This document shows, in pieces, positions 1 through 64,000 of a stretch of DNA of 64,000 nucleotides. The stretch is from assembly GCA_964359735.1 (NCBI GenBank), contig CAYHTZ010000005.1:3882-67881 (forward strand), written 5' to 3'. Source of the stretch: an uncultured Candidatus Saccharibacteria bacterium (GTDB taxonomy: Bacteria > Patescibacteriota > Andersenbacteria > UBA10190). Positions within the stretch are counted from its first letter, which is position 1. Each line of letters starts with the position of its first letter. The translations under genes and the position numbers were made by a program. The notes under the pieces were generated by a model. That model saw only the letters and a program-made list of their open reading frames with translations, had not been told where the DNA came from and ran no database searches.

Positions 1-1
1 T

Positions 2-1069
2 CAATTAACACGGCTGGCCCAAACCTTGGCTAAAGCAGAACTGGAGCTCAAGCAAACTCAACTCAACATCGAGGCAGTTCAAGATGAAAGCGAGCGGACC
101 ACGCGTTCCATTGAAGAAATCGAGCGCAATATTGTGAGCAAACGCCAGCAGCTGCGCAGTCTCTTTCGCAAATTATATGAAGAAGAGCAGAAGTCATTTC
201 TCAGCCTATTGCTCAGCTCGCAAAGTATCAGCGAGGTCCTAGCCGAGAGGTCGGCGTACGAAAAGATTCAGGCGCAAACTGCGGCTCTCGTCAGCGAGCT
301 CCAGGGCGAACTCGCGACGTTAGAAAAGGAAAAACAGGCGCTGGAAGTGCAACAGGCTGACTTAACCGAGCTCTCCGGGCTGCTTGAGGCCCAGCAAGCG
401 GGGATTGAGCAGCAGCGTTCCGTTCAAAAACAATTTTTAGCAGCCAAGCGGGGCGAACAAGCTACCTTTGATAATCTTTTAGCCGAAGCCCGCGCTGCTC
501 GCCAAGAAATCGAGCAAAATCTCTATAATCTAAAAGGCACTGGGGTCGAGCTCACCTTAACCGCTGCGAATGACATGGCGACCTTTGCAGGCAAACTTAC
601 CGGCGTGCGCCCCGCGCTGCTCTTGGCAGTCCTCAAGGTAGAATCCAATGTTGGTGCCAACGTGGGGAGCGGGAAGTTTCCCGATGATATGCACCCAGAC
701 AGCCGCGAGCCCTTCCTCCGCATTACACAAAAGTTAAAACTAGACCCGGCGGCCGCTCCTATCTCTGCCAGGCCGAGGAGCTACAGCGGCTGGGGAGGTG
801 CCATGGGCCCGGCTCAAATCATGCCCGAGACCTGGGAGCGTATCGAGGGCCGCGTAAGCTCCTTGATGGGCAAGCCGGCCCCGAACCCCTACGAGCTAAC
901 CGATGCCTTCGTGGCCACAGCGCTGCTCTTGGCTGACAAGGGGGCGGGGAATCCTGCCCAAGAATACGAAGCCGTCAACCGGTACTTAGCCGGCCCCAAC
1001 TGGCAGCGCTTTACATGGTATGGGGACCGGGTGCTGGCGGTGGCAAAGGAGTACGAAAAAGAAATATAA
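2..1069 (+). CDS. coiled-coil protein with C-terminal lytic-transglycosylase (SLT-like) domain; 5' end probably lies outside the window
   Basis: Reading frame is open from the window edge (no stop upstream of the TTG at 26). N-terminal ~190 aa is Q/E/L-rich heptad-like sequence. C-terminal part carries LLLAVLKVESN (catalytic E-S) and GPAQIMPETW plus YLAG, resembling SLT family motifs. Confidence 0.55.
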   Translation, partial: QLTRLAQTLAKAELELKQTQLNIEAVQDESERTTRSIEEIERNIVSKRQQLRSLFRKLYEEEQKSFLSLLLSSQSISEVLAERSAYEKIQAQTAALVSELQGELATLEKEKQALEVQQADLTELSGLLEAQQAGIEQQRSVQKQFLAAKRGEQATFDNLLAEARAARQEIEQNLYNLKGTGVELTLTAANDMATFAGKLTGVRPALLLAVLKVESNVGANVGSGKFPDDMHPDSREPFLRITQKLKLDPAAAPISARPRSYSGWGGAMGPAQIMPETWERIEGRVSSLMGKPAPNPYELTDAFVATALLLADKGAGNPAQEYEAVNRYLAGPNWQRFTWYGDRVLAVAKEYEKEI

Positions 1070-1383
1070 TGAAACTGATTTTTGCCGCCAGCGCTACTTT
1101 GAATGCACTGCTGTGGGCCGCCGCACTGTGGCTGTTTCCGAAAGGAGACCCGGCCACCATTCTGCACTACAGCCCGATTGTGGGAGTTGACTTTATTGGA
1201 AGCGGCCGGCAGATTTACATCCTCCCGCTCTCCGGTCTGCTGGTGCTGGGCGGGAACGCTACGCTAGCTCTCCTCGTGAGGAAAGCTTCGGCGCGCGCCA
1301 GTGCTATCCTGTGGATAGCACTGCTCATTATTCAAATCATTTTGATTTTATCATTCATCATTCTGTGGCGACTCAATCGCTAG
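1069..1383 (+). CDS. small hydrophobic membrane protein (hypothetical)
   Basis: ATG at 1069 overlaps the upstream TAA (TAATG). Product has three predicted TM helices. Overlaps the start of the downstream GT2 ORF by ~70 nt, so one of the two starts may be wrong. Confidence 0.3.
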   Translation: MKLIFAASATLNALLWAAALWLFPKGDPATILHYSPIVGVDFIGSGRQIYILPLSGLLVLGGNATLALLVRKASARASAILWIALLIIQIILILSFIILWRLNR

Positions 1384-2897
1384 TAGATTTTCAGTTTGAA
1401 CTTGACCTCCGGGAATTACGCCAGAGGATATGGCAAGTTATTCCTGGCTTGCTCTCTTGGACCACGCTCATTGGGCTAACCGTGCTGGCTTTTTGGTTGC
1501 CGTTTTGGATTGCCATTTTTGTCATTGTCTATGATGTCTATATTTTGATTCGCGCTGTCTACATGTCTATTCACCTGGTGTATGCGTACAACAAACTGAA
1601 GCGCTCCTCGAGCACGCCCTGGCGGAAAAAACTGGAAGATCTGCCAACCCAGGAGGTAGATTGGCGCAATGTTCATCATTTTATTGTCTTGCCCACCTAC
1701 GATGAGGAGATGGAAGTCCTCCGGGGGTCCATACGAGCGCTCGCGGGGAGCGACTTCCCCTTATCTCAGATGCATGTGGTAGTGGGGTTTGAAGAGCGGA
1801 GTGGTGAGGACGCGCGCTCCCGGGCCGCCGCCTTGCATGAAGAATTCGACCATGTCTTCGGAACATTCATGACCACTTTTCACCCGGACGGTTCACCCGG
1901 AGAGCGGCGCGTGAAGAGTGCCAATGCCACCTGGGCTCTGCGCCGGCTGGAAGAGAAGACAGCGCCTCTGGACATTCCGGTGCGCCATATTTTGGTGAGT
2001 AACTTTGACAGCGATACGGTTGTTCACGGTAATTATTTCTCGTACCTGACACATGTTTTTATCACGCACCCTGACCGCTACCATGTGAGCTACCAGCCGA
2101 TTCCTCTCTACAATAATAATCTCTGGGATGCGCCTGCATTTTCGCGCGTGATTGCCACCGGCTCCACATTTTGGCAGCTGATTGAGTCGACTCGTCCCGA
2201 ACGTCTCGTTACCTTCTCCAGCCACTCCATGACCTTACAAGCCTTGCATGATGTTGGATATTGGCAGCGTGATATTGTCTCCGAGGACTCGCGCATCTTC
2301 TGGCAGTGCCTTTTGCGTTACAACGATCGTTACCGTACCGAGCCTCTCTACACTACCGTCTCCATGGATGCGGCGCTGACTCCCACGCTGCCTCGGACGC
2401 TCGTGAGCCAATACCGCCAACAACGGCGGTGGGCCTGGGGAATTGAGAATTTTCCGTATTTAGTCGAAGGTTTCATCAGTAACAAGAGCATCCCCTGGCG
2501 CCGCAAGGCGATGTATCTCTTCCGAACGTTGGAAGGGCACTACTCCTGGGCTACGGCGCCTATTATTGTGGCGGGCTTAGGGTGGCTGCCCATTCTTTTT
2601 GGTGGACCGGAATTTCATACCACCGTATTGTCCTACAGTTTGCCGTTTATCACGCGCACTCTTATGACCGCGGCTATGTTTGGGTTGGTGATTTCAGCGA
2701 GCATCGCCTTCATGTTGCTCCCCCAGAAGCCTGAACGTGTGAGGCCGTGGCGGTATGGCGGTATGGTGCTACAGTGGGCGCTGGTACCTGTGATGGCCAC
2801 TGTGCTTTCTGCTTTTCCGGCACTGGACGCTGAAACCCGCTTGATGCTCGGCCGGGACCTTAACTTTCACGTCATGCAAAAAACGCGCCGTGTTTGA
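1311..2897 (+). CDS. processive family-2 glycosyltransferase (cellulose/chitin/NodC-like synthase), membrane-embedded
   Basis: N-terminal TM helices; central GT-A region with acidic motifs (YDEE, SDTVVH); hallmark Q-Q-R-R-W (QxxRW) motif; C-terminal multi-TM region. Start codon is uncertain because it overlaps the upstream small ORF. Confidence 0.7.
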   Translation: MDSTAHYSNHFDFIIHHSVATQSLVDFQFELDLRELRQRIWQVIPGLLSWTTLIGLTVLAFWLPFWIAIFVIVYDVYILIRAVYMSIHLVYAYNKLKRSSSTPWRKKLEDLPTQEVDWRNVHHFIVLPTYDEEMEVLRGSIRALAGSDFPLSQMHVVVGFEERSGEDARSRAAALHEEFDHVFGTFMTTFHPDGSPGERRVKSANATWALRRLEEKTAPLDIPVRHILVSNFDSDTVVHGNYFSYLTHVFITHPDRYHVSYQPIPLYNNNLWDAPAFSRVIATGSTFWQLIESTRPERLVTFSSHSMTLQALHDVGYWQRDIVSEDSRIFWQCLLRYNDRYRTEPLYTTVSMDAALTPTLPRTLVSQYRQQRRWAWGIENFPYLVEGFISNKSIPWRRKAMYLFRTLEGHYSWATAPIIVAGLGWLPILFGGPEFHTTVLSYSLPFITRTLMTAAMFGLVISASIAFMLLPQKPERVRPWRYGGMVLQWALVPVMATVLSAFPALDAETRLMLGRDLNFHVMQKTRRV

Positions 2898-3858
2898 CCT
2901 GCGTCTCCTCTCCGCCTCTCATTTCATATTTCTGTTACTAAGTTTCGCAGTGGGCTTCGCAGTCTTGCTGCGCTGGCACACAAAATTTGCCGGCATTATT
3001 CCCGCCACCGTGGCAACGATCCTGAGCGTTGTATTCTTGGGAAATACTATTTTAAGCGTCGGGCTGCTCTTGGCCTACGCGGTCATTGTGATAGTTGGCC
3101 GGGCTGACGAAAAAGAACCGCTTTCCCCGGCTGCTCAACTTTTCTGGCAGTTACTCGTGAGCGTCATCCTGGTGGTGTGCGGTTGGAATATTCCGTATGT
3201 GAGCAACCCTCTGGGATCCGGGGTGATTGAGCTCGGCGCCTTAAGTTTCCCCCTGACCGTTGCCTGGATCATGCTCATGATGAATGCTATGAACTGGCTC
3301 GATGGCGTCGATGGCTTGGCTGCCTTAGTTGGGAGCATTGGCTTCATCACGTTAGCAGCCGTGAGCGCTTTACCAGCCACGCAAGACACAGCTACTCTCG
3401 GCTTGGCGCTCGTGGGCGCTGGGGCATTCGCAGGTTTCTTTTTACACAATGCTCCGCCGGCTCGCTTTTATTTGGGTACCGTGGGCAGCTGGTTTTTGGG
3501 AGCTTTCTTAGCACTGACGGCTGCTTTCGGCGGGGGAAAAGTAGCCACCGCTACCCTGGTGTTAGCATTGCCGGTACTCGACGCATTCTTTGTCATCGGC
3601 CAGCGGCTGCTCTCGCGGCAAAAACCGTGGCAAGGAGATAAGAAACATCTTCACTTTCGCCTCGCCTCGCTCGGGTGGAAAGTGCCGCACATTGTTCTCG
3701 CCTCAGGGGTTGTATCGGCCACCTTAGGAGTAATCGCCGTGACCGCCCAAACGAGGGAGAAGCTCTGGGTGCTCGGTATAGTTGCTTTGTTTCTCTTACT
3801 CACTATACTGAGCCTGTTATATCTAACCTATGCGGGCCGGAAAACTGCTCATCGCTAG
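2890..3858 (+). CDS. MraY/WecA-family polyprenyl-phosphate N-acetylhexosamine-1-phosphate transferase (GT4 family)
   Basis: Polytopic membrane protein carrying the family signature NAMNWLDGVDGLAA. 8-nt overlap with the upstream GT2 gene suggests co-translation as a glycan-synthesis pair. Confidence 0.7.
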   Translation: MFDLRLLSASHFIFLLLSFAVGFAVLLRWHTKFAGIIPATVATILSVVFLGNTILSVGLLLAYAVIVIVGRADEKEPLSPAAQLFWQLLVSVILVVCGWNIPYVSNPLGSGVIELGALSFPLTVAWIMLMMNAMNWLDGVDGLAALVGSIGFITLAAVSALPATQDTATLGLALVGAGAFAGFFLHNAPPARFYLGTVGSWFLGAFLALTAAFGGGKVATATLVLALPVLDAFFVIGQRLLSRQKPWQGDKKHLHFRLASLGWKVPHIVLASGVVSATLGVIAVTAQTREKLWVLGIVALFLLLTILSLLYLTYAGRKTAHR

Positions 3859-4393
3859 TTTGACAGGGGTTCTGATTATTGTGGGAGGAATATTGCTGAT
3901 CCTGAGAACCCCCTCTAGCTCCCCCTTGTCAGGGGGAGAGATTTCTTCTTCTCCTTTACCCTCCCTTGATAAGGGGAGGCTGGGAGGGGTTTCTGGAGAA
4001 ACCGTCTGCCCTGATTTCCAGGAAGGGGAAGTCACAGTGGGGGAGGTAGAACTTACCGTATCGCTAGCTAATACCCAGGCGGAGAAGACCAAAGGCCTCT
4101 CGGGCTGCAGCGAACTGCCTGAAAAAGCCGGCATGCTGTTTCCCTATAAACCCGCCAAAACCGTGACCTTTTGGATGAAAAATATGGTTATGCCCATCGA
4201 CATCGTCTGGATCCACGAAGGCCGGGTAATTGGGATCGAGCCCAATATTCCTGCTCCGACACCGGGTGTCCCCGAGAAAGAGCTGCCTCAATACGCCTCT
4301 CCGGGAAGCGTAGATGCTGTTCTCGAAATCAAAGCCGGAGGTGCTGAGGAATACGGCATTGTACAAGGCACTGAAATTTCTTGGAATAATTGA
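3830..4393 (+). CDS. DUF192 (COG1430) family protein with N-terminal signal-anchor; carries an in-frame palindromic repeat insertion
   Basis: N-terminal TM (LIASLTGVLIIVGGILLIL). C-terminal region matches DUF192 (MLFPYKPAKTVTFWMKNMVMPIDIVWI). Residues ~25-55 (SSSPLSGGEISSSPLPSLDKGRLGGVSG) are encoded by repeat copy A. Confidence 0.6.
   Translation: MRAGKLLIASLTGVLIIVGGILLILRTPSSSPLSGGEISSSPLPSLDKGRLGGVSGETVCPDFQEGEVTVGEVELTVSLANTQAEKTKGLSGCSELPEKAGMLFPYKPAKTVTFWMKNMVMPIDIVWIHEGRVIGIEPNIPAPTPGVPEKELPQYASPGSVDAVLEIKAGGAEEYGIVQGTEISWNN
3906..3993 (+). repeat. MITE/RPE-like palindromic repeat, copy A (orientation as copy D), in-frame inside CDS
   Basis: gaaccccct...cccccttgtcaggggga...ccctcccttgataaggggagg...gggaggggtttc. 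Two internal hairpins and terminal inverted repeats (GAAACCCC / GGGGTTTC) shared with copies at 40964, 58185 and 62403. Confidence 0.8.
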
Positions 4394-4447
4394 CAATCAA
4401 TTTGAAATCCTCTACACATTACGCATTACTCATCACGCGTTACTTTT

Positions 4448-4765
4448 ATGAAATTGGCCGTTATTAAAACAGGTGGCAAGCAGTACCTCGTGGGGGAGGG
4501 AACAAAAGTGAAGGTGGAAAAGCTCTCTCAGAAGGAGGGCAAAGCCGTCGCCTTTCCCGATGTACTCATGACGGTCACGGACAAGGCCGTAACTTTGGGC
4601 GAACCTGATGTAGATGCCGCCAAGGTAGAAGGCAAAGTTGTGCGCCACGGTCGCCGCGAGAAGGTCTTTGGCGTCAAAATGAAAGCCAAGAAACGCGAAC
4701 GCAAATACTTCGGTCACAAGCAGTGGTTCACTGAGGTTGAAATTACGAAAATTACTACTCGTTAA
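4448..4765 (+). CDS. rplU: 50S ribosomal protein L21
   Basis: MKLAVIKTGGKQYLVGEG... is a typical L21 N-terminus; length 105 aa. Confidence 0.9.
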   Translation: MKLAVIKTGGKQYLVGEGTKVKVEKLSQKEGKAVAFPDVLMTVTDKAVTLGEPDVDAAKVEGKVVRHGRREKVFGVKMKAKKRERKYFGHKQWFTEVEITKITTR

Positions 4766-5379
4766 TCGCGAGCAGTTTCCAGAACTTTCCGGCCCTCAAA
4801 CGCGGCGCCAAGGGTGAGAGCATCAGCGAATTCAATATCGCCTCCAGTAGGCAGCCCTCTAGCGAGCCGACTCACGGTGATGCCTTTATTCGGCAAGTGC
4901 TTCAGAATGTGCCGCGCCGTCGCCTCGCCTTCTAAATTTTGATCCAGCGCAATGATCAATTCTTCCAGAGAAGGCGCCGTGAGCCGGCGGGTTAGCTCTT
5001 CCAACGTTAGTTGCTCCGGCCCGATACCCTCCAGCGGGGAAAGCCCACCCCCCAGGACATGGTACAAGCCATGGTAGATATTCGTTTTCTCAATCGCTTC
5101 TACATCCAGCGGGTCTTCCACCACGCACAGCCGCCTCATATCCCGCGTGGCATCGCCACATATGGTACAGAGCTCCTTCTCCGCTAAGTTGAAGCACTGC
5201 TTACAAATGCGGACGTTCAGATGCAGGTTCTTGAGCGTTTGCGCAAATCGGTTTACCACCACAGATGGTTGCCGCAGGAGATGAATAGACAGGCGCTGCG
5301 CTGTTTTAGGGCCGATTCCGGGCAGCCGCCGGAGTTCCTCGCTTAAATCCCGCACCGCTTTAGGCAATGTGGAAGGCAT
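4762..5379 (-). CDS. recR: recombination protein RecR
   Basis: N-terminal helix-hairpin-helix LPGIGPKTAQRL; C4 zinc finger CKQC...CTIC; Toprim region; ~200 aa. Confidence 0.9.
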   Translation of the reverse strand: MPSTLPKAVRDLSEELRRLPGIGPKTAQRLSIHLLRQPSVVVNRFAQTLKNLHLNVRICKQCFNLAEKELCTICGDATRDMRRLCVVEDPLDVEAIEKTNIYHGLYHVLGGGLSPLEGIGPEQLTLEELTRRLTAPSLEELIIALDQNLEGEATARHILKHLPNKGITVSRLARGLPTGGDIEFADALTLGAAFEGRKVLETARD

Positions 5380-5446
5380 AAAGCCAGTCTAGCTGACTCC
5401 CCGGTGAGTGTCACCAGTAGGTGACTCTCCCGGGGTGTTAGTGGGT

Positions 5447-6859
5447 TTAAGCAGCAACTGTTTCCTCCGCCGGAATCTGTGCGTCGCTGTAGAACTCCTC
5501 TGGCTCCGCGAATGTGACCTGGCTGGTATGGAAGCGCAGGCTGACATCCCCCGTGGGTCCATTGCGATGCTTTTCAATCAGAAGATCTAAGTCTACCGCG
5601 GCCGATGCTTCTTCACCATTCCCCGGCTGGCGGTGGAGAAACATGACGATATCGGCGTCTTGTTCGATACTTCCGCTCTCACGCAAATCAGAAAGCTTAG
5701 GCCGCTGATCGACTCTCATCTCAATCGAGCGGTTAAGCTGAGAAAGCGCGATGATCGGCACATTCAGCTCAATAGCCAGCTTCTTGAGACTGCGGGAGAT
5801 ATCCGATACTTCCTGTACTCGGTTATCTTGATACCGGCTCGATTCCATGAGCTGCAAATAATCAATAACCAGTAATCCCAATCCAAATTCGGCTTGCAGC
5901 CGCCGCGCCATCGTGCGCATACCCATCACGTTGTTGGAAGCGTGATCATCGATGTAAATAGGGAGTTGGCTGAGTTCTCCCATCGCTTGTCCTAAACGGG
6001 AGAAGTCATCGAATTCCTCTGCTCCTGATTCCAACCGCCCAGTCCTAAGCTTCCAAAGATCGACATGGGCGTGAGCAGCTAAGAGCCGGTCTACCAGCTG
6101 GTCGCGCGACATTTCCAGGCTGAAAATCCCCACCGGCGTACCCGCACTCGCGGCGTGCCTCGCAAAATCGAGAGCCAATGTGCTTTTACCCACGCTCGGG
6201 CGTGCTGCCAATACAATCAAATCAGACTTCTGCCACCCGGCGAGCTTGAGATCCAGCTGCTTGAAGCCTGTGGGCACCCCGCGCAGGGCTGATTCACCCT
6301 TCTGCAACTTGTCGATACGGGCAAAGGCGTCCTCCAATGCTTCAGAGAGCCGGGTAAACTTTTGGTGCTTGTAATCCTTCGATACGGAAAACAGCGTCTG
6401 CTCTGCGCTATCTAACGTAGTTTGTACGTCATCCGCCTCAGTAAACCCCATTTCGGTTATATCGGCCGCGGCCGATATAAGCCGGCGCCGCGTCGCTGTG
6501 CCTTGCACGATCCGTGCGTAGTGGACCACGTGTCCGGCCGTAGGCACCACTGTGGCTAAGTGGGTGACAGCCACTTCTCCTCCCACTTCTTCAAGCTCCC
6601 CGCGCTCTTTCAGGCGGTGAATCACCGACAGCACGTCGATCGGCTCGCCCGAGTTATACAATTCCACCATCGCGGCATAGATAGTTTGGTGACGCGTCTT
6701 ATAAAAATCTTCGGCGCCCAAAAAATCGGCAATTTTTACGATGGCATTCTTGTCTACCATAAGGCTGCCCAGCACAGATTCTTCCGCCTCGTAGCTATGC
6801 GGGGGAATACGCAAGCCTTCGGACATTTCTTTCATTTTGGACATACGGCCTCGTCTCAT
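5447..6859 (-). CDS. dnaB: replicative DNA helicase DnaB
   Basis: N-terminal PPHSYEAEESVLGSLM; Walker A GARPSVGKST; LLVIDYLQLM motif. True start may be the ATG for MSKMKEM about 15 nt downstream of the called start. Confidence 0.9.
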   Translation of the reverse strand: MRRGRMSKMKEMSEGLRIPPHSYEAEESVLGSLMVDKNAIVKIADFLGAEDFYKTRHQTIYAAMVELYNSGEPIDVLSVIHRLKERGELEEVGGEVAVTHLATVVPTAGHVVHYARIVQGTATRRRLISAAADITEMGFTEADDVQTTLDSAEQTLFSVSKDYKHQKFTRLSEALEDAFARIDKLQKGESALRGVPTGFKQLDLKLAGWQKSDLIVLAARPSVGKSTLALDFARHAASAGTPVGIFSLEMSRDQLVDRLLAAHAHVDLWKLRTGRLESGAEEFDDFSRLGQAMGELSQLPIYIDDHASNNVMGMRTMARRLQAEFGLGLLVIDYLQLMESSRYQDNRVQEVSDISRSLKKLAIELNVPIIALSQLNRSIEMRVDQRPKLSDLRESGSIEQDADIVMFLHRQPGNGEEASAAVDLDLLIEKHRNGPTGDVSLRFHTSQVTFAEPEEFYSDAQIPAEETVAA

Positions 6860-6924
6860 AGGGAAGGATGGTACCCCTCACTATACGCTGTCCGAATCTT
6901 CCTTGCGAGTGGATAAGGTGTGCA

Positions 6925-8349
6925 TTATCCCTTCATTACCCTGGGTCCGGTGCCGGTGTCTTCTACACGATACCCTTTGGCTTCAATGGCGCCCCGCAGT
7001 TCATCCGCCCGGTCAAATTGCTTGTTTTGGCGAGCTGTCTCACGCGCTTCCGCAAGCTGCTTGATCTCCTCTGGAATAGTTTCACCCTCAATCTCTGCTT
7101 CAAGTGGGGCTACCACGCCGACGACCTTATCAAGACGACGAAGGGTCGCTAATACCTCCCCAACAAAATCTGGAGAGGTATAAAAAGAATCAGGCATGCT
7201 ATTTGAGACACTAATAAAGTTTAGAAGGGCGGCAAGTGCACTGGGCGTGTTTAAATCATCTGCGATATGTCTGGAGAATAGAAGGATTGTCTTTTCATCA
7301 GCTTGAGCCGTCTTTGCGCTAACTTCTTTAAGTCGACGTAATAGTTGTTTAATGCTGTCTAGATTTTTTTGAGCTTGATGCATTGCCTCCCAGGAAAAAT
7401 CCAGGGGCGTGCGGTAGTGGCCGCCAAACACCAGCAAGCGGAAGGCGAGAGGGGAGAACCCTTTTTCTTTCAGCGAGTCCACTGTGAGCTGCTCGCCAGC
7501 GCGCTTCGCAAGCTTCTGCCCCTGTAATTTTAGGAAGGCATTATGCATCCACAGACGCACGAACGGCTTGCCGGTGGCCCCTTCTGATTGCGCGATTTCG
7601 TTCTCATGGTGGGGGAAACGGTTGTCTTCGCCGCCGGTGTGGATATCGATTTCACTGTCGAGGTACTTCATACTCATCGCAGAACACTCGATATGCCAGC
7701 CGGGGTAGCCCTTGCCCCAGGGTGAATCCCATTGCTGCAGGTGAGTGGGGTCATTCAGCTTCCACAAGGCGAAGTCGGCCGGATGCCTTTTTTCTTCCCG
7801 CACCTCTACCCGAGCCCCCGCGGCGATTTTTTCTAACGTATTACCCGAAAGTTTTCCGTACTCCGGAAAAGACTTCACGTCAAAATAGATTCCGCTCGGT
7901 GTCTGATACGCATGGCCGCGCGCCAGCAGCGCCTTCGTTATCTCAATCATCTCCGGAATATGCTGTGTCGCGCGCGGGTAGAGGTGGGCAGGTTGAATGT
8001 TAAGCGCGGATAAATCTTGAAAGTATTCTTGCGTAACCTGCTCAGCAATTTGCGCGGGCGTGCGTTTTTGTTCCTTCGCTGTTTTCTCTAACTTATCCTC
8101 GCCGGCATCAATATCATCCTGAGTGAGGTGGCCTACGTCTGTAATATTCGTAATGTCGCGCACCTCGTAACCGAAATATTCGAGAGATCGCCGCAGAAAA
8201 TCGGCAAATAAGAACCGGCGCATATTTCCGAGATGGGGGCGTTTGTACACCGTGGGTCCGCAATTATACATACGCACTTTACCACGCTCTTTCGATTGGA
8301 ATGGCTCAACCCTTTTGGTGAGAGAGTTGTAGAAACGTAGTTCAGTCAT
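6925..8349 (-). CDS. cysS: cysteinyl-tRNA synthetase
   Basis: MYNCGPTVY..HLGN (HIGH-class motif) and a KMSKS-like KLSGN; ~474 aa, typical for CysRS. Confidence 0.85.
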   Translation of the reverse strand: MTELRFYNSLTKRVEPFQSKERGKVRMYNCGPTVYKRPHLGNMRRFLFADFLRRSLEYFGYEVRDITNITDVGHLTQDDIDAGEDKLEKTAKEQKRTPAQIAEQVTQEYFQDLSALNIQPAHLYPRATQHIPEMIEITKALLARGHAYQTPSGIYFDVKSFPEYGKLSGNTLEKIAAGARVEVREEKRHPADFALWKLNDPTHLQQWDSPWGKGYPGWHIECSAMSMKYLDSEIDIHTGGEDNRFPHHENEIAQSEGATGKPFVRLWMHNAFLKLQGQKLAKRAGEQLTVDSLKEKGFSPLAFRLLVFGGHYRTPLDFSWEAMHQAQKNLDSIKQLLRRLKEVSAKTAQADEKTILLFSRHIADDLNTPSALAALLNFISVSNSMPDSFYTSPDFVGEVLATLRRLDKVVGVVAPLEAEIEGETIPEEIKQLAEARETARQNKQFDRADELRGAIEAKGYRVEDTGTGPRVMKG

Positions 8350-8470
8350 GAGTGCAGCGTAAATGACCCCTCCCCGGCACTCAAGTGCCGGACCTCCCCT
8401 TCGTAAGGGGCGGCAAATTTGCTCCCCCTGCCGGAGGGGGAGTCGCCGTCTGCGGCGGAAGGGGTGGGAG

Positions 8471-9379
8471 TCAGAATATGCGTTTCCCTCGAAAGCGCCA
8501 CAACGTGGCCACCAGCATCCCCACGGCTGCTATGAAAAGCACCCAAAACACGATCACATCAACTCGGGAGGCATGTACTGCCCGCGGAGAGAAGAAGGGA
8601 TCGACTAAAATCATGATAGGAATGGTCAAGATTGAATATAGGGTAAGCACCCGGAGCAGCTGATTTTCTTTATGCTGGAGCAGCGCATAGTTTGTTTTAC
8701 CTAACTGCTTCACCGCCTCCGCCAGACTCTCCAGAATATCCCACAGCTTCGCCATCTGGGCTGCCTGCCGCCGCCACGCCTCTCGCGAGTCTTCCTGGAC
8801 TAAGGCATGTGTCGGCGCCTCATAAAAAAGCCGCCGCTGAGGCCGGATCACGCGCCGGAAGTCCATCACATCCCGAGTGAGCAGGGCAACTTCCTCTACC
8901 ATTTTTCGCTCATTCCCGTGGAAGACAGCGTCCTCGGCAATTTCAATATGCTTATTGAGTTTTTCCAGCTTATCAAAGGCAGTGGAGAGCAGCCGGCGGA
9001 TGAGGTAGAGCGCCAAGGGGAGAGCCGTTGCACCAAAGTACTCTTCTCGCTGTTCGGCTTGCTTTTCCAGCTCTTCGTAAAGAGAATCCAACACGACCAG
9101 TGGCTCAAAGTGGAGCGTAGAAACAATACCTTCCCGCACCACCAGGTATAGGTTAACTCCCCGCGTCACGCGCTCTACCCGCTGAAACACAGGCACCTGA
9201 ATGAGGATCAGAACATAGCCCGCCCGGGCCACGACTTCTGGCCGCTGCCGTTCTTGCGCAATGAATTCAGCATCCAGCGGCGAAAGGTTGCTTTCTCGCA
9301 CGAACTCAGCCAGCTCCTCGGGAGAAGGCTCGGCTAAAACATGCCACGTTAGCTCTTTTGAGGTAAGCACCCTCCTCAT
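8471..9379 (-). CDS. CorA-like divalent cation transporter family protein (atypical; GMN signature absent)
   Basis: Cytoplasmic N-domain resembling CorA (acidic funnel region) plus two C-terminal TM helices. The loop between the helices reads LVDPFF where canonical CorA has YGMNF. Confidence 0.5.
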   Translation of the reverse strand: MRRVLTSKELTWHVLAEPSPEELAEFVRESNLSPLDAEFIAQERQRPEVVARAGYVLILIQVPVFQRVERVTRGVNLYLVVREGIVSTLHFEPLVVLDSLYEELEKQAEQREEYFGATALPLALYLIRRLLSTAFDKLEKLNKHIEIAEDAVFHGNERKMVEEVALLTRDVMDFRRVIRPQRRLFYEAPTHALVQEDSREAWRRQAAQMAKLWDILESLAEAVKQLGKTNYALLQHKENQLLRVLTLYSILTIPIMILVDPFFSPRAVHASRVDVIVFWVLFIAAVGMLVATLWRFRGKRIF

Positions 9380-9405
9380 GTACTATTGAGTATATCACTT
9401 TTTCT

Positions 9406-10599
9406 ATGCTTGCTCCCCGCGTCCGTTCGCTCACTTTGAGTATTATCAGCCCCATCCTTTTCTTGGGCGTTCTGCAAGCGGGGGGGTGCCTCCGGCGCAG
9501 CGTCCCGCCGCCTCCACCAGGTGGCACGTACGTGTCTCGGAGTGCGGGCGCCTCGTTCGAGCAAAAAGTTTTACTCGAAGGAGAAAAAGTTGAAGAAGGA
9601 GCTAATCTTGCCCGCTTCACCTTGCTGGGGGCTCACCAACCCAAACATAAGCCTGGGACAATTTACATTGCGGCGGCGGAACAAGGGCTAATTGTATCCC
9701 AAAATGATGGCGATACCTGGCAGCAAATTGCAACCCCTCTCACCTCTACGGTGGATGTAGCCTTGCTCGATAACGGTGTGCTGGTGGCAACCGGCACAGG
9801 CCCGGAAGGGCAGGGCTTTATTATTCGCAGCCTGGATGATGGGCTCTCGTGGCAAACGGTGCTGACGGTACCCATTCCCACTGAAGAAGGTCCCTTCCGC
9901 ATCATTGGCGGTCGCGAAATTATTGGCTCAGTGGTACTCACTATCGAAAGCGATCCTTTTAACGGCAACCGTCTCTACGCTGGCAGCAACCTGGGGGGAG
10001 TACTGGTAGGGGAACAATCCGCCAAAGTTTGGCGCGCTATCCACACGCTCACCCCGGGCCGCTTTGATCCTTCCCAGGAGGTTGGCCAAACCAGCGTGGA
10101 GAAGCTCGTGCCGTCTCCTCATGTGCCGAATGAGTTGCTTATTGTCACCGCTGAACAGAAGCTCTGGCGGGTAACTGAAGGCCGGCAAACTGAAATTCCT
10201 ATTCCCGTGGAGCAAAGTCCTGAGGAAAAGAAGTTCTTTGTATCTCGCGGTAACTATGAAGTTTTTGATGTTGGCTTTGCGCTGGGCGACCCGCAACTGC
10301 TCTTGGCTGGGGTAGGGAGCGCCGTGCTCCTCTCCCGAGACGCCGGCAGTACCTGGGTAGAGCTCCCGCTTCCCATAGAAGCAGTAGTGCAGTTCAACAG
10401 CATTCGCGTCACAGTCAGCCCGACCAACCCGAGCCGTTTTTTAGTGGCTATTAACAATGTTATCTACCGCTCTGAAGATGGCGGTGCCACCTGGAATACC
10501 TTTTCTTTGGGCCTGCCGGCACACAAAATCACTGATCTTCTCATTAACCCCACCAATGCCTCAAAGGTTCTCGCTATCACACAGCCTATTGAAGCGTAA
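9406..10599 (+). CDS. secreted BNR/Asp-box repeat protein (Ycf48/sialidase-like beta-propeller)
   Basis: Signal peptide. At least four S-x-D-x-G-x-T-W motifs (SQNDGDTW, SLDDGLSW, SRDAGSTW, SEDGGATW). Confidence 0.6.
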   Translation: MLAPRVRSLTLSIISPILFLGVLQAGGCLRRSVPPPPPGGTYVSRSAGASFEQKVLLEGEKVEEGANLARFTLLGAHQPKHKPGTIYIAAAEQGLIVSQNDGDTWQQIATPLTSTVDVALLDNGVLVATGTGPEGQGFIIRSLDDGLSWQTVLTVPIPTEEGPFRIIGGREIIGSVVLTIESDPFNGNRLYAGSNLGGVLVGEQSAKVWRAIHTLTPGRFDPSQEVGQTSVEKLVPSPHVPNELLIVTAEQKLWRVTEGRQTEIPIPVEQSPEEKKFFVSRGNYEVFDVGFALGDPQLLLAGVGSAVLLSRDAGSTWVELPLPIEAVVQFNSIRVTVSPTNPSRFLVAINNVIYRSEDGGATWNTFSLGLPAHKITDLLINPTNASKVLAITQPIEA

Positions 10600-10603
10600 G
10601 CCT

Positions 10604-10631
10604 TGACGGCGCTCATTCTCACGATATAGTT
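10604..10631 (+). promoter_or_regulatory. sigma70-like promoter for the hrcA-grpE-dnaK-dnaJ operon
   Basis: TTGACG - 16 nt - TATAGT located immediately 5' of the CIRCE operator. Confidence 0.4.
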
Positions 10632-10632
10632 C

Positions 10633-10664
10633 TTACTAGCACTCTCGTCTGAAGAGTGCTAGTA
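10633..10664 (+). promoter_or_regulatory. CIRCE operator (HrcA binding site)
   Basis: ttaCTAGCACTC-tcgtctgaa-GAGTGCTAGta is a 9-bp inverted repeat with 9-nt spacer, near-identical to the CIRCE consensus TTAGCACTC-N9-GAGTGCTAA, 8 nt upstream of the hrcA ATG. Confidence 0.75.
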
Positions 10665-10671
10665 TTTTCCT

Positions 10672-11331
10672 ATGATCAACGAGCGGTGCTCTAACCTACT
10701 TTGTGGCTTAGTAAAGGAATATATTCGCACAGCCGAGCCACTCTCGAGTGTGTATCTAAAACGAATACTGGAGTTATCAGTTTCGCCAGCCACCGTGCGC
10801 GCCTGGCTGAACGATTTGGAGGATGAGGGGTATATTGAACAACCGCATACTTCTGCAGGGCGCGTGCCTACCGACAGTGGTTATCGTCATTACGTAGATC
10901 GAGTACGTCCCGGAGGAAATCGCCGCACGGAAATTGAGGAAAACCCTCAAACCTTGGTGCGCTACCTTTCCCGAGCTGCGCACGCCCTCGCCGTCGCGGC
11001 GCTGCCGAGCGGGCGAGTAGAGCAGTACGGCTTACTGGAACTCATGCTCCAACCTGAAGGAAGCAACCGCTACGCTATCCAAGAGATTTCTTCGATACTT
11101 GACCATATCCACCACTATGTGGAAGAGGTCGCCGAACAAGGCTCGGCCCATACATCCGTGTTCATTGGCAGCGAAAACCCCTTCATGACAGCTGTCCACA
11201 CCAGCATGTTGGTGAAGAGCGTCGCCGATCGCGAGGGGCGCCACTCGGTGGTTATGTTAATTGGGCCTAAGCGTATGTCGTACTCGCAAAATATTTCTTT
11301 ACTGGAACGTGTCGGCGCTATTCTCGGCTAA
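10672..11331 (+). CDS. hrcA: heat-inducible transcription repressor HrcA (short form)
   Basis: N-terminal wHTH with PHTSAGRVPTDSGYRHYVD matches the HrcA signature. At 219 aa it is shorter than the usual ~340 aa. Confidence 0.8.
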   Translation: MINERCSNLLCGLVKEYIRTAEPLSSVYLKRILELSVSPATVRAWLNDLEDEGYIEQPHTSAGRVPTDSGYRHYVDRVRPGGNRRTEIEENPQTLVRYLSRAAHALAVAALPSGRVEQYGLLELMLQPEGSNRYAIQEISSILDHIHHYVEEVAEQGSAHTSVFIGSENPFMTAVHTSMLVKSVADREGRHSVVMLIGPKRMSYSQNISLLERVGAILG

Positions 11332-11334
11332 AGT

Positions 11335-11796
11335 ATGGTCTACTCCTCACAAGTTCATGGGGTAGCGAGCCCCAAAGAGATAGAATATCTCGAGGGCTGG
11401 CAGCGAGAGCGGGCCGAGTTCCAAAACTATCGCAAACGGGTGGAGAACGAGCAAAGGCAGGACCGCGTGCGCGCCAAGGCTGAAGCGGTGCAGCTACTTC
11501 TTAGTCTGGCCGACAATTTCCAGGCGGTGGTGAAGCACGTACCTTCTGAACTCACTGAGCATAGCTGGACCAAAGGGGTCATGCACGTAGCCCGCCAGCT
11601 GGATCAGCTCTTAGCCGAGCAAGGAGTGGCTGCTATCGCCGAAACAGGCGTTCCCTTTAATCCAGCCGTTCATGAGGCGATTGAAAAGGTAAAAGATGAG
11701 AAAGCCAAATCAGGTTTTGTGCTTGAAATTGTGCAGACAGGCTATAAATTAGGGGACAACGTTTTAAAACCCGCTCGGGTAAAAGTTTCCGCTTAA
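11335..11796 (+). CDS. grpE: nucleotide exchange factor GrpE
   Basis: Position between hrcA and dnaK; coiled-coil N-terminus and a GrpE-like C-terminal beta-domain (GYKLGDNVLKPARVKV). Confidence 0.8.
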   Translation: MVYSSQVHGVASPKEIEYLEGWQRERAEFQNYRKRVENEQRQDRVRAKAEAVQLLLSLADNFQAVVKHVPSELTEHSWTKGVMHVARQLDQLLAEQGVAAIAETGVPFNPAVHEAIEKVKDEKAKSGFVLEIVQTGYKLGDNVLKPARVKVSA

Positions 11797-11838
11797 TTCC
11801 ATATTCCATATTCCATATTCTAAATTCTAACTTCTAAA
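11797..11838 (+). repeat. tandem heptanucleotide repeat (TTCCATA)x3(TTCTAAM)x3 filling the grpE-dnaK intergenic gap
   Basis: ttccata ttccata ttccata ttctaaa ttctaac ttctaaa read directly between the grpE stop (11794-11796) and the dnaK ATG (11841). Confidence 0.7.
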
Positions 11839-11840
11839 TT

Positions 11841-13727
11841 ATGAGCAACATTATTCTCGGTATTGACTTAGGAACTACTAACTCCGCCATGGCGCATGTC
11901 GAAGGCGGTAAGCCAGTTATTTTAGAAAACAGCGAGGGAGCCCGCACTACTCCGTCCGTGGTGGCAGTGAGCAAATCTGGCGAGCGCCTCGTGGGGATTC
12001 TGGCCAAGCGCCAGGCTGTGGTAAACCACGAGAACACTATTTTCTCCGCTAAGCGCTTAATTGGCCGACGCTTCAGCGACGCCGAGGTTCAAAAAGACAA
12101 AGGGTGGCTGCCCTATGCTATTCAAGAGGGCAAGGATGGCGGCGTGGAAATAAAATTGGGCGACAAATGGTTGCAGCCGGCTGAAGTTTCCGCGGCCGTT
12201 TTGCAAAAGCTGAAGGCTGATGCTGAGGCTAAATTGGGTCAAACCATTAGCGATGCGGTGATTACCGTACCTGCTTATTTCGACGATAGCCAGCGCAAAG
12301 CTACGAAGGACGCTGGTACCATTGCCGGCTTTAACGTCCGCCGCATCCTGAACGAGCCCACCGCCGCCGCTTTAGCCTACGGCCTTGACAAGAAAAAGGA
12401 GGAAAAAATCGTGGTCTTTGATTTAGGTGGAGGCACCTTTGATGTCTCAATTCTGGAAGTAGCCGCCGATACGATTGAAGTACGCGGCACCCATGGTGAC
12501 ACTCATTTAGGCGGAGATGATTTTGACCAACGCATCATTAACTGGATTGTGACAGAATATAAAGCCCAAGAAGGAATTGATCTTTCGAAAGACCCCATGG
12601 CCTTACAGCGCCTCAAAGAAGCGGCGGAAAAGGCGAAGCATGAGCTCTCCAGCACTCCGACTTCCGAAATCAACCAGCCATTTATTACGACGGACAGCAG
12701 CGGTCCAAAGCACCTCGTGATGACACTAACGCGCGCCAAGCTCGAGGAATTAGTAAGTGATTACATTGACAAGGCTATTTCTCTCACCAAAGAAGCGCTG
12801 GCGGAGGCTAAAATTTCAGCTAGTGAAGTCGATGAGGTTGTTCTGGTAGGCGGGCAAACCCGCATGCCACGGGTGGTGGAAGAAGTTCAAAAACTCTTCA
12901 ACAAAGAACCACACCGGGGCATTAATCCTGACGAAGTTGTAGCTGCCGGCGCCGCCGTGCAAGGTGGCATCCTAGCTGGGGAGGTGAAAGACGTCTTACT
13001 CCTTGATGTAACTCCCCTGACACTTGGTCTTGAAACCCTGGGTGGGGTACGTACATCATTAATTGAAAAAAATACCACCGTACCTACCAAGAAATCCCAA
13101 GTTTTCTCCACCGCGAGCGACAGTCAGCCACAAGTGGAAATTCACGTTCTCCAAGGCGAACGGGAAATGGCGGCTGATAATAAATCACTCGGACGATTTG
13201 TATTGGATGGTATTCCACCTGCGCCACGCGGCGTGCCGCAAATTGAAGTCACGTTTGATATTGATGCTAACGGCATTCTCAATGTCACCGCAAAGGACAA
13301 GGCAACAAACAAACAGCAAAGTATCCGTATTGAGGGCTCATCCGGTATCTCAGCCGATGAGATCGAACGCATGAAAAAGGAAGCAGAGGCCCATGCTGTC
13401 GAGGATAAGGCCAAGAAAGAACTTATTGAGACCAAGAACCAGGCCGAGCAACTAGTATACCTCGCCGAAAAAACTCTCAAAGAAGCCGGCGATAAAGTAA
13501 AAACCGACGTAAAGAAAGATATCGAAAAGAAAGTTGAGTCGGTGAAGAAAGCTCGCGAGGGAAGCGACACCGCGGCGCTGAAAAATGCTACCGAGAACCT
13601 CTCGAAAGCTTTACAAACCGTGGGCCAACAAATGTATCAGCAACAACCGGCAGGTGCCGCTGGTGCTAGCCCAGGAACAAGTTCAGGACCGAACGTCGTC
13701 GACGGCAAAGCCGAAGAGAAGAAGTGA
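11841..13727 (+). CDS. dnaK: molecular chaperone DnaK (Hsp70)
   Basis: [24 protein letters not shown] and the full Hsp70 architecture; 628 aa. Confidence 0.95.
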
Positions 13728-13740
13728 TACACTGGAGAGC

Positions 13741-14532
13741 ATGACGCCACAGCGGGCGAAGGAAATTGGGATTGTTGTCTCAGTGCTGCTGATCAGCCTG
13801 CTCCTGTTTGCCTTAGTTAGTTTATTTATCGCCCAGGATCGATTTGGATCCACTCCTGTGGTAGCAGTGACTATTGTGTTGGCCGTACTTTGGGTAGGCG
13901 CCGTAGCGGTCGCCTTGGCCGTTCTCCAGCACCCGGGGAGCAGCTCCAGTCTCATCGCGGGCATCGCCGCCATGCTCGCGGTGGCAGGCTTGCTGCAACT
14001 GCCCGCCATCGTGGCGGCTCTCTTGCTGGCTCTCTTCTTAACAGTCGGCCGCCGTACTATGTACCATGAAATCAACAATCGTGTCTTGTACCGCACGCAC
14101 GAGGTATTTAGTCGGGGGCTCCGCTCCATTCTCTTCGGCGTGGGTATTGCGGCGCTTGGCTTGGCTTGGCCGCTGGTGGAGGAGAAGCTTACCGGCACGA
14201 ATGTGCTTCTGCCCACTGAGACAGTCGGAGCCGTAGTCAACCGCGTAGTTCCAGCTTTGCCCCCTCACCTCAAAGCGTTTCTCGACGTCGGCCAGCTCAC
14301 CGGCTTTGTTACCTTGGCTGTCAACCAGATGATTCAGTCGTTAATTTCCTCGTACCGTCTGGCATTCCTCTTGATCGTGCTGCTTATCGCCATCTCTGCC
14401 TACCGGGCGGTACTTCCCCTGATTACCTGGGGCATACTGCCTGTCATTGCCGGTCTTATCTACCTTGCGCGCAAAGCCAATCTCATATATCTTAGTCGTT
14501 CGCAAGCTACTATTGAGCGGCTTCATCTCTAA
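13741..14532 (+). CDS. hypothetical polytopic membrane protein
   Basis: The ORF track starts it at 13585 inside dnaK. The first ATG after the dnaK stop (MTPQRAKEIG) gives a ~263 aa protein with 6 or more TM helices between dnaK and dnaJ. Confidence 0.45.
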   Translation: MTPQRAKEIGIVVSVLLISLLLFALVSLFIAQDRFGSTPVVAVTIVLAVLWVGAVAVALAVLQHPGSSSSLIAGIAAMLAVAGLLQLPAIVAALLLALFLTVGRRTMYHEINNRVLYRTHEVFSRGLRSILFGVGIAALGLAWPLVEEKLTGTNVLLPTETVGAVVNRVVPALPPHLKAFLDVGQLTGFVTLAVNQMIQSLISSYRLAFLLIVLLIAISAYRAVLPLITWGILPVIAGLIYLARKANLIYLSRSQATIERLHL

Positions 14533-14537
14533 CCTCT

Positions 14538-15650
14538 ATGGCTGACGATTATTACGAAGTACTGGGAGTTTCCCGTACGGCCACTCAAGATGAAATCAAA
14601 CGCGCCTTTCGTAAGAAGGCACACGAGTTTCATCCCGATAAGGTCGGCGGGAATGAAGAAATGTTTAAGCGCGTGAATGAGGCGTATCAGGTTTTAAGCG
14701 ATGAAAGCAAGCGCAGCCAGTACGACCGCTTTGGCCGCACGGCCCCCGGCGCGGGTGGCGACCCCTTTGCCGGCTTTCGCGGCTTCAATGGTTTCAACGT
14801 GAATGTCGAAGACTTAGGCGACTTTGGTGATATCTTCTCGAATTTCTTTGGTGGAGCCGCGCCTCGCCCATCCCCGGCTAGGCGAAGACAGGGAAGCGAT
14901 ATCCAAGTTGATGTGACCGTCAGCTTCATCGAATCGGCCGAGGGGACGCAGCGGGAGCTTAGCCACCGTCTCTACCAGGTTTGTCCGCGTTGCCAAGGCA
15001 ACGGAGCCGAACCGGAGACCCCTATTGATACCTGTCCCACGTGCCAAGGAAGCGGTACCGTGGGGACCTCGAGACAAACTCCTTTTGGCATTTTTTCGCA
15101 ACAAACCGTCTGTCCTACCTGCCAAGGACAAGGAAAAACTCCTCGCACTCCCTGTTCCCAGTGCCGTGGGGAAGGGCGCGTCAGGAAGAGCCGCACCCTG
15201 GAGGTAAGTATTCCCGCCGGTATTGATGACGGTCAGGTTATCCGCCTAGCCGGCAAAGGCGAGGTCCCTGCCGGCGGAGGCAGCCCCGGCGACTTGTTTG
15301 TGGTGGTGCACCTTGAGCCTGACCCTGAACTCACACGGGACGGCAGGCATGTACGCTCCGCCGTAACCATTCCCTTTGCGGATGCCGCTTTAGGCACCGT
15401 GGTTTCAATGCGAACTCTAAAAGGAGAAGAAGAGCTGCGTATCCCGCCCGGCACTCAACCCGGCAGCGAATTTCGCCTGAAGGGTTTAGGATTTCCACTA
15501 CTCGGAGGGGGCTCGCCGGCCGAAGCCGCCCCGTACGCTGGGGATCACGTAGTGACCGTGAATGTAGAAGTACCAAAGCGTCTCTCTCGTGAGCAACGCA
15601 AACTTCTCGAAGAATTCAAGAACACGAAGAAAAAATCGGGCTGGTTTTAA
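14538..15650 (+). CDS. dnaJ: molecular chaperone DnaJ
   Basis: J-domain with HPD (EFHPDK); G/F-rich linker; four CxxCxGxG zinc-finger repeats; C-terminal substrate domain. Confidence 0.9.
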   Translation: MADDYYEVLGVSRTATQDEIKRAFRKKAHEFHPDKVGGNEEMFKRVNEAYQVLSDESKRSQYDRFGRTAPGAGGDPFAGFRGFNGFNVNVEDLGDFGDIFSNFFGGAAPRPSPARRRQGSDIQVDVTVSFIESAEGTQRELSHRLYQVCPRCQGNGAEPETPIDTCPTCQGSGTVGTSRQTPFGIFSQQTVCPTCQGQGKTPRTPCSQCRGEGRVRKSRTLEVSIPAGIDDGQVIRLAGKGEVPAGGGSPGDLFVVVHLEPDPELTRDGRHVRSAVTIPFADAALGTVVSMRTLKGEEELRIPPGTQPGSEFRLKGLGFPLLGGGSPAEAAPYAGDHVVTVNVEVPKRLSREQRKLLEEFKNTKKKSGWF

Positions 15651-15662
15651 GACCCGTAGCTC

Positions 15663-16367
15663 CTATTTGCCCGTATAATTATCCTGAAGCGTAGCGATTT
15701 CCCACTTCCCGTGATCGGTGACCGTACCCGTAATTCTTACTTTTTGGTCGCCCACGAGCACTTCATCTGCGTTACGCTCCACACCACCGCTGGTAAACTT
15801 GGTATTGCCGCCATAATTCATAATCACGTCCTTACCGTTATAGGTTCCTGGGCGGTACGTACTAGTGGTTACAGAGACCTTGTATTCCCTTAATCCTCGA
15901 TCTACATCTTTGAGCTTACCCACTACAGTGAAGGATCGGTCGTGAATGCGCAGCCATTTCACTACGTACGCTGTTTCCGTGGCCACACCTTTAATGGCTA
16001 CCTCAAGCCCAACGGAAATATTTTTGATAGTCACTCGCTTATCTTTACCAGCTGTATTCTTGTAGAATTTCGTAGCCGCTTCCGTTTTGAACGTCTGGAC
16101 TGATCCCCGGAGATCGTCTACGCCAGCCCCGGTAATGTGCGTGACGCTAATGTTGAAGGATTTATCGTCATTAACCCGGGTTACAATACCCCGCGCTACA
16201 AAGTTATACCGCGTGTCCGCCGCTGAGCTGAATCCGGCGTAGAGGGCCACCGCGGCGATGATGATAACGCCGGCAATGGCTACCCACGCATGGTGGTGCT
16301 CCACCGGCTCATGCCATCCTTCACGCTTTTTCGTTTTCTTGGCCATACTAGTTGCCTGTGTATCCAT
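15663..16367 (-). CDS. membrane-anchored secreted protein of unknown function (paralog 1 of tandem pair)
   Basis: N-terminal TM. ~30% identity to the upstream neighbour across the whole length (e.g. VSVTTSTYRPGTYNGK vs ILVTSSTYKPTTYKKG; C-terminal WEIATLQDNYTGK vs WEVASLIDGYTGN). Confidence 0.5.
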   Translation of the reverse strand: MDTQATSMAKKTKKREGWHEPVEHHHAWVAIAGVIIIAAVALYAGFSSAADTRYNFVARGIVTRVNDDKSFNISVTHITGAGVDDLRGSVQTFKTEAATKFYKNTAGKDKRVTIKNISVGLEVAIKGVATETAYVVKWLRIHDRSFTVVGKLKDVDRGLREYKVSVTTSTYRPGTYNGKDVIMNYGGNTKFTSGGVERNADEVLVGDQKVRITGTVTDHGKWEIATLQDNYTGK

Positions 16368-17010
16368 CGATCAAGCTGGCGACCTCCCAGGTATTGCTGC
16401 TGGTAAAGGTGCCGGTCACTTGCACTTTCTGGTTATTGGCCTTGACCACGCTAAAGCTCACGGGTGTCTTGGTGGATTTACTGTAGAACGTGGAATTGCT
16501 CTCAAAGTACTTCATCACGATCAAGGTTCCCTTCTTGTAGGTAGTAGGTTTGTACGTGGAAGACGTGACGAGGATCGTCAGTTCCCGGTTTGTCTCATCG
16601 TGCTTTTGCAGCAAGCCCACCACCTTAAACCCGCGGTCGTGGATGCGCACAAAGGAAAGTTCATAGGTATCGTTATCCTTAGCAGTTCCCTTAATACCAA
16701 GTTCTTGGCCGATTTGAATGTTCTTATAGGTAGCGGCTTTATCCAAGCCGTTAAAAACCTTTACCACCTTAGCGGTACCGGCCTTGAATTCAACGTTCCG
16801 CCCTTCAATATCGTCTTTCGCCTTCGTGGGAACCGCCTTGGTGACGTCAGCTTTAAAGGATTTATTGGCTTGATCAACTCCCGTGACGATCACCCGCGCC
16901 GTAAATGTGTATTTGGCCCCGGCAGCTCTCGATCCAGTTCCCCAAACTGCCACCGCAAAAACAGCTGCTACTGTGAGCGCCCCTAACCCCCAAACAGCCT
17001 CTTTTTTCAT
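16348..17010 (-). CDS. secreted protein of unknown function (paralog 2 of tandem pair)
   Basis: Signal peptide MKKEAVWGLGALTVAAVFAVAVWG; collinear similarity to 15663-16367; 20-nt overlap between the two genes. Confidence 0.5.
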   Translation of the reverse strand: MKKEAVWGLGALTVAAVFAVAVWGTGSRAAGAKYTFTARVIVTGVDQANKSFKADVTKAVPTKAKDDIEGRNVEFKAGTAKVVKVFNGLDKAATYKNIQIGQELGIKGTAKDNDTYELSFVRIHDRGFKVVGLLQKHDETNRELTILVTSSTYKPTTYKKGTLIVMKYFESNSTFYSKSTKTPVSFSVVKANNQKVQVTGTFTSSNTWEVASLIDGYTGN

Positions 17011-17172
17011 GTTGGTTTAATGAAGGATTATTAGGCCTATTATAGCACAGAATTTAAAGGAAGCCCAGCCTTCGCCAAGGCTACGGCGGGCACAGGCCGT
17101 AAGTAGTGCCTGCAGGCCATAGCTTTAGCGACGGCCTGTGGAAAAGTGGTTACACTGAGCGAAGTCAAAGTG

Positions 17173-17245
17173 TGCGTCCGGAGGGAATCGAACCCCCGAC
17201 CGTTGGCTTAAAAGGCCACTGCTCTACCAATTGAGCTACGGACGC
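17173..17245 (-). tRNA. tRNA-Lys (anticodon TTT)
   Basis: Reverse complement GCGTCCGTAGCTCAATTGGTAGAGCAGTGGCCTTTTAAGCCAACGGTCGGGGGTTCGATTCCCTCCGGACGCA. 7-bp acceptor stem, GTTCGATTCC T-arm, anticodon loop CTTTTAA. Confidence 0.85.
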
Positions 17246-17340
17246 GCAGTACCTAGAGTGTAAACGAGACTTGACAAAAATTCAAATCCGGTTATAGTTC
17301 TTAGTTCTTTCATGAACCCCTGTTTAGTGGTGAGGAGGGG

Positions 17341-17370
17341 CCCCCGCCCCGCCAGCTGGCGGGGCGGGGG
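17341..17370. repeat. perfect 30-bp GC-rich palindrome (13-bp stems around AGCT)
   Basis: cccccgccccgcc-agct-ggcggggcggggg is its own reverse complement. It sits in a 500-bp intergenic region between tRNA-Lys and aspS. Confidence 0.7.
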
Positions 17371-17499
17371 AATGGCGGTTTGCAACAAAGCTGGGGCAGT
17401 TTCGGCTTCCCCCGTCTTGAGCCAACTTGCTCGTCACGTAGTCCTACTGCGTACATGACATTACTCTTCATCACTGACAGGGCTTGATTTTTTCCGCCA

Positions 17500-17745
17500 G
17501 TTGTCTATAGTATCCAGTTCTGCTCGAATAGGGCAGATGTACCTTCTCTCTATTAGCCCCGTCTGAAGGAGCGGGGCGCATCCTGGGCATACGACCTCTC
17601 CCGCAACGCGGGAGAACCCAGGAGAGTGATGGTTTACCCTGAGCTTGTCGAAGGGTGAAAAATCCTCACTCTTCTGGGTTTTTTCGAGCGTAGCGAGAAC
17701 CCGCCGACCTGGCGGGTTGTTTATTGCTCCAAGATTAACTCTCAA
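17500..17745 (+). promoter_or_regulatory. putative structured 5' leader / attenuator upstream of aspS (identity unresolved)
   Basis: Nested stems (cctgggcatacgacctctcccgcaacgcgggagaacccagg), then a terminator-like hairpin aacccgcc-gacc-tggcgggtt followed by gtttattg about 30 nt before the aspS ATG. Confidence 0.25.
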
Positions 17746-17759
17746 GTACGCTACAACTC

Positions 17760-19172
17760 ATGTCGGCCATTTCTCAAAATCAATATCGCACACACGGTTG
17801 TTGTGAACTGCGGCCAATACATGCCGGGCAAGAAGTCACGCTGTCAGGCTGGGTAGACGTCCGCCGTGATCACGGCAAAATTGTATTTATCGATTTGCGT
17901 GATGAGAGCGGTATAGCCCAGCTCGTAATAACGCCGCCGCTGGCAACTGCCGAAGCCGCGCAACTCCGGTCAGAGTGGGTAATCAAAGTGTCAGGAAAAG
18001 TACAAGTTCGTCCGAAAGCTCAAGTGAATGCGAACATCGCAAGTGGAGAAATTGAGGTAGCAGTGGCCTCGCTTGAGATTATTAATGAGGCTGCCACGCC
18101 GCCGTTTGCCATTAACACTGACGGCCATGATATTAGCGAAGAGGTGCGACTCAAGTATCGCTACCTTGATCTGCGACGGCCGCGTCTGCAGCGTAATCTC
18201 CGCTTGCGCTCGAAGTTTGTAGAAGCCGCACGTCAATATTTATTTAGTCAGGGCTTTAACGAAGTTGAGACACCCTACTTTACCAGTACTACGCCAGAAG
18301 GATCGCGTGATTTTGTGGTACCCTCACGTCTCTATCCAGGTAAGTTCTTTGCCCTGCCACAGAGCCCGCAGCAGTATAAAGAGCTCCTGATGGTAGCTGG
18401 CTTCGAAAAGTACTTTCAAATCGCTCGCGCCTTCCGGGACGAAGACTTGAGAGCAGATCGCGGCTTTGAGCACACCCAAATTGACATGGAGATGAGCTTC
18501 GTAACGCGGGAAGATATTATGGCGCTTGACGAGGCAATGATCACATCAGCCGTGGAGGCTGTGGGCTTGACAGTGAAGGAGAAACCATTTCCACGATACA
18601 CCTACGCCGAGGCTATGAAGCAATTTGGCGCCGATAAGTTTGATCTCCGCACGGAAGAAGACAAAAAAGCCGGCCATCTGGCCTTTGCCTGGGTCACTGA
18701 TTTCCCATTTTTTGAGAAAACCGATGAAGAAGGTTGGACCTTTACGCATAACCCTTTCTCGGCGCCTCTGCCGGAACATCTCGAGTGGCACCTCAAAGGG
18801 GAAAACGTGGAGAAGATTATTGCGCAGCAATACGACTTGGTGTGTAATGGCGTTGAAGTAGGGGGTGGCAGCGTCCGCGCTCACAGGCCCGATATTTTGA
18901 AAGCAACATTTCGCATTATGGGGTACGACGAAGAGCGGATTGAACGTGACTTTGGCCATATGCTGAAAGCCTTGGGATCTGGCGCACCTCCGCACGGCGG
19001 CATTGCACATGGCGTGGAGCGCTTACTTATGACCCTCACCGGTGAGCAATACTTGCGCGAAGTCGTAGCCTTTCCGCAAACTTCCACCGGCCGCACTTCT
19101 GTCATGGATGCCCCCAGCCCCCTCACACCCGAACAACTCAAAGAACTCCACCTCAAATTGGATCTGAAATGA
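17760..19172 (+). CDS. aspS: aspartyl-tRNA synthetase, bacterial-type catalytic core but lacking the GAD insertion domain
   Basis: N-terminal OB-fold anticodon-binding domain; class II motif 2 FRDEDLRADRGFEHTQID; motif 3 region GGIAHGVERL. At 470 aa versus ~590, the sequence runs directly from ...DKFDLR into the WVTDFPFF segment with no room for a GAD domain. Confidence 0.8.
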   Translation: MSAISQNQYRTHGCCELRPIHAGQEVTLSGWVDVRRDHGKIVFIDLRDESGIAQLVITPPLATAEAAQLRSEWVIKVSGKVQVRPKAQVNANIASGEIEVAVASLEIINEAATPPFAINTDGHDISEEVRLKYRYLDLRRPRLQRNLRLRSKFVEAARQYLFSQGFNEVETPYFTSTTPEGSRDFVVPSRLYPGKFFALPQSPQQYKELLMVAGFEKYFQIARAFRDEDLRADRGFEHTQIDMEMSFVTREDIMALDEAMITSAVEAVGLTVKEKPFPRYTYAEAMKQFGADKFDLRTEEDKKAGHLAFAWVTDFPFFEKTDEEGWTFTHNPFSAPLPEHLEWHLKGENVEKIIAQQYDLVCNGVEVGGGSVRAHRPDILKATFRIMGYDEERIERDFGHMLKALGSGAPPHGGIAHGVERLLMTLTGEQYLREVVAFPQTSTGRTSVMDAPSPLTPEQLKELHLKLDLK

Positions 19173-20590
19173 CCTGGAAGAAAGTCTGGTCCAAACGGTT
19201 TTCGATTCGCTTAGCCGAGAACTGGCTCTATTCGGTTGAGCAATTTCCTCAGATATTCGGGGTGAAATTTCCCGACCAACTGATTGTTATCAAGGACGAG
19301 ATGGGGACGGGGTACCATGATGCCGAACAGCTTGAGAAGTGTCTCCAGGGCATTCTTAGAAAGATTTACGCATCCTCATTTGAGACTGTATACGAAACCA
19401 AAGCTTTACCAGTGCTGGAAAGTTTTCGGAAGTTTTGTCTCGCCATAGGGAAGCGCGATTTGGAAAAGCACTCCGCCGATCAGTTCATTGAGTTATGGCA
19501 AGAATTTATTACCCAAGAGGATGACTGGATGAATTATGTGTGGGCAGTCTTCAGTCTTGATGAAATCCTTTCGCGCGAGCTGAACAAGGAGCTACCTAAG
19601 GCTGTTACCAAAGATAAATTGGAACAGATTCTCTCGGCCATATTTTCCACCGAAAGGAAGACCGCAGCTGCTCAGCAACGCATAGACCTCTTGAACCTGG
19701 CTGCCCGAGCAACTCCTGAAAATCGAGAAGAAGGGCTCGCCCAGCTAACTAATCACTACGCCTACTTTCCTATACTCAACATGGATGAAGATCCCTTATC
19801 TCCCGAATACTTTGCCCGCGAGCTCAAGAAAATACCGCCGGAAGATGCTAAAGCTGAGCTCAAAAAGCTCGCAACCGCAGCCAGGCAGCATCAGAAAGCA
19901 TACAAAGAATTTCTCGCCTCCATTGAAAACAACCAAAAACTTTACCGCCTCGTCGATGCCTGCCACAGGGTGGCCTTTTACCGCGAATACCGTAACGACC
20001 TGCGCCAGGAAAGCTATTACCACGCACGAGCGCTCTATCAGGAAATAGCTCGCCGCCTGCAGCTGAGTATTTCTGGCGTTACCTATCTCACCAGATATGA
20101 AGTGAAAGAGTCGCTAGAGAAAGAAAACCCGGCGATCTCGCCAAGCCTAATCGCAGAGCGGAAAAAGTTTTCGGTTCTTCGTATCGAGGGAGGGCAAGTT
20201 TCGTATCACTTTGACCCGGCCACAGCGGATTTTTTGCCGCATACTGAAGAGTTACAGGGTGGTAAAAATATATTAACCGGAGTAGCGGCTTACCCTGGCA
20301 CAGTCCGTGGCAGAGTGAAGGTAGTACTGAGCGTTAAAAAAGACACAGATAAGTTTGAGCCCGGGGATATTCTTGTAGCCACCACGACTAACCTTAGTTT
20401 CATGCCGCTCATCTCGAAGGCCAGCGCCATTGTGACTGACGAAGGTGGTATGCTCACTCACACAGCCATTGTGGCCCGGGAGCTCAAAAAACCCTGCGTT
20501 GTCGGTACTGAAGTAGCTACCACGTTCCTCAAAGACGGAGATGAAATAGAAGTTCAAGCTGATAAAGGAATCGTAAGAATACTTGGGTAG
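19169..20590 (+). CDS. protein with C-terminal PEP-utilizing-enzyme mobile (phosphohistidine swivel) domain and uncharacterized alpha-helical N-terminal domain
   Basis: C-terminal ~110 aa (GTVRGRVKVV...GDILVATTTNLSFMPLISKASAIVTDEGGMLTHTAIVARELKKPCVVG) matches the PEP-synthase/PPDK swivel domain, including the conserved His. No ATP-grasp or PEP/pyruvate-binding TIM barrel is present. Confidence 0.6.
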   Translation: MTWKKVWSKRFSIRLAENWLYSVEQFPQIFGVKFPDQLIVIKDEMGTGYHDAEQLEKCLQGILRKIYASSFETVYETKALPVLESFRKFCLAIGKRDLEKHSADQFIELWQEFITQEDDWMNYVWAVFSLDEILSRELNKELPKAVTKDKLEQILSAIFSTERKTAAAQQRIDLLNLAARATPENREEGLAQLTNHYAYFPILNMDEDPLSPEYFARELKKIPPEDAKAELKKLATAARQHQKAYKEFLASIENNQKLYRLVDACHRVAFYREYRNDLRQESYYHARALYQEIARRLQLSISGVTYLTRYEVKESLEKENPAISPSLIAERKKFSVLRIEGGQVSYHFDPATADFLPHTEELQGGKNILTGVAAYPGTVRGRVKVVLSVKKDTDKFEPGDILVATTTNLSFMPLISKASAIVTDEGGMLTHTAIVARELKKPCVVGTEVATTFLKDGDEIEVQADKGIVRILG

Positions 20591-20633
20591 GAATAGTGGA
20601 AGATTGGGAGAAGATGTGTATACTTAACCGGTA

Positions 20634-21866
20634 ATGGAAACAAGCTCCATGCCGCCAACCCCAGTGGGGGAGGCCCGCCCCAAAAAACGACGGCTAGGGA
20701 AACTAGCCGCCATTTTGTTATTGTTCCTGGCTGGCTTGTTTGTGGGGCGCTACGTTGTGCCTGCCGCTGAATTGGCTCAGACACCCCTCCAATTTGTGGC
20801 CGTAAAAGAAGGGGAGAGGCAATTAGTATTCCCAACGTTCTGGGAAGCCTGGGATATCCTGCATCAAGAATTCATTGGCGAGGTCAATGACAGGAATTTG
20901 TTCTATGGGGCCGTGTCAGGCCTCGTGAGCGCTGCCGGCGACCCGTACACCGTTTTCTCCGACCCTGAAGAGACCAAACAATTCGAAGAAAACATCGAAG
21001 GTTCCTTTAGCGGCATCGGTGTGGAAATCGGCATGCGCGATGGAGCCGTGACGGTGATTGCTCCGCTGGACGGGTCTCCTGCCGCTCAGGCGGGAGTGCG
21101 GGAGGAAGATATTATCGCGGCCATTAACGGCGAGCCTATCCGCCCGGAGGAAAACCTCGACGATGTGGTGGATCGCATCCGCGGCCCCAAGGGATCAAGC
21201 GTAAAGCTAACCGTGCTGCACAAAGATGAAGCGTCCTCGGTTGAAATTACGATTGTGCGCGACACGATTCACATCGAAAGCGTAAAAATGAATATCACTG
21301 ACGGCGTGGCCCACATGGAAATTACCAGCTTCAATGGCGATACCCCGAAGCTTTTTACTGACGCTGCCCATGAAGCCGCCCGCGCTGGTGTCAAAGGGGT
21401 AATTTTGGACCTGCGCAACAACCCTGGCGGCTTCCTCGATGGGGCCGTGAAGATTGCCGGCGTCTTTCTAGAGCCGAATACAGTCGTAGTTTCAGAAAAG
21501 GGCGATCAAGAAAGAGAGTACCACTCCAAAGGCCAGCCTATTTTAAAAGACCAGCCTATCGTTGTTCTCATTAACGGCGGTTCGGCCTCAGCGGCGGAGA
21601 TTGTAGCCGGTGCGCTGCAGGATAAGCGCGGCGCCCGTCTCGTCGGGCAAAAGACGTTTGGGAAAGGTTCGGTGCAGGAATTCAAGAAGCTCTCGGATGG
21701 ATCCAGCATTCGCATAACTGTTGCCAAGTGGTTTACCCCATCCGGGCGTTCTATTGAGGATGCGGGCATTGAGCCTACTATCGTGGTAGAAAATAACCGG
21801 GATACTCCCGCAGACGAGCCCCTTGACCGCGCGGTCGAGGAGCTGCAAACTTTGCTAAAGGTATGA
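20634..21866 (+). CDS. ctpA: carboxyl-terminal processing protease (S41 family, Ctp)
   Basis: Signal-anchor; PDZ domain; S41 catalytic region GVILDLRNNPGGFL...GGSASAAEI...FGKGSVQ. Confidence 0.85.
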   Translation: METSSMPPTPVGEARPKKRRLGKLAAILLLFLAGLFVGRYVVPAAELAQTPLQFVAVKEGERQLVFPTFWEAWDILHQEFIGEVNDRNLFYGAVSGLVSAAGDPYTVFSDPEETKQFEENIEGSFSGIGVEIGMRDGAVTVIAPLDGSPAAQAGVREEDIIAAINGEPIRPEENLDDVVDRIRGPKGSSVKLTVLHKDEASSVEITIVRDTIHIESVKMNITDGVAHMEITSFNGDTPKLFTDAAHEAARAGVKGVILDLRNNPGGFLDGAVKIAGVFLEPNTVVVSEKGDQEREYHSKGQPILKDQPIVVLINGGSASAAEIVAGALQDKRGARLVGQKTFGKGSVQEFKKLSDGSSIRITVAKWFTPSGRSIEDAGIEPTIVVENNRDTPADEPLDRAVEELQTLLKV

Positions 21867-22339
21867 GCCGCAAAGTGACGGTACTTCTCCTGGAAGATAT
21901 TAAGGAGCTCGGAAAAGCAGGGGATATCGTCACCGTCAGTGAAGGTCACGCGCGCAACTTTCTATTTCCCGAGGGCACAGCGGCTCTCGCGGATGAGAAT
22001 GCGCAGCGCCAGGCCGAGCGGCGCCGTGAGCGCGCTCAAGCTGAAAGCAATAAAGTGCTCGCCGAAGCCCAGGTGCTGGCAGAAAAGCTTGAAGGCACTG
22101 AGCTCACGATCAAGGCGAGGCGCAAGGAAGAAGACGAAGGCGACGAAATCTTTGGCAGCATCAATGCGCGACGGGTTGCCGACGAGTTAAATCAAGCCGC
22201 TCAAATCGACGTAAAACCCAAAGATATTAGGCTGCCAAAAGCCATTACCCGGCTCGGCAGCCAACCCGTGGTGGTGCACCTTTCGCCCGAAGTAGATATA
22301 ACTATTCAGGTAACTATTATTCCCGATGAAGAGGCCTAA
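21863..22339 (+). CDS. rplI: 50S ribosomal protein L9
   Basis: MSRKVTVLLLEDIKELGKAGDIVTVSEGHARNFLFP matches the L9 N-domain; ~158 aa. Confidence 0.85.
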   Translation: MSRKVTVLLLEDIKELGKAGDIVTVSEGHARNFLFPEGTAALADENAQRQAERRRERAQAESNKVLAEAQVLAEKLEGTELTIKARRKEEDEGDEIFGSINARRVADELNQAAQIDVKPKDIRLPKAITRLGSQPVVVHLSPEVDITIQVTIIPDEEA

Positions 22340-23951
22340 ATACATTTTTGTCACCGGCGGCGTGCTTTCCGGATTAGGGAAAGGAGTTACCGCCGCCTCC
22401 ATCGGCAACATTTTGAAAGAGCGGGGGTTTAAGGTAAACATGCAAAAGTTTGATCAGTACATCAACGTCGATGCAGGAACATTAAACCCTGGCGAGCACG
22501 GCGAGGTTTTCGTTACCGATGATGGAGCGGAGACAGACTTGGACTTGGGACACTACGAGAGGTTCTTGCACCAGAACCTCACCGCTGACTCTTCTATTAT
22601 GACAGGGAAAATTTATCAGTCTCTTATAGCTCGCGAGCGCCGCGGCGACTACCTGGGGAAAACCGTCCAAGTTATTCCGCATGTGACGGACGAAGTGAAG
22701 CTGCGCGCGCGCGAAGCTGCGGAGAGCAGCCGCTGCGACATCCATATCGTGGAAATTGGAGGCACAGTGGGGGACGACGAAGGGTTTCATTTCATTGAAG
22801 CTGCTCGGCAGATGTTTTTGGATGAAGGCGACGAAAACGTGTTGTATGTGCACGTGGTGTTTTTGCCATACCTCAAGGTGTCTGATGAAGTGAAAACCAA
22901 GCCGGCGCAAAATAGCGTCAGGGAACTGCGCAGCATTGGTATTCAACCTGACATCTTAGTAGCCAGAACTGATCATCCGGTGCGGGCTGACATTGTTAAT
23001 AAACTTTCGCTGTACACCAACGTCCAGAAGGATTCTATTCTGCCGCTCCTCACCGTAGAGAGCGTCTACGAGGTGCCTCTCATCATGGAGCAGCACAATC
23101 TCGACGAGGTTATTTTGAAAAAACTTGGACTGCGCCCTCGCCAGCGGGTAAGCGGTCGGTGGGAGAAACTCGTGAAAAAAATTAAGCAAGAAAAGCCGAG
23201 GGTGACGATCGGTATGGTGGGAAAGTACACTACCATGCTCGATACGTACGCAAGTTTAGTTGAGGCTCTCAAAGCCGCGGCTTGGCAAAATAACCACGAT
23301 TTGAACCTAAGCTGGGTAGACGCAGAGGAAGTAGAAAAATATGGGCCGGAAAAGTTTTTGGGAGATGTGGATGGCGTTGTTGTGCCAGGTGGCTTTGGCG
23401 TGCGGGGCACTGAGGGGAAAATTGCTGCTATTCAGTACGCGCGCGAGCACAAAATTCCGTACTACGGTTTGTGCCTTGGCATGCAACTCGCCGTGATCGA
23501 ATACGCGCGCAATGTGCTAGGTATTGCTCAAGCAACTTCTGAGGAGTTCTTGCCTGCGCCTGGGCAGCGTAGCTCTGCTCAAGAGCGAAGTTGCCTCATT
23601 CACATCATGGAGCGTCAGAAAACTGTCACTGATAAAGGCGGTACCATGCGCTTAGGCGGATGGGATTGTGTCCTCAATAAGAAGTCGTTTGCCTTCAAAG
23701 CGTATGGAAAGGAAAAAATTCGTGAGCGCCATCGCCACCGCTACGAATTTAATAATGATTTTCGTGAGCGCCTACAGGAAGCTGGTATGCGTATTGCAGG
23801 CACAACTCCGGATAAGGAACTGGTGGAAATTATTGAAGTCGAAGACCATCCCTGGTTTGTGGGCGTGCAGTTCCACCCTGAATTTACCTCCCGCCCCTTA
23901 ACGGGTCACCCACTCTTTAATGCATTCATAGCGGCGGCAGTAAAAAAGTGA
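22326..23951 (+). CDS. pyrG: CTP synthase
   Basis: KYIFVTGGVLSGLGKG N-terminus; synthetase domain; C-terminal class I glutamine amidotransferase (GLCLGMQ, HPEF). Confidence 0.95.
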   Translation: MKRPKYIFVTGGVLSGLGKGVTAASIGNILKERGFKVNMQKFDQYINVDAGTLNPGEHGEVFVTDDGAETDLDLGHYERFLHQNLTADSSIMTGKIYQSLIARERRGDYLGKTVQVIPHVTDEVKLRAREAAESSRCDIHIVEIGGTVGDDEGFHFIEAARQMFLDEGDENVLYVHVVFLPYLKVSDEVKTKPAQNSVRELRSIGIQPDILVARTDHPVRADIVNKLSLYTNVQKDSILPLLTVESVYEVPLIMEQHNLDEVILKKLGLRPRQRVSGRWEKLVKKIKQEKPRVTIGMVGKYTTMLDTYASLVEALKAAAWQNNHDLNLSWVDAEEVEKYGPEKFLGDVDGVVVPGGFGVRGTEGKIAAIQYAREHKIPYYGLCLGMQLAVIEYARNVLGIAQATSEEFLPAPGQRSSAQERSCLIHIMERQKTVTDKGGTMRLGGWDCVLNKKSFAFKAYGKEKIRERHRHRYEFNNDFRERLQEAGMRIAGTTPDKELVEIIEVEDHPWFVGVQFHPEFTSRPLTGHPLFNAFIAAAVKK

Positions 23952-23969
23952 CAGGGTAAAAAGAGACCT

Positions 23970-24293
23970 ATGTCCAAGAAGAAGCAACCTATTGACTTTA
24001 AGGCTCCAGCTACAAAGGGAGATGTGGAAGAGCTAGCCTTGCTAACTGATAAGAATTTTCGAAGAGTCGAACGCAATATGGCGACCAAACGAGATATTGC
24101 ACGACTTGAGAAAAAGAAAGAGCAATACAAGCAAGATATTATTAGTGCATTTAAGACCTCCACTGAGGAACAGAAACATGATCTCGAGGCTGCCCACCAG
24201 GATCAGCTTGATATAGTTGCCGGCAAAAAAGATGCTCCGCTGCAATGGAAATCCATCCCTCGCCGCGCTCGGCAAAGCTGCTGGTATGGCTAG
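23970..24293 (+). CDS. hypothetical small charged/coiled-coil protein
   Basis: 107-aa ORF 18 nt after the pyrG stop; no recognisable motif. Confidence 0.35.
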   Translation: MSKKKQPIDFKAPATKGDVEELALLTDKNFRRVERNMATKRDIARLEKKKEQYKQDIISAFKTSTEEQKHDLEAAHQDQLDIVAGKKDAPLQWKSIPRRARQSCWYG

Positions 24294-24390
24294 CGCGTTT
24301 GGGTATAGTGCATTAGCTACGACCCTGATTGCATGGGCGAGAAGAATAGCAAGTCGAGCAAAAGAGAAGTAATAGACGACTAATCTTCAA

Positions 24391-24672
24391 TTACTTCCCA
24401 GTTTTGATGCCAACAAAAGTTCGTTTCGTAAGTTTGCCGGTGAAATTCTTCATCGTGCGGCGGCTAAAAGTCACAATACCGGAAACCACGGCGTAGAGTG
24501 TGTCATCTGAACCCTGGCGGACATTTTCTCCGGGATGGTATTTGCTGCCGCGCTGACGGATTATGATTTGCCCTGGCCGCGCAGGCTGGCCGGCGTAAAT
24601 TTTAACGCCCAGGCGCTTGCTCTCTGATTCGCGTCCGAGTTGGGTTGAGCCGGCTGCCTTCTTGTGTGCCAT
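24391..24672 (-). CDS. rpmA: 50S ribosomal protein L27
   Basis: [24 protein letters not shown]... is a canonical L27 N-terminus. Confidence 0.9.
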
Positions 24673-24673
24673 A

Positions 24674-25897
24674 TTATTTCTTCTTCCAAAGGGTTAATTC
24701 TCGTCCCACCCAGGCGTCTGGCCGAGCGTATAAAAGCTCTTGCCGACTCCCAAATGGATGCACCCTACGATACCCAAGCTTCTCGATTGCGTCAAGAATG
24801 CCCTCAGGGAAAAGTACGAAATCCTGGCCTCTCTTTTGAGCAAAAGCCGGAAAAATGAAAACAACTTTTCCTTCGGTCTCTAACACAGGCAGGAAATTGC
24901 GAAATGCTTGAATATAAAGCGTGCCAAGTTTTTGGAGTAGGGGCCTGCCCGCCGAAGCCTTGGCGAAGGCGGGAGAACGTAGCGGGGGACCTAAGTGCGG
25001 CTCCGTCACCACGGCATCTACCGTACCAATCATTTCCTTGGGAAAGGCCTGCTGCGCATCATGCAGAAAGACTTTCGGCACAGGGTCGCTTGAAACATCA
25101 AAGTGTTCAGCGAGCCAAGCAAGGTTTACCTGGGTAGCCTCTACCATTTTCTTGTTGTTATCGGACCCAATCATGTGATATCCCATGAGCTGTCCCTCCT
25201 GAAGCGTAGTCCCCATACCGCAAAAAGGGTCAAAAATGGTGGCTTCAGCAGCATCTCCCACAGCCACGTTAATCATGATCTGTGCCAGTTTGGGCGGCAG
25301 CATCCCCACCTCACCCGAGCGCGCTGGACGGGCCGTATCTCGGATTTCATAGGCACGAATATCTTGGATCCAAATTGTTTTCAATGCCCACCACTCCTGA
25401 GCGGAAGGTACCAAGACAAGCTCGGCATTGGGTGCCTGGTCTAAACGGTTAAAGATCACTTGGGCTGCATTTAGTTCGGCTCCGTTGCCTTTCGGAAGAA
25501 CAAATTTCAGCTTGCTGCCTTGCTCTTGCGCCCCTGACTTCAGTTCGAAGGCCAGTGAATTTAACTTCAAGCGGTCGTCAGGTGTGCCGAGCCCCAGCAT
25601 CCACTTCTTGGGGAGGGGAGAGAGTTTCTCGAGCAAGGTTCCGGCATCCCAAGGCTGTGGCTGCCGGCCAAGGATTATACTCACGCGATCGGTACCCCCT
25701 AGCCGATCAAAAAGATTTTCTGGGATGTCTGCCTCACATTTTGCGACGCAGAGGGGAAGGGGAGCTGCCACGGTTTCAACGCGGCAGCGATTACCAAGCA
25801 CCTTGGTAATCTCCAGTTCAGAAAGGCGAGGGTGGGAACCCAAAAAGAAAGTATATTCTGGCATACTAGGTATATAGTACCGCACGAAGGAACACAT
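24674..25897 (-). CDS. SAM-dependent N-methyltransferase, UPF0020/THUMP-type putative RNA (guanine-N2)-methyltransferase
   Basis: Motif [12 protein letters not shown] and motif [10 protein letters not shown] (a (D/N/S)PPY variant), preceded by a ~200 aa N-terminal domain. Placement next to rpmA supports a housekeeping RNA-methylase role rather than a restriction-modification role. Confidence 0.5.
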
Positions 25898-25899
25898 CT

Positions 25900-26370
25900 A
25901 TGAGCCTGACAAGTACATGGGTATTTCTAAAGCAGCACAGCGGCTATCTCTGGCCGACCGTGGCGGTGCTGCTCGCTTTTGGCGCCGGCTGGCAGGTAGG
26001 GAAGGTGACTTCTCCTTACTATGCTGCTCACCCCATTGTGTTTGAGGAGTCGTGTGAGGCAGACTGTGCCTCACCTGGGCGTGAAAATGGTTCTCCTGAA
26101 GCACTTAATTCCTTGCTTGAAGAGTCCCGGGCACTACAGGCGGAAGTAAAAGAGTCAGCGACCCCGGAGCCCTCTGTGGCTGCGGCTGTCGCAACTTCAG
26201 GCAAGCAATTCGTCGGCAGCGTGAATTCAGACTTATACCATGACCCCAGCTGCCCTGCGGCAGGGAGGATCAAAGACGCTAACCAAGTGTGGTTTGCCTC
26301 GCGGGAAGAGGCAGAGGCCGCGGGGTATTCGCCCAGCCAGTGCACCAAAGAAAAACTTGGTTTACCTTGA
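25900..26370 (+). CDS. hypothetical membrane-anchored protein with Cys-containing C-terminal domain
   Basis: N-terminal TM. C-terminal YHDPSCPAAGRI...NQVWFASREEAEAAGYSPSQC pattern (Y-H-x3-C ... G-Y-x-P-x2-C). Confidence 0.4.
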   Translation: MSLTSTWVFLKQHSGYLWPTVAVLLAFGAGWQVGKVTSPYYAAHPIVFEESCEADCASPGRENGSPEALNSLLEESRALQAEVKESATPEPSVAAAVATSGKQFVGSVNSDLYHDPSCPAAGRIKDANQVWFASREEAEAAGYSPSQCTKEKLGLP

Positions 26371-26437
26371 GCGAAGTCGATAGGCCAGCGGAGTGGGGGA
26401 GAGAAGAATAGAAGCGAATTGATCCCGTTAGAAACAT

Positions 26438-26476
26438 GCTCTGCTAAGAGCAGAGCAGTGCCTCCAGTCTTTTTAG
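26438..26476 (+). terminator. candidate intrinsic terminator after the 25900-26370 gene
   Basis: gctctgct-aag-agcagagc hairpin followed 14 nt later by TCTTTTT. Confidence 0.3.
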
Positions 26477-26920
26477 AACTGGATTTCTAACGAGATTGAC
26501 TTTAGTACCAATAATGTTCGGAGGCTGTGGATAAGGTGAAACGTCCCTCTTGTCGTAAAAGGTATATTGTGCGACGCTAACCATTCTCCTTGCCTCACGC
26601 TGTTTACATCTCTCTCGTACTGCCACACTTCATTCTTCCACTCTCTTCCTGCTTCTACCTCTCTGCTCTTCCCTAGCAAAATGAAAATTTTTTCCTTCCC
26701 GCTTCCCCGCAACTTGAGACGTCGGAAAAGTTCCTTCTCTTTGCCTCTCCAGGGCCCAGCTAATCGATTCCCTTACTTTCTAAAACAGTGGTTTTGCAAC
26801 GACATGCCGCAGCGGCCCTTTTCCTACATTTTGAGGGCATTTAAGGCGCCTTTTTGCCCCAAAATGGCGCTAGGCCGCGTCTTTTTTGCCCCCCGAAGCT
26901 GAGGGGAAGGACTTTTTGGG

Positions 26921-27124
26921 CTAAAGAATGTCGGAAAATACTTTGAAGACTGCTAACACAATCAGAGCCAAAGCTGCTAAGACGAAGAACCATTTAATAG
27001 TTTTGAAGATGAACTTGGTTACGAGAGCGGTGAGTATCACCAAGACAAAACCGATGATGTACCAGCGGTATGGCCCTTCCAATTGCAGAACTACCTCCGC
27101 AATCTTATCAAAATTAATATCCAT
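26921..27124 (-). CDS. small hydrophobic protein (hypothetical)
   Basis: 67-aa ORF with two predicted TM helices; no other support. Confidence 0.3.
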   Translation of the reverse strand: MDINFDKIAEVVLQLEGPYRWYIIGFVLVILTALVTKFIFKTIKWFFVLAALALIVLAVFKVFSDIL

Positions 27125-27292
27125 GCTTGTTCCCTGTGCCTCTCGTGCTCAGTGCCTCTTTTTGAAGATCTCGCGCCACACGTGCCGTAAAAGATAATAA
27201 AAGGCATAGATTGGCCCCCAGATTGGCGAAAGCTTAACGACTACCTTCTCAAAGAATTCGTCAGGATTATAGGTGGCCATAGAGGGTGCGAT

Positions 27293-28486
27293 TTAGGAAA
27301 GATACTTTCTCGGGTTTACAGGATTTGGAGAGCGGACCTCAAAATGCAAATGTGCACCAGTGGACAGCCCAGCTCCTCGCCCGATTCCCCCACTATACCC
27401 AACTATTTGCCCCCGTGTCACCATTTGCCCTTCGTTAACGGCGAACCCGGAGAGGTGCCCATACACAGTGGTTACATTATCGCCATGGAGAATCATGAGG
27501 TAGCTGTAGTTGTTGTCCCCTGAGTCATGTACCCGCGCGACGTACCCGTCGGCCGCCGCTTTCACAGGAGTGCCTAGATACGTAGGAATATCAATGCCGC
27601 TGTGGGGGCCGATCAAATACGCATAGGGGTAGCCCCCACAGTGAAATTCGCAAGAAACGCCGAAGATAGGATCAACGGGCCATTCCATAGTCCCTACCGA
27701 GGGCAGGTTGCCCAGGCCTTGCTTGCGGAGTTCTTCACGAATGGCGGCGTCGATTGCTCTGATTTCCGACTCAGCTGCCTTGTGGGCTGACTGAGCTTCT
27801 TTAAGCAGTGTCTGATATTGAGCTTCTTGCGCGTTGGTCAAGTCAAGAATCCTCTGCTTTGAAGCAATTTGATTTTCTAAAGTCTGTTGTTGATGTTCTT
27901 GGCGGGCGTGCAGTTCTTCCAGTGTTTGTTTAAAGTCTTCTAAGATATGCTTTTTATCTTCCAATTGCTTGCGTAGCTCCAAAATAGCGAACAGTGTTTG
28001 CTGTCCCCTACTCTGCAACTCTTCAATTGTAGCAGCCTCGCTGACAGCTTCTGAGAACGTTTGATATTTTAAAAACACCGTCACTCCTGATTGCTGATCC
28101 AAGTTATGCATCGCGCGGATGTATTCACCTAAGAGCCGCTTTTGTGCGGCTATCTGCTCTTCCTTATCCTCAATTTCTCTTTCTACTGAACCAATCTCTG
28201 ATTTGGTAGCGTCGATCTCCTGAATCGTCCGAGTAATCTCGAGTTCTAAGATATCTGCATTTCTATCGAGAACCCCGATTTGATCCTCCAAGGTCCGCGC
28301 CTCGCTCTTTTCCGTCTGAATCTTATCCTGCAGTTCCTTAATTCTTGCGTTGGTATCTTTCAGTCTCTCCTTTTTTGCTTGCAACTCTGCTCTGAGCTCC
28401 TCCACAGATTTTTCCTGCGCCGAAGCTACCGGCGCAAAAACCATGCTCAACACCAAAAAAACGCTTAGAAGGAATATCCAGCGCAT
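27293..28486 (-). CDS. M23 family metallopeptidase with N-terminal coiled-coil (EnvC/LytM-like murein hydrolase)
   Basis: Signal peptide; long coiled coil; C-terminal HxxxD and HLHFEVR M23 motifs (HSGIDIP, TGAHLHFEVR). Confidence 0.8.
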   Translation of the reverse strand: MRWIFLLSVFLVLSMVFAPVASAQEKSVEELRAELQAKKERLKDTNARIKELQDKIQTEKSEARTLEDQIGVLDRNADILELEITRTIQEIDATKSEIGSVEREIEDKEEQIAAQKRLLGEYIRAMHNLDQQSGVTVFLKYQTFSEAVSEAATIEELQSRGQQTLFAILELRKQLEDKKHILEDFKQTLEELHARQEHQQQTLENQIASKQRILDLTNAQEAQYQTLLKEAQSAHKAAESEIRAIDAAIREELRKQGLGNLPSVGTMEWPVDPIFGVSCEFHCGGYPYAYLIGPHSGIDIPTYLGTPVKAAADGYVARVHDSGDNNYSYLMILHGDNVTTVYGHLSGFAVNEGQMVTRGQIVGYSGGIGRGAGLSTGAHLHFEVRSPNPVNPRKYLS

Positions 28487-28639
28487 CTCGAATATTATCG
28501 CACCTTCTCCCCTATATTGACAACCTCTGCAAAAGTCCGTGATTCAAATCAAAAAATTCCCATCAACGAAGCCCCAACCATACCGATAACCACCATCGCC
28601 GTCAGGATGATGTACACAATCCGCACCCACTTTTTCATT

Positions 28640-29968
28640 CTAGCCATGAAGTTTTTCTAGTGCCTTATTGATTCTAAGTACAGTTTCATTCTGGCCCAAA
28701 ACCGCACTGACTTCAAATGGCCCAGGGGAATTTTCTTTGCCTGTTAAGGCTACTCGCATAGGCCAGAGCGTGTCTCCCCTACCCAATTTGTGTTCATCGA
28801 TCCAAGCAATTAATGCTTTTTCTAGCTTTTCTTCTGTAAAAGCATCCGCTGGAAGATTTTCTAATTTGTCTTTGAGCTGGTTTAGCAGCTTCACGGTTGT
28901 TTCTTTGTCGCTCTTCTTCCAAATAAGAATTTCGGCCGGGTAATCTGCTAGCCAGTCGAGCAGAAAGAATTCAATTGCCTCAGCTAGCTCTTTCAGCGTC
29001 GCCACGCGCTCTTGCTCTGTTTGAAGCGCCGCAGTAAGATACTCCCTTTTTACACCTCCGGGGTGTAAAAAGGGTAACGTCCGCTCATACAACTCTTCAC
29101 TAGAGAGCTTACGTAGGTAGTGCTTGTTCATTGCCTGTAACTTTTCTATCGAAAATATTGCCCCAGGTTTTTGAATGCCATCCAAGGTGAAGGCTTGAAT
29201 CAATTCTTCGCGATTCAGGTACTCCCTATCATCTTTGGGGCTCCAGCCCAGCTGCGCCAAGTAATTCATCATGGCCTCTGGCAGGTAGCCCAGATCCCGG
29301 TACGCCAAGAGGCTTGTTTCCCCACTCCTCTTGGAAAGTTTTCTGCGCTGCTCATCCAGGAGTAAAGGCATGTGGGCGTACTGTGGGGTTGGGTACTCAA
29401 GCGCGCGCTGTATCAAGATATGGCGCGCGGTGTTGCTGAGGTGGTCTTCTCCCCGGATTACATGCGTAATACGCATCTCGGCATCATCAACTACTACTGC
29501 CAAGTGAAACACTGGGTCTCCGCTTGAGCGGGCAATGACAAAATCCCCACCCCAGACGTCGGTATGGGTCTTGACCATCCCCCGTACAAGGTCTTCGAAC
29601 ACTACTTCTTGTGGCTCGACGGATAGGTATACCGCACCCTCCTTTTTGTAGGCCTTCCCTTCTTCTAGGAGCTTAGCAATTGCGTCTTTATGATTTTGTA
29701 CCCGTTCCGTATCCCGATATGGGCCGTATTCGCCGCCGACGTCAGGCCCTTCGTCCCACGTGATTCCGAGCCACGTAAATCCTTCTAAAATATTTTGCTC
29801 GTATTCCGGTTTTGAGCGCGTCTTATCTGTATCTTCAATGCGCACGACAAATTTTCCGCCTTCATGGCGAGCAAAAAGTTCATTGAACAACGCTGCCCGT
29901 GCCGTGCCCACATGTAAGTTTCCCGTTGGGCTCGGCGCAATCCGCACTCTCAGGTCATGCTTATTCAT
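28640..29968 (-). CDS. gltX: glutamyl-tRNA synthetase
   Basis: VRIAPSPTGNLHVGTARAALFN (HIGH region) and KLSKRSG (KMSKS). The ORF track extends 13 codons further upstream to 30007; the ATG at 29968 (MNKHDLRV) matches the usual N-terminus. Confidence 0.85.
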   Translation of the reverse strand: MNKHDLRVRIAPSPTGNLHVGTARAALFNELFARHEGGKFVVRIEDTDKTRSKPEYEQNILEGFTWLGITWDEGPDVGGEYGPYRDTERVQNHKDAIAKLLEEGKAYKKEGAVYLSVEPQEVVFEDLVRGMVKTHTDVWGGDFVIARSSGDPVFHLAVVVDDAEMRITHVIRGEDHLSNTARHILIQRALEYPTPQYAHMPLLLDEQRRKLSKRSGETSLLAYRDLGYLPEAMMNYLAQLGWSPKDDREYLNREELIQAFTLDGIQKPGAIFSIEKLQAMNKHYLRKLSSEELYERTLPFLHPGGVKREYLTAALQTEQERVATLKELAEAIEFFLLDWLADYPAEILIWKKSDKETTVKLLNQLKDKLENLPADAFTEEKLEKALIAWIDEHKLGRGDTLWPMRVALTGKENSPGPFEVSAVLGQNETVLRINKALEKLHG

Positions 29969-30536
29969 ACAATAGCTTTCGCAGCGCTTCTCTTTTCTTT
30001 GAGTCAACCTGCGCCTCCAGCAGCTTTACGCGCAGCATCCAGTCGCGCAACTTGGGGTTTTGCCCAAGGGCCAAAAATTCTTCAAATGAATATGTTACTT
30101 CCCTCATTCTCTCCCCTGGCTCCGGCCGCGCTTCTCCGGCGCGCTTGAGGCTGCGCGCAATAAACCCATATGTCACCATTTCCATCTTGGTGCTCGGGCG
30201 GTAGGCAAACCACTCTCTAATCTCCCCGATCTCAAACCCTGTCTCCTCCAAGAACTCTCGCCTCAGCGCCTCCTCTGGCGTTTCTCCCTCGTCTACCTTG
30301 CCTCCCGCGGGGGTAAGGACTGCTTCCCTATCTGGCTGCTCGTCATACAGAAGCATAATCCGGCTATCTTCCAGCACCCCCACGCCAAAGGCGTAATCCG
30401 GCCGCGCAATACGCTCAAAGGTGGCATAGCTGCCGTCGTAGAGCTCCTGTTCCCATTGCCAAACGCTGAAAATTTTGCCCTGGAAAACCTTCTTCGCATC
30501 CACCGGGAGAGGCTTCTGGTAACCGTCGATTTCCAT
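29961..30536 (-). CDS. NUDIX hydrolase
   Basis: Nudix box GGKVDEGETPEEALRREFLEETG. Confidence 0.75.
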   Translation of the reverse strand: MEIDGYQKPLPVDAKKVFQGKIFSVWQWEQELYDGSYATFERIARPDYAFGVGVLEDSRIMLLYDEQPDREAVLTPAGGKVDEGETPEEALRREFLEETGFEIGEIREWFAYRPSTKMEMVTYGFIARSLKRAGEARPEPGERMREVTYSFEEFLALGQNPKLRDWMLRVKLLEAQVDSKKREALRKLLYE

Positions 30537-30598
30537 AGCATTAGTGTAGCAAAAAGCCCCGCACTTAGCGGAGCTTTTTACCTTCCCCTATTTTTCTT

Positions 30599-31222
30599 CT
30601 ATTCCAGCACGTACGTGTATTGAGTGAGGTTGTTGAGCTGCCGCGGGGTTAGCTCCCCGGCCGCTGCCACTGCTTCTTCAATGAGTCCAAAAGAAACCGT
30701 CTGATTTTCGCCTACTTCCAGCCGTGGCGACTCCATTTTTTTCTGGATGTAGTCTTCGATAAAGATGCGGTGCTCGTTGGTAACCGAGTATCCTGGGTTA
30801 TTCTGAGTGAGCCAGCGAGTTGCAGCACGCCGCGCTAAGTGTGTCATACCGTCCCCCGCCTCAGCTGCCTCCACATATCCCTCGGCGGTGGTGGTAACTT
30901 GCGGAAGCGCTTCGCTTTGCTCAGTGAGAACCTCTCGAGCGACAGGTTCTGGCGTAGCGGCTGTGCTTACTTCTTCCGCGCCGGCAGGCGCGGAAGCCTC
31001 CTCCGTTTGAGTTTCGGGTGTTGGGCTTTCTTCAGCCGGTCCGGCAGAGTCATTACCCGAAAAAGCGTAAATGGCTGCGGCCACTACCAAAATGATGATC
31101 AAGGCTGAAACTGTCCGCGGAGATTCTTTAAGCCGCTCCCATGCACCCGGTTGTTTTTCTGATTCGTACTCCATGCTGCTCCTCACCTCCTTCGCAAGCC
31201 ACCTCCGGTAAGGAATTGGCAC
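30599..31222 (-). CDS. hypothetical secreted/anchored protein, Ala/Glu/Pro-rich
   Basis: N-terminal TM; low-complexity acidic linker; conserved-looking C-terminal ~90 aa of unknown family. Confidence 0.4.
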   Translation of the reverse strand: MPIPYRRWLAKEVRSSMEYESEKQPGAWERLKESPRTVSALIIILVVAAAIYAFSGNDSAGPAEESPTPETQTEEASAPAGAEEVSTAATPEPVAREVLTEQSEALPQVTTTAEGYVEAAEAGDGMTHLARRAATRWLTQNNPGYSVTNEHRIFIEDYIQKKMESPRLEVGENQTVSFGLIEEAVAAAGELTPRQLNNLTQYTYVLE

Positions 31223-31255
31223 ATCTCCTCACCCTATGCTGCACGTAACTGGACG

Positions 31256-32086
31256 TCAATGTGAATAAGTGTGGATTTTCTGACGCCGAATCAGCTGCGG
31301 AAACTTCACCACGGCCTGCCAGATGCGGGGAAAGCGAGAGGGCTCGAGCAAGAGACGCCATAGCCACTCTACATTCAGGTGTCTCATCCATCGGGGGGCC
31401 CGCCTCTTTTCTTCGCTCAAGATGGCGAAGGCTCCTCCCACACCCACCGCAATTCGTACTGTGGGAAGATCCTGTCTGTGGCGCTCTATCCAAAGAGTTT
31501 GTTTTGGTGCGCCGTATGCCACCAGCAGCACCGCTGGTCCGTGTCCCTGTATATCACGGATAATCTCAGGCGGCCCCGCCACATCGAACGTATGTTCAGG
31601 GGAAACGAACACATGAAGACCAGGAAATTTTTTCTGAAGACGCCGCCGTGCCCCCTCAACTTGCGCAGCTGTCCCCCCGAGTAAGTAGAGTGGGAGTCCT
31701 TCATCAGCGCACATATCGGCAAGCGCGTATACCACTTCCACGCCGGGGATGCGCTCCACGTGCCGGAAAGAGAACGCTAAAAGGCTTGGGAAAAGCGCCC
31801 AGAACTCAGAGCGAATGTACCACTGAGCCCAGATCAACCCCGCCCCATCAGGAATACGGATATCGGCGCGCTGAACTGCCTTGCAGAACTCGTCGTCGGA
31901 TTCTGCCTCCACCACCATCTCTGGGTTTAAAGTAACAATGTGTTGAAATTCGGCGCTATGAAGCCACATTTTGCATAAGGCCAGGAAAGCTGATCGAGGC
32001 AAAAAATCGCCTGTTACCTTCCCCAGCGGCAGGTGGTCAATTTCTTCAAAATGGGATGGTAGCCTCGATTGTGTAGGTTGATCCAT
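31256..32086 (-). CDS. WecB/TagA/CpsF family glycosyltransferase (GT26)
   Basis: DGAGLIWA, LLGG, YGAPKQTLW and EWLWRLLLEPSR motifs are characteristic of the TagA/WecG family. Confidence 0.7.
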   Translation of the reverse strand: MDQPTQSRLPSHFEEIDHLPLGKVTGDFLPRSAFLALCKMWLHSAEFQHIVTLNPEMVVEAESDDEFCKAVQRADIRIPDGAGLIWAQWYIRSEFWALFPSLLAFSFRHVERIPGVEVVYALADMCADEGLPLYLLGGTAAQVEGARRRLQKKFPGLHVFVSPEHTFDVAGPPEIIRDIQGHGPAVLLVAYGAPKQTLWIERHRQDLPTVRIAVGVGGAFAILSEEKRRAPRWMRHLNVEWLWRLLLEPSRFPRIWQAVVKFPQLIRRQKIHTYSH

Positions 32087-32627
32087 GAGGGGCTAGCGTG
32101 CTGCGATAAAGATAAGCTTCTCGTATGGCATAGGCCGTACGGTGGGGCACATCGGCGATTCCGAGACGGCGCACCACTGGATAGAACTTTGCCAAACGGA
32201 TGTGAGGATGGAAAGAGCGAAATTCGACTGGGCGGGGAAAGTGAATTTTTCGCAACCGTTCGTTCAACGCTTCCCGAAGATTAAGCAGAGCAGGCGTCGG
32301 GTTAACATACGCCCACAGCTGGTCTCTGGCTTTACCCCGGCCGATGTGGCTAATGGTGATCGTGGGGACGAAGGCTTCTTTAAGCGGCAGCGTAAGTCTT
32401 CCCAGGTACTGCGCGTGGTTGCGTACGTCTCCGAAGAAAAATAATGTCAGGTGCCACTGTTCGGCAGGTACTATGCGTTCAATGTATTGTCCAAACGAAG
32501 ATTTTGCCGTTTCCTGCAGGCGGGTTTTTACCGGCTCCGGCACACTCACGCCCAGGAAGAGCCGTGCGACTGTGTCCGGCCGATCGAGCACCGAGACTGG
32601 TTCTCTTGACATCTCATCTGCCACCAT
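32046..32627 (-). CDS. 2H phosphoesterase family protein (2'-5' RNA ligase LigT/ThpR-like)
   Basis: Two H-x-T/S-x-like motifs (HLTLFFFG and HIRLAKF) in a ~190 aa protein. Assignment is tentative. Confidence 0.4.
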   Translation of the reverse strand: MVADEMSREPVSVLDRPDTVARLFLGVSVPEPVKTRLQETAKSSFGQYIERIVPAEQWHLTLFFFGDVRNHAQYLGRLTLPLKEAFVPTITISHIGRGKARDQLWAYVNPTPALLNLREALNERLRKIHFPRPVEFRSFHPHIRLAKFYPVVRRLGIADVPHRTAYAIREAYLYRSTLAPHGSTYTIEATIPF

Positions 32628-32646
32628 TTAATGGTAAGCTTGGAAC

Positions 32647-33168
32647 ATGACAGGGGGCAAGTATGCACGCTTGAGCGAAGCTGCCGCACGGCAGTATGTT
32701 TTGCATCAGCGGATGCTTCCCCTGCCGGCCTCTCTCGCTCCTGATCTTAAGCGTCAACAGGCGTGTTACATCACCGTCTACGAAGACCCGGGCCAGCGGT
32801 TTCGCTCAATTTATGGTACACCGCTCCCCACCAGCTCCTGTCTCGCTCAAGAAATTATCAATAACACCACCCAGGCGCTCGCGCGTGAGTCGCACCGGGT
32901 CGTACGCCAGGCTGACCTCAACGACCTTCATTTCGAAGTCGCTATTTTAGGACCCTTAGAGCGTATTGGCGGCCCAGAGCATCTCGATATCCGGCGGTAC
33001 GGCGTATATGTTCGCTCAGATCGCGGAAAATCATCGGTCGTGCTTCCCCATCGCGTGGGCGTAGAGACTGCCGAAGAGCAATTTGCGACCGTATTGCGGG
33101 AATCGGGAATCAACCCTCGCCACGAGGCGCATACATTTTACCGCTTTACTGTGGCGTACCACACATGA
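32647..33168 (+). CDS. AMMECR1-domain protein (AmmeMemoRadiSam system protein A-like)
   Basis: QACYITVYEDPG..FRSIYGT resembles the AMMECR1 core (ACFVTL...LRGCIG); length 173 aa. Confidence 0.4.
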   Translation: MTGGKYARLSEAAARQYVLHQRMLPLPASLAPDLKRQQACYITVYEDPGQRFRSIYGTPLPTSSCLAQEIINNTTQALARESHRVVRQADLNDLHFEVAILGPLERIGGPEHLDIRRYGVYVRSDRGKSSVVLPHRVGVETAEEQFATVLRESGINPRHEAHTFYRFTVAYHT

Positions 33169-34775
33169 GTCCGCGCTCCTCCCAGTATGTGGCTGTTTCC
33201 CCCGCTGTCCCTGTCCCTGCCGGCAAGAGGCAAGAGTTTACCTATCGTCTGGCCGGTAACACTGCTGCCCAAGTGGGATCAGCAGCGCTGATTCCGTTTG
33301 GCCGGCGCCGCGTGTTGGGGATCATTACTGGTTTTCTAAAGACAACTGCTGCCATGGAGCTTAAAGTGGCCTATCCCCTCTCGGGTCTGTCCTTGACTCC
33401 CAAACAAATGAAATTTGCTGATTGGATGGCCAAAACGATGCACGGGAGTTTTGGATACACCTTGCGCCTTTTTTTACCTCCGAGGGTAGCCCGCCCGCCC
33501 GCGCCGGCTGTTTTTCCTGCTCAGAAGCCCAAGCGGGCTCGCACAACGGATATTTCTGTTCTGGCCCACCCGGTAATCGTGGCCCTAGACGGAAACGCGC
33601 CGCGACGCCGCACACAGCTCAAAGAACTCATACAAAAAGTCGCCTCCCAGCCTGGCCAGGTTCTCGTTCTGGTACCCGAGAAAAGTTTTTTGCGAGAATG
33701 GCAGGAGTTTCCCCAGCTTCACGCAGCCCTGCCTGCCAAAGAGCTTTCCAGCCTCTGGCATGGCGCTGCCGCGGGCTCCCTGCAAGTGATAGTCGGCACC
33801 CAAAAAGCGCTGTTTTTGCCCTTCAAGAATTTGCGGCTCATTGTGGTAGACGAGGAGCAGTTTCCCACCCACAAGTTATGGGACCAGTATCCCCGTCTCG
33901 ATAACCGCGATGGAGCAGCTATGCTCGCCAAGCAACACCAGGCCGCGCTGCTTCTCTCGGCCAGCTTTCCCTCGTTGAGTCTTTACCAGCGCTTACAGAA
34001 TGATATCCCTACTCTGAGTGCGCATCTCCCGACGCTACGGGTATCTGCCTTTCCTTTTACGGGGGGAGATCGTGGACAAAGGAATGTACTGCCTCTCGAT
34101 TTCGTGGAAACGCTTAAAAGTTGGGTGAAAAAGAAGCATCACACAATGCTGCTCTTAAACCGCACCGGCAATGACGTCGAGACACTGCGCCACTCACTGC
34201 AGCATACCTTCGGTACAGGTATTAAGTATTTGACTATTGCCACTACCGGGATTTTTTCTGAGGATGCACTCCCCTCCTTTCAACACGTGGCGTGGCTATT
34301 TCCCGAAGACACCTTCACATATCCTGATTTCCGCAGTGTCGAGCGCGGGTTTATCCTACTCTCGCGTCTACAGCAACTCCTTCCCGAAGAACAATCTGTT
34401 GCCCTCGTCACACGCAATGTACTGCTTGCGCATGAACTCGCTTCTCTCGACTGGAAACAGCGCTATGAACTGCTCCTTGCCGAGCGTAAGTCGCTCCTGC
34501 TTCCCCCTTTCTCCGACGCTATTCTTTTAACAGTCCGCGATGCTAAAAAGAGGCGCTCCCACACCCTGGCCGGCCAGTTGCGTCAAACCCTTGAGACGCG
34601 TATCCGGGAAGCAAAGTTCAGCGGCACCCGCCTCCAAGGACCCTTCCAATCATTGTCCCCCGAGACACCAAACGAGTATCACCTATTGCTGTTAGGGAAA
34701 GCAGCACAGCTTGCGCCCCTGTACGAGGATCTTGCAATCGACCGCGTCGAGCTTTCTCCACGTCGTATTCTCTAA
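33165..34775 (+). CDS. PriA-like primosomal protein with degenerate helicase motifs
   Basis: N-terminal PriA 3'-DNA-binding domain pattern (VAVSPAVPVP...EFTYRL...VGSAALIPFGRRRVLGIITG). LVLVPEKSFLREWQ and LIVVDEEQ...THKLW...RD align with PriA motifs Ia/II, but the Walker A GxGKT is replaced by GNAPRRRT and the C-terminal Cys-rich zinc motifs are absent. Confidence 0.5.
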   Translation: MSPRSSQYVAVSPAVPVPAGKRQEFTYRLAGNTAAQVGSAALIPFGRRRVLGIITGFLKTTAAMELKVAYPLSGLSLTPKQMKFADWMAKTMHGSFGYTLRLFLPPRVARPPAPAVFPAQKPKRARTTDISVLAHPVIVALDGNAPRRRTQLKELIQKVASQPGQVLVLVPEKSFLREWQEFPQLHAALPAKELSSLWHGAAAGSLQVIVGTQKALFLPFKNLRLIVVDEEQFPTHKLWDQYPRLDNRDGAAMLAKQHQAALLLSASFPSLSLYQRLQNDIPTLSAHLPTLRVSAFPFTGGDRGQRNVLPLDFVETLKSWVKKKHHTMLLLNRTGNDVETLRHSLQHTFGTGIKYLTIATTGIFSEDALPSFQHVAWLFPEDTFTYPDFRSVERGFILLSRLQQLLPEEQSVALVTRNVLLAHELASLDWKQRYELLLAERKSLLLPPFSDAILLTVRDAKKRRSHTLAGQLRQTLETRIREAKFSGTRLQGPFQSLSPETPNEYHLLLLGKAAQLAPLYEDLAIDRVELSPRRIL

Positions 34776-35290
34776 CTTGGCACAGGCTTTTTTTGCTGCG
34801 AAAATCCTGGCTGGATTCGAAGAGGTAGACTCGTTACCGTTTTCTCGGGGCGAAAGATCTGTAACGTATAGGTGCCGGGTTTTTCGATTCGCCAACAGCA
34901 GAATGTGGAAGTTCCTGGTTGAAACTCCACACTCGAAGGCGAAATATCGTGGATCCCACCTCCCTTGTCTAAGAGACGCACCCCAATTTGGATTGGTTCG
35001 TGAACGTCCTCAGCGGTGGTTATGCGCAGCGCTAGTGGCTCCCCGGCGATGTAGCTTGGCTGTTGCCGCAGCACCGGATTTTCACTTTGCTCTTGTTCCG
35101 GAGTGCGCAGCCCCGCCAGCGTTATCTCGGTGATAATGGCGCTATCTCCCTCGCGGACCTGCGGCGCCCGCTGGCCCCATAGCAGGGCGGTCCACACCCC
35201 CGCCAGAATTACCAGCCCGACCACGACCGCCAAGAGAAGGTAGCGCTGCTGCTTGTGTGAAGACTTAACAATCTCGGTGAGATCTACCAT
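34772..35290 (-). CDS. hypothetical membrane-anchored protein
   Basis: N-terminal TM; no known motif. Confidence 0.4.
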   Translation of the reverse strand: MVDLTEIVKSSHKQQRYLLLAVVVGLVILAGVWTALLWGQRAPQVREGDSAIITEITLAGLRTPEQEQSENPVLRQQPSYIAGEPLALRITTAEDVHEPIQIGVRLLDKGGGIHDISPSSVEFQPGTSTFCCWRIEKPGTYTLQIFRPEKTVTSLPLRIQPGFSQQKKPVPS

Positions 35291-35304
35291 AGGCTCGTGT
35301 CCGA

Positions 35305-36378
35305 CTAGTCTGCTGCCATGGGTTTACGCCCGATGTACCGCTCCATAACTTGGCTGCCGGTGACAGCGGCCGCTAAGAGAAGCGCATACGTGAGGAGCAG
35401 TGTTGGAAGTGAAAACGGGAGAGAAGGAAAAGCACCCAAGATAAGAGCGCTGTACCACGAAACCATCGAAATAGCGCCCAGCGCGAACGCTATTCGCCTC
35501 TCCCGCTGCAGCTCTTCCTCAGGGCTCTTATGGGGATCGTCGCCAAAGGAAATGTGGATTAAGTGCGGCGTGATTTTCAAATTGAGGAAAGCGCCGTTTA
35601 CGATAACCACCGCTACCACTATCATTTTAGTGAGAAATTTGGCGGACTGGCTGTACGCAGCCGGGTCTGTCAGGAACAGGCCGACGCCGCTGAGCACTAA
35701 GAGCCCGAGGCCAAACCAAACTACCTGCGAAATAGTTTGTAAAATCCCGGCCTCGTCTTTGGAAATCTTTAAATCTCTAATGAACTTGAAGAAGAACACA
35801 TCGGCGAACAAGGCTCCGCCCACTCCCATGGCCAAGCCCACCAGGTGGACTATCAGAATAGGCGTCCGCCAGCCAACGAGCCACGGTGTGAAAATGAAAT
35901 CTGAAGCGGCCAGCGAAGTGAAAAATATGATGGTGGAAAGAATTGCAGACAAAAGACACCAAGTACAAATGCTGCGGAGGAACCCGATCTGAATGAATGT
36001 CAGGTACAGCGAGAACAGAAATGCAGCGGCCGAGAGGCCCACTATCAGGAAAACGTTGGTGGGGGTAGCTAAAGCTGGCCACGCGACCAGGGCGCCGTAC
36101 GCTACGGCAATGACCAGGTAGTAGACCATTCCTAATTTTTCTACGCCGATTCCAAAGAAGCTCGAAAATTCGCTACGTATCACGGCCTTACAGTCGCCTT
36201 TCAGGGGGCAGATCATAGGTTCCGGAGCCTTTTTCTTGTGACTCAAGTATGCGGCCAGCACAAACCCTCCAAAGGCCGCAAAAATAATGACTACTACTGG
36301 CAAAAGTTCCATGCTGCCAGTATACACAAAACTCCTGCTGTCAGCTCGCCTTCGCTCTCCGCCAAAACCAAAGCCCAA
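35305..36378 (-). CDS. vitamin K epoxide reductase (VKOR) family membrane protein with extra C-terminal transmembrane domain
   Basis: Loop cysteine pair CPLKGDC and an in-membrane CTWC (CxxC) are arranged as in bacterial VKOR homologues; ~10 TM segments. Confidence 0.5.
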   Translation of the reverse strand: MGFGFGGERRRADSRSFVYTGSMELLPVVVIIFAAFGGFVLAAYLSHKKKAPEPMICPLKGDCKAVIRSEFSSFFGIGVEKLGMVYYLVIAVAYGALVAWPALATPTNVFLIVGLSAAAFLFSLYLTFIQIGFLRSICTWCLLSAILSTIIFFTSLAASDFIFTPWLVGWRTPILIVHLVGLAMGVGGALFADVFFFKFIRDLKISKDEAGILQTISQVVWFGLGLLVLSGVGLFLTDPAAYSQSAKFLTKMIVVAVVIVNGAFLNLKITPHLIHISFGDDPHKSPEEELQRERRIAFALGAISMVSWYSALILGAFPSLPFSLPTLLLTYALLLAAAVTGSQVMERYIGRKPMAAD

Positions 36379-36793
36379 TGAGCGCTAGCAAGAGTACAAC
36401 ACCCGCTCCCCACCCCAGGCGCATATCGGAAGGCAGCGGCACCGTCACCAGCCCCGCCGCCTTGTCCGCTTGCTCTGCTAAGGAGTTGTATTCTTCAATG
36501 ACCAGCTGCGCGCCTTCGTCGCACGTGCATGATTTGGCGCATTCCTCCATCGCGGAAAGCTGTTCACGCTGTACCCTCCACGTGTCGAGCTCGCGCGTTT
36601 TCTCCTGGACCTTTTCAACGTTGTCTAAAAAATCCGGCGCTGTCTGCAGGCGGCCGATTTCGTCAAACGTACTGCGCAAATATTGCTCCACCGATTCCCG
36701 CGCGAGCGTTATCGCTTGCACGGTGGCTGTCTCGCACAACTGCATGAAGATAGTGTACCATGAGGCTCGTGACAACCGAGGCGAAAAGCCCAT
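36341..36793 (-). CDS. hypothetical protein with C-terminal TM anchor
   Basis: ORF only; cysteine-containing helical region. Confidence 0.3.
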   Translation of the reverse strand: MGFSPRLSRASWYTIFMQLCETATVQAITLARESVEQYLRSTFDEIGRLQTAPDFLDNVEKVQEKTRELDTWRVQREQLSAMEECAKSCTCDEGAQLVIEEYNSLAEQADKAAGLVTVPLPSDMRLGWGAGVVLLLALIGLWFWRRAKAS

Positions 36794-37386
36794 CCCGTAC
36801 CCGTCGCTGGACGCTTAATTTTGTTACGACCACGTTTGCAATCGCGCTCGCCCTGCTCTACGTGTTAGTACTGCGCAGTATTTCGGTGCAAATTGCTCCC
36901 CCGCCGGGGCCGCTCTCAGAACCATACCCAGACACCAGTACGCAGGAACTATGTGAAGAGGCTGGCGGCCGCTGGATTAGCCCCGTTAGAGACCCGGTCT
37001 CAGAGAGACCGGCAGTCCCGCCAGATGCGGGACTTGTCTCTAACGGGGTAGAAACGCGGTCTCCCACTCCCTATTGCCAGAGTCCCCTTGCCTTTGAGCG
37101 TGAGCGGGAAATGCAGCAAGAGAAGAGTCAGCAAACTATGCTGTTTGTCTTCGCCATTGGGGGCGCCATCGTGGTAGCGGCTAGCCTTCTGGTTGACCTG
37201 TTAAAACCCGTTGCCCCCGGCCTCATGTTGGGAGGCATTGTTTCGTTCTTTATTGCTGGCATTCAAATTTGGGTCCTCGCCCCCGGCTGGGGCCGCCTGG
37301 TTACGATTGTTGCGATCTTCTTGATTCTCGTCGGCGTGGGTCTCTACACCTTGCGTAAGGAAGAAGATAAATCATCTACCCGCTAA
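36760..37386 (+). CDS. hypothetical membrane protein
   Basis: N-terminal TM, extracytoplasmic Pro-rich segment, two C-terminal TMs. Confidence 0.35.
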   Translation: MRLVTTEAKSPSRTRRWTLNFVTTTFAIALALLYVLVLRSISVQIAPPPGPLSEPYPDTSTQELCEEAGGRWISPVRDPVSERPAVPPDAGLVSNGVETRSPTPYCQSPLAFEREREMQQEKSQQTMLFVFAIGGAIVVAASLLVDLLKPVAPGLMLGGIVSFFIAGIQIWVLAPGWGRLVTIVAIFLILVGVGLYTLRKEEDKSSTR

Positions 37387-37411
37387 TAATTTCCTGGTAT
37401 AGACTTGATCT

Positions 37412-37717
37412 ATGGCTGAAAAGAAACAGTCCAACGATTTCCGTGACCCTACTCCGGCTACCCATGGGGATCTGAACATTTGGGGCGGGAAGATTCAGGA
37501 AGATATTCAAGAGATTCGTGGCGAATTGGCCATGAAGCCGAATAAGGAAGATTTAGAAAAGTTTGCTAAGAAGATCACGGATCACTTCGATAAGCATATC
37601 GAAGCGTTCGTCGAAAATCGTGCTTCACAGCTACTTGGGGTAAAGCATGACGAAATCCGCGAAATTCAACGCAAGGTTAAAAACCACGAACAGCGGATTA
37701 CTGTTTTAGAGCGATAA
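37412..37717 (+). CDS. hypothetical small soluble protein
   Basis: 101-aa charged ORF. Confidence 0.35.
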   Translation: MAEKKQSNDFRDPTPATHGDLNIWGGKIQEDIQEIRGELAMKPNKEDLEKFAKKITDHFDKHIEAFVENRASQLLGVKHDEIREIQRKVKNHEQRITVLER

Positions 37718-37961
37718 TTTGAAGACCGAATTTGTTAACGTCCTCGTTCGGCCAGAAGTCAACATCTTTTGTTTTGAGGACGTACGTCACCTCTTTCTCA
37801 ATTTGTCGCCCAGTATACGTTTGTTCCTCCGAGTTCCACTCTTGTAAAACGAGAATATCGCCAGGCGTGCACTCAAAATCAGCTAACCGCAGCTCAAAAG
37901 TTTTTTCCCCAGACAAAACTTTCTCAAAAAACCTGGGCAAGATTTTCTTTTCGATCCTCAT
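37698..37961 (-). CDS. small ASCH/PUA-like fold protein (DUF3850-like), tentative
   Basis: KTFELRLADFECTPGDILVLQEW resembles ASCH-domain beta-barrel signatures. Confidence 0.3.
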   Translation of the reverse strand: MRIEKKILPRFFEKVLSGEKTFELRLADFECTPGDILVLQEWNSEEQTYTGRQIEKEVTYVLKTKDVDFWPNEDVNKFGLQIIALKQ

Positions 37962-38948
37962 CTAGCGCTTCCGCTTGAGCACGCGCTGAACGGCGGTGGT
38001 GATGGCGTCGGCATCCATTTTGTATTTTTTGAGAAGCTCTTCGGGCTGGCCCGATTCGCCAAAAGAATTCTGCATGCCAACGAATTCTATGGGCACGGGG
38101 TACGTGCGCACTACTACTTCGGCAATAGCGCTTCCCACGCCAGCCATTATTTGATGTTCTTCCACGGTAACGATGGCTCCGCACTCCCGGGCTGCTCGTT
38201 CGATGGCATCCTCATCCATCGGTTTAATGCTGGGAGAATTTATCACCCGGCATTTAATGCCGCGCTCCAGCAGCCGGTCGGCGGCGAGAAGCGCCGAGTG
38301 AATAATTGGTCCCGCGCCGATGATGGCCACATCACTTCCCTCTTGCAAAACTAGAGCTTTGCCCGGTTTAAACGGCGTTTTATCGGTCGTGAATGCTGGA
38401 GTCGCCGCCCGAGCATAGCGAAAATACACCGGACCCTGTATCCCCACTGCCGCGTGCACCACTTTGCGCGTTTCCTCCGTATCGCACGGCACAAACACGG
38501 TCATGCGGGGTAACACCCGGGTCAATGCCACGTCTTCCATCGCCTGGTGGGTGGCGCCATCCGGGCCCACGGAAATGCCCGTGTGAGCCCCCGCGTACTT
38601 TACGTTGGCGCCATTATAGGCGCCGGAAATACGCACCTGATCCCAATTTCTCCCCGGGCAGAAGACGGCGTATGTGGAAACAAAAGGAATTTTGCCGTTG
38701 AGGGAAAGCCCCACCGCCACGTTCGCCATATTCTGTTCCTGAATGCCGCACTGAATGTATCGGTCGGGAAATTTTGCCTGGAATTTACTCGCCTTGGTAG
38801 AATCACCGAGGTCAGCGGTGAGCACCACCACGTCTTTGTTTTTCTCCCCTACTTCCACGAGACCCATGCCATATCCGTCTCGCGTGCCTACTACCTCGAC
38901 ATCCTTCGAGAGTGTATTGCGTTTTAGATGTGCGTTCTTGGCTAGCAT
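37962..38948 (-). CDS. transketolase, C-terminal (pyrimidine-binding + C-terminal domain) subunit
   Basis: CGIQEQNMANVAVGLSLNGKIPFVSTYAVF and the downstream domains align with the second half of transketolase. Split tktA/tktB arrangement. Confidence 0.85.
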   Translation of the reverse strand: MLAKNAHLKRNTLSKDVEVVGTRDGYGMGLVEVGEKNKDVVVLTADLGDSTKASKFQAKFPDRYIQCGIQEQNMANVAVGLSLNGKIPFVSTYAVFCPGRNWDQVRISGAYNGANVKYAGAHTGISVGPDGATHQAMEDVALTRVLPRMTVFVPCDTEETRKVVHAAVGIQGPVYFRYARAATPAFTTDKTPFKPGKALVLQEGSDVAIIGAGPIIHSALLAADRLLERGIKCRVINSPSIKPMDEDAIERAARECGAIVTVEEHQIMAGVGSAIAEVVVRTYPVPIEFVGMQNSFGESGQPEELLKKYKMDADAITTAVQRVLKRKR

Positions 38949-38950
38949 AA

Positions 38951-39805
38951 TTACAAATCCATGTTATCGATCTTTCCCTCCAGTGTGCGCAGTTGATGAA
39001 GCGCCACCTTGCCTTGTTGGGCATCGGGAGGGTTACCGTGCCATTTAAAGTCGTACTCCATGAAGTCCACTCCCTTACCGGCAATCGTATGGGCAATAAT
39101 GGCGACGGGCTTCTCCACAATGGCTTTAGCTTCATTGCAGGCGTCAATAATGTGTTCGATATTATGACCGTCGATCTCTAGCACATGCCAGCCGAAGGCC
39201 TCGTAACGGTCTCGCAGAGGCTCTTTAGTCATGATTTTTTCCGTCGGTCCGTCAATCTGAATATTATTACGGTCGACAATCGCCGTAAGGTGCGCCAGCT
39301 TGTAATGCCCGGCAAACATAATGGCTTCCCAGGTTGAGCCTTCATCGTGCTCCCCATCAGAAAGGACGCAGTATGTCTGGTAGTTTTTCCTATCCATCTG
39401 CCCCGCGTAGGCGCACCCGCACGCAATGGAAAGCCCCTGTCCAAGGCTTGCGGCCGTACTCTCCACCCCGGGGGTATATTCCCGGTCCATGTGCCCCTGC
39501 AGGCGGCTGCCGAGCTTCCGCAATGTTTTTAGCTCTTCCACTGGGAAAAACCCCGCGTGTGCAAGCACGGCGTACCAAATGGGTGCCGTGTGGCCGCACG
39601 ATATATACAGCCGGTCGCGCATCGGGTCATTTCTTTTTTTCGGGTCAATATTCATCACGTTGAAATACAGCGCGCACGCTATATCGGCGAGATCCAGAGG
39701 GCCAGCCGAGTGCCCACTGCCTGCCGCTAGCAACATTTTAATGACATCTTGTCGCAACGTATTCGCCATTCGATTCAAGTCCTTGAGGTTGTTCAAGCGT
39801 TTCAT
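38951..39805 (-). CDS. transketolase, N-terminal (thiamine-diphosphate-binding) subunit
   Basis: AGSGHSAGPLDLADI...SCGHTAP...LSDGEHDEGSTWEA TPP-binding motifs. The ORF track's 5' extension to 40012 has no similarity; start reassigned to the ATG at 39805 (MKRLNNL). Confidence 0.85.
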   Translation of the reverse strand: MKRLNNLKDLNRMANTLRQDVIKMLLAAGSGHSAGPLDLADIACALYFNVMNIDPKKRNDPMRDRLYISCGHTAPIWYAVLAHAGFFPVEELKTLRKLGSRLQGHMDREYTPGVESTAASLGQGLSIACGCAYAGQMDRKNYQTYCVLSDGEHDEGSTWEAIMFAGHYKLAHLTAIVDRNNIQIDGPTEKIMTKEPLRDRYEAFGWHVLEIDGHNIEHIIDACNEAKAIVEKPVAIIAHTIAGKGVDFMEYDFKWHGNPPDAQQGKVALHQLRTLEGKIDNMDL

Positions 39806-39857
39806 GCCTTTCAGTATACACAATTGCGCTTTTCGCTCACCACGGTAGATTAAAAGC

Positions 39858-40289
39858 GTGAAGATGAAGTTCACCTCAGGCTCGCTGCTTGCCGGCCTAG
39901 CTCTGGCAGTTGCGATCATTGCCCTGATTGTGGGCGTTGTAGCTCTCAGGCGCCCCGGGACGCTTATCACAGGCCCCGAAACTAATTTCAAAGAACAAAT
40001 TGGCATCATCACTGCCCGCGCTCGCAGCGAAGCGCGGCTTAAGTTGGTTCAGGCTCAGCTTGTTGCCAAGGAAGGGTACGATGACGCGGCCACGCAGGTG
40101 CAGGATATCCGGGCTGATTTACGTGGGGCTTATGCCGAAGCAAAAGAAGAGTCCAAGCAGGAATGGGTTGAGCTCGATAAAGACCTAGAACAGCTGGAAG
40201 TACAAATCCGCGATAAGAGCGCCGATGCGTTGCAAACGCTTGAGAATATCTTGACGCGGCTGCGCCAAGAGGTCCGCACTGACGATTGA
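39858..40289 (+). CDS. hypothetical membrane-anchored coiled-coil protein
   Basis: N-terminal TM followed by a charged helical region. Confidence 0.4.
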   Translation: MKMKFTSGSLLAGLALAVAIIALIVGVVALRRPGTLITGPETNFKEQIGIITARARSEARLKLVQAQLVAKEGYDDAATQVQDIRADLRGAYAEAKEESKQEWVELDKDLEQLEVQIRDKSADALQTLENILTRLRQEVRTDD

Positions 40290-40290
40290 T

Positions 40291-41052
40291 TTACTTCCCT
40301 CGCTCAGCAGAGTTGGCTAAGAGGCGCAGCTGTTCGTAATTTTCGCGAGGGTCGCCCTGCCCGAAGATAGATGTATTTGCACAAAGAATTGTGGCCCCGG
40401 CCCGGACATAATCAGGCACAGATTCTTTTTTCACTCCCCCATCCACCGCAATGGGAATGCCGGGATGCTTGTCGTAAAACTGTCCGATCTTGTTATAGAC
40501 AATGGGGTTAATAGGCTGGTTAGCGAATCCTGGGTTGTAGCCCATGAATAGAACGTAATCAAGTAACGTGAGTTGCTCCTCAAGGCGTTGATTTGGGCTT
40601 TCCGGGTTTACGGCTAACGCTAACTGTGATTGGGTTTTCTCCCGCAGCGTTTCGTAGACAAATTTTACGCCATTTGTTCCTTCAAATGCTTCTAAGTGAA
40701 ATACTACTCGGGCCGGATTCAAATCAATGATGTCATCAACGAAATTCCCTGGTGTGTGCACCATCATATGCAGCTCAACCTTGCTGCTCTCTGGGAGCCG
40801 CTTAAACCGTTTTATGTCGCGAAAAGTCCCATCTCCGGCAAAAACTCCATCCGTAATATCGATTTGAATGTGATCCGGCAGTTTATAAATCTTTTTCCAA
40901 TCTTCCTCAATTCCCTCCCATGTTTTGCGGAGAATGGCAGGGACAATCTCGATCGGGGGTAAAGAAATCCCTCCCAACCTCCCTTTATCAAGGGAGGGGA
41001 TTTTTTCAGCAAGTCCACTTGATAAGGGGGATTTAGGGGGTTTTGTTTTCAT
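40291..41052 (-). CDS. rpe: ribulose-phosphate 3-epimerase family protein; N-terminus encoded by repeat copy B
   Basis: IQIDITDGVF..., HLMVHTP..., VVFHLEAF motifs of the RPE (beta/alpha)8 family. The ATG at 41052 is followed immediately by the repeat, giving MKTKPPKSPLSSGLAEKIPSLDKGRLGGISLPP before the conserved IEIVPAIL start. Confidence 0.65.
   Translation of the reverse strand: MKTKPPKSPLSSGLAEKIPSLDKGRLGGISLPPIEIVPAILRKTWEGIEEDWKKIYKLPDHIQIDITDGVFAGDGTFRDIKRFKRLPESSKVELHMMVHTPGNFVDDIIDLNPARVVFHLEAFEGTNGVKFVYETLREKTQSQLALAVNPESPNQRLEEQLTLLDYVLFMGYNPGFANQPINPIVYNKIGQFYDKHPGIPIAVDGGVKKESVPDYVRAGATILCANTSIFGQGDPRENYEQLRLLANSAERGK
40964..41044 (-). repeat. MITE/RPE-like palindromic repeat, copy B (inverted orientation, most diverged)
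   Basis: gaaatccctcccaacctccctttatcaagggagggg...cacttgataagggggatttagggggtttt is the reverse complement of the family consensus. Lies in the overlap of the rpiB 3' end and the rpe 5' end. Confidence 0.7.
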
Positions 41053-41485
41053 ACTCTTCAATGGTCTTAATGCGCCGAATATGTCTTTCTTCCCCGCTGA
41101 ATGGAGTCTCAAGGAAGACTTTTAAAATCTTCTTGGCTTCTTTTTCCGAGAGCCAATCGCCGGACAGGACCACCACGTTAGCATCGTTCTTCTCTCTGGC
41201 GAGCCCGGCCGAATTCTCGTCGTGGACGGTGATGGCGCGGACACCTTTAACCTTGTTAGCGGCTATGACCATACCAGCCGCTGATCGGCAGGCAAGGATC
41301 CCAATTGCATCCCTTGTCTTGCCGACTTTTTCTGCTACCGCGAGTGCAAATGGTGGGTAATCGTCCCCTTTGTCATATGTTGTATTCCCTAAATCTTCCC
41401 AGGTGTGTCCCCACTCCACAAGCCACCTTTTGATACGCTCCTTCAGCTCAAATCCCCCATGGTCCGCTCCTAGGTAAACATGCAT
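41033..41485 (-). CDS. rpiB: ribose-5-phosphate isomerase B
   Basis: MHVYLGADHGGFELKE... with Cys/His active-site pattern; 150 aa. Confidence 0.85.
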   Translation of the reverse strand: MHVYLGADHGGFELKERIKRWLVEWGHTWEDLGNTTYDKGDDYPPFALAVAEKVGKTRDAIGILACRSAAGMVIAANKVKGVRAITVHDENSAGLAREKNDANVVVLSGDWLSEKEAKKILKVFLETPFSGEERHIRRIKTIEEYENKTP

Positions 41486-41576
41486 ATATCAGTTATACAC
41501 AGCTAAAAAGAAAGACAACAGAGGATAACTGCACTTGCTTGACAAGGGCCTGGGCTCCAAGCTACAAGCTAGCTGT

Positions 41577-43403
41577 ATGTGCGGCATTGTTGGGTGTATT
41601 AGCAAAGATAATGTCGTCCCATTTTTGTTAGAGGGATTGCATAAAGAAAGTTACCGCGGCTACGACAGCAGCGGTCTCTGTGTCTTTGCTCCTGCCCCGG
41701 TAACAATCAAAGCTGTTGGCCACCTCGACCAGTTAGAATCAAAATTGGCAGGCTTGGACATGAGCGGCCACTTAGGCATTGGCCATAACCGCTGGGCCAC
41801 CCATGGCGGTGTCACCGAGCAAAATGCTCATCCTCACGCCGACTGTAAGGAGCGTATCTTCGTGGTACACAATGGCATTATCGAAAATCACGCTGAACTC
41901 AAAGGAAAGCTGCAAGAGAAAGGCCACACCTTCGGCTCCGAAACCGATACCGAAGTCCTGGCTCACCTGATCGAACAATTCTACACAGGCAACTTGGAAG
42001 ATGCTGTCCGCCAATCCCTGCAAGTCGTGCGCGGCACGTATGGGCTGATTGCAATCTCCGCCGACGAGCCCGATAAAATGGTGGCAGCCCGCATGTCGAG
42101 TCCGGTGGTGGTTTCGGTGGCGGGAACCAAAGGCTATGTGGCTTCAGACCCCACCGCGCTGGCCGGCCACACGGAGCATCTCACGTTCTTAGATGACGGC
42201 GAGGTGGCCGTCATTAAAGCAGGTGAATTTCACGTCACGGATTTGAACAGCAAGATCAAGTACAAACCGCTCACCAAATTAGATTGGAGCAGCGAAGCGG
42301 TGGATTTGGGCGCCTATCCCCACTTCATGCTGAAGGAAATTCACGAGCAGCCAGTGAGCCTCACGAATACTCTGCGCGGGCGCCTTTTACCTAAAACCGG
42401 CGACGTTCGCTTGGGTGGGCTCACGAGTATCACCGGGCAGCTACGCCGCGTCAAGCGCTGCCAAATCGTGGCCTGCGGGACGGCCTGTTATGCCGGCCGT
42501 GTCGGTGAGTACATGTTAGAAGAGCAAGCCGGGATACCCTGCGAAGTTGATATCGCCAGTGAATACCGCTATCGCAACCCTATGGTGGATAAATACACCG
42601 CCTTCGTTTTTATTTCGCAATCAGGAGAAACTGGCGATACCTTAGCGGCTCTTGAGGAAGTGAAGCGCAAAGGCGGACTGACGCTAGGCATTGTGAATAC
42701 CATCGGTTCCTCCATTGCCCGCGCTACCGAGGCCGGAGTCTACAATCATGCCGGCCCGGAAATCGGCGTCGCGTCTACCAAAGCGTTTACCTCGCAACTG
42801 GCAGTGCTCGCTATGCTCACTGTGCTGCTGGGCAGGCAACGCCACATGTCCCAAAGCACTGCGGCCGAGATTATCCAGGAGCTGGCTCGCCTGCCGGAGA
42901 AATTAGCCGCGGCCGCCAGTGTTAGCGAGAAGACCCTGCAACGCTTAGCCGAGAATCTCGTGAATGCCCGCACCGTCCTCTACATTGGCAGGAAGTATCA
43001 GTACCCTATTGCACTCGAGGGAGCGCTTAAACTAAAGGAAGTTTCTTACATTCACGCGGAAGGATATGGTGCAGGAGAACTGAAGCATGGTGCTATGGCC
43101 TTGATTGACAAAGCCGTGCCAACGGTCGCCATCTGCACCCAAGATAGCGTCTACGAGAAAACCCTGTCGAATTTGCAAGAAATAAAATCACGCAGCGGGC
43201 CAATCATTGCCATTGCTACGGAGGGCGACACCCAGATCGAAAGCGTCACCAAAGATGTTATCTACGTACCGCAGACGCTGGAGATGTTGCAACCGATTAT
43301 CAACGTTGTGCCCCTGCAGCTCCTCGCCTACTACGCGGGCGTAGCACGCGGCCTGAATATCGACAAGCCGCGCAACTTGGCGAAATCGGTCACGGTTGAG
43401 TAA
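41577..43403 (+). CDS. glmS: glutamine--fructose-6-phosphate aminotransferase (GlcN-6-P synthase)
   Basis: MCGIVG N-terminal nucleophile (start reassigned to the ATG at 41577; the ORF track begins 14 codons upstream at 41535); two SIS domains; C-terminal ...KSVTVE. Confidence 0.9.
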   Translation: MCGIVGCISKDNVVPFLLEGLHKESYRGYDSSGLCVFAPAPVTIKAVGHLDQLESKLAGLDMSGHLGIGHNRWATHGGVTEQNAHPHADCKERIFVVHNGIIENHAELKGKLQEKGHTFGSETDTEVLAHLIEQFYTGNLEDAVRQSLQVVRGTYGLIAISADEPDKMVAARMSSPVVVSVAGTKGYVASDPTALAGHTEHLTFLDDGEVAVIKAGEFHVTDLNSKIKYKPLTKLDWSSEAVDLGAYPHFMLKEIHEQPVSLTNTLRGRLLPKTGDVRLGGLTSITGQLRRVKRCQIVACGTACYAGRVGEYMLEEQAGIPCEVDIASEYRYRNPMVDKYTAFVFISQSGETGDTLAALEEVKRKGGLTLGIVNTIGSSIARATEAGVYNHAGPEIGVASTKAFTSQLAVLAMLTVLLGRQRHMSQSTAAEIIQELARLPEKLAAAASVSEKTLQRLAENLVNARTVLYIGRKYQYPIALEGALKLKEVSYIHAEGYGAGELKHGAMALIDKAVPTVAICTQDSVYEKTLSNLQEIKSRSGPIIAIATEGDTQIESVTKDVIYVPQTLEMLQPIINVVPLQLLAYYAGVARGLNIDKPRNLAKSVTVE

Positions 43404-43405
43404 GT

Positions 43406-43852
43406 ATGTCTCGAGATATTTTAATGACCGCCAACCCGGCGCAGTACCGCCGCCAGAAAACTGCGCCTTTTAAAACCTTGTTTTTGCCTGTTGAGGAATT
43501 TTATCAAAATGAGACTTTAACTCAGCGGCACGACGAAGTGCTCTGGCAGGATTTCCACACCCATGGCAAATATGCCCGCATTGCTAAACACGTTGAGTAC
43601 GTAGCCGTGGCAGTGGATAAAGACGAACGGTATGTAGCCTCGGCCTTGATCGTTCCCTTAGGGGCTAAGTGGATCCTGGAATATGTTATGACGGATCCCC
43701 TTCACCAAGGCAAAGGAGCGGGGTCAGCCGTCATGGATTGCGTGATGCGAGAAGCGAAGCGGCACAAAGCTCAGTGGGTTATTCTCAACTGCGACCCGAA
43801 AAAAAATCAGGGCCAGTTGCCCCGTTTCTACGCCAAATTCGGATTTTCATAG
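43406..43852 (+). CDS. GNAT family N-acetyltransferase
   Basis: Acetyl-CoA-binding motif A HQGKGAGSAVMDCV; 148 aa. Confidence 0.7.
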   Translation: MSRDILMTANPAQYRRQKTAPFKTLFLPVEEFYQNETLTQRHDEVLWQDFHTHGKYARIAKHVEYVAVAVDKDERYVASALIVPLGAKWILEYVMTDPLHQGKGAGSAVMDCVMREAKRHKAQWVILNCDPKKNQGQLPRFYAKFGFS

Positions 43853-44410
43853 TTACCACTCTCTGGCCACAAGCCCGATTGCGAGAATCCCCAAAAAGTT
43901 TGCCACGAGCGAGAGAAGAAAAAAGTCTTTCTTCCGAGTCTTCATAAATCCAAGCAGGGCAATGCCGATTTCGTCAGGCAGTGGTGAGGCAATAATAATC
44001 ATGCCGAGAATAATGGTAAGCCACCGCGCAGATGGAAGCTTCCAAATTTTTGGTAAACGCCTCACTTTGTGACCCAACAGCGAACGAATGTCTTCCGACA
44101 GCCTGTCTCTCACGAATCGGAAAATAAGATAGTCCCCTGCCAGCGCTCCAAAGGCACCTACTGCTGCCACATCCCAAACGGAATTCGCCTGTGCTAATTC
44201 TCCTAAGAGTACGGCGGCCGGGGCGGCGGTAAAGACAGAAGTAAAAAGCATTCCCGCCAGAAAGCTACCAACAAGGCGCCATTCTCCTACGGTCACGAGA
44301 AATGTTTCCAAGGCGCCGGACTTTCCTAGCAGTACCGCTACTAAAACGCTCAACGCGATGATACCTATATCCTGGTATATGTTCCGGGGGATTTGGCCTT
44401 GCATGTGCAT
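43853..44410 (-). CDS. hypothetical polytopic membrane protein
   Basis: ~5 TM helices; no confident family assignment. Confidence 0.4.
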   Translation of the reverse strand: MHMQGQIPRNIYQDIGIIALSVLVAVLLGKSGALETFLVTVGEWRLVGSFLAGMLFTSVFTAAPAAVLLGELAQANSVWDVAAVGAFGALAGDYLIFRFVRDRLSEDIRSLLGHKVRRLPKIWKLPSARWLTIILGMIIIASPLPDEIGIALLGFMKTRKKDFFLLSLVANFLGILAIGLVAREW

Positions 44411-44460
44411 ATTCCCAGTATACTCGCTGAAATAGCGAGCCCTGGGTAGTATATAAATAC

Positions 44461-44533
44461 GTCCCTATAGCTCAGCGGATAGAGCGCTGCCCTCCGAAGG
44501 CAGAGGCCGCAGGTTCGATTCCTGCTGGGGACA
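44461..44533 (+). tRNA. tRNA-Arg (anticodon CCG)
   Basis: GTCCCTATAGCTCAGCGGATAGAGCGCTGCCCTCCGAAGGCAGAGGCCGCAGGTTCGATTCCTGCTGGGGACA; anticodon loop CTCCGAA. Confidence 0.85.
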
Positions 44534-44539
44534 CAAAAT

Positions 44540-45442
44540 ATGGCCACCCAAGCTGAAATATCACGGACGTACGACTGGATCGACGAAATATTCCGATTGA
44601 GCATGGGTGAGCATGGCGACTTCACGTGTGCTTTTTACGATGGCGATTACTCTAAAACGCTGGAAAAAGCTCAAGCAGATAAACACGAATACATACTAAA
44701 CGGCATTCGCTTTCACGCCGGGCTGCGAGTATTGGACATTGGGTCGGGCTGGGGCCCGATGCTGAGAGCGGTGGAGAGTAAGGCAGGTGAGGCAGTTGGC
44801 CTGACCCTATCCCCCGCGCAGGCAAGGTGGTGCCTCAAAAGGGGGCTAAAAGTTCTTTTGCAGGATTATAAAACCACTGATCCTCAGAAACTGGGTATGT
44901 TTGATGGAGTTGTTTCCGTGGGTGCCTTTGAACATTTTTGTTCCATCTCAGAATTTCTGGCGGGAAAGCAGGAGCAGATCTACCAACAATTTTTTCAGTT
45001 CTGTGCCTCGGTTTTGCCACCGGGAGGCAGGCTATACCTGCAAACCATGACCTGGGGGAAGGCAGTCCCCGACCCAGGATTAATTGAGCGAGAACACCCC
45101 GCCGGCAGTGATGAGTTTCATTTGAAACTCGCCACTCATTTTTACCCCGGCTCCTGGCTTCCTTCTGGATTAGATCAAATGAAGAAATGTGGCGAACCAA
45201 GCTTTGATTTTATTTCAAGTAATAATGGAAGGCTCGATTATATCAAAACCCTGACAGAGTGGGGAAAAAGAGCTAACAAATTTAGTTTCAAGCTCCTGGC
45301 AGCTAAGGTGAAACTGTTGCCGAGGTATCTAGCCGATAAGGAGTTTAGAACTCAGCTCAGGTTTGTTTTTAACGGCTCGCAATCTGAGATTTTCAAGCGA
45401 AACCTTTTCAGCCACGAACGAATGATCTTCGAGAAGAGATAG
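44540..45442 (+). CDS. cyclopropane-fatty-acyl-phospholipid synthase family SAM-dependent methyltransferase
   Basis: VLDIGSGWGPML (motif I of the CFA-synthase/mycolic-acid cyclopropane synthase family); N-terminal ...CAFYDGDYSKTLEKAQADKHEYIL pattern. Starts 7 nt after tRNA-Arg. Confidence 0.7.
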   Translation: MATQAEISRTYDWIDEIFRLSMGEHGDFTCAFYDGDYSKTLEKAQADKHEYILNGIRFHAGLRVLDIGSGWGPMLRAVESKAGEAVGLTLSPAQARWCLKRGLKVLLQDYKTTDPQKLGMFDGVVSVGAFEHFCSISEFLAGKQEQIYQQFFQFCASVLPPGGRLYLQTMTWGKAVPDPGLIEREHPAGSDEFHLKLATHFYPGSWLPSGLDQMKKCGEPSFDFISSNNGRLDYIKTLTEWGKRANKFSFKLLAAKVKLLPRYLADKEFRTQLRFVFNGSQSEIFKRNLFSHERMIFEKR

Positions 45443-45443
45443 T

Positions 45444-45773
45444 TCAGAGGAGTTCACGTTGTTCGACATCTAGATGATTTTGAATGTCAAGAAGTAGTTG
45501 GATATATTTGGCCGCTGTTCGATTTCGAATCCCCTCAATTCTTATCGGAGTCATTACACCTTCGGGTAACGATTTGGCCGTTTTCTCAATAATTGAAACT
45601 AGTTTCTTAAAATCCTTCTTGTATTTTTCCGGTACGTAAGGCTCGTGAAGTTGAAATAGTATCTCTGGAGCTGCACTTGCCAGTCGTCTATTCGCATTTC
45701 CCTCGTGAGTAGCGATGCGGTAATTGATACCAGAGAGCTTTGAAAAAAAGTAATTCTTCATCGCCAAGTCCAT
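45444..45773 (-). CDS. hypothetical small protein
   Basis: The ORF track's 144-aa version overlaps tRNA-Gln. Trimmed to the ATG (MDLAMKNY) downstream of the tRNA, giving 109 aa. Confidence 0.35.
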   Translation of the reverse strand: MDLAMKNYFFSKLSGINYRIATHEGNANRRLASAAPEILFQLHEPYVPEKYKKDFKKLVSIIEKTAKSLPEGVMTPIRIEGIRNRTAAKYIQLLLDIQNHLDVEQRELL

Positions 45774-45787
45774 TGGTTCTCTAAATG

Positions 45788-45858
45788 TTCCGGGACTTGG
45801 ATTCGAACCAAGATTAGCAGATTCAGAGTCTGCTGTCCTGCCATTAGACGATCCCGGA
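45788..45858 (-). tRNA. tRNA-Gln (anticodon CTG)
   Basis: Reverse complement TCCGGGATCGTCTAATGGCAGGACAGCAGACTCTGAATCTGCTAATCTTGGTTCGAATCCAAGTCCCGGAA. Acceptor stem TCCGGGA/TCCCGGA, T-arm CTTGG-TTCGAAT-CCAAG, anticodon loop CTCTGAA. Confidence 0.75.
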
Positions 45859-45930
45859 GTGTATCGAAGGTATACCAAACATTCATGTGATTCTGCAAAT
45901 GGAAGGAGCCTGCTATGATGACTTTCAGAT

Positions 45931-46869
45931 ATGCAAGGTCTTGTAAATGAAATTCGGGAAATGCCGGCTCGCGCTGAAGAATGTTACCGGCAGAATCATA
46001 CTCTTACTTTACCCACTGCAGTTCCCTACCTGGGCATGGGATCCTCATATTTTGCACCTCTGACTCTCTCCTTTTGTGGCAAGAAAATGTTCCCTCAGCT
46101 TGCCTCGGAATACTACTACTACCTTTCCTCTGTGCAAAAACCACTCGGAGTACTCATTTCGCAATCTGGTGAAAGTTCTGAGACCATTTGGAATCTAGAG
46201 AAATTTAAGAGAGTAGTCACGATTGTAAATGAAAAGAATTCTGCATTAGGCCAGGCGCGTAATGCAGAGCAAGTAATTGAAATTTTGGCTGGCCCGGAAC
46301 AATTTTACTCCTCCACCAAAACATATCTCAACACTTTAGTGACATTATACTGCGGGCTCAAACTTGATCCTGGGTCTGCCCTGAAGGTTCTTTCTCGAGA
46401 GTTCCAAAATCTAGAATCTGCTGGCAAGCAGGCTGCAAGCGAAGTCCATCACTATCTAACTCGCCATCAAATTCGGGGAGTATGTATGATCGGTAGCGGA
46501 CCCAACTTGGCAACCGCAAGAGAAGGCGCCCTCATTTTGAGTGAAACTACGAAATGGGCCTGGGGAGGGATGTCAGTGGCAGAGTATGATCATGGCCCAA
46601 AGGAAACAGCCAATCAAACTATTGTTATTACCTTAAATGGCAAGGGAAAGGATCAGAGTCGAATCGAGGCCTTAAAGCAAACTCTTGCGGCAAAGAGCGA
46701 CGCGCTGATGGTGGAGCTTGTTGAAACCGAATTGCCCGAAGAATTAACTCCGTTAACTCTTTTCACACAAGTTTGTTTCTTGATGAATTATCTAGCTGAT
46801 GCTCTCAATGTCAACGGAAGTTTCACAATAGGTGACAAGATCACCAGAGTTCCAGATTCAGCTAAGTAG
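45931..46869 (+). CDS. SIS-domain sugar phosphate isomerase/aminotransferase-like protein (AgaS/GlmS C-terminal-like, no glutaminase domain)
   Basis: Two SIS repeats (LGMGSSYF...; LISQSGESSET...; MIGSGPN...) without the N-terminal Ntn amidotransferase domain. Confidence 0.65.
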   Translation: MQGLVNEIREMPARAEECYRQNHTLTLPTAVPYLGMGSSYFAPLTLSFCGKKMFPQLASEYYYYLSSVQKPLGVLISQSGESSETIWNLEKFKRVVTIVNEKNSALGQARNAEQVIEILAGPEQFYSSTKTYLNTLVTLYCGLKLDPGSALKVLSREFQNLESAGKQAASEVHHYLTRHQIRGVCMIGSGPNLATAREGALILSETTKWAWGGMSVAEYDHGPKETANQTIVITLNGKGKDQSRIEALKQTLAAKSDALMVELVETELPEELTPLTLFTQVCFLMNYLADALNVNGSFTIGDKITRVPDSAK

Positions 46870-46883
46870 TCTTCCTGGCCAGT

Positions 46884-48509
46884 TTAACGGCTAATCAGAG
46901 TCTCAAAGAGAACTTTACCACCTTCTTTACGCAGGCGCACGAGCTTAGCGGTGGAAGTGGGTACGGCATCTGTCTGGTCGAAGATGAAGTTTCCCAGGCC
47001 GGTGAAAATAGGGCGGTTTTTGTAGATGAACATGTCCCCCATCACATGGCTGTGGCTTACAAGCACAGCATCCGCGCCGGCATCAATAAAACTCTGGTAA
47101 AACTCTTTCTCTTCTTTTGAAGTCAAAGTTTGGTACTCTACCCCCGCGTGGATATAGGCAATTCTTAGGAGGTTAGGATCAGCATTCCTAAGGTCTTCAA
47201 TGGCTCTCTCGTACTCTTCTCGCAAGTTTACTGCCGCTTGCTGTGGTACCGGGTTTGTGACACGCGTCAGCGCCACAATGAAGTACTTTGAGTCCTGGTA
47301 TGGCGACGTACTAATTGCTCCCTCTCCGGCTTCTTCGATAAGCGCCTTCGTTTCCGCATACCCTGCCTTTCCCTTATCCAACATGTGGTTGTTTTGCACG
47401 CCCCAATGAGTGGCGAAGTCCCGAATGTCTGACCATAAGTCTTGGGGGTTACAGAATATGAATGGGTTAGGCGCACTCATACAACTTGGCGATAATGGCC
47501 CCTCCAGGTTCACTACGCGTAGCCCCTCCCCCGCCCAGAACTTTTGAATATCGCCCGACAAAACCGGTACTTGCTTCGTCCGAGTTAACGTCACATCCCC
47601 CGCAAGCGCAATATCCTCTGGACCCAGCGCTTCGTTCGCGTAAAAAACTAACGCAAAGTGGCTCGTGGTCTCTGGAACAGTCGTGTCATTCAAAAGACGA
47701 GCCGAGTTCGTGTGGAGAAGTACCGAAGGATTATAGAAGTCTTGCGCCTCTGCCAGCGATGCCAAGAGCCACAGGCACCGGGGACAATCGCTTTGGGCAG
47801 GATTATCCAGGGCTTTCAAGCCGTCCAGATCTTTCGCAAAAATTGTTTGAGCTGTTTCCTCATCTTTTTTATCTGCCTCGCTGATGGTGAGGTAGTGGGA
47901 AAAGTCGCTGCTTATGACGAGGTCCGTCTCGTCATCCAAAGCTTCTGCAAAAAGCTTCAAGATTGCTTCCTCATCGGCACTCTCCCACGGGTGTTTCTGA
48001 GAAAACACGATTGGCACCACGGTCGTTCCCGGCAAATAGTGCGCAATGTATGGGAGTACCGCTCTGATCCCATGCTCCTTTTTAAAAAGGTCGGGCGCGG
48101 CGGTGACGAGCGACGCCGTGCCTAAATTCAGACGCAGTGGCTCGCCCTGTACGTTCCCGAGCAGAGTTTCGAATGTTCCGGAAGTGGTACAAAGAGGCGT
48201 AGGGCAGCCCTCAAAGTGGTCAGGCGAAAGCAGTAAGATCCGCTGCGGGTCATTGGGCACGAGCACCTTAACCCCCGCCGCCATGGCCTCGGTGGACACG
48301 ACGTGGTGTGGTACCACAGCTGCACGTATATGATACGGAGAAGGTTGAGTCGCTTGGTCAGCTGCATAGATGCCCTTCAAGTATTCATGAGGACTCTCGC
48401 CGGCAGGCAGCGAATATACATAGTCGGCCTCTCTTTCTCTCTGGAGCCACACCACCGCTGCGGCAGCTGCCGCTAAGAGGAGCAAGACAGTAACAACAGT
48501 CCGATTCAC
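46884..48509 (-). CDS. fusion protein: N-terminal Memo-like (AmmeMemoRadiSam system protein B) domain + C-terminal CapA/PgsA-type metallophosphatase domain
   Basis: Memo motifs AVVPHHVVS, LLLSPDHF and LVISSDFSHY in the N-terminal half. PGA_cap-like C-terminal half (IALAGDVTL, VVNLEGP, WGVQNNHMLD, YIHAGVEY, LVSHSHVMGD). Confidence 0.55.
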   Translation of the reverse strand: MNRTVVTVLLLLAAAAAAVVWLQREREADYVYSLPAGESPHEYLKGIYAADQATQPSPYHIRAAVVPHHVVSTEAMAAGVKVLVPNDPQRILLLSPDHFEGCPTPLCTTSGTFETLLGNVQGEPLRLNLGTASLVTAAPDLFKKEHGIRAVLPYIAHYLPGTTVVPIVFSQKHPWESADEEAILKLFAEALDDETDLVISSDFSHYLTISEADKKDEETAQTIFAKDLDGLKALDNPAQSDCPRCLWLLASLAEAQDFYNPSVLLHTNSARLLNDTTVPETTSHFALVFYANEALGPEDIALAGDVTLTRTKQVPVLSGDIQKFWAGEGLRVVNLEGPLSPSCMSAPNPFIFCNPQDLWSDIRDFATHWGVQNNHMLDKGKAGYAETKALIEEAGEGAISTSPYQDSKYFIVALTRVTNPVPQQAAVNLREEYERAIEDLRNADPNLLRIAYIHAGVEYQTLTSKEEKEFYQSFIDAGADAVLVSHSHVMGDMFIYKNRPIFTGLGNFIFDQTDAVPTSTAKLVRLRKEGGKVLFETLISR

Positions 48510-48518
48510 GTCAAATTT

Positions 48519-51068
48519 CTACTTTCCTCGGAGGAGCGATGTATACCAGCTGGGCAGCACAGGCCAGCTACCTTTCGGCGTGTACTGGAAGGCATCATAG
48601 TCATCGCCGCCGACGTAGAAGTTTTTCTGCCACTCCTCATCCGTGAGCCTGGATCCACCGAGAAGCTGTGTGAATTCGTAGTGGGAGTACGTGAACCCTG
48701 TCGTAAGCCGCGCTCCATTGGCATCTTTTACCGCCACAAAGATGACGCGCGGCACACCTGTGCCCTCGTAAAGAATGCGCCGCGGGTTAGCGGAGTCCCC
48801 TCCCGTATGAACGTCCGCCACCAGTGCGGCTCGCTTGTCCTTGGCGGGTAACACGACTCCTTCCACAGGGTCAGGCAGCGACTGCTCCATCAGGTTAACC
48901 ATCTCCCATCTGAGTTTTTCCCACTCGCTTTCCCCTTCAATGCTGTATGATACGCACGTTTTGCTGGGGTCCTCAGGGTCAGGGTCGCGGTGCTCCACGA
49001 CTTGCTCCGTAAGTTGCGAGTTACTCAGTTCCTTACCCGTGTAATCGCGCACCAGCTCTAGCAGCGGAATGTAAGCAGTCCGCATTCTGTCTAGGTTATT
49101 GAGTTCCAGCCCCTGCGCTTCGAGCCCCGCGGCCGTCTTGCGGGCTAAGTAGTACAAGCGATCGTACGCGACAGGCTGAGGTTCGATATAGGCTTTCGGG
49201 GGCTCTGGAACTTTACGGGGGTCGCACTCATCCGGCCCGCCCCCGCCGAGTTCAGCGAAGGATTGTTTGGCGTACAGCAGCGTAGCGTGGCGTAGTTCCG
49301 TCCAAAAGCCTGACGCGGTCATGAGCGTCTTGGCGTCCCAAAGAAGCGATTGCATAAACTGCGGCAGCTTGGTGCGGTTCCCCTGGAACCACTCAAATAG
49401 CCCTTGGATGGTCCAAAGCCCCGTCCCGTGCGCCGTACTTTTCCAGTAGTCTTCATCTAAAGTTTCCATTTCCTGTTTGAGTTCAGTTAAAGCTTGGGTG
49501 ATCGCTTGTGAGTTATTGGGCGAGTAGAAATCGAGGGTAGGAATCTGGCTTTCGGCGTACTTCGAGCCTAAAAGAGACATAACCTGCAATGATGACGCCA
49601 TCGGCGGCAACTTTTGCGTGTACCCGGGGCGTGGGGCCTCATCGCCTTGGGTCAGGCGCCCAGTCCAGTAAGAATCAACAATGAACTTCCCGCTAAAGAA
49701 ACGCATCCCTTTTGTGGCTGCCACAGCGTCCTCTGTTTGTACCTCTCCTACGGTGGGGTACGCGGCGGCCAAGTTCTTGATCTTGGGCTCTTTCGCGGAC
49801 ATGAGATACTCTATCGCGGCGCCTCTTTCCCCTCGGCCCACTCTCTGCGCTTCTTGGTAATCGTTCGGAGTTAAATCATCACTCTCCCCTACCAAAAATG
49901 AGATAGTCGCATCCAGGCGGTCATACGCTTGCTTGTCTTCCGGGAAGACCGTGAACAGGTCGCTGATAGCAAAGGCATAATCGGACAGCGCCTCGCTTTT
50001 CACAAAGAATGGCAACTGGTTAAACCACATCATGCCGCGGAAGTACTGCCGGCGCAGGGAGCTGCTCGTGTAATGGCTGCGCGGGGTGAATTGGGTGAAG
50101 TCCACGCTGTATTCTATCCCGGCATCCTGCGCGTACTGGGTGTATTCGTCCTTGAAAACAGCCGGCATATCCGGCCCCTCGGTTGCATAAATTTTCTGCA
50201 AGTCCGCTAAAATGGCCGCCTCGCTGGCACTGCTTAGTTTTAGCTCTTTCACAAATTCGGCTACGTTACTATACGTATCTATCTCCGCATCTTGCTTGGC
50301 ATGTTCGCCTGCCAGCTGGTTTGGGTCAGCGAGCGCTCCGGCTTCATCAAAGTAGTCATCGCTGGTAAGAGGTTGAGCCACCGTGGAGAAAATAGCGTAG
50401 GGGACGGCGAAATAGTCTCGTACCTTTGTCCAAACGATTTTTTTCTCTGCTTCCTGTTCTGCCGCAGCTCGTTTTTCTGCTTCCCAATAAAATTTCTCAC
50501 TCAGCGCTTTGATAGCTGGGTAAAACACTTCGTTCTCCGCTTCTTTCAAAAGTTCGGTTAAGAGAATGGTGTAATGGTTCAAGAATACGTCCGCCGAGAA
50601 GAATATAGCATTCTCCGCTTTGCGTTCTTTGTAGTCCGCAGGGCCGCGGATAGCGTTATAGAGATCCGTAAATTCGCGGTTTTTATCTGCCAGTACTGGT
50701 TGTTTGGGGCGAATGGAGGTGTCGAGAAGATTCTTCACCACAAATTTGTGCTGGGCGAGCAAGCTCCTCTCCTCCGGTGTAAAGGTAAACCCATACGCGC
50801 TTTCAACTGCGGCCAGGTTCCCCACTTCCTCCAGCAGAAAATCTTGGGGAAGATCCGGATGCAAAGATACCTTGAGCTCGTCAAACTCCACTGAGGCAAC
50901 CTGCTTTTCCGCCCGTTCCTTTTGCGAGGGTAAACCGTATTTGGTGAGGCCCAAACGTTCAAACCACCCTTGCCGTGCGCCGACCGCAATGACAACCACT
51001 GCGATCAAGACGAATACTGCCCACCATGCTCCTTGGTTACCTTTACCTGCACCTGGTTCAGCTTCCAT
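48519..51068 (-). CDS. large (849 aa) membrane-anchored extracytoplasmic protein of unknown function
   Basis: Single N-terminal TM then a long, well-composed ORF with no low-complexity segments. No family recognised from the sequence alone. Confidence 0.5.
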   Translation of the reverse strand: MEAEPGAGKGNQGAWWAVFVLIAVVVIAVGARQGWFERLGLTKYGLPSQKERAEKQVASVEFDELKVSLHPDLPQDFLLEEVGNLAAVESAYGFTFTPEERSLLAQHKFVVKNLLDTSIRPKQPVLADKNREFTDLYNAIRGPADYKERKAENAIFFSADVFLNHYTILLTELLKEAENEVFYPAIKALSEKFYWEAEKRAAAEQEAEKKIVWTKVRDYFAVPYAIFSTVAQPLTSDDYFDEAGALADPNQLAGEHAKQDAEIDTYSNVAEFVKELKLSSASEAAILADLQKIYATEGPDMPAVFKDEYTQYAQDAGIEYSVDFTQFTPRSHYTSSSLRRQYFRGMMWFNQLPFFVKSEALSDYAFAISDLFTVFPEDKQAYDRLDATISFLVGESDDLTPNDYQEAQRVGRGERGAAIEYLMSAKEPKIKNLAAAYPTVGEVQTEDAVAATKGMRFFSGKFIVDSYWTGRLTQGDEAPRPGYTQKLPPMASSLQVMSLLGSKYAESQIPTLDFYSPNNSQAITQALTELKQEMETLDEDYWKSTAHGTGLWTIQGLFEWFQGNRTKLPQFMQSLLWDAKTLMTASGFWTELRHATLLYAKQSFAELGGGGPDECDPRKVPEPPKAYIEPQPVAYDRLYYLARKTAAGLEAQGLELNNLDRMRTAYIPLLELVRDYTGKELSNSQLTEQVVEHRDPDPEDPSKTCVSYSIEGESEWEKLRWEMVNLMEQSLPDPVEGVVLPAKDKRAALVADVHTGGDSANPRRILYEGTGVPRVIFVAVKDANGARLTTGFTYSHYEFTQLLGGSRLTDEEWQKNFYVGGDDYDAFQYTPKGSWPVLPSWYTSLLRGK

Positions 51069-51076
51069 TGTTCACA

Positions 51077-52471
51077 CTATACTCCCAGTACCTTTGTAGC
51101 ATCAACCGGGGCCACTGGAGTTGGCCCTTCTGCCACTCCCGCCTTTGGCGGAGTCCCGCTTGAGGCGGCGACTGGGACTTTCATAGCGGCCAGCGCGTCG
51201 CCAACCATGTAGAGCGAACCCGTGACCAGCATCATCTCGCCCTCATGAAGAACCGAGCCGGCTTCTGCCAGCGCCTGCTGTATATTGGGAACAGCCCGTA
51301 CCTTAGCGTGGCGGGTAGCAATAAGCTTCGCTAAATCATCCGCCGGCCAGGCCTGGTAGTTTCCCTCCGTTACAATTATTTCTTCAAAAAGCGGCACAAT
51401 GAGTTCTTGCACTGGCTTTATGTCCTTGTCTTGTTTGAGGCCCAGCACTAGCACCTTTGGCCGTACTGTTATTCCGTGGCAGTTGGGGATGTCGTCGAGG
51501 AATTCCCGCAAGCTGCGGATGCCGCCTTCGTTGTGCGCCCCATCGATCAGAACCAGCGGGTCGTGCGAAAGCACCATCAGTCGTCCTTCCCAATGCGTCT
51601 CTCGAAAAGCTTGCTGAATGCGGGAAAGTTCGACTTCAAATCCCTGTGCGGCTAGTGAGTGTAGAACACTGAGCGCCGTGCAGGCGTTGGTAATTTGGTG
51701 CTTACCCAGAAGCGGCATCGTGAATTCTGCGTTGTATACTCCCCGGGTGCGGAAAGTTTGCTCTTGCAGCGTGGCGCGGCGAACCCTGGCGCGAATGAGA
51801 TCTTGGACGCGATAAAATGGAGCACCGCACTCCCCGGCTACGTTTCCCAGGTAGCGCACAATTTTAGGATCCGTATCCGCGGTAATGGCCACACTCCCCG
51901 GCTTAAATATGCCTGATTTATGCCTGGCAATTTCATGTTTCGTTTTTCCCAAAATGTGAGTGTGGTCGTAGCCAATGTTGGTAATGACAGACACGAAGGG
52001 GCGGATGACATTCGTCGCGTCTAAATCGCCGCCCATGCCGACTTCAATAACAGCAATGTCGACTTTCTGCCGGGCGAAGTAGAGAAAGGCTATCGCTGTT
52101 GTAAATTCAAAAAAGGTCGGTGCGATTTCCCGCTCTTCCGCTACCAGCTGCACCTCTTCAATCAGGGCGGAGAGATCCTCGTCGCTAATGGGTATGCCAT
52201 CCACTCGAATCCGCTCATTGAAGTGGATCAGGTGAGGGCTGTTGTAGAATCCAACTCGGAAACCGCCCGCTTGGAGTGCGTTCGCCGTCAGGATGGCCGT
52301 ACTTCCCTTCCCGTTTGTGCCACTCACGTGCACGCTTTTGAATTTCTCGTGAGGTCTGTCTAACGCTCGCATAAACTCTTCCATAGCTTCTAGCCCCAGG
52401 CGGATGCCAAACCGCTCTAGGCCGTACATGTATTCCAGCTGCCACGAAAGTTTAGACATGGCGGATAGCAT
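51077..52471 (-). CDS. folC: bifunctional folylpolyglutamate synthase / dihydrofolate synthase
   Basis: Mur-ligase P-loop VSGTNGKGST; FolC-type central and C-terminal domains; extra Ala/Pro-rich C-terminal tail. Confidence 0.85.
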   Translation of the reverse strand: MLSAMSKLSWQLEYMYGLERFGIRLGLEAMEEFMRALDRPHEKFKSVHVSGTNGKGSTAILTANALQAGGFRVGFYNSPHLIHFNERIRVDGIPISDEDLSALIEEVQLVAEEREIAPTFFEFTTAIAFLYFARQKVDIAVIEVGMGGDLDATNVIRPFVSVITNIGYDHTHILGKTKHEIARHKSGIFKPGSVAITADTDPKIVRYLGNVAGECGAPFYRVQDLIRARVRRATLQEQTFRTRGVYNAEFTMPLLGKHQITNACTALSVLHSLAAQGFEVELSRIQQAFRETHWEGRLMVLSHDPLVLIDGAHNEGGIRSLREFLDDIPNCHGITVRPKVLVLGLKQDKDIKPVQELIVPLFEEIIVTEGNYQAWPADDLAKLIATRHAKVRAVPNIQQALAEAGSVLHEGEMMLVTGSLYMVGDALAAMKVPVAASSGTPPKAGVAEGPTPVAPVDATKVLGV

Positions 52472-53267
52472 CTGCGACGGCCAGAGCCTGCCGACACTCT
52501 TTCACGTCGTGTACACGGACGATAGCTGCGCCATTCATTGCTGCCACAGTTACGGCCGCCAGCGTTCCCGCGATTCTCTCATGGGCAGCAGCACCTGTGA
52601 GCTGCCCAATGAACGACTTACGCGATGGTCCCACGAGGATAGGGTATCCCAAAGATTCAAATTCGCGAAGCCGCTGCAAAATTTCCAGGTTGTGCTCGAC
52701 AGTCTTGCCAAACCCGATCCCCGGGTCGATCACAATATCAGATATTCCGGCCGTCTGCGCACTCTTCGCCTGTTCCCCTATCCAGGCTTTAATGTCTTCC
52801 ACTGCGTCGTTGTAGTGCGGGTTCTCTTGCATTGTTTTCGGCTCCCCTTGCATATGCATAATCACAACCGGCACTGCGAGCTCTGCCACCGCCTTCACCA
52901 TCTCAGGATTGCGCAACCCGGTGATGTCATTAACCATACCTGCCCCCGCGGCTACCGCGGCTCGGGCTACTTCTGGCTTGCGTGTATCAATGGAAATGGG
53001 AACAGGAATTGCCGAAGAGAGCTGGTCAATGACGGGCAGGACGCGCTTCAATTCTTCCTCTACCGCCACTGCCTCTGACCCAGGGCGCGAGCTTTCCCCG
53101 CCGATATCAATAATATCGGCTCCATCCGCCACCATTTGTTTCGCATGGGAAAGCGCCGCATCGCTCTCGAGAAATTGTCCCCCGTCTGAAAAAGAATCAG
53201 GCGTCACATTGAGCACCCCCATAACCAACGTGCGCTCCGCGGGGAACGTCAGCCTCCCCACCTTCAT
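52452..53267 (-). CDS. folP: dihydropteroate synthase
   Basis: GVLNVTPDSFSDGG and the pterin-binding TIM-barrel pattern. Confidence 0.9.
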   Translation of the reverse strand: MKVGRLTFPAERTLVMGVLNVTPDSFSDGGQFLESDAALSHAKQMVADGADIIDIGGESSRPGSEAVAVEEELKRVLPVIDQLSSAIPVPISIDTRKPEVARAAVAAGAGMVNDITGLRNPEMVKAVAELAVPVVIMHMQGEPKTMQENPHYNDAVEDIKAWIGEQAKSAQTAGISDIVIDPGIGFGKTVEHNLEILQRLREFESLGYPILVGPSRKSFIGQLTGAAAHERIAGTLAAVTVAAMNGAAIVRVHDVKECRQALAVADAIRHV

Positions 53268-54019
53268 GACTGATAGTGTAGATTGTAGACGCCGTCGAGG
53301 AGACCCCAGAGAGACGCCAGAGACTGCTTCAGCGCCCGCCGCGCGGCTTGCTGCTGGCTGGCTGTTTTCGCGTCCTTAGCTAGCAAACGTTTCCAAGTCT
53401 TTTGGTGCTCAATATCCACTTGGCCGTGCACTTCAAAAAATTCCAGCGCCGATTTCTTAGTAACCTTGTAGAATTTCTTAAGTCCCCGCTTTTTCAGTTC
53501 CGCGATGTCAGATATTTGAGCTTCATACGCTAAGACCGCCGCCGCTCCTTGGAGAAAATCAGCCTGGCAAAATTTCTTCATTGTTTGAATAGCCTTACGC
53601 GTTTCGGGAAGCAGCTTGGTACGACTGAGCGCTTGGCGGGAAACGCCGATGCCTTCCGCGAACGCTACCCACATATCTTCATGGGGGTTCTTCTTGTTTT
53701 CTTCTTCGGAGAGATTCTCCAGAATCTCAAGCCGGCGGGCAAGCTCAGGCGTATTTGCATGAATTTGGCTCACCAGGCGCGGGAAGTACGCAACAAAATG
53801 GTAGTATTGCTTAGCGTAATCGCGGAGTGCCGCGCGTGACAGCTTGCCATGATTCCAGAGCTGGTAGAAGGGGTGCTGAGATAAGTGGTGAAGGTCAAGA
53901 TCCTCCTCAAGTAGCTGTATAAACTCCGCGCCACCTTTCTTCATATGGTATGTATCCCACTTAGTATCTGCGAGGACGTGTGCAATTGCAAGCGCCTGGA
54001 GCTTGCCCCATACTGGCAT
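53264..54019 (-). CDS. heme-oxygenase-like TenA/PqqC/CADD family protein; candidate CADD-type self-sacrificing p-aminobenzoate synthase
   Basis: HPFYQLWNHGKLSRAALRDYAKQYYHFVAYFPRLVSQIH...EEENKKNPHEDMW...AVLAYEAQI...VHGQVDIEH resembles chlamydial CADD (CT610) as I recall its sequence. 4-nt overlap with folP. The true start may be the ATG at 53944 (MKKGG). Confidence 0.55.
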   Translation of the reverse strand: MPVWGKLQALAIAHVLADTKWDTYHMKKGGAEFIQLLEEDLDLHHLSQHPFYQLWNHGKLSRAALRDYAKQYYHFVAYFPRLVSQIHANTPELARRLEILENLSEEENKKNPHEDMWVAFAEGIGVSRQALSRTKLLPETRKAIQTMKKFCQADFLQGAAAVLAYEAQISDIAELKKRGLKKFYKVTKKSALEFFEVHGQVDIEHQKTWKRLLAKDAKTASQQQAARRALKQSLASLWGLLDGVYNLHYQS

Positions 54020-54030
54020 CAGAACCCTCT

Positions 54031-55698
54031 ATGCCCCGCCCCGCCGATTTCTCCCCCTTGTTTGCCCCAGACGAGTATTCAACTGAGGAAAGGCAAAGGC
54101 TCGCTCCCTTTTTCACCAACCTTGACCAGTCGGTGTATGCCCCGCTCATTTTTTCGCCTGAAGTAATTGGCGCCTTGTGCTCGCGCACCAGCCGGGCGGC
54201 AGACGATTTGCGCAAAATTTTCTTGAGCGAATATATTACTCCCTTCCTGGAAGACGGCTCCGAGTACGGGAAGGCTTTGCAAGAATTCATTGAGTTTCTG
54301 CATCGCCACCCCATTGAACAAATTTTTTCTAACCCCCGTGCCCGTTCTTTTTATGCTAAGTGGCTGGCTCAGTACGGTGATGATTCCATCGCACAGATGG
54401 CCGGCATGCACATTGTATTTTCTTCCCTGTCTCTTGTTTCCATCGTGTACCTCGAAAGCCAGCGCATCGGCTTAGCCCCCATTGAAAAATCTACCCGCTA
54501 CGTGAATTACTCTGCCAAAGTGAATCGAAAGTATCGGTATTACGTCGACCCCACCTTGAAGGACTATGGACTTGAGAAAGAGTACCGGGCCGCCGCTGAC
54601 AGTTTATTCGATACGTACACCTCTCTCCTTTCCCCGCTGCAGAATTACTACGTGACTCGCTTCCCGAAAGAGAAACCGGGAGTGGTTGAGAAGAAAGCCT
54701 TTGACACTCTGCGCCGCATTTTACCTTCCTCTACCCTTTCTCAAGTGGCCTTCTTCGGCAACGGGCAAGCCTTTGAGTATTTGGTGGCCCGTACGCTGAA
54801 ACACCCTCTCGGCGAGGTACGCTGGGCCGGTGAGCGAGCATATGAAGAACTCTTCAAAATCGCGCCTTCCTTCCTCCGCCGCGTGAAAGACCCTGAAGGG
54901 GCTGAAGTGGCTGGGCAGTATCAAGAGTATTTAGCAGGACGCGGACAACGCATGGTGCCCTTCGTAGCAAAGACAGGCCGGGGACCCGCGGCGAGTCTAG
55001 TGCGATTATTAGAATACGATCGCCTTGGCGAAGAAAAAGTGATTACGGGTATGCTCTACGCTGTGCCGGGTAACCACGCTTCCTGGAAAGATATTTTCGC
55101 TCGCGTGAAAAAGATGAGCAAAAAACAAAAGCAGCAAGTACTGAGCGCCTACCTCACGGGCCGCGATCAGCGCTGGCAGAAAGTGGGCCGCGCTTTTGAG
55201 AATGCGTACGTGCGGTTCGAAATCACCACCAACATCGGCGCCTTTCGGGATCTCCACCGCCACCGCATGCTCACTGAGCAGTACCAGCTCTTCAGCTGCG
55301 AGCATGGCTATGAAGTCCCGCAAGATGTCACTGATGCCGGCTTTGAAGATGAATACCGCGGCGCAGTCGAGCGTATGGAAGATGTGTATGCCAAGATCGC
55401 GCGCAAAGATGCGTATTTGGCCCAATACGCCACGACGCTCGCCCATCGTATGCGTTTTCAGCAATGGAAGAACTTACGCGAGTGTTTCTGGGAGATGGAG
55501 CTGCGCAGTACCCCGGAAGGCCACCCCGATTACCGCAAAATCGAGCAAGAAAAGTTCAAGCTCTTAGAGAAGGTGTACCCCCTCGTCGCTGAGCACATGC
55601 GCGTGAATATGGGCGACTACGATTTCGCCCGGCGTGGACAAGAAGAGAAAATTCAGGCAAAGTTGAAGGAGTTAGAAAAGATGAATACACGTGTCTAA
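54031..55698 (+). CDS. ThyX-like protein (possible long-form flavin-dependent thymidylate synthase), tentative
   Basis: Contains HRHRMLTEQYQ and EKSTRYVNYS segments reminiscent of the ThyX RHR...S-x-R-Y signature, but split and imperfect. Start moved to the ATG at 54031 to avoid a head-on overlap with the CADD-like gene. Confidence 0.3.
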   Translation: MPRPADFSPLFAPDEYSTEERQRLAPFFTNLDQSVYAPLIFSPEVIGALCSRTSRAADDLRKIFLSEYITPFLEDGSEYGKALQEFIEFLHRHPIEQIFSNPRARSFYAKWLAQYGDDSIAQMAGMHIVFSSLSLVSIVYLESQRIGLAPIEKSTRYVNYSAKVNRKYRYYVDPTLKDYGLEKEYRAAADSLFDTYTSLLSPLQNYYVTRFPKEKPGVVEKKAFDTLRRILPSSTLSQVAFFGNGQAFEYLVARTLKHPLGEVRWAGERAYEELFKIAPSFLRRVKDPEGAEVAGQYQEYLAGRGQRMVPFVAKTGRGPAASLVRLLEYDRLGEEKVITGMLYAVPGNHASWKDIFARVKKMSKKQKQQVLSAYLTGRDQRWQKVGRAFENAYVRFEITTNIGAFRDLHRHRMLTEQYQLFSCEHGYEVPQDVTDAGFEDEYRGAVERMEDVYAKIARKDAYLAQYATTLAHRMRFQQWKNLRECFWEMELRSTPEGHPDYRKIEQEKFKLLEKVYPLVAEHMRVNMGDYDFARRGQEEKIQAKLKELEKMNTRV

Positions 55699-55801
55699 TA
55701 CCTCATCCGGCCTATGGCCGGCTTCTCCTTGAGAAGGAGAAGCACCTCTCCTTACGAAGGAGAGGTCGACAGAAGGTCGGGTGAGGTGATAGCCTAGTAG
55801 C

Positions 55802-57190
55802 ATGAACCCCCTCCAAAAAACTGACCCCGAATTCTACGAAATCCTGCAAAAGGAGGAGGAACGCCAGCAAACAAATCTGTCGATGATTGCTTCGGAAAAT
55901 ATCTTCTCTCCAGCTGTACACGAGGCCGTGGGCTCAGTTTTTAGCCACAAATATTCTGAGGGTAATATGGGGGCTCGCTACTACGAGGGCAACCAGTTCG
56001 TAGACGAAATGGAAGCTTTAGCTGTTCAGCGTGCGCGCAAACTTTTTAGACTCCCCGATGATTGGGATGTAAACGTTCAAGCACTTTCGGGATGCAACGC
56101 GAACTTAGCTGTTTACTTAGCTGTCTTGGAGCCGGGAGACACTTTAATGGCGATGTACTTGCCCGATGGTGGTCATCTTTCTCATGGATGGTCATATGAA
56201 CCGGATGCCGACAAGCGCGAAGCTGGCAAAAATACCCCTGTGTATTTGGGGGGTAGCCGTAAAGTAAACATTACCTCCAAGTTGTTTCGTTCGATTCAGT
56301 ATAAAACGGATCCTGATACAAGAGTGTTTGACTATGACGAGATTGAGAAGATTGCAAAAAAGTATAAACCGAAATTGATCATTACCGGCGGCACCGCCTA
56401 TCCCCGTAACATTGATTATGAGCGTATGCGGCAGATTGCTGACAGCGTCGAGGCACTTTACATGGCAGATATTGCTCATGAAGCCGGCCTAGTGGCTGCT
56501 GGCGTCGTCCCCTCTCCTGTTGGCATTGCAGATATTGTTACTATGACCACCCACAAAACCCTTCGCTCTGGTCGTGGTGCAATCATTCTAGCCCGCCAGG
56601 ATCTCATGAAGAAGATTAATCGAGGAGTATTGCCTGGCTTACAAGGAGGCCCGCACAATCACAATATTGCGGGGATTTGCGTGGGTCTAGGTGAAGCGCT
56701 GCGCCCTGAATTTGCTTTGTATGCCCGACAGATCCTCGCCAATGCCGAATACTTAGCTGATCAGCTCGTCCACTATGATTTCAATTTGGTCTCAGGCGGG
56801 ACAGATAAACACCTCGTTCTCATTGATCTGACTAGTAAGCCTCTCCTAGGCAAGAAATACGCCCGCGCTCTAAATTGGGCAGGAATTGTGGCGAACTACA
56901 GCACTATGCCAGGCGACACGCGTCCTCCCGCTGACCCATCTGCATTACGTGTTGGCACTCCTCTAGCGACTACCCGCGGTATGAAAGAGAAAGAAATGGT
57001 TAAGGTTGCGTCCTGGATGAATGAAGTTATGGAGGTTGCAGCTCAATGGAAAGATCTGGAATTCGCCGAGTTCGAAGAAGCCGTGAAAAATTCCCCTAAT
57101 ATTGCCCGGGTAGCTTCCGAAGTGCGCTCGCTGTGCCAGAAATTCCCTCTCAAAATTGAAGCTAAAGAAAGAGCACGCGCACGCGCCTGA
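55802..57190 (+). CDS. glyA: serine hydroxymethyltransferase
   Basis: SHKYSEGNMGARYYEGN, PLP-lysine region TTHKTLRSGRGA; 462 aa with a small insertion. Confidence 0.95.
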   Translation: MNPLQKTDPEFYEILQKEEERQQTNLSMIASENIFSPAVHEAVGSVFSHKYSEGNMGARYYEGNQFVDEMEALAVQRARKLFRLPDDWDVNVQALSGCNANLAVYLAVLEPGDTLMAMYLPDGGHLSHGWSYEPDADKREAGKNTPVYLGGSRKVNITSKLFRSIQYKTDPDTRVFDYDEIEKIAKKYKPKLIITGGTAYPRNIDYERMRQIADSVEALYMADIAHEAGLVAAGVVPSPVGIADIVTMTTHKTLRSGRGAIILARQDLMKKINRGVLPGLQGGPHNHNIAGICVGLGEALRPEFALYARQILANAEYLADQLVHYDFNLVSGGTDKHLVLIDLTSKPLLGKKYARALNWAGIVANYSTMPGDTRPPADPSALRVGTPLATTRGMKEKEMVKVASWMNEVMEVAAQWKDLEFAEFEEAVKNSPNIARVASEVRSLCQKFPLKIEAKERARARA

Positions 57191-57223
57191 GCAACGAAGT
57201 TAAGAATCGGCTATAATGGCCGA

Positions 57224-58186
57224 ATGGAGGCTCATTCCTTCGTGTCTGCTCGCCAAGTGGGGTTCGATGTGGAAGAGGCACAAAGCGTCTTGGCTCGGCT
57301 GTCCGCCAGCTGGCGGAGACGTCCGCGCCTCGTCAAACCTATTTTGGATAATGTCTCCTTTACCTTGAACCAAGGTGATTGGGTAGCCCTCTACGGCGGG
57401 GCCGGGGCTGGCAAGACCACGTTGCTGCGCTTGCTCACCGGAGTGATCAAGCCTAGCCGCGGGCATGTCACCGTAAACGGCAAAGCAGCTCACGAACACA
57501 CGGGTTTAGCCGCCGGCTACGTTTCCCCCGAAGAACATGAAGATATCCCAGAAAACGTAGGCAAGATTCTCCGCACCTTTGGAGCCACTCACGGCATCGG
57601 CAATCTACCTTCCCGCATTGGAGCAGTTACCGAAGCTCTCTCGCTGCGGCATCTTATGACCCGCCGGGCCGATACACTTTCGGCCACCGAACGCATCAAG
57701 GTAAATCTCGCCCGGGCTGCACTCTCTGACGCCCCGCTGATTTTGTTAGACGACTGCAACGGTCTGCTAGGGGCGACAGCGCTTTCGGCGATTCTTTTTC
57801 AGCTGTTCCAGCGCCGTACCGTCATTATTGCTACTCGCTCTGCCGCGTTCGCCGAGGACCTAAATTTGCCAGTGTTGTTGCTTCATCAGGGTACACTTGC
57901 CTGCTCCGGCACCTGTAACGAAATCGCCGACCGCCTCTCCGCTCCCCGTGTCATGGATGTTTGGGTGGAAGGCATGCGGTACGACATGTTCCGCACCATC
58001 AAGAAGCACCCCGGTGTGGCCCAAGTGCTGCTATTACCCGATGGCCGCTTCCACGGGCAGCGTCTCAGGGTTACCCTAAAATCCTCTCATCACTTGCCAG
58101 CTCTCTACGACTTGGTGAGCCGCGTACCCCTCATCCGGATAGAAGAGCTGCCTGTGAATCTCGAAGATATTCTCTCGCGGCTTTGA
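57224..58186 (+). CDS. ABC-ATPase-like protein with degenerate signature and Walker B motifs (probable pseudo-ATPase)
   Basis: Walker A GGAGAGKTT is intact, but the ABC signature LSGGQ is replaced by LSATER and Walker B is LILLDD-C with no catalytic Glu. Convergent with ftsX. Confidence 0.55.
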   Translation: MEAHSFVSARQVGFDVEEAQSVLARLSASWRRRPRLVKPILDNVSFTLNQGDWVALYGGAGAGKTTLLRLLTGVIKPSRGHVTVNGKAAHEHTGLAAGYVSPEEHEDIPENVGKILRTFGATHGIGNLPSRIGAVTEALSLRHLMTRRADTLSATERIKVNLARAALSDAPLILLDDCNGLLGATALSAILFQLFQRRTVIIATRSAAFAEDLNLPVLLLHQGTLACSGTCNEIADRLSAPRVMDVWVEGMRYDMFRTIKKHPGVAQVLLLPDGRFHGQRLRVTLKSSHHLPALYDLVSRVPLIRIEELPVNLEDILSRL

Positions 58187-58261
58187 AAACCCCTCCTATC
58201 CTCCCCTTATCAAGGGAGGGACTCTTGCTTTCCCCCTGATAAGGGGGAACAAGGGGGTTTC
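58185..58261 (-). repeat. MITE/RPE-like palindromic repeat, copy C (inverted orientation), exactly filling the gap between two convergent stop codons
   Basis: gaaaacccctcctatcctccccttatcaagggagggactcttgctttccccctgataagggggaacaagggggtttc. Its reverse complement is ~90% identical to copy D. Confidence 0.85.
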
Positions 58262-59187
58262 TATCTTTTCCGTAGGTATCGGCGGATCGCAATAACACTG
58301 GAGAAGGTTGCGAGCCCTACCGCTGCCGCAATTTGTAAGCCCACAATGGTTGGCCAGGATTGAACGGCATATTCAAAGACATCAAATTGCACCGTATCGC
58401 TAAAGAAGAAATCTTGCAGCCGGGGGCCAATGGCGTTGAGTACCGGGTACATAATCGCGGACGATGCAGCCACAGCCAAGAGAGCCACGAACATAGCCTC
58501 GATTACAAATGGTCCGCGGATAAACCAATTCGAAGCCCCCACGAGGCGCATGATATCGATTTCCTCGCGAAAGCTGTATATTGCCAGCCTGACGGTGTTG
58601 AACATAATGAGCACCACGAGCGCGGCAAATGTCACGGTTACCACCAGCGCCCCATTGCGCACCGTGTTCATGACTTCGATCAGCCGGGCAATAACTGGCC
58701 GTAAATCTTGGAAGTTCACGCTCTCAATAAAAGGTTCATATTTTTCTGACTCCAGCTGGGTGGCGATATTCTGGTAGAAGCGAGGGTCAGAGGATACGAC
58801 GAACATGCTAGCCGGCAACGGGTTCGCTTCGAGTTCCCGCAAGGAATCCTCAATAAATGGCTCATCGGTATGGCGCTGCTTAAAGCTTTCTAAGGCCTCC
58901 TCGCTACTTACTACGCGCACTTCTTCCACGTCTTCCCGCGACTCTATTTCCTGCGCGATGGCCTTGATTTGCGCCTCAGTCACGGTGTCCTTAAAGGTGG
59001 CAGAGAGGTCCACCTTTTGCTCAATCGTGCGCAGCACTTGCGACCCGAATACGTTAGCAAAGTAGAGAAGGAGCATCATCAGGAGCGTGATTGTCATAAC
59101 GACCAGCGTGGCCAGCGACAGCCATACATTCCGCCAGAAATTCTGAAACGCCGATTTAAAAACTCTGAGGAAAGAAACTCCGATCAT
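58261..59187 (-). CDS. ftsX: cell division ABC transporter permease FtsX
   Basis: Four-TM FtsX topology with large periplasmic loop; 4-nt overlap with the upstream ftsE. Confidence 0.8.
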   Translation of the reverse strand: MIGVSFLRVFKSAFQNFWRNVWLSLATLVVMTITLLMMLLLYFANVFGSQVLRTIEQKVDLSATFKDTVTEAQIKAIAQEIESREDVEEVRVVSSEEALESFKQRHTDEPFIEDSLRELEANPLPASMFVVSSDPRFYQNIATQLESEKYEPFIESVNFQDLRPVIARLIEVMNTVRNGALVVTVTFAALVVLIMFNTVRLAIYSFREEIDIMRLVGASNWFIRGPFVIEAMFVALLAVAASSAIMYPVLNAIGPRLQDFFFSDTVQFDVFEYAVQSWPTIVGLQIAAAVGLATFSSVIAIRRYLRKR

Positions 59188-59873
59188 ATTTTGTACGTGC
59201 CGCCTTGCTGATCGGAAACAAGTTTGCCACCTGCCAAAGTTATAACTCGTTTCTTGATGGCGTTGACAATATCATCGTTGTGAGTAGCTAGGAGCACCGT
59301 TGTCCCCAGTTTGTTGATCTTAAGCAGCAACTGCACGATATCCCAGGAATGGAGCGCATCTAGATTGCCCGTGGGCTCATCCGCCAGTAATATTTGCGGC
59401 TTGTAGGCCAAGGCCCGGGCAATAGACACACGCTGTTTCTCTCCGCCCGACATCTCATTTGGGTATTTATCTGCTTTGTCCAACAAATTCACTAGCTTTA
59501 GAATATGTGGCACGGTTTTGCGGATTTCGCGCGTGGCTGCTCCCCCTACCTCCATGGCGAAGGCCACGTTCTCGAAAGCAGTCCGCTTGGGTAAGAGTTT
59601 AAAATCTTGAAATACCGTTCCAATCTGCCGCCGGAGGTACGGTACTTGCCACCGTTTAATCCGAGTGATGTCCCATCCATCAATGATAAGCTTGCCCTCA
59701 GATGGCTGTTCCTCGGCGGAGAGCAGCTTCAGCATGGTAGACTTCCCCGCCCCGCTTTGCCCCACGATTGAAACGAAATCCCCGGTAGGGATCGTGAGGG
59801 TCACGCTATGGAGAGCTTCCACTCCCATCGCAAATGCCTTCGAAACTGCTTGAAACGTTATCATTCCCCGCAA
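59184..59873 (-). CDS. ftsE: cell division ABC transporter ATP-binding protein FtsE
   Basis: Walker A GQSGAGKST, signature LSGGEKQRV, Walker B ILLADEPTGNLD. Confidence 0.9.
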   Translation of the reverse strand: MRGMITFQAVSKAFAMGVEALHSVTLTIPTGDFVSIVGQSGAGKSTMLKLLSAEEQPSEGKLIIDGWDITRIKRWQVPYLRRQIGTVFQDFKLLPKRTAFENVAFAMEVGGAATREIRKTVPHILKLVNLLDKADKYPNEMSGGEKQRVSIARALAYKPQILLADEPTGNLDALHSWDIVQLLLKINKLGTTVLLATHNDDIVNAIKKRVITLAGGKLVSDQQGGTYKI

Positions 59874-60957
59874 TTATAGCACATCAATAAATGCGTCTAA
59901 TTTGCCATTTAGCACACCTTCGGCGTCTTTGTCCTCTTTCTTGGTCCGATGGTCCTTTACGAGCTTATACGGGTGAAGTACGTAGGAACGAATCTGGTTG
60001 CCCCAGGCCGCTTCTTTAACTTCACCCTTTAAATCTTTGATAGTTTTTGCCTGCTGCTCCTCAGCCAGTTTCTGCAGCTTGGCGGCTAATACAGAGAGCG
60101 CCATCGCCTTGTTCTGCCCTTGGGAGCGTTCTTGGTCAACCTTCACCGTAATACCTGTGGGGATGTGCTTAACCCGCACCGCCGAACTCGTTTTATTGAC
60201 GTGTTGCCCGCCGGCGCCGCCGCTCCGAAAAGCATCGATCTCTAAATCATCTGGGTCAATCACGGGAGCTTCGCGGGCGGGTAACTTCGGCAGCACCTCC
60301 ACCCGAGCAAATGATGTTTGGCGCAAGTGATCCGCATTGAAAGGAGATTGCCTCACCAGCCGGTGCACCCCGTGCTCTTCTTGCAGCGAACCATACACGT
60401 ATGACCCGCGCACCTCGAACGTTGTATGTTTTATTCCTGCCTCCTCCCCCGGTTGCCGTTCCAGCGCATGAGTCTGCCAACCTTGGGAGGTTGCAAAGCG
60501 CAAATACATCCGCTCAAGCATCTCGGCCCAATCTTGTGCATCTGTACCCCCTGCCCCCGCGGCAATTGTGACAATCGCATCATTTTTGTCGTGCGGGCCG
60601 GCAAATCGCAGTACCTTCTCTTTGTCGGCGACCGCTGCGGCTACCTGGGCAATTTCTTTTTCAATATCGCTTGCCACAGTAGCTTCGGCCTCTTGTTGAG
60701 CCATGGAGATGAATTCCCCCGCCTCCGTGAGCCGCCGCCGCGCGTTCTCAAAGAATGCTAATCCCTCTGTAATTTCCGCGAGTTCCCGGGTGACTGCCTG
60801 GGCGCTCTCGTTATCGCGCCAGAAATCTGGCTGCTGGGCCGCCGCTGCAAGTTCTCTGTGTTTGTCTCGCAGCTTTTCTACCTCAAAGACGGTCGGCCAG
60901 GGTTGCCAGCCGCCGTTCAAGGTCTGAAATTCGATTGCGAATCTCCTTCGTTTCCAT
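59874..60957 (-). CDS. prfB: peptide chain release factor 2 with programmed +1 ribosomal frameshift (frame 0: ATG at 60957 to CTT-TGA at 60888-60883; +1 frame continues to 59874)
   Basis: SPF tripeptide (RQSPFNADH), GGQ motif (GGAGGQHVNKT). Frame-0 leader METKEIRNRISDLERRLATLADRL ends at CTT TGA G; the +1 frame then reads EVEKLRDKHRELAAAAQQPDFW, collinear with E. coli RF2 around its frameshift site. Confidence 0.8.
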
Positions 60958-60979
60958 ACGTGTTAAGTATACAGGATTC

Positions 60980-61054
60980 TGGAGCCAACCGAGGGGATCG
61001 AACCCTCAACCTGCACGTTACGAATGTGCTGCTCTACCATTGAGCTAGGTTGGC
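60980..61054 (-). tRNA. tRNA-Thr (anticodon CGT), CCA encoded
   Basis: Reverse complement GCCAACCTAGCTCAATGGTAGAGCAGCACATTCGTAACGTGCAGGTTGAGGGTTCGATCCCCTCGGTTGGCTCCA; anticodon loop TTCGTAA. Confidence 0.85.
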
Positions 61055-61090
61055 AGTAGTTTGCTCTATAACACAAAAGGAATATTTGTG

Positions 61091-62182
61091 CTATTGGGGA
61101 CGCAGACCAAGTAATCGGAAAAGCTGTTTGACATAATCCAGCTTGCGATCCCCCCTCGCCAAATCATATGCATTCCTCCCTATCTTGCCTGTCAAAGGAT
61201 TAAACCCCTTTCCTTTTCTCCAAGAGATACTTTTCGCGCTCAATTCGATTGTGATGGCACCCATATTGCCCGCGACCGCACCCCCGCAGGCGCTGCGAAC
61301 CTGATCAGTCCACTGATCCATACGACCCTGACTTGACAGTACAGTGATTTTTAATCCCTCTTTGGATTCTTTCTCATATCTCACGGCGACAGCAAGATTA
61401 GGCAGCCCTTGCGGCCCACCTCCCACACAACATAGCAGCTTCACGCCTAATGCGGTGTCGAGACGTGGGTCCGGGAGAAACGCACGAACGTCATGGTCAT
61501 GGAATATCAAGCGCAATACTTCGAGAGCTGCCACCGGGGCCGTCAGCTGGGCACACTGGTCCCGAAAATCCGTCGTGAGATGTCCTTCCTCAAGTTCTGG
61601 CGCGTAGAAAGGGGGGAGTGGCTCCCTAGCCAACCCTCCCACTACGGTCGCGTGATGATTCGCTGGCCGGTACCTTTTCATCCTCAGAAGCCCGTACAGC
61701 AGGACCACTGATTGCACCGCATCTGGTCGCGCCTCATCTTTCTTAGTGAAAGTCAGGACTACTCGCTGCCCTAAGAGTTTAGCTGCGGCATCGTAATACT
61801 CTTGCTTTTGCTTTTTGTCCGGCTCCACCCATAACCCTAAAGTTGCTCGTGCGTCTTCGATGTACTCAAGTGTTCGCGCGACAACGACACACCACACCAT
61901 TTGTTGCACCCATACCAGCGGGTCACTTGACTGTGCTGCCTCTTCGTAGGGGAGAAGCCGACTTTCAGCGGCTGACGCAAGTTTTTGGAACTGAGCGATT
62001 TGATGATGCGGGTTTGAGGGGAGATGACGCACATGTTCTTCCTCTAGTGCGTCTAACTCGTAAAAGATCTGCCAATATACTTTCTGCTTGAGATCTTCTA
62101 GAGAAAGTTCCTGCCGAGGGGTATCGGGAATGGCTACATATGGCACTGGGCCTCTATGCCACGCGCTTTCGTGACTCTGCAT
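61091..62182 (-). CDS. hypothetical protein (363 aa), unknown family
   Basis: Long clean ORF between tRNA-Thr and ogt; Gly-rich segments (CCVGGGPQGLP, CGGAVAGNMGA) but no motif I can assign. The called start overlaps ogt by 28 nt, so the start is uncertain. Confidence 0.4.
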   Translation of the reverse strand: MQSHESAWHRGPVPYVAIPDTPRQELSLEDLKQKVYWQIFYELDALEEEHVRHLPSNPHHQIAQFQKLASAAESRLLPYEEAAQSSDPLVWVQQMVWCVVVARTLEYIEDARATLGLWVEPDKKQKQEYYDAAAKLLGQRVVLTFTKKDEARPDAVQSVVLLYGLLRMKRYRPANHHATVVGGLAREPLPPFYAPELEEGHLTTDFRDQCAQLTAPVAALEVLRLIFHDHDVRAFLPDPRLDTALGVKLLCCVGGGPQGLPNLAVAVRYEKESKEGLKITVLSSQGRMDQWTDQVRSACGGAVAGNMGAITIELSAKSISWRKGKGFNPLTGKIGRNAYDLARGDRKLDYVKQLFRLLGLRPQ

Positions 62183-62399
62183 ATAGAAGTCTACGCTTGC
62201 GTTCCCTCCCGCGATTATACCCTCCTAGTTTCCCATCGCTCCGTATTACGCGGTGACAAGGAATGTCTGTGTTGTAGTTGCGGTTCATGATGTTTCCCAC
62301 CGCCCGTGCCGCCCCCGGCCGCCCCGCTGCCTCTGCTACTTCTCCATACGTCATGGTTTTTCCGGCGGGAATCTTCTTTACAACCTCAAGAACACGCAT
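62154..62399 (-). CDS. ogt: methylated-DNA--protein-cysteine methyltransferase (Ogt/MGMT), C-terminal-domain-only short form
   Basis: PCHRVIRSDGKLGGY active-site motif and the preceding helix-turn-helix (TYGEVAEAAGRPGAARAVG). Start placed at the ATG at 62399 (MRVLEVV). The ORF track's longer form reads through repeat copy D. Confidence 0.7.
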   Translation of the reverse strand: MRVLEVVKKIPAGKTMTYGEVAEAAGRPGAARAVGNIMNRNYNTDIPCHRVIRSDGKLGGYNRGRERKRRLLYAESRKRVA

Positions 62400-62402
62400 A
62401 CT

Positions 62403-62478
62403 GAAACCCCCTCGTTCCCCCTTATCAGGGGGAAGCAAGAGTTCCTTCCTTGATAAGGGGAGGATAGGAGGGGTTTTC
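62403..62478 (+). repeat. MITE/RPE-like palindromic repeat, copy D (reference orientation), between the ogt start codon and the htrA stop codon
   Basis: gaaaccccctcgttcccccttatcagggggaagcaagagttccttccttgataaggggaggataggaggggttttc. Terminal inverted repeats GAAACCCC/GGGGTTTC and two internal hairpins (ttccccct-tatc-agggggaa; cctycc-ttgataa-ggggagg). Confidence 0.85.
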
Positions 62479-63708
62479 TTATTCCGGTAATTCATCCAGG
62501 GTTACACTCACTTCCCGCTCCTGCCCATCATGCAAAATTTTTAGACGTACGCCTTGCCCCACCTGCTTGCGCCGAATTTGCGAGGCCAAGGAGTGCGCCT
62601 CGTCAAGCTTTACGCCGTCGATTTCCAAAATGATGTCGTTCTCCGTGAGTCCCGCCTTATCTGCCGGCGAGCCTGGTGTCACCGCCAGTTCCTGCCCCCC
62701 TTCTCCCCGCACGATCAAGGCGCCGTGGTCCACCGGGAGGTTTTCTTGTTCCTTCAGAGCTGGCGTGATTTGAATATGCCGGACTCCCAGGAAAGCGCGG
62801 GAAATTTTCTTCCCCGATTTCGCTGCTTCAATCACTGCCTGGGCTTCATTAATCGGGATGGCGAATCCAATGTTTTCTGACCCAAAGGCTACCGCTACAT
62901 TTACGGCCATTGCCTGCCCCCGTAGGTTTAAGAGAGGCCCGCCGGAGTTCCCGGGGTTAATGGCTGCGTCGGTTTGCACCACCTGCTCCAAGAGTTCCGC
63001 CTGCCCCAACTCATCCCCAGCCACGATCGAACGGGAAAGCCCTGATATCACCCCCACCGACACCGTGTTGTGCAGCTCCGCCAAGGCGTTGCCAATGGCA
63101 ATTACTGTTTGCCCTGTAATGAGTTCGTCGGAGTTGCCTATTCCTAAAAATGGGAAATTGGTGCCTTCAATTTTCACCACCGCCAAATCCAAGGATGGGT
63201 CGCGCGTCACCAGTTTAGCCTCATGCCGCTTCCCATCATTCGTAAAAACCGTGTATTGGACGTTTTCTCGATCTACAACGTGGCGGTTGGTGAGAATAAG
63301 ACCGTCAGGGGAAACCAAGAACCCTGACCCACCGCCAATTTCTTGTCGCTGTGTTCCCCGTTGCTGCAGTTGTGGTACTTGAATTTCAAATGGCAATCTT
63401 TCACCAAAGAACTCTTCAAACGGGCTGCCGAACGACCGCTCCAGCACCGGCACGTCAGCGGTAAGCACAATTGAAACAACTGCCGGGGAGGCTGTCTTGA
63501 CTGCTGCCGTTACTGCCTGCTCATGGCTTGATATCCCGGGGAGCACCGGTGCATCTTTCTGCTCGCTAATAGGCAGCTGAGCAGGCGCCGGTGCGGGGTC
63601 CTGCGTCAGGGGCTGTGTGATCCCTAGCTCGGAGCCGAAACTCAAAATCAACCATCCCCCAATTGCTCCTGCCAGCAAACTTATTAGGAAATTACGTGCC
63701 GTGTTCAT
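62479..63708 (-). CDS. htrA: HtrA/DegP family periplasmic serine protease with C-terminal PDZ domain
   Basis: Catalytic triad context (HVVD...; D..A; GNSGGPL), a PDZ domain, N-terminal TM. Start moved from 63780 to the ATG at 63708 (MNTARNF) to remove overlap with the upstream partial ORF. Confidence 0.8.
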   Translation of the reverse strand: MNTARNFLISLLAGAIGGWLILSFGSELGITQPLTQDPAPAPAQLPISEQKDAPVLPGISSHEQAVTAAVKTASPAVVSIVLTADVPVLERSFGSPFEEFFGERLPFEIQVPQLQQRGTQRQEIGGGSGFLVSPDGLILTNRHVVDRENVQYTVFTNDGKRHEAKLVTRDPSLDLAVVKIEGTNFPFLGIGNSDELITGQTVIAIGNALAELHNTVSVGVISGLSRSIVAGDELGQAELLEQVVQTDAAINPGNSGGPLLNLRGQAMAVNVAVAFGSENIGFAIPINEAQAVIEAAKSGKKISRAFLGVRHIQITPALKEQENLPVDHGALIVRGEGGQELAVTPGSPADKAGLTENDIILEIDGVKLDEAHSLASQIRRKQVGQGVRLKILHDGQEREVSVTLDELPE

Positions 63709-63749
63709 CTCAAGGAAGTTATACCTAAATACCTTCCTCTCTACAAGAT

Positions 63750-64000
63750 TTACCTCTGCTTGTTCCGGTTCACCCACCACGTGTCATTCTTATTAGCAAA
63801 CCACCAGTGGTCGGAGTCGGTCTTCACAATTTCCTGGGCTAACTTTTTCGCTGACGCTGTCGAAAGTCTCTTTACTGCCAATGGAATCCAGGTTTTAGCC
63901 CGCTCGTTACCGATATCAAGCTGTTCTTTGAGAGATAAAATGAGCTCCAGCTGGTCGGCATCCTTCGCTACCTGTGCTTCACGTGTGGCTCTACTGTTGA
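63750..64000 (-). CDS. 3' end of an unidentified gene whose 5' portion lies beyond the window
   Basis: Minus-strand frame open from the window edge to a TAA at 63750-63752 (...DSDHWWFANKNDTWWVNRNKQR*). Confidence 0.3.
   Translation of the reverse strand, partial: NSRATREAQVAKDADQLELILSLKEQLDIGNERAKTWIPLAVKRLSTASAKKLAQEIVKTDSDHWWFANKNDTWWVNRNKQR

Follow-up and report, generated by a model that had tools for sequence, protein, structure and literature searches.

We describe a DUF192 gene of an uncultured groundwater bacterium in which a mobile double-hairpin palindromic element lies in frame within the tether of the protein. The element is very probably read from the ATG at 3830 as a disordered spacer that lengthens the tether of a functional protein, and its insertion would predate the split from the lineage of an orthologue, L118. 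Family membership, an empty orthologous site, a preserved frame and protein features conserved upstream and downstream of the insert show, at the level of sequence comparison, that this copy (copy 1) is a real in-frame insertion. The gene was analyzed within a stretch of 64,000 nt (the window), whose features are collected in Table 1.

Host gene, protein architecture and the inserted repeat

The open reading frame encodes a protein of 187 aa that consists of an N-terminal membrane helix, a Ser/Pro/Gly-rich coil (aa 26–60) and a DUF192 domain. The frame begins inside the 3' end of the upstream glycosyltransferase family 4 (GT4) gene, with an overlap of 29 nt. The helix covers aa 3–25 in the AlphaFold2 model, and the top 19-aa hydrophobic stretch is aa 7–25 (mean Kyte-Doolittle value 2.78). 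The domain matched Pfam DUF192 (PF02643) with 91.5 bits (cut-off 27) and retains all invariant residues; C60 and C93 are invariant among the eight closest homologues. The model has a mean pLDDT of 85, with values above 90 over the domain and about 55 over aa 31–60 in the low-confidence coil, and its fold matches PDB entries 3M7A and 3PJY (E ~1e-10, TM-score 0.75–0.82 normalised to the target). By Pfam match, fold and N-terminal signal or anchor, the protein is an ordinary member of DUF192 / UPF0127 / COG1430, a family for which we know of no function. Helix, variable linker and domain are arranged in this way in 81 of the 86 DUF192 homologues examined. The protein differs from the other members in its linker, which measures 34 aa compared to a median of 11 aa among these homologues, about three times the median because of the palindromic insert.

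An nhmmer profile made solely from 36 element copies of other genomes matched copy 1 over its full length (profile positions 1–74, E = 1.2e-18). The match covers codons 26–54; the initial annotation had placed a repeat at codons ~25–55 between a transmembrane helix and the DUF192 core. The stop-free Ser/Pro/Gly-rich linker described there was recovered with exactly the peptide quoted, TPSSSPLSGGEISSSPLPSLDKGRLGGVSGE, which contains 59% Ser, Pro and Gly compared to 23% in the remaining protein. The copy matches the right-arm pattern of the family exactly over 29 nt (0 expected by chance) and has both hairpins as well as the inverted ends. The linkers of DUF192 homologues are frequently Ser/Pro/Thr-rich, which would suit a linker that is natively of low complexity and owes its likeness to the repeat to composition alone; the full-length profile match and the exact arm match refute this reading, the hairpins and inverted ends speak against it as well, and we give it practically no credence. 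The result explains the odd low-complexity linker of this protein. A separate contig (L001, 4.2 kb, from a single sample) contains the same sequence, and therefore it is no assembly artefact. A role of copy 1 as an intrinsic terminator found no support, with one weak site at the left hairpin compared to 1.4 expected in shuffles.

Table 1. Coordinates of the features in the window (tryptic peptides in residues of the 187-aa protein)
Feature	Position	Strand	Remarks
GT4 gene (upstream)	2890..3858		3' end overlapped by DUF192 gene
DUF192 gene	3830..4393	+	187 codons + stop; ATG start
N-terminal membrane helix (signal anchor)	3836..3904	+	codons 3–25; predicted from AlphaFold2, Kyte-Doolittle, conservation among orthologues
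Copy 1, double-hairpin palindromic element, AACCCC...GGGGTT	3907..3991	+	in frame, codons 26–54, 85 nt
Left local hairpin of copy 1	3919..3938	+	CTCCCCCT-TGTC-AGGGGGAG
Right local hairpin of copy 1	3960..3979	+	CCTCCC-TTGATAAG-GGGAGG
Cys60 codon	4007..4009	+	downstream of insert, upstream of GTG 4037
In-frame GTG (V70)	4037..4039	+	sole candidate alternative start after repeat
DUF192 domain	4055..4384	+	Pfam aa 76–185; predicted fold starts earlier (strand 66–70)
Copy 2	40966..41044	-	rpiB/rpe junction
Copy 3	58188..58261	-	fills gap between two convergent genes
Copy 4	62403..62475	+	between HtrA-like gene stop and MGMT-like gene ATG
Tryptic peptide TPSSSPLSGGEISSSPLPSLDK	aa 27–48		
Tryptic peptide LGGVSGETVCPDFQEGEVTVGEVELTVSLANTQAEK	aa 51–86		

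Orthologues, age of the insertion and choice of start codon

Four orthologues (49–60% identity) share the GT4-DUF192-L21-RecR-DnaB neighbourhood with the window gene, together with the N-terminal helix (LIASLTG...) and a motif, C-x-D-F-x-E-G, that lies just downstream of the insert. An ATG stands at the same aligned position in four of the five genes and overlaps the GT4 3' end, an overlap likewise present at the orthologue loci L118, L119 and L122. The initial annotation had proposed a comparison with DUF192 orthologues that lack the insert, and L119 represents such an empty site: its linker contains only R-K-T-C where the window protein has 33 residues, and is 31 codons (93 nt) shorter. L118 carries a decayed copy at the identical position, with an in-frame 27-nt deletion (nine codons) and the same unusual long spacer, identical at 19 of 26 nt and absent from the 57 other full copies. 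Synonymous sites between L118 and the window gene are saturated, and the frame is kept in both. As L119 lacks the insert and L118 keeps a decayed copy in frame, we conclude that the insertion is old and that its reading frame was preserved, in support of the in-frame insertion originally annotated.

Being in frame is by itself weak evidence, because about one in five insertions of the element would keep the frame and stay open by chance (about 2/3 of the sense frames are open and 1/3 of the lengths keep the frame). The argument for an in-frame insertion therefore rests on the comparison with L118. Synonymous divergence (pS) from L118 was lower in the insert than in the domain (0.36 and 0.75, rough Fisher P = 0.003), which is at odds with an old insert decaying in a simple neutral way. 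Among the 80 DUF192 loci that a metagenome scan yielded, identity never exceeded 56% and no recent empty site was found. The flanks of copy 1, TCCTGAGAA and TCTGGAGAA, are identical at 7 of 9 positions and look like an imperfect 9-bp duplication; if they are counted as such, 84 + 9 = 93 nt, in agreement with the 31 extra codons. Part of the apparent duplicate in L118 aligns equally well to the right-hairpin loop.

We propose that a non-coding mobile double-hairpin element of ~84–85 nt with short inverted ends entered the DUF192 gene at a length-tolerant tether, which would connect the N-terminal membrane helix to an extracytoplasmic DUF192 domain. Because the net gain is 31 codons and the frame is free of stops, the ribosome would most likely begin at ATG 3830, unwind the mRNA hairpin and read the element as a disordered Ser/Pro/Gly-rich spacer. 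Translation would then pass through an RNA hairpin of about -52 kcal/mol and yield a functional protein whose tether is lengthened. The insertion would be older than the split from the L118 lineage, where the copy would have decayed as ordinary coding sequence and lost its nine codons in frame. We infer that the insert is nearly neutral.

The start codon deserves separate consideration. The initial annotation had stated that no internal ATG separates the repeat from the conserved domain, which is correct (M102 at 4133 is the next ATG in frame), but it overlooked the in-frame GTG at 4037. This codon is preceded at ~6 nt by the purine-rich GGAAGGGGAAG, which resembles a ribosome-binding site, and the Pfam domain begins downstream of it. 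If translation started there, the element would be untranslated, the insertion would have severed the original 5' end, the upstream frame would be a remnant, and the product would be a 118-aa protein without membrane helix. Such a start is unlikely because the invariant Cys60 and the first beta-strand (predicted strand 66–70) would be lost, and the FxEG motif also lies upstream of the GTG. Additionally, the aligned codon in each of the four close orthologues is ATT or ATA (Ile), neither of them commonly used as a start, and the sequence that encodes the helix is undamaged, with its frame conserved; most homologues also keep an N-terminal helix. The L118 frame was kept through its decayed copy despite saturated synonymous sites. 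We therefore consider use of the GTG improbable; the annotated long DUF192 reading frame is confirmed, with a caution against trimming its start to a downstream codon.

It is more doubtful still that the gene is damaged and becoming a pseudogene, with the RNA hairpin blocking ribosomes or attracting RNase III, little or no full-length protein being made and the open frame due to luck. The hairpin is indeed very stable (-52.4 kcal/mol, z = -4.4) and the chance of an open, frame-keeping insertion is not small, but the high-scoring domain with each invariant residue present and its confident model argue against damage, as do the frame kept in both genes across a synonymously saturated split and the presence of the element in uvrA, mnmA and purD of other genomes. 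A recent origin of the window element, either by a repeated insertion into this site or by gene conversion from another genomic copy, would separate it from the old insertion of L118. The window copy differs little from the family consensus, its left arm is nearly the same as in Gallionellaceae copies (L041, L056) while L118 shows at least six changes over the same 33 nt, and the insert has half the synonymous divergence of the domain. The long spacer confined to these two genes and the identical position of both inserts point in the other direction, and we regard a recent origin as a minor possibility; it alters the date of the insertion, not the in-frame location of the element.

A double-hairpin family in distant phyla

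The right- and left-arm patterns gave four and three matches, respectively, within the window, compared to 0.00 expected (100 shuffles). More than 116 stretches in other genomes match the family, with hosts among CPR bacteria, Geobacter, Gallionellaceae, Thiotrichales, Nitrospirota, cyanobacteria and Desulfobacterales. The 57 full copies from other loci carry the ends AACCCC...GGGGTT, have no coding capacity and measure 64–125 nt (typically 69–77 nt); AACCCCC(T)C followed by 2–4 variable bases precedes the hairpins on the 5' side. Each element contains two hairpins on opposite strands, with loops TTATCA and TGATAA, and solo right halves occur too. Twenty-four distinct stems share a conserved T[A/G]TC loop, and the left-hairpin stem co-varies across the family (both partners change in 5 of 8 pairs; none of 500 shuffles reached the observed score). 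A single long hairpin was rejected as the selected structure, since the RNAalifold consensus depends on numerous G-U pairs and both partners change in no more than 2 of its 23 pairs. The alignments therefore favour the two local hairpins as the conserved feature.

In other genomes, in-frame members with Pfam domain matches on both sides were found in genes for SDR, PurD, MnmA, T2SS ATPase, UvrA and UvrD proteins, and further in-frame members in PaaX-like and signal peptidase genes. With Rfam 15, tRNAs were the sole matches within the window at gathering scores, none of them on the element, and at E up to 5 only generic hairpin (miRNA precursor) models appeared, far under their cut-offs. The flanks of the 57 other full copies showed no consistent target-site duplication. 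We found no transposase partner at the loci inspected, including the intervals between inverted copies (L027, L106), and an autonomous parent element was discarded for both of these, as a toxin-antitoxin-like pair occupies one interval and the other contains no credible gene. None of 116 loci, each at most 8 kb long, showed a parent insertion sequence that shares the ends of the element. The arm pattern had no match in the viral contigs scanned, and a plasmid scan gave one weak match on a Pseudanabaena plasmid without annotation. Our literature search returned no paper containing the hairpin sequences and none on palindromic or MITE repeats in CPR; the element is absent from those texts and supplements examined of Geobacter genome papers that catalogue multicopy sequences.

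A broader reading, which we put forward tentatively, is that the element is an undescribed double-hairpin mobile family, nearly unchanged across distant phyla, that routinely colonises essential genes in frame and whose sequence is kept near consensus even in coding regions by some process. It would then be a general source of linkers and loops, like the palindromic elements of Rickettsia but beyond that genus. Gene conversion, a dedicated hairpin-recognising enzyme or ongoing horizontal spread (e.g., by natural transformation in groundwater communities) may account for the upkeep.

Relation to known repeat systems

REP/REPIN elements are mobilised by RAYT (TnpA-REP) tyrosine transposases, and REPs usually lie outside genes, keep to one lineage and are inherited vertically. 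The present element resembles them in its ~20-nt imperfect palindrome units, which form inverted pairs with a short spacer and occur as single units too, and in its co-varying stems and conserved loop, as expected for single-stranded hairpin recognition. By analogy, the strand-specific hairpins, co-varying stems and conserved loop suggest that the element is recognised as single-stranded DNA hairpins, and from this we infer its mode of movement. Unlike REPs, the family is common to several phyla and enters coding regions; a GTAG or CGTC tag beside the hairpin was present in none of the 57 full copies, and no RAYT gene was found in the two intervals between inverted copies.

The insertion of copy 1 is an event of the Rickettsia palindromic element (RPE) type, while the repeat family itself is unnamed. 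RPEs lie in frame inside genes and measure ~100–150 bp (Ogata et al. 2000, cited after PMC10969869). Like these, the element is small and palindromic, has no gene of its own, occurs repeatedly in frame in unrelated housekeeping genes as well as between genes, and appears, from the sequences compared, to supply an extra stretch of peptide that the protein tolerates. It is set apart by size and description: RPEs form Rickettsia-specific families, whereas this element of 64–125 nt (85 here) is assembled from a pair of short hairpins rich in C and G, and its hosts span many phyla. Rickettsia supplies the best-known cases of selfish palindromes that colonise genes in frame, and here such colonisation extends to streamlined CPR genomes and free-living bacteria, with one element family common to several phyla and in frame within genes. 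Provided that the family moves horizontally or depends on a dedicated enzyme for its upkeep, it would offer a tractable case both for the movement of hairpins between very different hosts and for how hairpins seed new peptide segments in conserved proteins.

Bacterial MITEs (Correia/NEMIS, ERIC, BOX and cyanobacterial MITEs) are likewise short, non-coding and multicopy with terminal inverted repeats, here AACCCC / GGGGTT, and are occasionally fused in frame to host genes; the element may differ from them, as its copies showed no consistent target-site duplication and the 116 loci inspected no parent insertion sequence. Further, as with MITEs and of relevance for annotation, element copies such as copies 2 and 4 can give neighbouring genes stop codons, possible start codons or ribosome-binding-like sequences.

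The DUF192 protein and its probably element-encoded linker

The DUF192 gene of the window (3830..4393, plus strand, ATG start, 187 codons) encodes a protein with a strongly hydrophobic N-terminus (mean Kyte-Doolittle value of 2.78 for residues 7-25) and a DUF192 domain at residues 76-185 (PF02643, 91.5 bits against a Pfam cut-off of 27). An AlphaFold2 model computed from a 14-sequence alignment (mean pLDDT 85) matched both solved DUF192 structures, 3M7A and 3PJY. Pfam, hydropathy and the model agree on the layout proposed in the initial annotation, with a helix, a linker and a DUF192 core. An identical protein is recorded under the DUF192 name in a Patescibacteria (CPR) MAG, and the same protein is encoded, with the identical repeat sequence, on a separate 4.2-kb contig obtained from groundwater of Hainich well H51.

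The repeat within the gene (copy 1) belongs to a dispersed family of AACCCC...GGGGTT double-hairpin palindromic elements, confirming the earlier observation. A profile built from 36 copies, all from other genomes, matched bases 3907-3991 over its full length (E = 1.2e-18); therefore, codons 26-54 are taken up by the element, close to the codons of about 25-55 named before. As claimed, these codons are open without a stop, giving the peptide TPSSSPLSGGEISSSPLPSLDKGRLGGV (59% Ser, Pro and Gly), and this segment is predicted by the model to be disordered. RNA of the coding strand of copy 1 gave a long imperfect hairpin (-52.4 kcal/mol, z = -4.4).

Positions of predicted protein features, element copies and element insertions in other proteins
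Feature	Position	Strand	Description
Predicted helix, DUF192 protein	aa 3-25		AlphaFold2
Predicted coil, DUF192 protein	aa 26-60		AlphaFold2, low confidence (pLDDT about 55)
Predicted beta-rich domain, DUF192 protein	strand 1, aa 66-70		AlphaFold2, confident
Copy 1, hairpin	within about 3905-3993		CTCCCCCT-TGTC-AGGGGGAG
Copy 1, hairpin	within about 3905-3993		CCTCCC-TTGATAAG-GGGAGG
Copy 1, inverted ends	within about 3905-3993		AACCCCCTC ... GAGGGGTT
Copy 2	40966-41044	-	bridges rpiB (41033..41485) and rpe ORF (40291..41112)
Copy 3	58188-58261	-	whole gap of convergent pair: ABC ATPase (stop 58186), FtsX-like permease (stop 58261)
Copy 4	62403-62475	+	between stop of HtrA-like gene (62479) and ATG (62401) of MGMT-like DNA-binding protein, minus strand
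Short-chain dehydrogenase	insert at aa 128		domain 6-195 spans insert
PurD	insert at aa 383		inside GARS_C
MnmA	insert at aa 309		between two Pfam domains
Type II/IV secretion ATPase	insert at aa 469		domain 152-564 spans insert
UvrA	insert at aa 278		immediately past UvrA_inter match (170-268)
UvrD-type helicase	insert at aa 188		domain 16-309 spans insert

Orthologues, reading frame and translation start

Four DUF192 orthologues (49-60% identity) were found on contigs sharing the gene order GT4, DUF192, L21, RecR, DnaB; in three of them, as in the window, the DUF192 gene is called from a start that lies about 26-29 nt inside the end of GT4. The helix (LIASLTG...) is common to all four, as is the motif C-x-D-F-x-E-G, which lies immediately past the site of the extra sequence, and Cys60 and Cys93 are invariant among the eight closest homologues. 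The alignments thus show the element flanked on either side by conserved protein segments that are in frame, and absent from one orthologue: at locus L119, R-K-T-C stands against R-[33 residues]-C in the window, which is longer by 31 codons (93 nt).

The diverged orthologue at locus L118 was shown by the same comparison to retain a recognizable, degraded and frame-preserving remnant, matched weakly by the profile. Its left arm is retained, the left hairpin pairing is lost and the right arm lacks 27 nt, in frame. The spacer is long and unusual like that of the window (19 of 26 nt identical), which holds for none of 57 other full copies. Synonymous sites of the DUF192 domain are saturated between the window and L118 (pS = 0.75); therefore, the insertion appears to be old and the frame through the element kept in both lineages. 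In the insert, however, pS was 0.36 (rough Fisher P-value = 0.003), and copy 1 is still close to the element consensus, which may point to gene conversion, selection at the nucleotide level or re-insertion.

Although the initial annotation was right that no in-frame ATG separates the repeat from the domain, it overlooked an in-frame GTG at 4037 (Val70) with a purine-rich stretch upstream. A start at this codon, after the repeat, would cost the protein its helix, the invariant Cys60, the FxEG motif and the predicted strand 66-70, and the position is occupied by Ile codons in close orthologues; we consider it very improbable. Together, the orthologues, the conserved helix and Cys60, and the L118 remnant support the reading as an in-frame linker insert, and we regard it as highly likely that the element is part of the DUF192 coding sequence. 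The ribosome would read through it from ATG 3830, so the protein tether would be about 31 residues longer, and the insert is probably near-neutral.

Of 86 homologous loci, 81 encode a hydrophobic helix at the N-terminus and, after it, a linker that varies; the median linker length is 11 aa, versus 34 aa in the window. Thus, the segment in which the element landed tolerates changes of length and composition. A second DUF192 homologue (37% identity; L139, 1579-1640 on metagenome contig Ga0326597_10005746) carries a related perfect hairpin, TCTCCCCCTTACGAAGGGGGAGA, which lies in frame within the 44-aa helix-domain linker and reads FSPPYEGGEPS, suggesting that elements can repeatedly land in the DUF192 linker without harm. 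Additionally, the homologue P0007 has an extension (...RKRSPLPNWGEGRGEGIPP...) N-terminal to its membrane helix that resembles another translated G/C-rich palindromic repeat.

Further copies and in-frame insertion in other proteins

Element arm patterns matched four and three times in the window, versus 0.00 expected from shuffles. The left end of copy 2 supplies the last codons and TAA stop of rpiB, and the rpe frame is open across all of copy 2, with orientation and frame matching those of the DUF192 copy (KPPKSPLSSGLAEKIPSLDKGRLGGIS). No ATG, GTG or TTG lies between copy 2 and the rpe domain, which leaves two possible rpe starts: ATG 41052, with read-through of the copy, or a TTG within the right arm of the copy. 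In solved Rpe homologues, only 3-7 residues precede the point aligning to residue 34-35, counted from ATG 41052. Copy 3 may be a barrier to transcription from both directions. The end of copy 4 reads GAGGGGGTTT, about 7 nt ahead of the MGMT-like ATG, and resembles a ribosome-binding site. A different hairpin-rich G/C element (8368-8459), including CCTCCCCTTCGTAAGGGGCGG, CTCCCCCTGCCGGAGGGGGAG and CCGGCACTCAAGTGCCGG, occupies the gap from the cysS start to the end of the neighboring gene (weak profile match, E = 0.006).

Host proteins were surveyed among long ORFs in loci gathered for other purposes, using Pfam matches on either side of the insert (see table); in a PaaX-like regulator and a signal peptidase, the copy lies upstream of the sole Pfam match. 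Seven cases, DUF192 and the window rpe included, share orientation and frame, (S/P)-(S/P)-L-D-K-G-R-x-G-G-(V/I). Copies typically have two to three of six frames open. Judged from these ORFs, in-frame insertion appears to be a habit of the family, and Rickettsia palindromic elements are described as behaving in this way (PMC10969869). Events of this kind are already known and the DUF192 case adds another instance; the cross-phylum spread of the wider family is the more interesting lead.

Spread and architecture of the element family

When 25 nt from the right arm were used to scan a single genome of each species, more than 116 stretches matched, with fewer than one expected by chance by our own estimate. 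The matches listed include CPR (Peribacteria, Gracilibacteria, Saccharibacteria, Nomurabacteria and Uhrbacteria), Geobacter and Desulfobacterales, Gallionella and Sideroxydans, Thiothrix and Thiolinea (including isolate DSM 14473 and a 1-Mb contig), Nitrospirota, cyanobacteria and one Vibrio isolate. Left halves were clearly homologous although the scan left them unconstrained, and right halves also occur solo. The 57 full copies among these matches (64-125 nt) follow one plan: AACCCC(C)TC and 2-4 variable bases, a C-rich hairpin whose loop is T[A/G]TC, a spacer, then CCTCCC-TTGATAA-GGGAGG, 3 variable bases and GGAGGGGTT.

The left hairpin stem occurs in 24 different sequences with complementarity kept; in a 26-sequence alignment, five of eight pairs change on both sides, a covariation reached by none of 500 shuffles. 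The single long hairpin from RNAalifold was rejected as the conserved feature, with many G-U pairs and both-side changes in only 2 of 23 pairs. Therefore, the conserved feature is two local hairpins on opposite strands with short inverted ends, an architecture similar to a REP doublet (REPIN) or a very small MITE. The element may spread as a non-autonomous mobile hairpin, possibly recognized as single-stranded DNA.

The family fits none of the described elements against which it could be tested. No GTAG or CGTC tag was found in the family, no consistent target-site duplication at the flanks of the 57 full copies, and no parent element or transposase in the stretches inspected. Rfam returned no family, the element was absent from the viral contigs scanned, and its sequence was found in none of the papers searched.

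At L106 (6517-7415), two inverted copies, with no transposase between them, flank a two-gene cassette that is toxin-antitoxin-like, judging by ORF sequences only. In L059 (1172-1592) and L007 (Peribacteria MAG CAYIZS01), three tandem copies with a 198-nt period lie inside a larger repeated unit. In four copies from Geobacteraceae and Geobacter MAGs (L035, L060, L087 and L097), a small palindrome, TATGCCCCAGAGGGTAC / GTACCCTCTGGGGCATA, is nested in the left hairpin loop and is a small element inserted into another.

What the first reader, a model, noticed from the sequence alone, without database searches (positions are those of the whole stretch)
3906..62478. Family of four ~76-88 bp palindromic MITE/RPE-like repeats; two lie in-frame and stop-free inside genes
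Four copies (3906-3993, 40964-41044, 58185-58261, 62403-62478) share terminal inverted repeats GAAACCCC...GGGGTTTC and two internal hairpins (ttccccct-NNNN-agggggaa and cctccc-ttgataa-ggggagg). Copies C and D are ~90% identical in opposite orientation, so both orientations occur. The copies differ in how they sit relative to genes. Copy A is embedded between the signal anchor and the DUF192 domain of 3830-4393. Copy B begins immediately after the rpe ATG and encodes its first ~30 residues. Copy C exactly fills the 75-bp gap between the convergent stops of the ABC-like gene and ftsX. Copy D sits between the htrA stop codon and the ogt start codon. In A and B the element has the same orientation and frame relative to the host gene and encodes a similar peptide (SPLSxG...PSLDKGRLGG[IV]S). 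This parallels the Rickettsia palindromic elements, which insert in-frame into ORFs. An element family like this, on this kind of genome, is not something I can match to a described one.
Basis: seen in the sequence. Interest (0 to 1): 0.8.

Follow-up and report, generated by a model that had tools for sequence, protein, structure and literature searches.

The report
Palindromic mobile repeats tied to DUF559 nucleases
Four (really six) small hairpin-forming repeats in this groundwater Patescibacteria genome are real, recently inserted mobile-type DNA, two of them translated as part of host proteins, and they belong to a family spread across many bacterial phyla that sits next to genes for a small nuclease of unknown function (DUF559).

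Summary
Four 76-88 bp copies align; models built without a copy still find it (E 1e-12 to 4e-15). C and D are 95% identical. Each is a doublet of two inverted REP-like units. Two divergent elements of the same plan lie at 8362-8468 and 55702-55786.

The insertions are lineage-specific. Rpe orthologues at 82-85% identity lack the 25 extra residues. A DUF192 orthologue has an empty site. Copy B also supplies the rpiB stop codon. The encoded peptides model as disordered coil.

The family is not special to this genome. One hairpin 20-mer hit at least 118 places in species-representative genomes (about 4 expected by chance), in CPR lineages and several other phyla. About 6% of copies lie in-frame in real genes.

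The only gene family that recurs beside the elements is DUF559, a Vsr-like PD-(D/E)XK endonuclease (12 of 118 loci). From the gene side, 47 of 69 metagenomic DUF559 genes have matching repeats on both flanks. A Hainich CPR contig has a doublet 8 nt before a DUF559 start codon.

Best reading: these are non-autonomous REPIN/MITE-like elements partnered with DUF559 nucleases. The association is shown; mobilisation is inferred. I found no paper describing the link.

The parts
3906..3993 (+). Copy A, 88 bp doublet with a 12-nt longer spacer. It is translated in-frame as residues about 27-55 of the DUF192 protein.
   Evidence: Sequence; alignment; translation. An orthologue has an empty site and another a decayed half-copy. 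The region is low-pLDDT coil between the TM helix and the domain.
40964..41044 (-). Copy B, 81 bp. It is translated as residues about 3-29 of Rpe and contains the stop codon of the upstream, overlapping rpiB.
   Evidence: Rpe orthologues at 82-85% identity have 10-residue N-termini without it. The N-terminal 30 residues are low-pLDDT coil.
58185..58261 (-). Copy C, 77 bp. It fills the gap between the convergent stop codons of the ABC ATPase gene and ftsX.
   Evidence: It is 95% identical to D.
62403..62478 (+). Copy D, 76 bp. It lies between the htrA stop (62479-62481) and the ogt ATG (62397-62399). Its minus-strand end, GAGGGGGTTTC, lies 3 nt before the ATG, which places the purine-rich GAGGGGG run 7 nt upstream.
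8362..8468 (.). Divergent element of the same plan: a closing stem ACCCCT/AGGGGT enclosing four hairpins. It fills the corA-cysS intergenic gap.
   Evidence: I11; nhmmer E 0.05; DNA fold z -4.0.
55702..55786 (.). Divergent element of the same plan: a 12-bp closing stem plus two hairpins, CTTCTCCTTGAGAAGGAGAAG and CCTCTCCTTACGAAGGAGAGG. It fills the gap before glyA (SHMT).
   Evidence: I24; DNA fold z -7.6.
3830..4393 (+). Host gene of A: membrane-anchored DUF192 protein.
   Evidence: Pfam PF02643, E 4e-26; orthologue alignment.
40291..41052 (-). Host gene of B: ribulose-phosphate 3-epimerase.
   Evidence: Pfam PF00834; 270 homologues.
41033..41485 (-). rpiB. Its last three codons and its TAA stop (41033-41035) lie inside copy B.
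57224..58186 (+). ABC ATPase gene ending at copy C.
58261..59187 (-). ftsX ending at copy C.
62154..62399 (-). Short ogt (DNA_binding_1 domain with the PCHR motif) starting 3 nt after copy D.
62479..63780 (-). htrA ending directly at copy D.

Best explanation
The four repeats, plus two divergent relatives in the window, are non-autonomous copies of a REPIN/MITE-like palindromic element.

Anatomy. Each copy is a doublet of two inverted REP-like units. A unit is a terminal AAACCCC(C/T)C motif, 2-4 nt, then a hairpin with a pyrimidine (C-rich) 5' arm, a TTATCA/TGATAA-type loop and a G-rich 3' arm. The two units are joined by a 10-25-nt spacer.

Shown:
- The copies were gained recently in this lineage. 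Orthologous sites are empty, and C and D are 95% identical.
- The insertions leave no consistent target duplication.
- Copies survive inside genes because 3-4 of the 6 frames are stop-free and the encoded Pro/Gly/Ser-rich peptide sits in disordered tails or linkers.
- Elsewhere the copies fill whole intergenic gaps.
- The family is pan-bacterial. Its gene-bearing members carry or abut a DUF559 (Vsr-like PD-(D/E)XK, 'EDxHD'-type) endonuclease gene, sometimes exactly in the spacer of a doublet.
- Gene and repeats occur together in distant phyla. This indicates horizontal transfer as one unit.

Inferred:
- The gene-less doublets are internal-deletion derivatives that a DUF559 nuclease, encoded elsewhere in the genome, acts on in trans. 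This would be analogous to REPINs and their RAYT. The nuclease would nick or cut the extruded hairpin or cruciform, which contains G:T wobble positions on one strand, and host replication or repair would complete the copying.
- Intergenic copies secondarily act as mRNA 3' hairpins or partial terminators, and their GGAGG-rich ends act as ribosome-binding sites.
For: Family is real.

Folding: long hairpin as RNA, z -2.3 to -4.7. As DNA, a closing stem plus 2-4 hairpins.

Recent, lineage-specific insertion:
- Rpe orthologues at 82-85% identity have short N-termini, and the DNA alignment shows an empty rpiB/rpe junction.
- DUF192 has an empty site in L123 and a decayed half-copy in L120.
- Close relatives have no intact copy in about 40 kb.

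Tolerance of intragenic copies: stop-free frames; low-pLDDT coil.

Superfamily:
- Most hits share the whole module or the whole doublet.
- In-frame copies lie in an Eco57I-type methylase, ArgRS, a molybdopterin oxidoreductase and an SDR.

DUF559 link:
- It is the only non-housekeeping ORF cluster that recurs in the 118 loci. It is present in 12 loci, mostly within about 100 nt of an element or between units (about 330 nt away in L047).
- It is not a transposase.
- Pfam PF04480, E 1e-28 to 1e-34. E, D, H and D are among the invariant columns of the alignment.
- Gene-side test: 46 of 80 metagenomic DUF559 loci have a C-arm/G-arm hairpin within 220 nt, against 5 hits in 113 kb of distal flank.
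- 47 of 69 loci have mutually matching up- and downstream flanks.
- CPR DUF559 proteins carry translated-element extensions such as ...PPLSGG..SPDKGRLGGV.
- In Hainich contig L210 a 75-nt doublet ends 8 nt before the DUF559 ATG, and it matches the window model at E 4e-13.
- L207 holds a doublet-DUF559-ORF-doublet cassette.
- In L052 the gene sits in the doublet spacer.
- DUF559 proteins at 70-75% identity, with the same doublet, occur in MAGs labelled Deltaproteobacteria, Dongiaceae, Thermodesulfovibrio and Geobacter.
- E. coli ycjD also has such units at its 3' end.
Against: - No DUF559 gene lies in the 64-kb window, and I could not scan the rest of this genome. The partner for these particular copies is therefore unproven.
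- Association does not show that DUF559 mobilises the repeats. A lone 110-aa Vsr-like nuclease has no known strand-transfer activity.
- The geometry varies: the gene may sit inside a doublet, after one doublet, or between two doublets in direct or inverted order. This fits a gene that lands in the repeats equally well.
- The terminator and RBS roles rest on sequence only. The simple terminator scan did not call the whole elements.
Confidence: 0.6

Rival explanations
1. The DUF559 genes are free-standing homing-type endonuclease genes that use the palindromic doublets as landing pads. They cut gene-less doublets and are copied in by repair. The doublets themselves would be spread by some other, unidentified machinery, or by recombination and replication slippage.
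For: DUF559 shares its Pfam family with the EDxHD homing endonucleases. In L052 the gene sits exactly in the spacer of a doublet, like a homing gene that interrupts its own site. Many more doublets than DUF559 genes are seen. High within-genome similarity (C-D 95%) would fit gene conversion.
Against: This does not explain how doublets reach new, non-homologous sites such as the rpiB/rpe junction or the DUF192 linker. In most CPR and deltaproteobacterial loci the gene lies after or between complete doublets, not inside one. No other candidate mobilising gene recurs near the elements.
Confidence: 0.2
2. They are ordinary REPINs mobilised by a RAYT (IS200/IS605-type Y1 transposase) encoded elsewhere. 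The proximity of DUF559 is incidental.
For: The anatomy fits REPINs as described in PMC3116915 and PMC3337134: two inverted REP units plus a spacer, no target duplication, single units also present, strand-asymmetric folding.
Against: The units have no GTAG or CGTC tag (tags as described in PMC3733652). No Y1-transposase-like ORF cluster recurs in 118 + 80 loci, whereas DUF559 does. According to the abstracts, REPIN-RAYT systems are mostly inherited vertically; here the same unit occurs across distant phyla. Two copies are intragenic.
Confidence: 0.1
3. They are IS-derived MITEs moved by a DDE transposase that recognises the GAAACCCC termini.
For: Terminal inverted repeats, small size, multiple copies and presence/absence at orthologous sites.
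Against: There is no consistent target-site duplication at A-D; only A has a possible GAGAA/GAGAA. No transposase gene recurs between or beside units. Half-units are common on their own.
Confidence: 0.05
4. They are not mobile. They are host-selected structural signals (bidirectional terminators or mRNA-stabilising hairpins) that resemble each other through common function.
For: C, D and the two divergent elements fill intergenic gaps exactly. They are GC-rich hairpins ending in T(3-4).
Against: Two copies sit inside coding sequence and are translated. Close orthologues lack them. The 95% identity of C and D, and a shared 20-mer across phyla at about 30 times chance, cannot come from convergence. 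The terminator scan did not call them.
Confidence: 0.05

Closest known systems
REPINs (REP doublets forming hairpins) and their RAYT transposases (Bertels & Rainey 2011, PMC3116915; PMC3337134)
   Same: Two short palindromic units in inverted orientation around a spacer. The whole element folds as a long hairpin, and one strand folds better than the other. Single units also occur. No target duplication. Many gene-less copies and few copies of a small nuclease gene flanked by the same units.
   Different: The flanked gene is a roughly 110-130-aa Vsr-like PD-(D/E)XK nuclease (DUF559), not an HUH Y1 transposase. The units lack the GTAG/CGTC tag. The same unit sequence occurs in distant phyla, which implies horizontal spread. 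Copies are found inside coding genes.
Rickettsia palindromic elements (RPEs; as summarised in PMC10969869)
   Same: Palindromic repeats inserted in-frame into unrelated housekeeping genes. They encode a conserved peptide that the host protein tolerates.
   Different: These are shorter (76-88 bp against about 100-150 bp). I saw no sequence relationship. They are found in free-living and episymbiotic bacteria of many phyla, not one intracellular genus. A candidate partner gene is visible here, which I am not aware of for RPEs (the MITE review read mentions no endonuclease at all).
Bacterial MITEs (Correia, Chunjie, Nezha, ERIC and others; PMC10969869, PMC3184786)
   Same: Small, non-coding, terminal inverted repeats, multi-copy, able to supply regulatory signals and in-frame fusions.
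   Different: No consistent target-site duplication and no parent IS with a DDE transposase. Chunjie of Geobacter is 178-235 bp with TIRs and direct repeats, so it is not this element.
EDxHD / Vsr-like homing endonucleases (I-Bth0305I, PMC3239194; PMC3384342)
   Same: The partner protein falls in the same Pfam family (DUF559, PF04480). E, D, H and D are among the invariant columns of its alignment. It is a small selfish-looking gene with a patchy, cross-phylum distribution.
   Different: I-Bth0305I is intron-encoded and has extra NUMOD DNA-binding repeats. The proteins here are the bare catalytic domain, free-standing, and flanked by palindromic repeats rather than by intron or intein sequence.

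Membership tests
REPIN / REP | Two REP units in inverted orientation separated by a short spacer, folding into one hairpin | tested here: met
   Alignment and folds. Left and right units are reverse-complement relatives (I5, I10).
REPIN / REP | A RAYT (Y1 HUH transposase) gene flanked by the same REP units in the genome | tested here: not met
   No such ORF cluster recurs in the 118 element-bearing loci. The recurrent flanked gene is DUF559. The window's own genome could not be scanned beyond 64 kb.
REPIN / REP | Conserved GTAG or CGTC tetranucleotide at one end of the REP unit (PMC3733652) | tested here: not met
   Units end in AAACCCC / GGGGTTT. No GTAG or CGTC is present in the consensus.
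REPIN / REP | Extragenic location | tested here: not met
   Two of four copies are translated inside genes. About 6% of sampled copies in other genomes lie in open frames, five of which were checked by Pfam as real genes.
MITE | Terminal inverted repeats, small size, no coding capacity of its own, several copies | tested here: met
MITE | Target-site duplication flanking each copy | tested here: not met
   Flanks of A-D compared with each other and with empty orthologous sites show no shared duplication. Only A has a possible GAGAA repeat.
MITE | A parent IS with the same termini and a transposase | tested here: not met
   No transposase recurs near the elements. The gene-bearing versions carry DUF559.
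Rickettsia palindromic elements | Palindromic repeat inserted in-frame in ORFs, encoding a conserved peptide compatible with the host fold | tested here: met
Rickettsia palindromic elements | Sequence homology to one of the RPE families | not tested
No Rfam family matched the elements.
Intrinsic (rho-independent) terminator | GC-rich hairpin directly followed by a U-tract at a gene's 3' end | tested here: inconclusive
   C and D are strong hairpins followed by T3-4C. The consensus scan did not call the full elements, and its total count equals the shuffles. No transcript data.
DUF559 / Vsr-like (EDxHD) endonuclease (the partner gene, not in the window) | Match to PF04480 with E, D, H and D positions conserved, and homology to a solved Vsr-like fold | tested here: met
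   Pfam E 1e-28 to 1e-34. Invariant columns include E63, D65, H69 and D76. PDB 3HRL at E 1e-17.
Homing endonuclease gene | Gene located within its own recognition site, in an intron, in an intein, or free-standing at a conserved locus, with demonstrated site-specific cleavage | not testable with these tools
   The gene sits in a doublet spacer in L052. Cleavage specificity needs biochemistry.

The most novel reading that the evidence does not exclude
DUF559 proteins (including E. coli YcjD and thousands of 'endonuclease domain-containing' proteins) are the dedicated nucleases of a pan-bacterial class of REP-like palindromic doublets. This would be a second REPIN-RAYT-type partnership built on a Vsr-like PD-(D/E)XK nuclease instead of an HUH transposase. 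It moves between phyla and seeds in-frame peptide insertions in housekeeping proteins, even in streamlined CPR genomes.
Probability: 0.4. Interest if true: 0.85.

Novelty: new variant of a known kind. Interest (0 to 1): 0.68.

Why it matters
Small palindromic repeats (REPs, REPINs, MITEs, RPEs) are common, but for most families the enzyme that makes them is unknown.

This work does three things.

- It shows that even a streamlined Patescibacteria genome carries a recently active family that rewrites gene ends. It adds 25-30 residues to two proteins, replaces a stop codon, and fills intergenic gaps.
- It links the family, by two independent enrichment tests, to DUF559. DUF559 is a very widespread small nuclease with no assigned function, and E. 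coli YcjD is a member. That gives a directly testable function for a large domain of unknown function.
- It suggests a new nuclease-repeat partnership that spreads between phyla.

The family also matters for annotation. Many 'hypothetical proteins' and N- or C-terminal extensions rich in PLSGG/DKGRxGG are translated repeats.

Tried and rejected
- Rfam (gathering threshold on the whole window; E-value mode on 58.1-62.6 kb): only tRNAs, no family for the elements.
- PLSDB plasmids, blastn with copy C: no match.
- Viral contigs: 4 hits, of which only 2 are true elements, so phages are not an obvious main vector.
- Target-site duplications: none consistent.
- Promoter and terminator consensus scan: no enrichment, and the whole elements were not called.
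- Search for a DUF559 gene in the window by tblastn: none. The only hits were the element-encoded peptides.
- Search for any transposase recurring near the elements by all-vs-all ORF clustering: only ABC ATPases, sigma-54 regulators and housekeeping genes besides DUF559.
- NCBIfam and PADLOC give DUF559 no functional or defence name.
- Literature (MITE + CPR, REPIN/RAYT, DUF559, EDxHD, COG2852, Nezha/Chunjie, RPE in-frame, Patescibacteria + REP): nothing describes this family or the DUF559-repeat link.
- Chunjie (Geobacter MITE) considered and rejected on size and direct repeats.
- Integron attC sites and Tn3-type TIRs considered from memory and rejected, because the terminal motifs and polarity do not fit.


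Full report
OBSERVATION. Oriented alike, they align end to end, with 50 invariant columns. An independent repeat search returned the same pairs: a 75-nt C/D arm pair, and 30-36-nt arm pairs at 83-97% complementarity. The first nhmmer test used a model built from all four copies and was therefore circular, so I repeated it leaving copies out, withholding both C and D when either was tested. The withheld copies were still found at E = 4e-15 (A), 7e-14 (B), 3e-14 (C) and 1e-12 (D). Nothing else in 64 kb fell below E = 0.01 except reverse-strand self-matches. C and D are 95% identical. A and B are 70-76% identical to the others.

ANATOMY. Each copy is a doublet. The left unit is GAAACCCCC-nn(n)-TTCCCCCT TATC AGGGGGAA. 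A spacer of 10-25 nt follows. The right unit is CCTCCCTT GAT AAGGGGAGG-nnn-GGAGGGGTTT(T)C, roughly the reverse complement of the left unit. As RNA each copy folds into one long hairpin (-28 to -51 kcal/mol, z -2.3 to -4.7). The strand shown folds better than its complement because many pairs are G-U. With DNA parameters the favoured shape is a closing stem (AAACCCC/GGGGTTT) carrying the two unit hairpins.

Two further elements share this plan but have diverged in sequence. The element at 8362-8468 has a closing stem plus four hairpins. The element at 55702-55786 has a 12-bp closing stem plus two hairpins (z -7.6). Each fills a whole intergenic gap.

Three or four of the six reading frames of each copy lack stop codons.

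CONTEXT AND AGE. The window comes from a Hainich groundwater 0.1-um metagenome. NCBI lists the genome as a Patescibacteria MAG, and several of the closest named Rpe relatives are 'Candidatus Andersenbacteria'. Pfam confirms all the host genes.

- Copy A lies between the conserved N-terminal membrane helix and the DUF192 domain. Orthologues at 44-59% identity either lack the segment (L123 is an empty site), carry a decayed left half (L120), or carry unrelated linker.
- Copy B lies 5 nt after the rpe ATG. Rpe orthologues at 82-85% identity have 10 residues before the conserved IVPAIL, whereas the window has 35.
- The DNA alignment shows that the ancestral arrangement was an rpiB stop overlapping the rpe start. 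The element landed in that overlap, so it now supplies the last codons and the TAA of rpiB as well as 25 residues of Rpe.
- One relative (L125) has a different half-unit at the same junction, so the site was hit at least twice.
- About 40 kb of contigs from close relatives hold no intact copy.
- AlphaFold models put the element-encoded residues in low-confidence coil: residues 26-65 of DUF192 and 1-30 of Rpe, next to well-folded domains.
- Copies C and D abut or overlap the neighbouring stop codons. D ends 3 nt from the ogt ATG, which leaves a GAGGGGG run 7 nt upstream of it.

BEYOND THE WINDOW. My estimate of chance expectation for 596 Gb on both strands is about 4. By record title the hosts include many CPR lineages (Saccharibacteria, Peribacteria, Gracilibacteria, Absconditabacterales, Nomurabacteria, Zambryskibacteria, Paceibacterota, SR1). 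They also include Geobacter and Desulfuromonadaceae, Thiothrix and Thiolinea, Gallionella and Sideroxydans, Acinetobacter, Thermodesulfovibrio and Bacillota. Several MAGs contribute 4-8 loci each. Most hits carry the full unit (hairpin, nnn, GGAGGGGTT). Many carry the full doublet with the same left/right asymmetry. Some have an extra small hairpin between the terminal motif and the main hairpin, as in the window's element at 8362-8468. Eleven of 124 matches lie in an open frame with at least 60 codons on each side. Five were checked and lie in real genes: an Eco57I-type methylase, ArgRS, a molybdopterin oxidoreductase, an SDR, and a Mu portal/F protein. In-frame residence is therefore a property of the whole superfamily.

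THE PARTNER GENE. I clustered all ORFs of the 118 loci against each other. The largest cross-locus cluster was a small protein lying beside or between the units; its ORF often extended across them. The other recurrent clusters were ABC ATPases, sigma-54 regulators and housekeeping enzymes, and no transposase appeared. The small protein is DUF559 (PF04480, E 1e-28 to 1e-34), a Vsr-like PD-(D/E)XK nuclease. E, D, H and D are among the invariant columns of its alignment. It is homologous to PDB 3HRL. The same Pfam family contains the EDxHD homing endonucleases. tblastn found it in 12 of the 118 loci, mostly within about 100 nt of a unit (about 330 nt away in L047).

The arrangements vary:
- In L052 (Zambryskibacteria) the gene occupies the spacer of a doublet.
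- In L036 and L053 it lies between two doublets.
- In several deltaproteobacterial and CPR loci one doublet ends a few nucleotides before the start codon.

I then tested the link from the gene side. An alignment of the DUF559 domain alone, with no repeat-encoded residues, retrieved 80 metagenomic loci.
- 46 of 80 have a C-arm/G-arm hairpin within 220 nt of the gene, against 5 hits in 113 kb of more distant flank.
- In 47 of the 69 loci with both flanks available, the upstream and downstream 260 nt match each other (inverted in 41, direct in 27) beyond the best of 20 shuffles.

The repeats at these genes fall into several sequence subfamilies, but all have the same plan. A protein search seeded with a Saccharibacteria DUF559 showed that this subfamily is common in Patescibacteria. 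Many called proteins have N- or C-terminal extensions that are translated repeat, for example ...PPLSGG..SPDKGRLGGV. One of them (P0156) comes from the same aquifer as the window. There, a 75-nt doublet that matches the window model at E 4e-13 ends 8 nt before the ATG. Another (L207) is a doublet-DUF559-ORF-doublet cassette between argS and ileS. DUF559 proteins at 70-75% identity, each next to the same doublet, occur in MAGs labelled Deltaproteobacteria, Dongiaceae, Thermodesulfovibrio and Geobacter. This points to horizontal transfer of gene plus repeat as a unit. E. coli K-12 ycjD (DUF559) also has two inverted REP-like units at its 3' end, one of them overlapping its stop codon.

HOW IT MOST LIKELY WORKS.

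Shown:
- The elements are real and recently gained.
- They are tolerated in ORFs.
- They belong to a cross-phylum family that is physically coupled to DUF559 genes.

Inferred:
- The gene-less doublets are deletion derivatives of DUF559-bearing elements and are acted on in trans by that nuclease. This is the logic of REPINs and RAYTs.
- The substrate is probably the extruded hairpin or branched form. One strand of that form has G:T wobble positions, which is the kind of lesion that Vsr-type enzymes nick. This last point is my speculation from the established Vsr mechanism.
- How a nick or cut leads to a new copy at an unrelated site is unknown.
- Intergenic copies probably also serve as 3' hairpins or partial terminators, and as GGAGG donors. 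This rests on sequence only (one search was inconclusive).

The main rival is that DUF559 is a homing-type gene that merely lands in the doublets. The present data do not separate the two readings. No DUF559 gene is in the window, and the rest of the genome was out of reach.

COMPARISON AND NOVELTY. In anatomy the closest known kind is the REPIN. However, the RAYT partner, the GTAG/CGTC tag and the extragenic rule all fail the membership tests. MITE membership fails on target duplication and parent IS. The in-frame behaviour matches RPEs. Rfam, NCBIfam and PADLOC have no entry for the repeat or a function for the protein. Eight literature searches in the open-access library found no description of these repeats in CPR bacteria or of any DUF559-repeat association. 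That library misses most subscription journals, so prior description cannot be excluded. I therefore rate the finding as a new variant of a known kind.

CAVEATS.
- The hairpin regex and flank-matching thresholds were my own.
- The taxonomy of the loci is taken from record titles.
- The chance expectation of about 4 assumes uniform base composition.

Noticed in passing
window 8362-8468: A fifth, divergent palindromic element fills the corA-cysS gap. It has a closing stem ACCCCT/AGGGGT and four internal hairpins. The plan matches variants seen in other CPR genomes that carry an extra small hairpin.
   Followed up: partly
window 55702-55786: A sixth, more divergent element lies in front of glyA. 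It has a 12-bp closing stem plus two T-substituted hairpins (CTTCTCCTT.., CCTCTCCTT..). The DNA fold has z -7.6.
   Followed up: partly
window 41033-41044: Copy B provides the last three codons and the TAA stop of rpiB. In relatives the rpiB stop overlaps the rpe start codon region directly.
   Followed up: yes
L125:1975-2005: An Rpe orthologue (P0021, 85% identity) carries a different single repeat unit (encoding SPPYQGGDERGG) at the same rpiB/rpe junction. The same site has therefore been hit repeatedly.
   Followed up: partly
P0007 (DUF192 homologue), N-terminus: The called protein starts with ...RSPLPNWGEGRGEG..., a translated repeat of another subfamily (CTCTCCCC...GGGGAGAG type). The same type flanks some DUF559 genes and E. 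coli ycjD.
   Followed up: no
L113:1167-1600: A Peribacteria contig has three full elements in tandem at exactly 198-bp spacing. This array-like arrangement is unexplained.
   Followed up: no
L042:3-2360, L068:3937-5586, L082:4961-7780, L085:2578-3363, L035:3796-6231: Units or doublets lie in-frame inside an Eco57I-type methylase, ArgRS, a molybdopterin oxidoreductase and an SDR, and between the Mu portal and F domains, in other phyla.
   Followed up: partly
L211:5204-5422 (E. coli K-12, 1351203-1351421): ycjD (DUF559) has two inverted REP-like units (ACCCTCTCCCCAGAGGGGCGAGGGG and its partner) at its 3' side. The second overlaps the ycjD stop codon. No repeat feature is annotated there in the record.
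   Followed up: partly
L207:1415-2620: A cassette of doublet, DUF559, a 152-aa ORF with no Pfam match, and a second doublet is inserted between argS and ileS of a Patescibacteria MAG. The same gene pair recurs on contigs from other samples.
   Followed up: no
L212, L213 (IMG/VR contigs): Only two true elements were found in 2.9 million viral contigs, so phages do not look like the main carriers.
   Followed up: partly

Follow-up and report, generated by a model that had tools for sequence, protein, structure and literature searches.

Two adjacent genes, here called A and B, lie on the minus strand of the window, the 64-kb stretch of DNA that we analyzed. Gene A (16348..17010, minus strand) is an ORF encoding a probably exported protein of 220 aa with a predicted signal peptide and two OB/DUF5666-like modules, and it belongs to the A-type ortholog group. 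Gene B (15663..16346, minus strand), whose start we took from its orthologs, encodes a protein of 227 aa counted from Met8 and belongs to the B-type ortholog group. A preliminary description of this DNA had reported two neighboring minus-strand ORFs here, and both are present along with the peptides and C-termini that it quoted. The two proteins align over 194 collinear residues at 42% identity (BLASTP, E=5e-35), far beyond chance, and by this similarity genes A and B are paralogous, as had been proposed. Both are rich in Thr, Lys, and Val, in keeping with the first description (T 11.8, K 11.4, and V 11.4% in A; V 11.9, T 10.6, and K 9.3% in B).

Public gene calls label both products 'hypothetical protein' and use a longer form of B. 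Protein A is identical to NCBI MEK7556970.1, 'hypothetical protein AAB538_03260 [Patescibacteria group bacterium]', a MAG record. Other genes in the window are hrcA-grpE-dnaK-dnaJ, AspRS, a PEP-utiliser, and a Ctp protease, a content that fits a small CPR genome; this and the Patescibacteria origin of the protein A record agree with the 'minimal genome' first suggested. A family HMM identifies exactly two family copies within the window. A plus-strand ORF antisense to A (16258..16986, 242 aa) was discarded as a shadow ORF without support.

The A/B junction and the upstream region

The stop codon of A and the start codon of B form the sequence TAG-t-ATG (16344..16350, minus strand), in which the Met8 ATG of B (16346-16344) lies one base past the TAG of A (16350-16348), an arrangement that likely couples their translation. 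In the family alignment and in a comparison of B-type N-termini, the B orthologs begin where Met8 lies; a length of 227 aa is therefore more likely for B, and the two genes more likely abut than overlap by 20 nt. The adjacency given in the preliminary description therefore holds, while the slight overlap it reported arises only if the first ATG of B (16367) is used, giving an ORF of 15663..16367 and 234 aa. Among the relatives, the A/B spacer is 1 nt in locus L001, and A and B overlap by 14 nt in L012; 1-nt spacers and short overlaps alike are typical of translationally coupled genes. Judging from this arrangement of codons, A and B are probably co-translated.

The conserved upstream neighbor of the pair is a tRNA-Lys(UUU) gene (17172..17245, minus strand; ARAGORN and Rfam), as first noted, and it sits beside A in 4 of the 4 relatives checked (L001, L002, L005, L012) in varying orientation. 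Between the tRNA gene and A, inverted repeats form a long imperfect hairpin with a U-rich tract (17066..17141, minus strand; MFE -48.4 kcal/mol, z=-2.2) and a terminator-like site at 17083-17066, which is probably the terminator of the tRNA transcript. Downstream of this hairpin, ~30 nt upstream of the A ATG, we read an extended -10-like sequence, TGcTATAAT (17039..17047, minus strand), which could serve as a promoter of an A-B bicistron; a consensus promoter scan that requires a -35 hexamer did not list this site at 17047-17039. A known cis-regulatory RNA upstream of A was ruled out, since Rfam reports the tRNA alone there and assigns the hairpin to no family. Control of A and B by HrcA was also rejected, since the one CIRCE operator of the window, where none is expected by chance, lies upstream of hrcA (10636-10662) and the region before gene A has none.

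Predicted export signals and tandem OB modules

Both proteins are probably exported, with an N-terminal helix as the predicted signal or anchor. Residues 1-31 of A (16918..17010, minus strand) make up a predicted Sec-type signal peptide or signal anchor that begins MKKE, continues with ~20 hydrophobic residues, and ends at AAG↓A; AlphaFold2 places a helix over residues 9-23 with low pLDDT over residues 1-28. By eye, most A-type orthologs have MKK-hydrophobic-AxA N-termini (e.g., AQA↓ASNV and AHA↓ATNV), and the AAG↓A of the window's A is a weaker predicted cleavage site. The B-type N-termini of the window's subclade are longer and basic, with the tail KKTKKR in the window's B. The hydrophobic helix of B (residues 20-38; 16233..16289, minus strand), also modeled as a helix by AlphaFold2, is a probable signal anchor with a predicted N-in/C-out topology, and we infer its N-in orientation from the positive-inside rule. 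N-terminal comparison reveals a motif directly before this helix, W-x-x-x-V-[ED]-H-H-H-A-W, which reads W-H-E-P-V-E-H-H-H-A-W in the window (residues 11-21 from Met8; 16284..16316, minus strand). It is conserved in the window's B-type subclade and, among all fetched loci, occurs in family members only. This conservation suggests that the segment before the membrane helix is retained or specifically recognized, which fits an N-in signal anchor. Neither protein has a lipobox or any Cys, and neither carries an LPXTG-like sortase motif; the C-termini, ...LIDGYTGN and ...LQDNYTGK, follow directly after the last strand.

Structure prediction with AlphaFold2 gave confident two-OB-barrel models for both proteins (mean pLDDT of 85.8 for A and 83.6 for B, and >90 in both barrels of each). 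Each model has one N-terminal helix followed by two beta-barrels that form an all-beta body, in line with the all-beta fold and N-terminal signal or anchor that had been proposed. In A, the predicted N-terminal module spans residues 32-124 (16639..16917, minus strand; strands over 32-124, pLDDT >90) and is homologous to the C-terminal module at residues 127-220 (16351..16632, minus strand; strands over 127-215). The modules of B span residues 45-135 (15942..16214, minus strand; AlphaFold2 and an internal repeat found by hhalign) and residues 138-227 (15666..15935, minus strand; AlphaFold2). In a profile-profile comparison (hhalign), the N-half of the family matches the C-half with a probability of 97.3% and E=1.7e-11 over 85 columns, and A and B are therefore each an internal tandem of one ~90-aa module. 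The repeat is visible by profile-profile comparison only; BLASTP found no match between the two halves of A.

A Foldseek search against the PDB identified CusF/SilF as the best single-module match to A and B (probability 1.00, TM 0.72-0.81 on target, rmsd ~2.7-3 Å, 10-15% identity, best E=4e-4). The C-terminal module of B has its best matches to CusF, with E=4e-4 and TM 0.75-0.81 on target. Further matches were to RPA, cold-shock domains, IF1, and the two-OB Deinococcus SSB. The best two-module match was the double OB of Mpa/ARC. The Mpa/ARC/PAN inter-domain shares two consecutive OB barrels in one chain with our proteins; however, it is cytoplasmic and part of AAA+ unfoldases, the superposition has an rmsd of 9-10 Å at 5-8% identity, and topology alone is common. 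As modeled, the A and B modules are OB folds, five-stranded closed barrels, without a specific solved relative.

Searches of Pfam, NCBIfam, and PDB sequences with A and B returned nothing significant, and Pfam listed no DUF5666 for A and B themselves even at E<=10. The full-length family consensus, in contrast to the preliminary description's view that no family could be assigned, matches DUF5666 (PF18914) at 31.7 bits and E=1.9e-7 (gathering score 27). The match lies in the C-module of the consensus and covers model positions 9-58 of 60; the C-module consensus alone gives E=1.3e-5, and the N-module consensus is weak (E=0.026). When 41 members were scanned singly against Pfam, 8 matched DUF5666 (best E=1.8e-6), and matches to the OB families CusF_Ec, CcmE, and DUF5818 also appeared. 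Two distant members, P0079 and P0094, carry precomputed PF18914 annotations and score 25.5-26.2 bits on rescan. Because 70 residues of the consensus match 50 model positions of DUF5666, the modules carry an insertion, which is a short helix in the N-module and the loop S-x-Y-K-P-x-x-Y in the C-module. At the profile level, then, the A/B family is made up of tandem, insertion-bearing, very divergent DUF5666-type OB barrels. A search with the family alignment against PDB profiles returned a titin match alone, which is spurious.

DUF5666 domains are widespread in bacteria, and like A and B they are secreted beta-barrels of unknown function. The A/B modules differ from them in length (~90 aa vs. 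a 60-position model), in a loop or helix inserted between strands 2 and 3, in their fixed architecture of a signal and two modules, and in their restriction to Patescibacteria. The preliminary description had held that confident homology to a well-characterized family would make the pair routine; no such homology emerged, as DUF5666 is itself uncharacterized. Literature searches on DUF5666 returned incidental mentions in omics tables only, with no established function, and those for surface or OB-fold proteins of Patescibacteria gave no relevant paper. A and B are thus a divergent, lineage-specific variant of a domain family already catalogued but uncharacterized, and the observation is real and non-trivial.

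The family is small and has so far been found in Patescibacteria only. It forms 49 clusters among 5.8e9 proteins and has 45 representatives at E<=1e-3 among 1.84e9 proteins, a number that includes false positives, at least 2 of which are long PKD/LRR repeat proteins (P0084 and P0086). The genuine members are all 200-257 aa long and have no variable repeats. Among 185,579 species-representative genomes we found 7 family loci, all in Patescibacteria MAGs labelled Andersenbacteria or 'Saccharibacteria'. A defense or phage origin of A and B was rejected, as PADLOC gave 0 matches and the only PHROGs match, at E=0.033, was to an uncharacterized family.

Synteny, age, and constraint of the pair

Copy number varies among relatives: the pair occurs in 8 independent loci, and other loci have a single copy. 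In the 8 pair-bearing loci (the window, L001, L002 (= L003/L004), L005, L012, L019, L020, and L021), A is followed by B, and B lies tail-to-tail with dnaJ. This dnaJ ends an hrcA-grpE-dnaK-X-dnaJ operon in which X, an uncharacterized membrane protein, co-occurs with the A/B duplication. Each pair locus encodes one A-type and one B-type ectodomain, and an NJ tree resolves the two types as sister clades. Identity of DnaK among the pair-bearing genomes is as low as 75-87%. Given separate A and B orthologs in 8 loci and the sister clades, the duplication predates these genomes; it is ancient, and the pair has been long retained.

The single-copy relatives (L007, L008, L009/L013/L014, L015, L016, L017/L018, and L022) nest on the A side of the NJ tree or outside the pair. 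The L017/L018 member is very distant (~26% identical, with DnaK at 71%) and also lies tail-to-tail with dnaJ, so this position looks ancestral. The remaining single-copy neighborhoods are unrelated and contain SWIB, BacA with a glycosyltransferase, a P1B-like ATPase, or VTT with CopC.

Synonymous substitutions are saturated between A and B and in nearly all ortholog comparisons, including that with the closest relative with DNA, which makes the paralog dN/dS uninformative. We therefore used dN relative to neighboring housekeeping genes in place of dN/dS. Compared with the nearest relative, L012, dN is 0.11 for A and 0.10 for DnaK; for B it is 0.24, beside 0.26 for DnaJ and 0.24 for Ctp. The dN of B is about twice that of A. 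By this measure A and B are under ordinary purifying constraint, with no sign of diversifying selection. The earlier proposal that a diverged duplicate suggests selection, for example on an adhesin, does not hold up against an ancient duplication with dN values like those of DnaK and DnaJ.

Ectodomain chemistry and candidate functions

The mature domains of A and B are strongly basic, with pI values of 9.56 and 9.59; across the family (n=84) the median is 9.39, and 94% of members exceed 8.5. Proteins encoded in the window have a median pI of ~6.6, with 17% above 9, so the basic charge is a family trait and not a genome bias. Cys is absent from 79 of the 84 members, and none of the His, Met, or Cys columns reaches 85% conservation across the family, the best being H 42%, H 42%, and M 60% (n=84). 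Apart from Gly, conservation is highest in columns F, R, E, F, S, Y, and Q, among them the S-x-Y loop of the C-module; the S and Y columns of S-x-Y-K-P-x-x-Y are 88-89% conserved. One His, H124, never varies within the A subfamily, and H137 and M166 hardly do.

From this anatomy we infer a mechanism with B as the anchor of a heteromer and an anionic ligand. We give a probability of about 0.45 to a co-translated, envelope-tethered A-B heteromer of OB modules that binds an anionic, non-metal ligand. One transcript with abutting stop and start codons would allow A and B to be made together, and the Sec pathway would export both. A would carry a conventional signal peptide in this genome, and B would keep its basic cytoplasmic tail with EHHHAW and its transmembrane helix, leaving it tethered on the outer face of the cytoplasmic membrane. 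Association of A with the tethered B would then bring four strongly basic OB barrels (pI ~9.5) together as a heteromeric array at the envelope. Its ligand would most plausibly be an envelope glycopolymer or a lipid-linked precursor, or alternatively extracellular nucleic acid, bound through the Tyr/Lys-rich S-x-Y-K-P-x-x-Y loop and neighboring basic residues. After the duplication, the copies would have specialized rather than diversified, with A evolving more slowly and B evolving faster with a modified N-terminus. A lipid-binding module of the kind suggested in the preliminary description found no counterpart, as neither Pfam nor Foldseek matched A or B to MCE/MlaD, LolA, or Lpt-type folds.

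A receptor- or ligand-binding role of some kind is plausible. A more specific form of it, a Patescibacteria-specific, membrane-tethered heteromeric four-OB receptor made of A and B that uses the EHHHAW His-triad as a hitherto undescribed signal-anchor or sorting motif and captures a host or environmental anionic polymer (nucleic acid or wall glycopolymer) for auxotrophic episymbionts, is a long shot; if true, it would be the first function in the DUF5666 superfamily and a new component of CPR envelope uptake or attachment. In Patescibacteria, which are abundant, have reduced genomes, and are for the most part uncultivated, a large share of the envelope proteins lacks an assigned function. Here two 'hypothetical proteins' become members of a defined family, a distant DUF5666 relative with an exported tandem OB fold, whose apparent history runs from internal duplication through gene duplication to long retention as a coupled pair. 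The heteromer model predicts that A and B form a complex, that their ligand is anionic, and that the His-triad anchor stays uncleaved, all of which can be tested; a ligand, if found, would offer a first route to the function of DUF5666 domains. The pair is a well-characterized unknown rather than a surprise, with no bearing on a long-standing open question.

Among the alternatives to the heteromer model, we consider it unlikely that A and B are extracytoplasmic metal chaperones or buffers of the CusF/SilF type, in which the barrels or the His triad of B would pass Cu, Ag, Zn, or Ni to or from a transporter. CusF and SilF (PF11604) are periplasmic Cu(I)/Ag(I) chaperones that share a small exported OB barrel with our proteins, and they are the best single-domain structural matches; CusF_Ec is also weakly matched in 3 of 41 members by Pfam. 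The conserved HHH motif of B and the near-invariant His and Met residues of the A subfamily could supply ligands. Two single-copy relatives also lie near metal genes: the one in L015 is followed immediately by a P1B-like ATPase that has a TPC motif, and the one in L022 is 3 kb from CopC/cupredoxin genes. However, the Pfam scores for CusF are far below threshold (best E=0.011 for CusF_Ec), and the metal ligands of CusF, His36, Met47, and Met49 (and Trp44), are not kept, in agreement with the absence of any family-wide His, Met, or Cys column. The HHH of B is on the predicted cytoplasmic side; many B-type proteins lack it, as do nearly all of the A type. The family gene of L015 is cut off from the ATPase by a strong hairpin terminator, and no metal genes flank the pair in 8 of 8 pair-bearing loci. 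Unlike CusF and SilF, A and B have two barrels, are strongly basic, and lack a cus/sil operon context. The heme chaperone CcmE (PF03100) also resembles A and B, since its extracytoplasmic OB barrel comes after a membrane anchor at the N-terminus, and 2 of 41 family members match it weakly in Pfam (E=0.017-0.22, below cutoff); however, the His of the R-I-H-D-R linker is present in only 42% of the A/B family, and no ccm genes occur in any family locus examined.

Extracellular nucleic-acid binding for DNA or nucleotide scavenging, a specific form of the anionic-ligand idea, is improbable to much the same degree. The OB matches to RPA, cold-shock domains, IF1, and the two-OB Deinococcus SSB, the uniformly basic ectodomains, and the conserved Tyr/Lys loop are all consistent with it. 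Such structural matches are nonetheless generic to OB barrels and weaker than those to CusF, none of the loci examined has com or pilus genes next to the family genes, and the canonical ssDNA-binding aromatic pattern is not demonstrated.

Still less probable is that the pair serves an episymbiont as an adhesin or host-receptor-binding module whose duplicate diversifying selection has maintained. Patescibacteria are generally known as host-attached bacteria, A and B are predicted to be surface-exposed, B evolves ~2x as fast as A, and the B copy of L005 is very divergent at 31% identity. Yet ortholog rates resemble those of housekeeping genes, with A near DnaK and B near DnaJ; length (200-250 aa) and architecture are fixed without variable repeats; the presence of just two copies in the 64-kb window argues against multigene expansion; and the locus keeps its syntenic place beside a heat-shock operon and is not part of a variable island.

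Least probable is an extracytoplasmic protein-quality-control factor tied to the adjacent HrcA/DnaK/DnaJ operon, for although the tail-to-tail adjacency with dnaJ is kept from the window to the ~26%-identical L017/L018 member and the duplication co-occurs with the membrane protein inserted between dnaK and dnaJ, the convergent orientation excludes co-transcription, CIRCE is found only upstream of hrcA and not before gene A, several single-copy members are not beside dnaJ, and the co-occurrence amounts to a single phylogenetic event.

At one pair-bearing locus, L019, the A-type copy bears the KHHHAAVALL N-terminus of B almost verbatim. Identity between the A and B paralogs is 53% at this locus and 30-43% elsewhere, and the B-like N-terminus together with the raised identity indicates localized gene conversion in L019.

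The heat-shock operon beside the paralogous pair

Gene B, the second of the two adjacent paralogs encoding exported tandem OB-fold proteins, stands tail-to-tail with dnaJ at the end of the HrcA heat-shock operon. We found a CIRCE operator directly upstream of hrcA (window 10636..10662, plus strand; CTAGCACTC-N9-GAGTGCTAG), which is near-perfect, with 2 mismatches; 0 such sites are expected by chance. We also observed that this operon encodes an uncharacterised multi-pass membrane protein of ~263-310 aa placed between dnaK and dnaJ, for which a Pfam search gave no match. It lies at ~13741..14532 on the plus strand of the window and is found in all loci of relatives that carry the A/B pair, including L001 (10541-11296), L002 (10549-11478), L012 (5771-6562), L019 (11168-12052), L020 (2663-3592), and L021 (2573-3364). 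At L017/L018 the membrane protein is absent, dnaJ directly follows dnaK, and the OB gene is single-copy.

N-terminal motif of the B-type proteins and probable exchange between copies

Directly before its transmembrane helix, gene B encodes the motif W-x-x-x-V-[ED]-H-H-H-A-W (window 16284..16316, minus strand). The motif is conserved ahead of the helix in B-type proteins, including those of L012, L019, and others, and a search across all loci examined found it confined to the OB family. This may be a novel motif for signal anchoring, sorting, or metal binding. At L019 the tandem paralogs (7276-7995 and 7995-8684) have a nearly identical N-terminus, KHHHAAVALL..., in both copies; nonetheless, one ectodomain is A-type and the other B-type. 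The two proteins are 53% identical, compared with 30-43% for the paralogs of other loci. The shared N-terminus and the raised identity together indicate that gene conversion has acted locally between the two copies.

Neighbours upstream of gene A

A tRNA-Lys(UUU) gene is conserved next to gene A on its upstream side, although its relative orientation varies. In the window (17172..17245, minus strand) and L012 (3251-3324) the tRNA shares the strand of A; in L001 (7872-7945), L002 (7848-7920), and L005 (2723-2796) it lies on the other strand. Between tRNA-Lys and gene A, the minus strand of the window contains a long imperfect hairpin with a terminal U-rich tract (17066..17141). The intergenic RNA has an MFE of -48.4 kcal/mol (z=-2.2), and the hairpin, which matched no Rfam family, is probably a terminator.

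AspRS differs among close relatives. The window enzyme (17760..19172, plus strand) is short, with 470 aa and no GAD domain, whereas the syntenic L002 enzyme (1183-2979) has 598 aa and contains GAD; the AspRS of L012 is likewise short, at 446 aa, yet just 38% identical to that of the window. These differing forms suggest either replacement or strong divergence. A gene at window 19169..20590 (plus strand) has a 4-nt overlap with the stop codon of AspRS and encodes a 473-aa protein whose sole assigned domain is a C-terminal PEP-utiliser mobile domain at residues 396-467, with the N-terminal ~390 aa lacking an assignment.

Single-copy, split, and shadow reading frames

Near two single-copy family members there are metal-homeostasis genes (L015, 7514-9361; L022, 3565-4778). 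At L015 the nearby gene encodes a P1B-like ATPase of 615 aa that carries a TPC motif, and a strong hairpin terminator separates it from the family gene; at L022, CopC and CopC-cupredoxin genes are located 3 kb downstream of the family member. In the L011 MAG the family gene is present as two overlapping ORFs (7926-8363 and 8246-8776), a split caused by a frameshift, pseudogene formation, or assembly error. In the window, a 242-aa ORF antisense to gene A (16258..16986, plus strand) was rejected as a real gene: it is a shadow ORF without homology support, which a naive longest-ORF picker favours over the real gene A.
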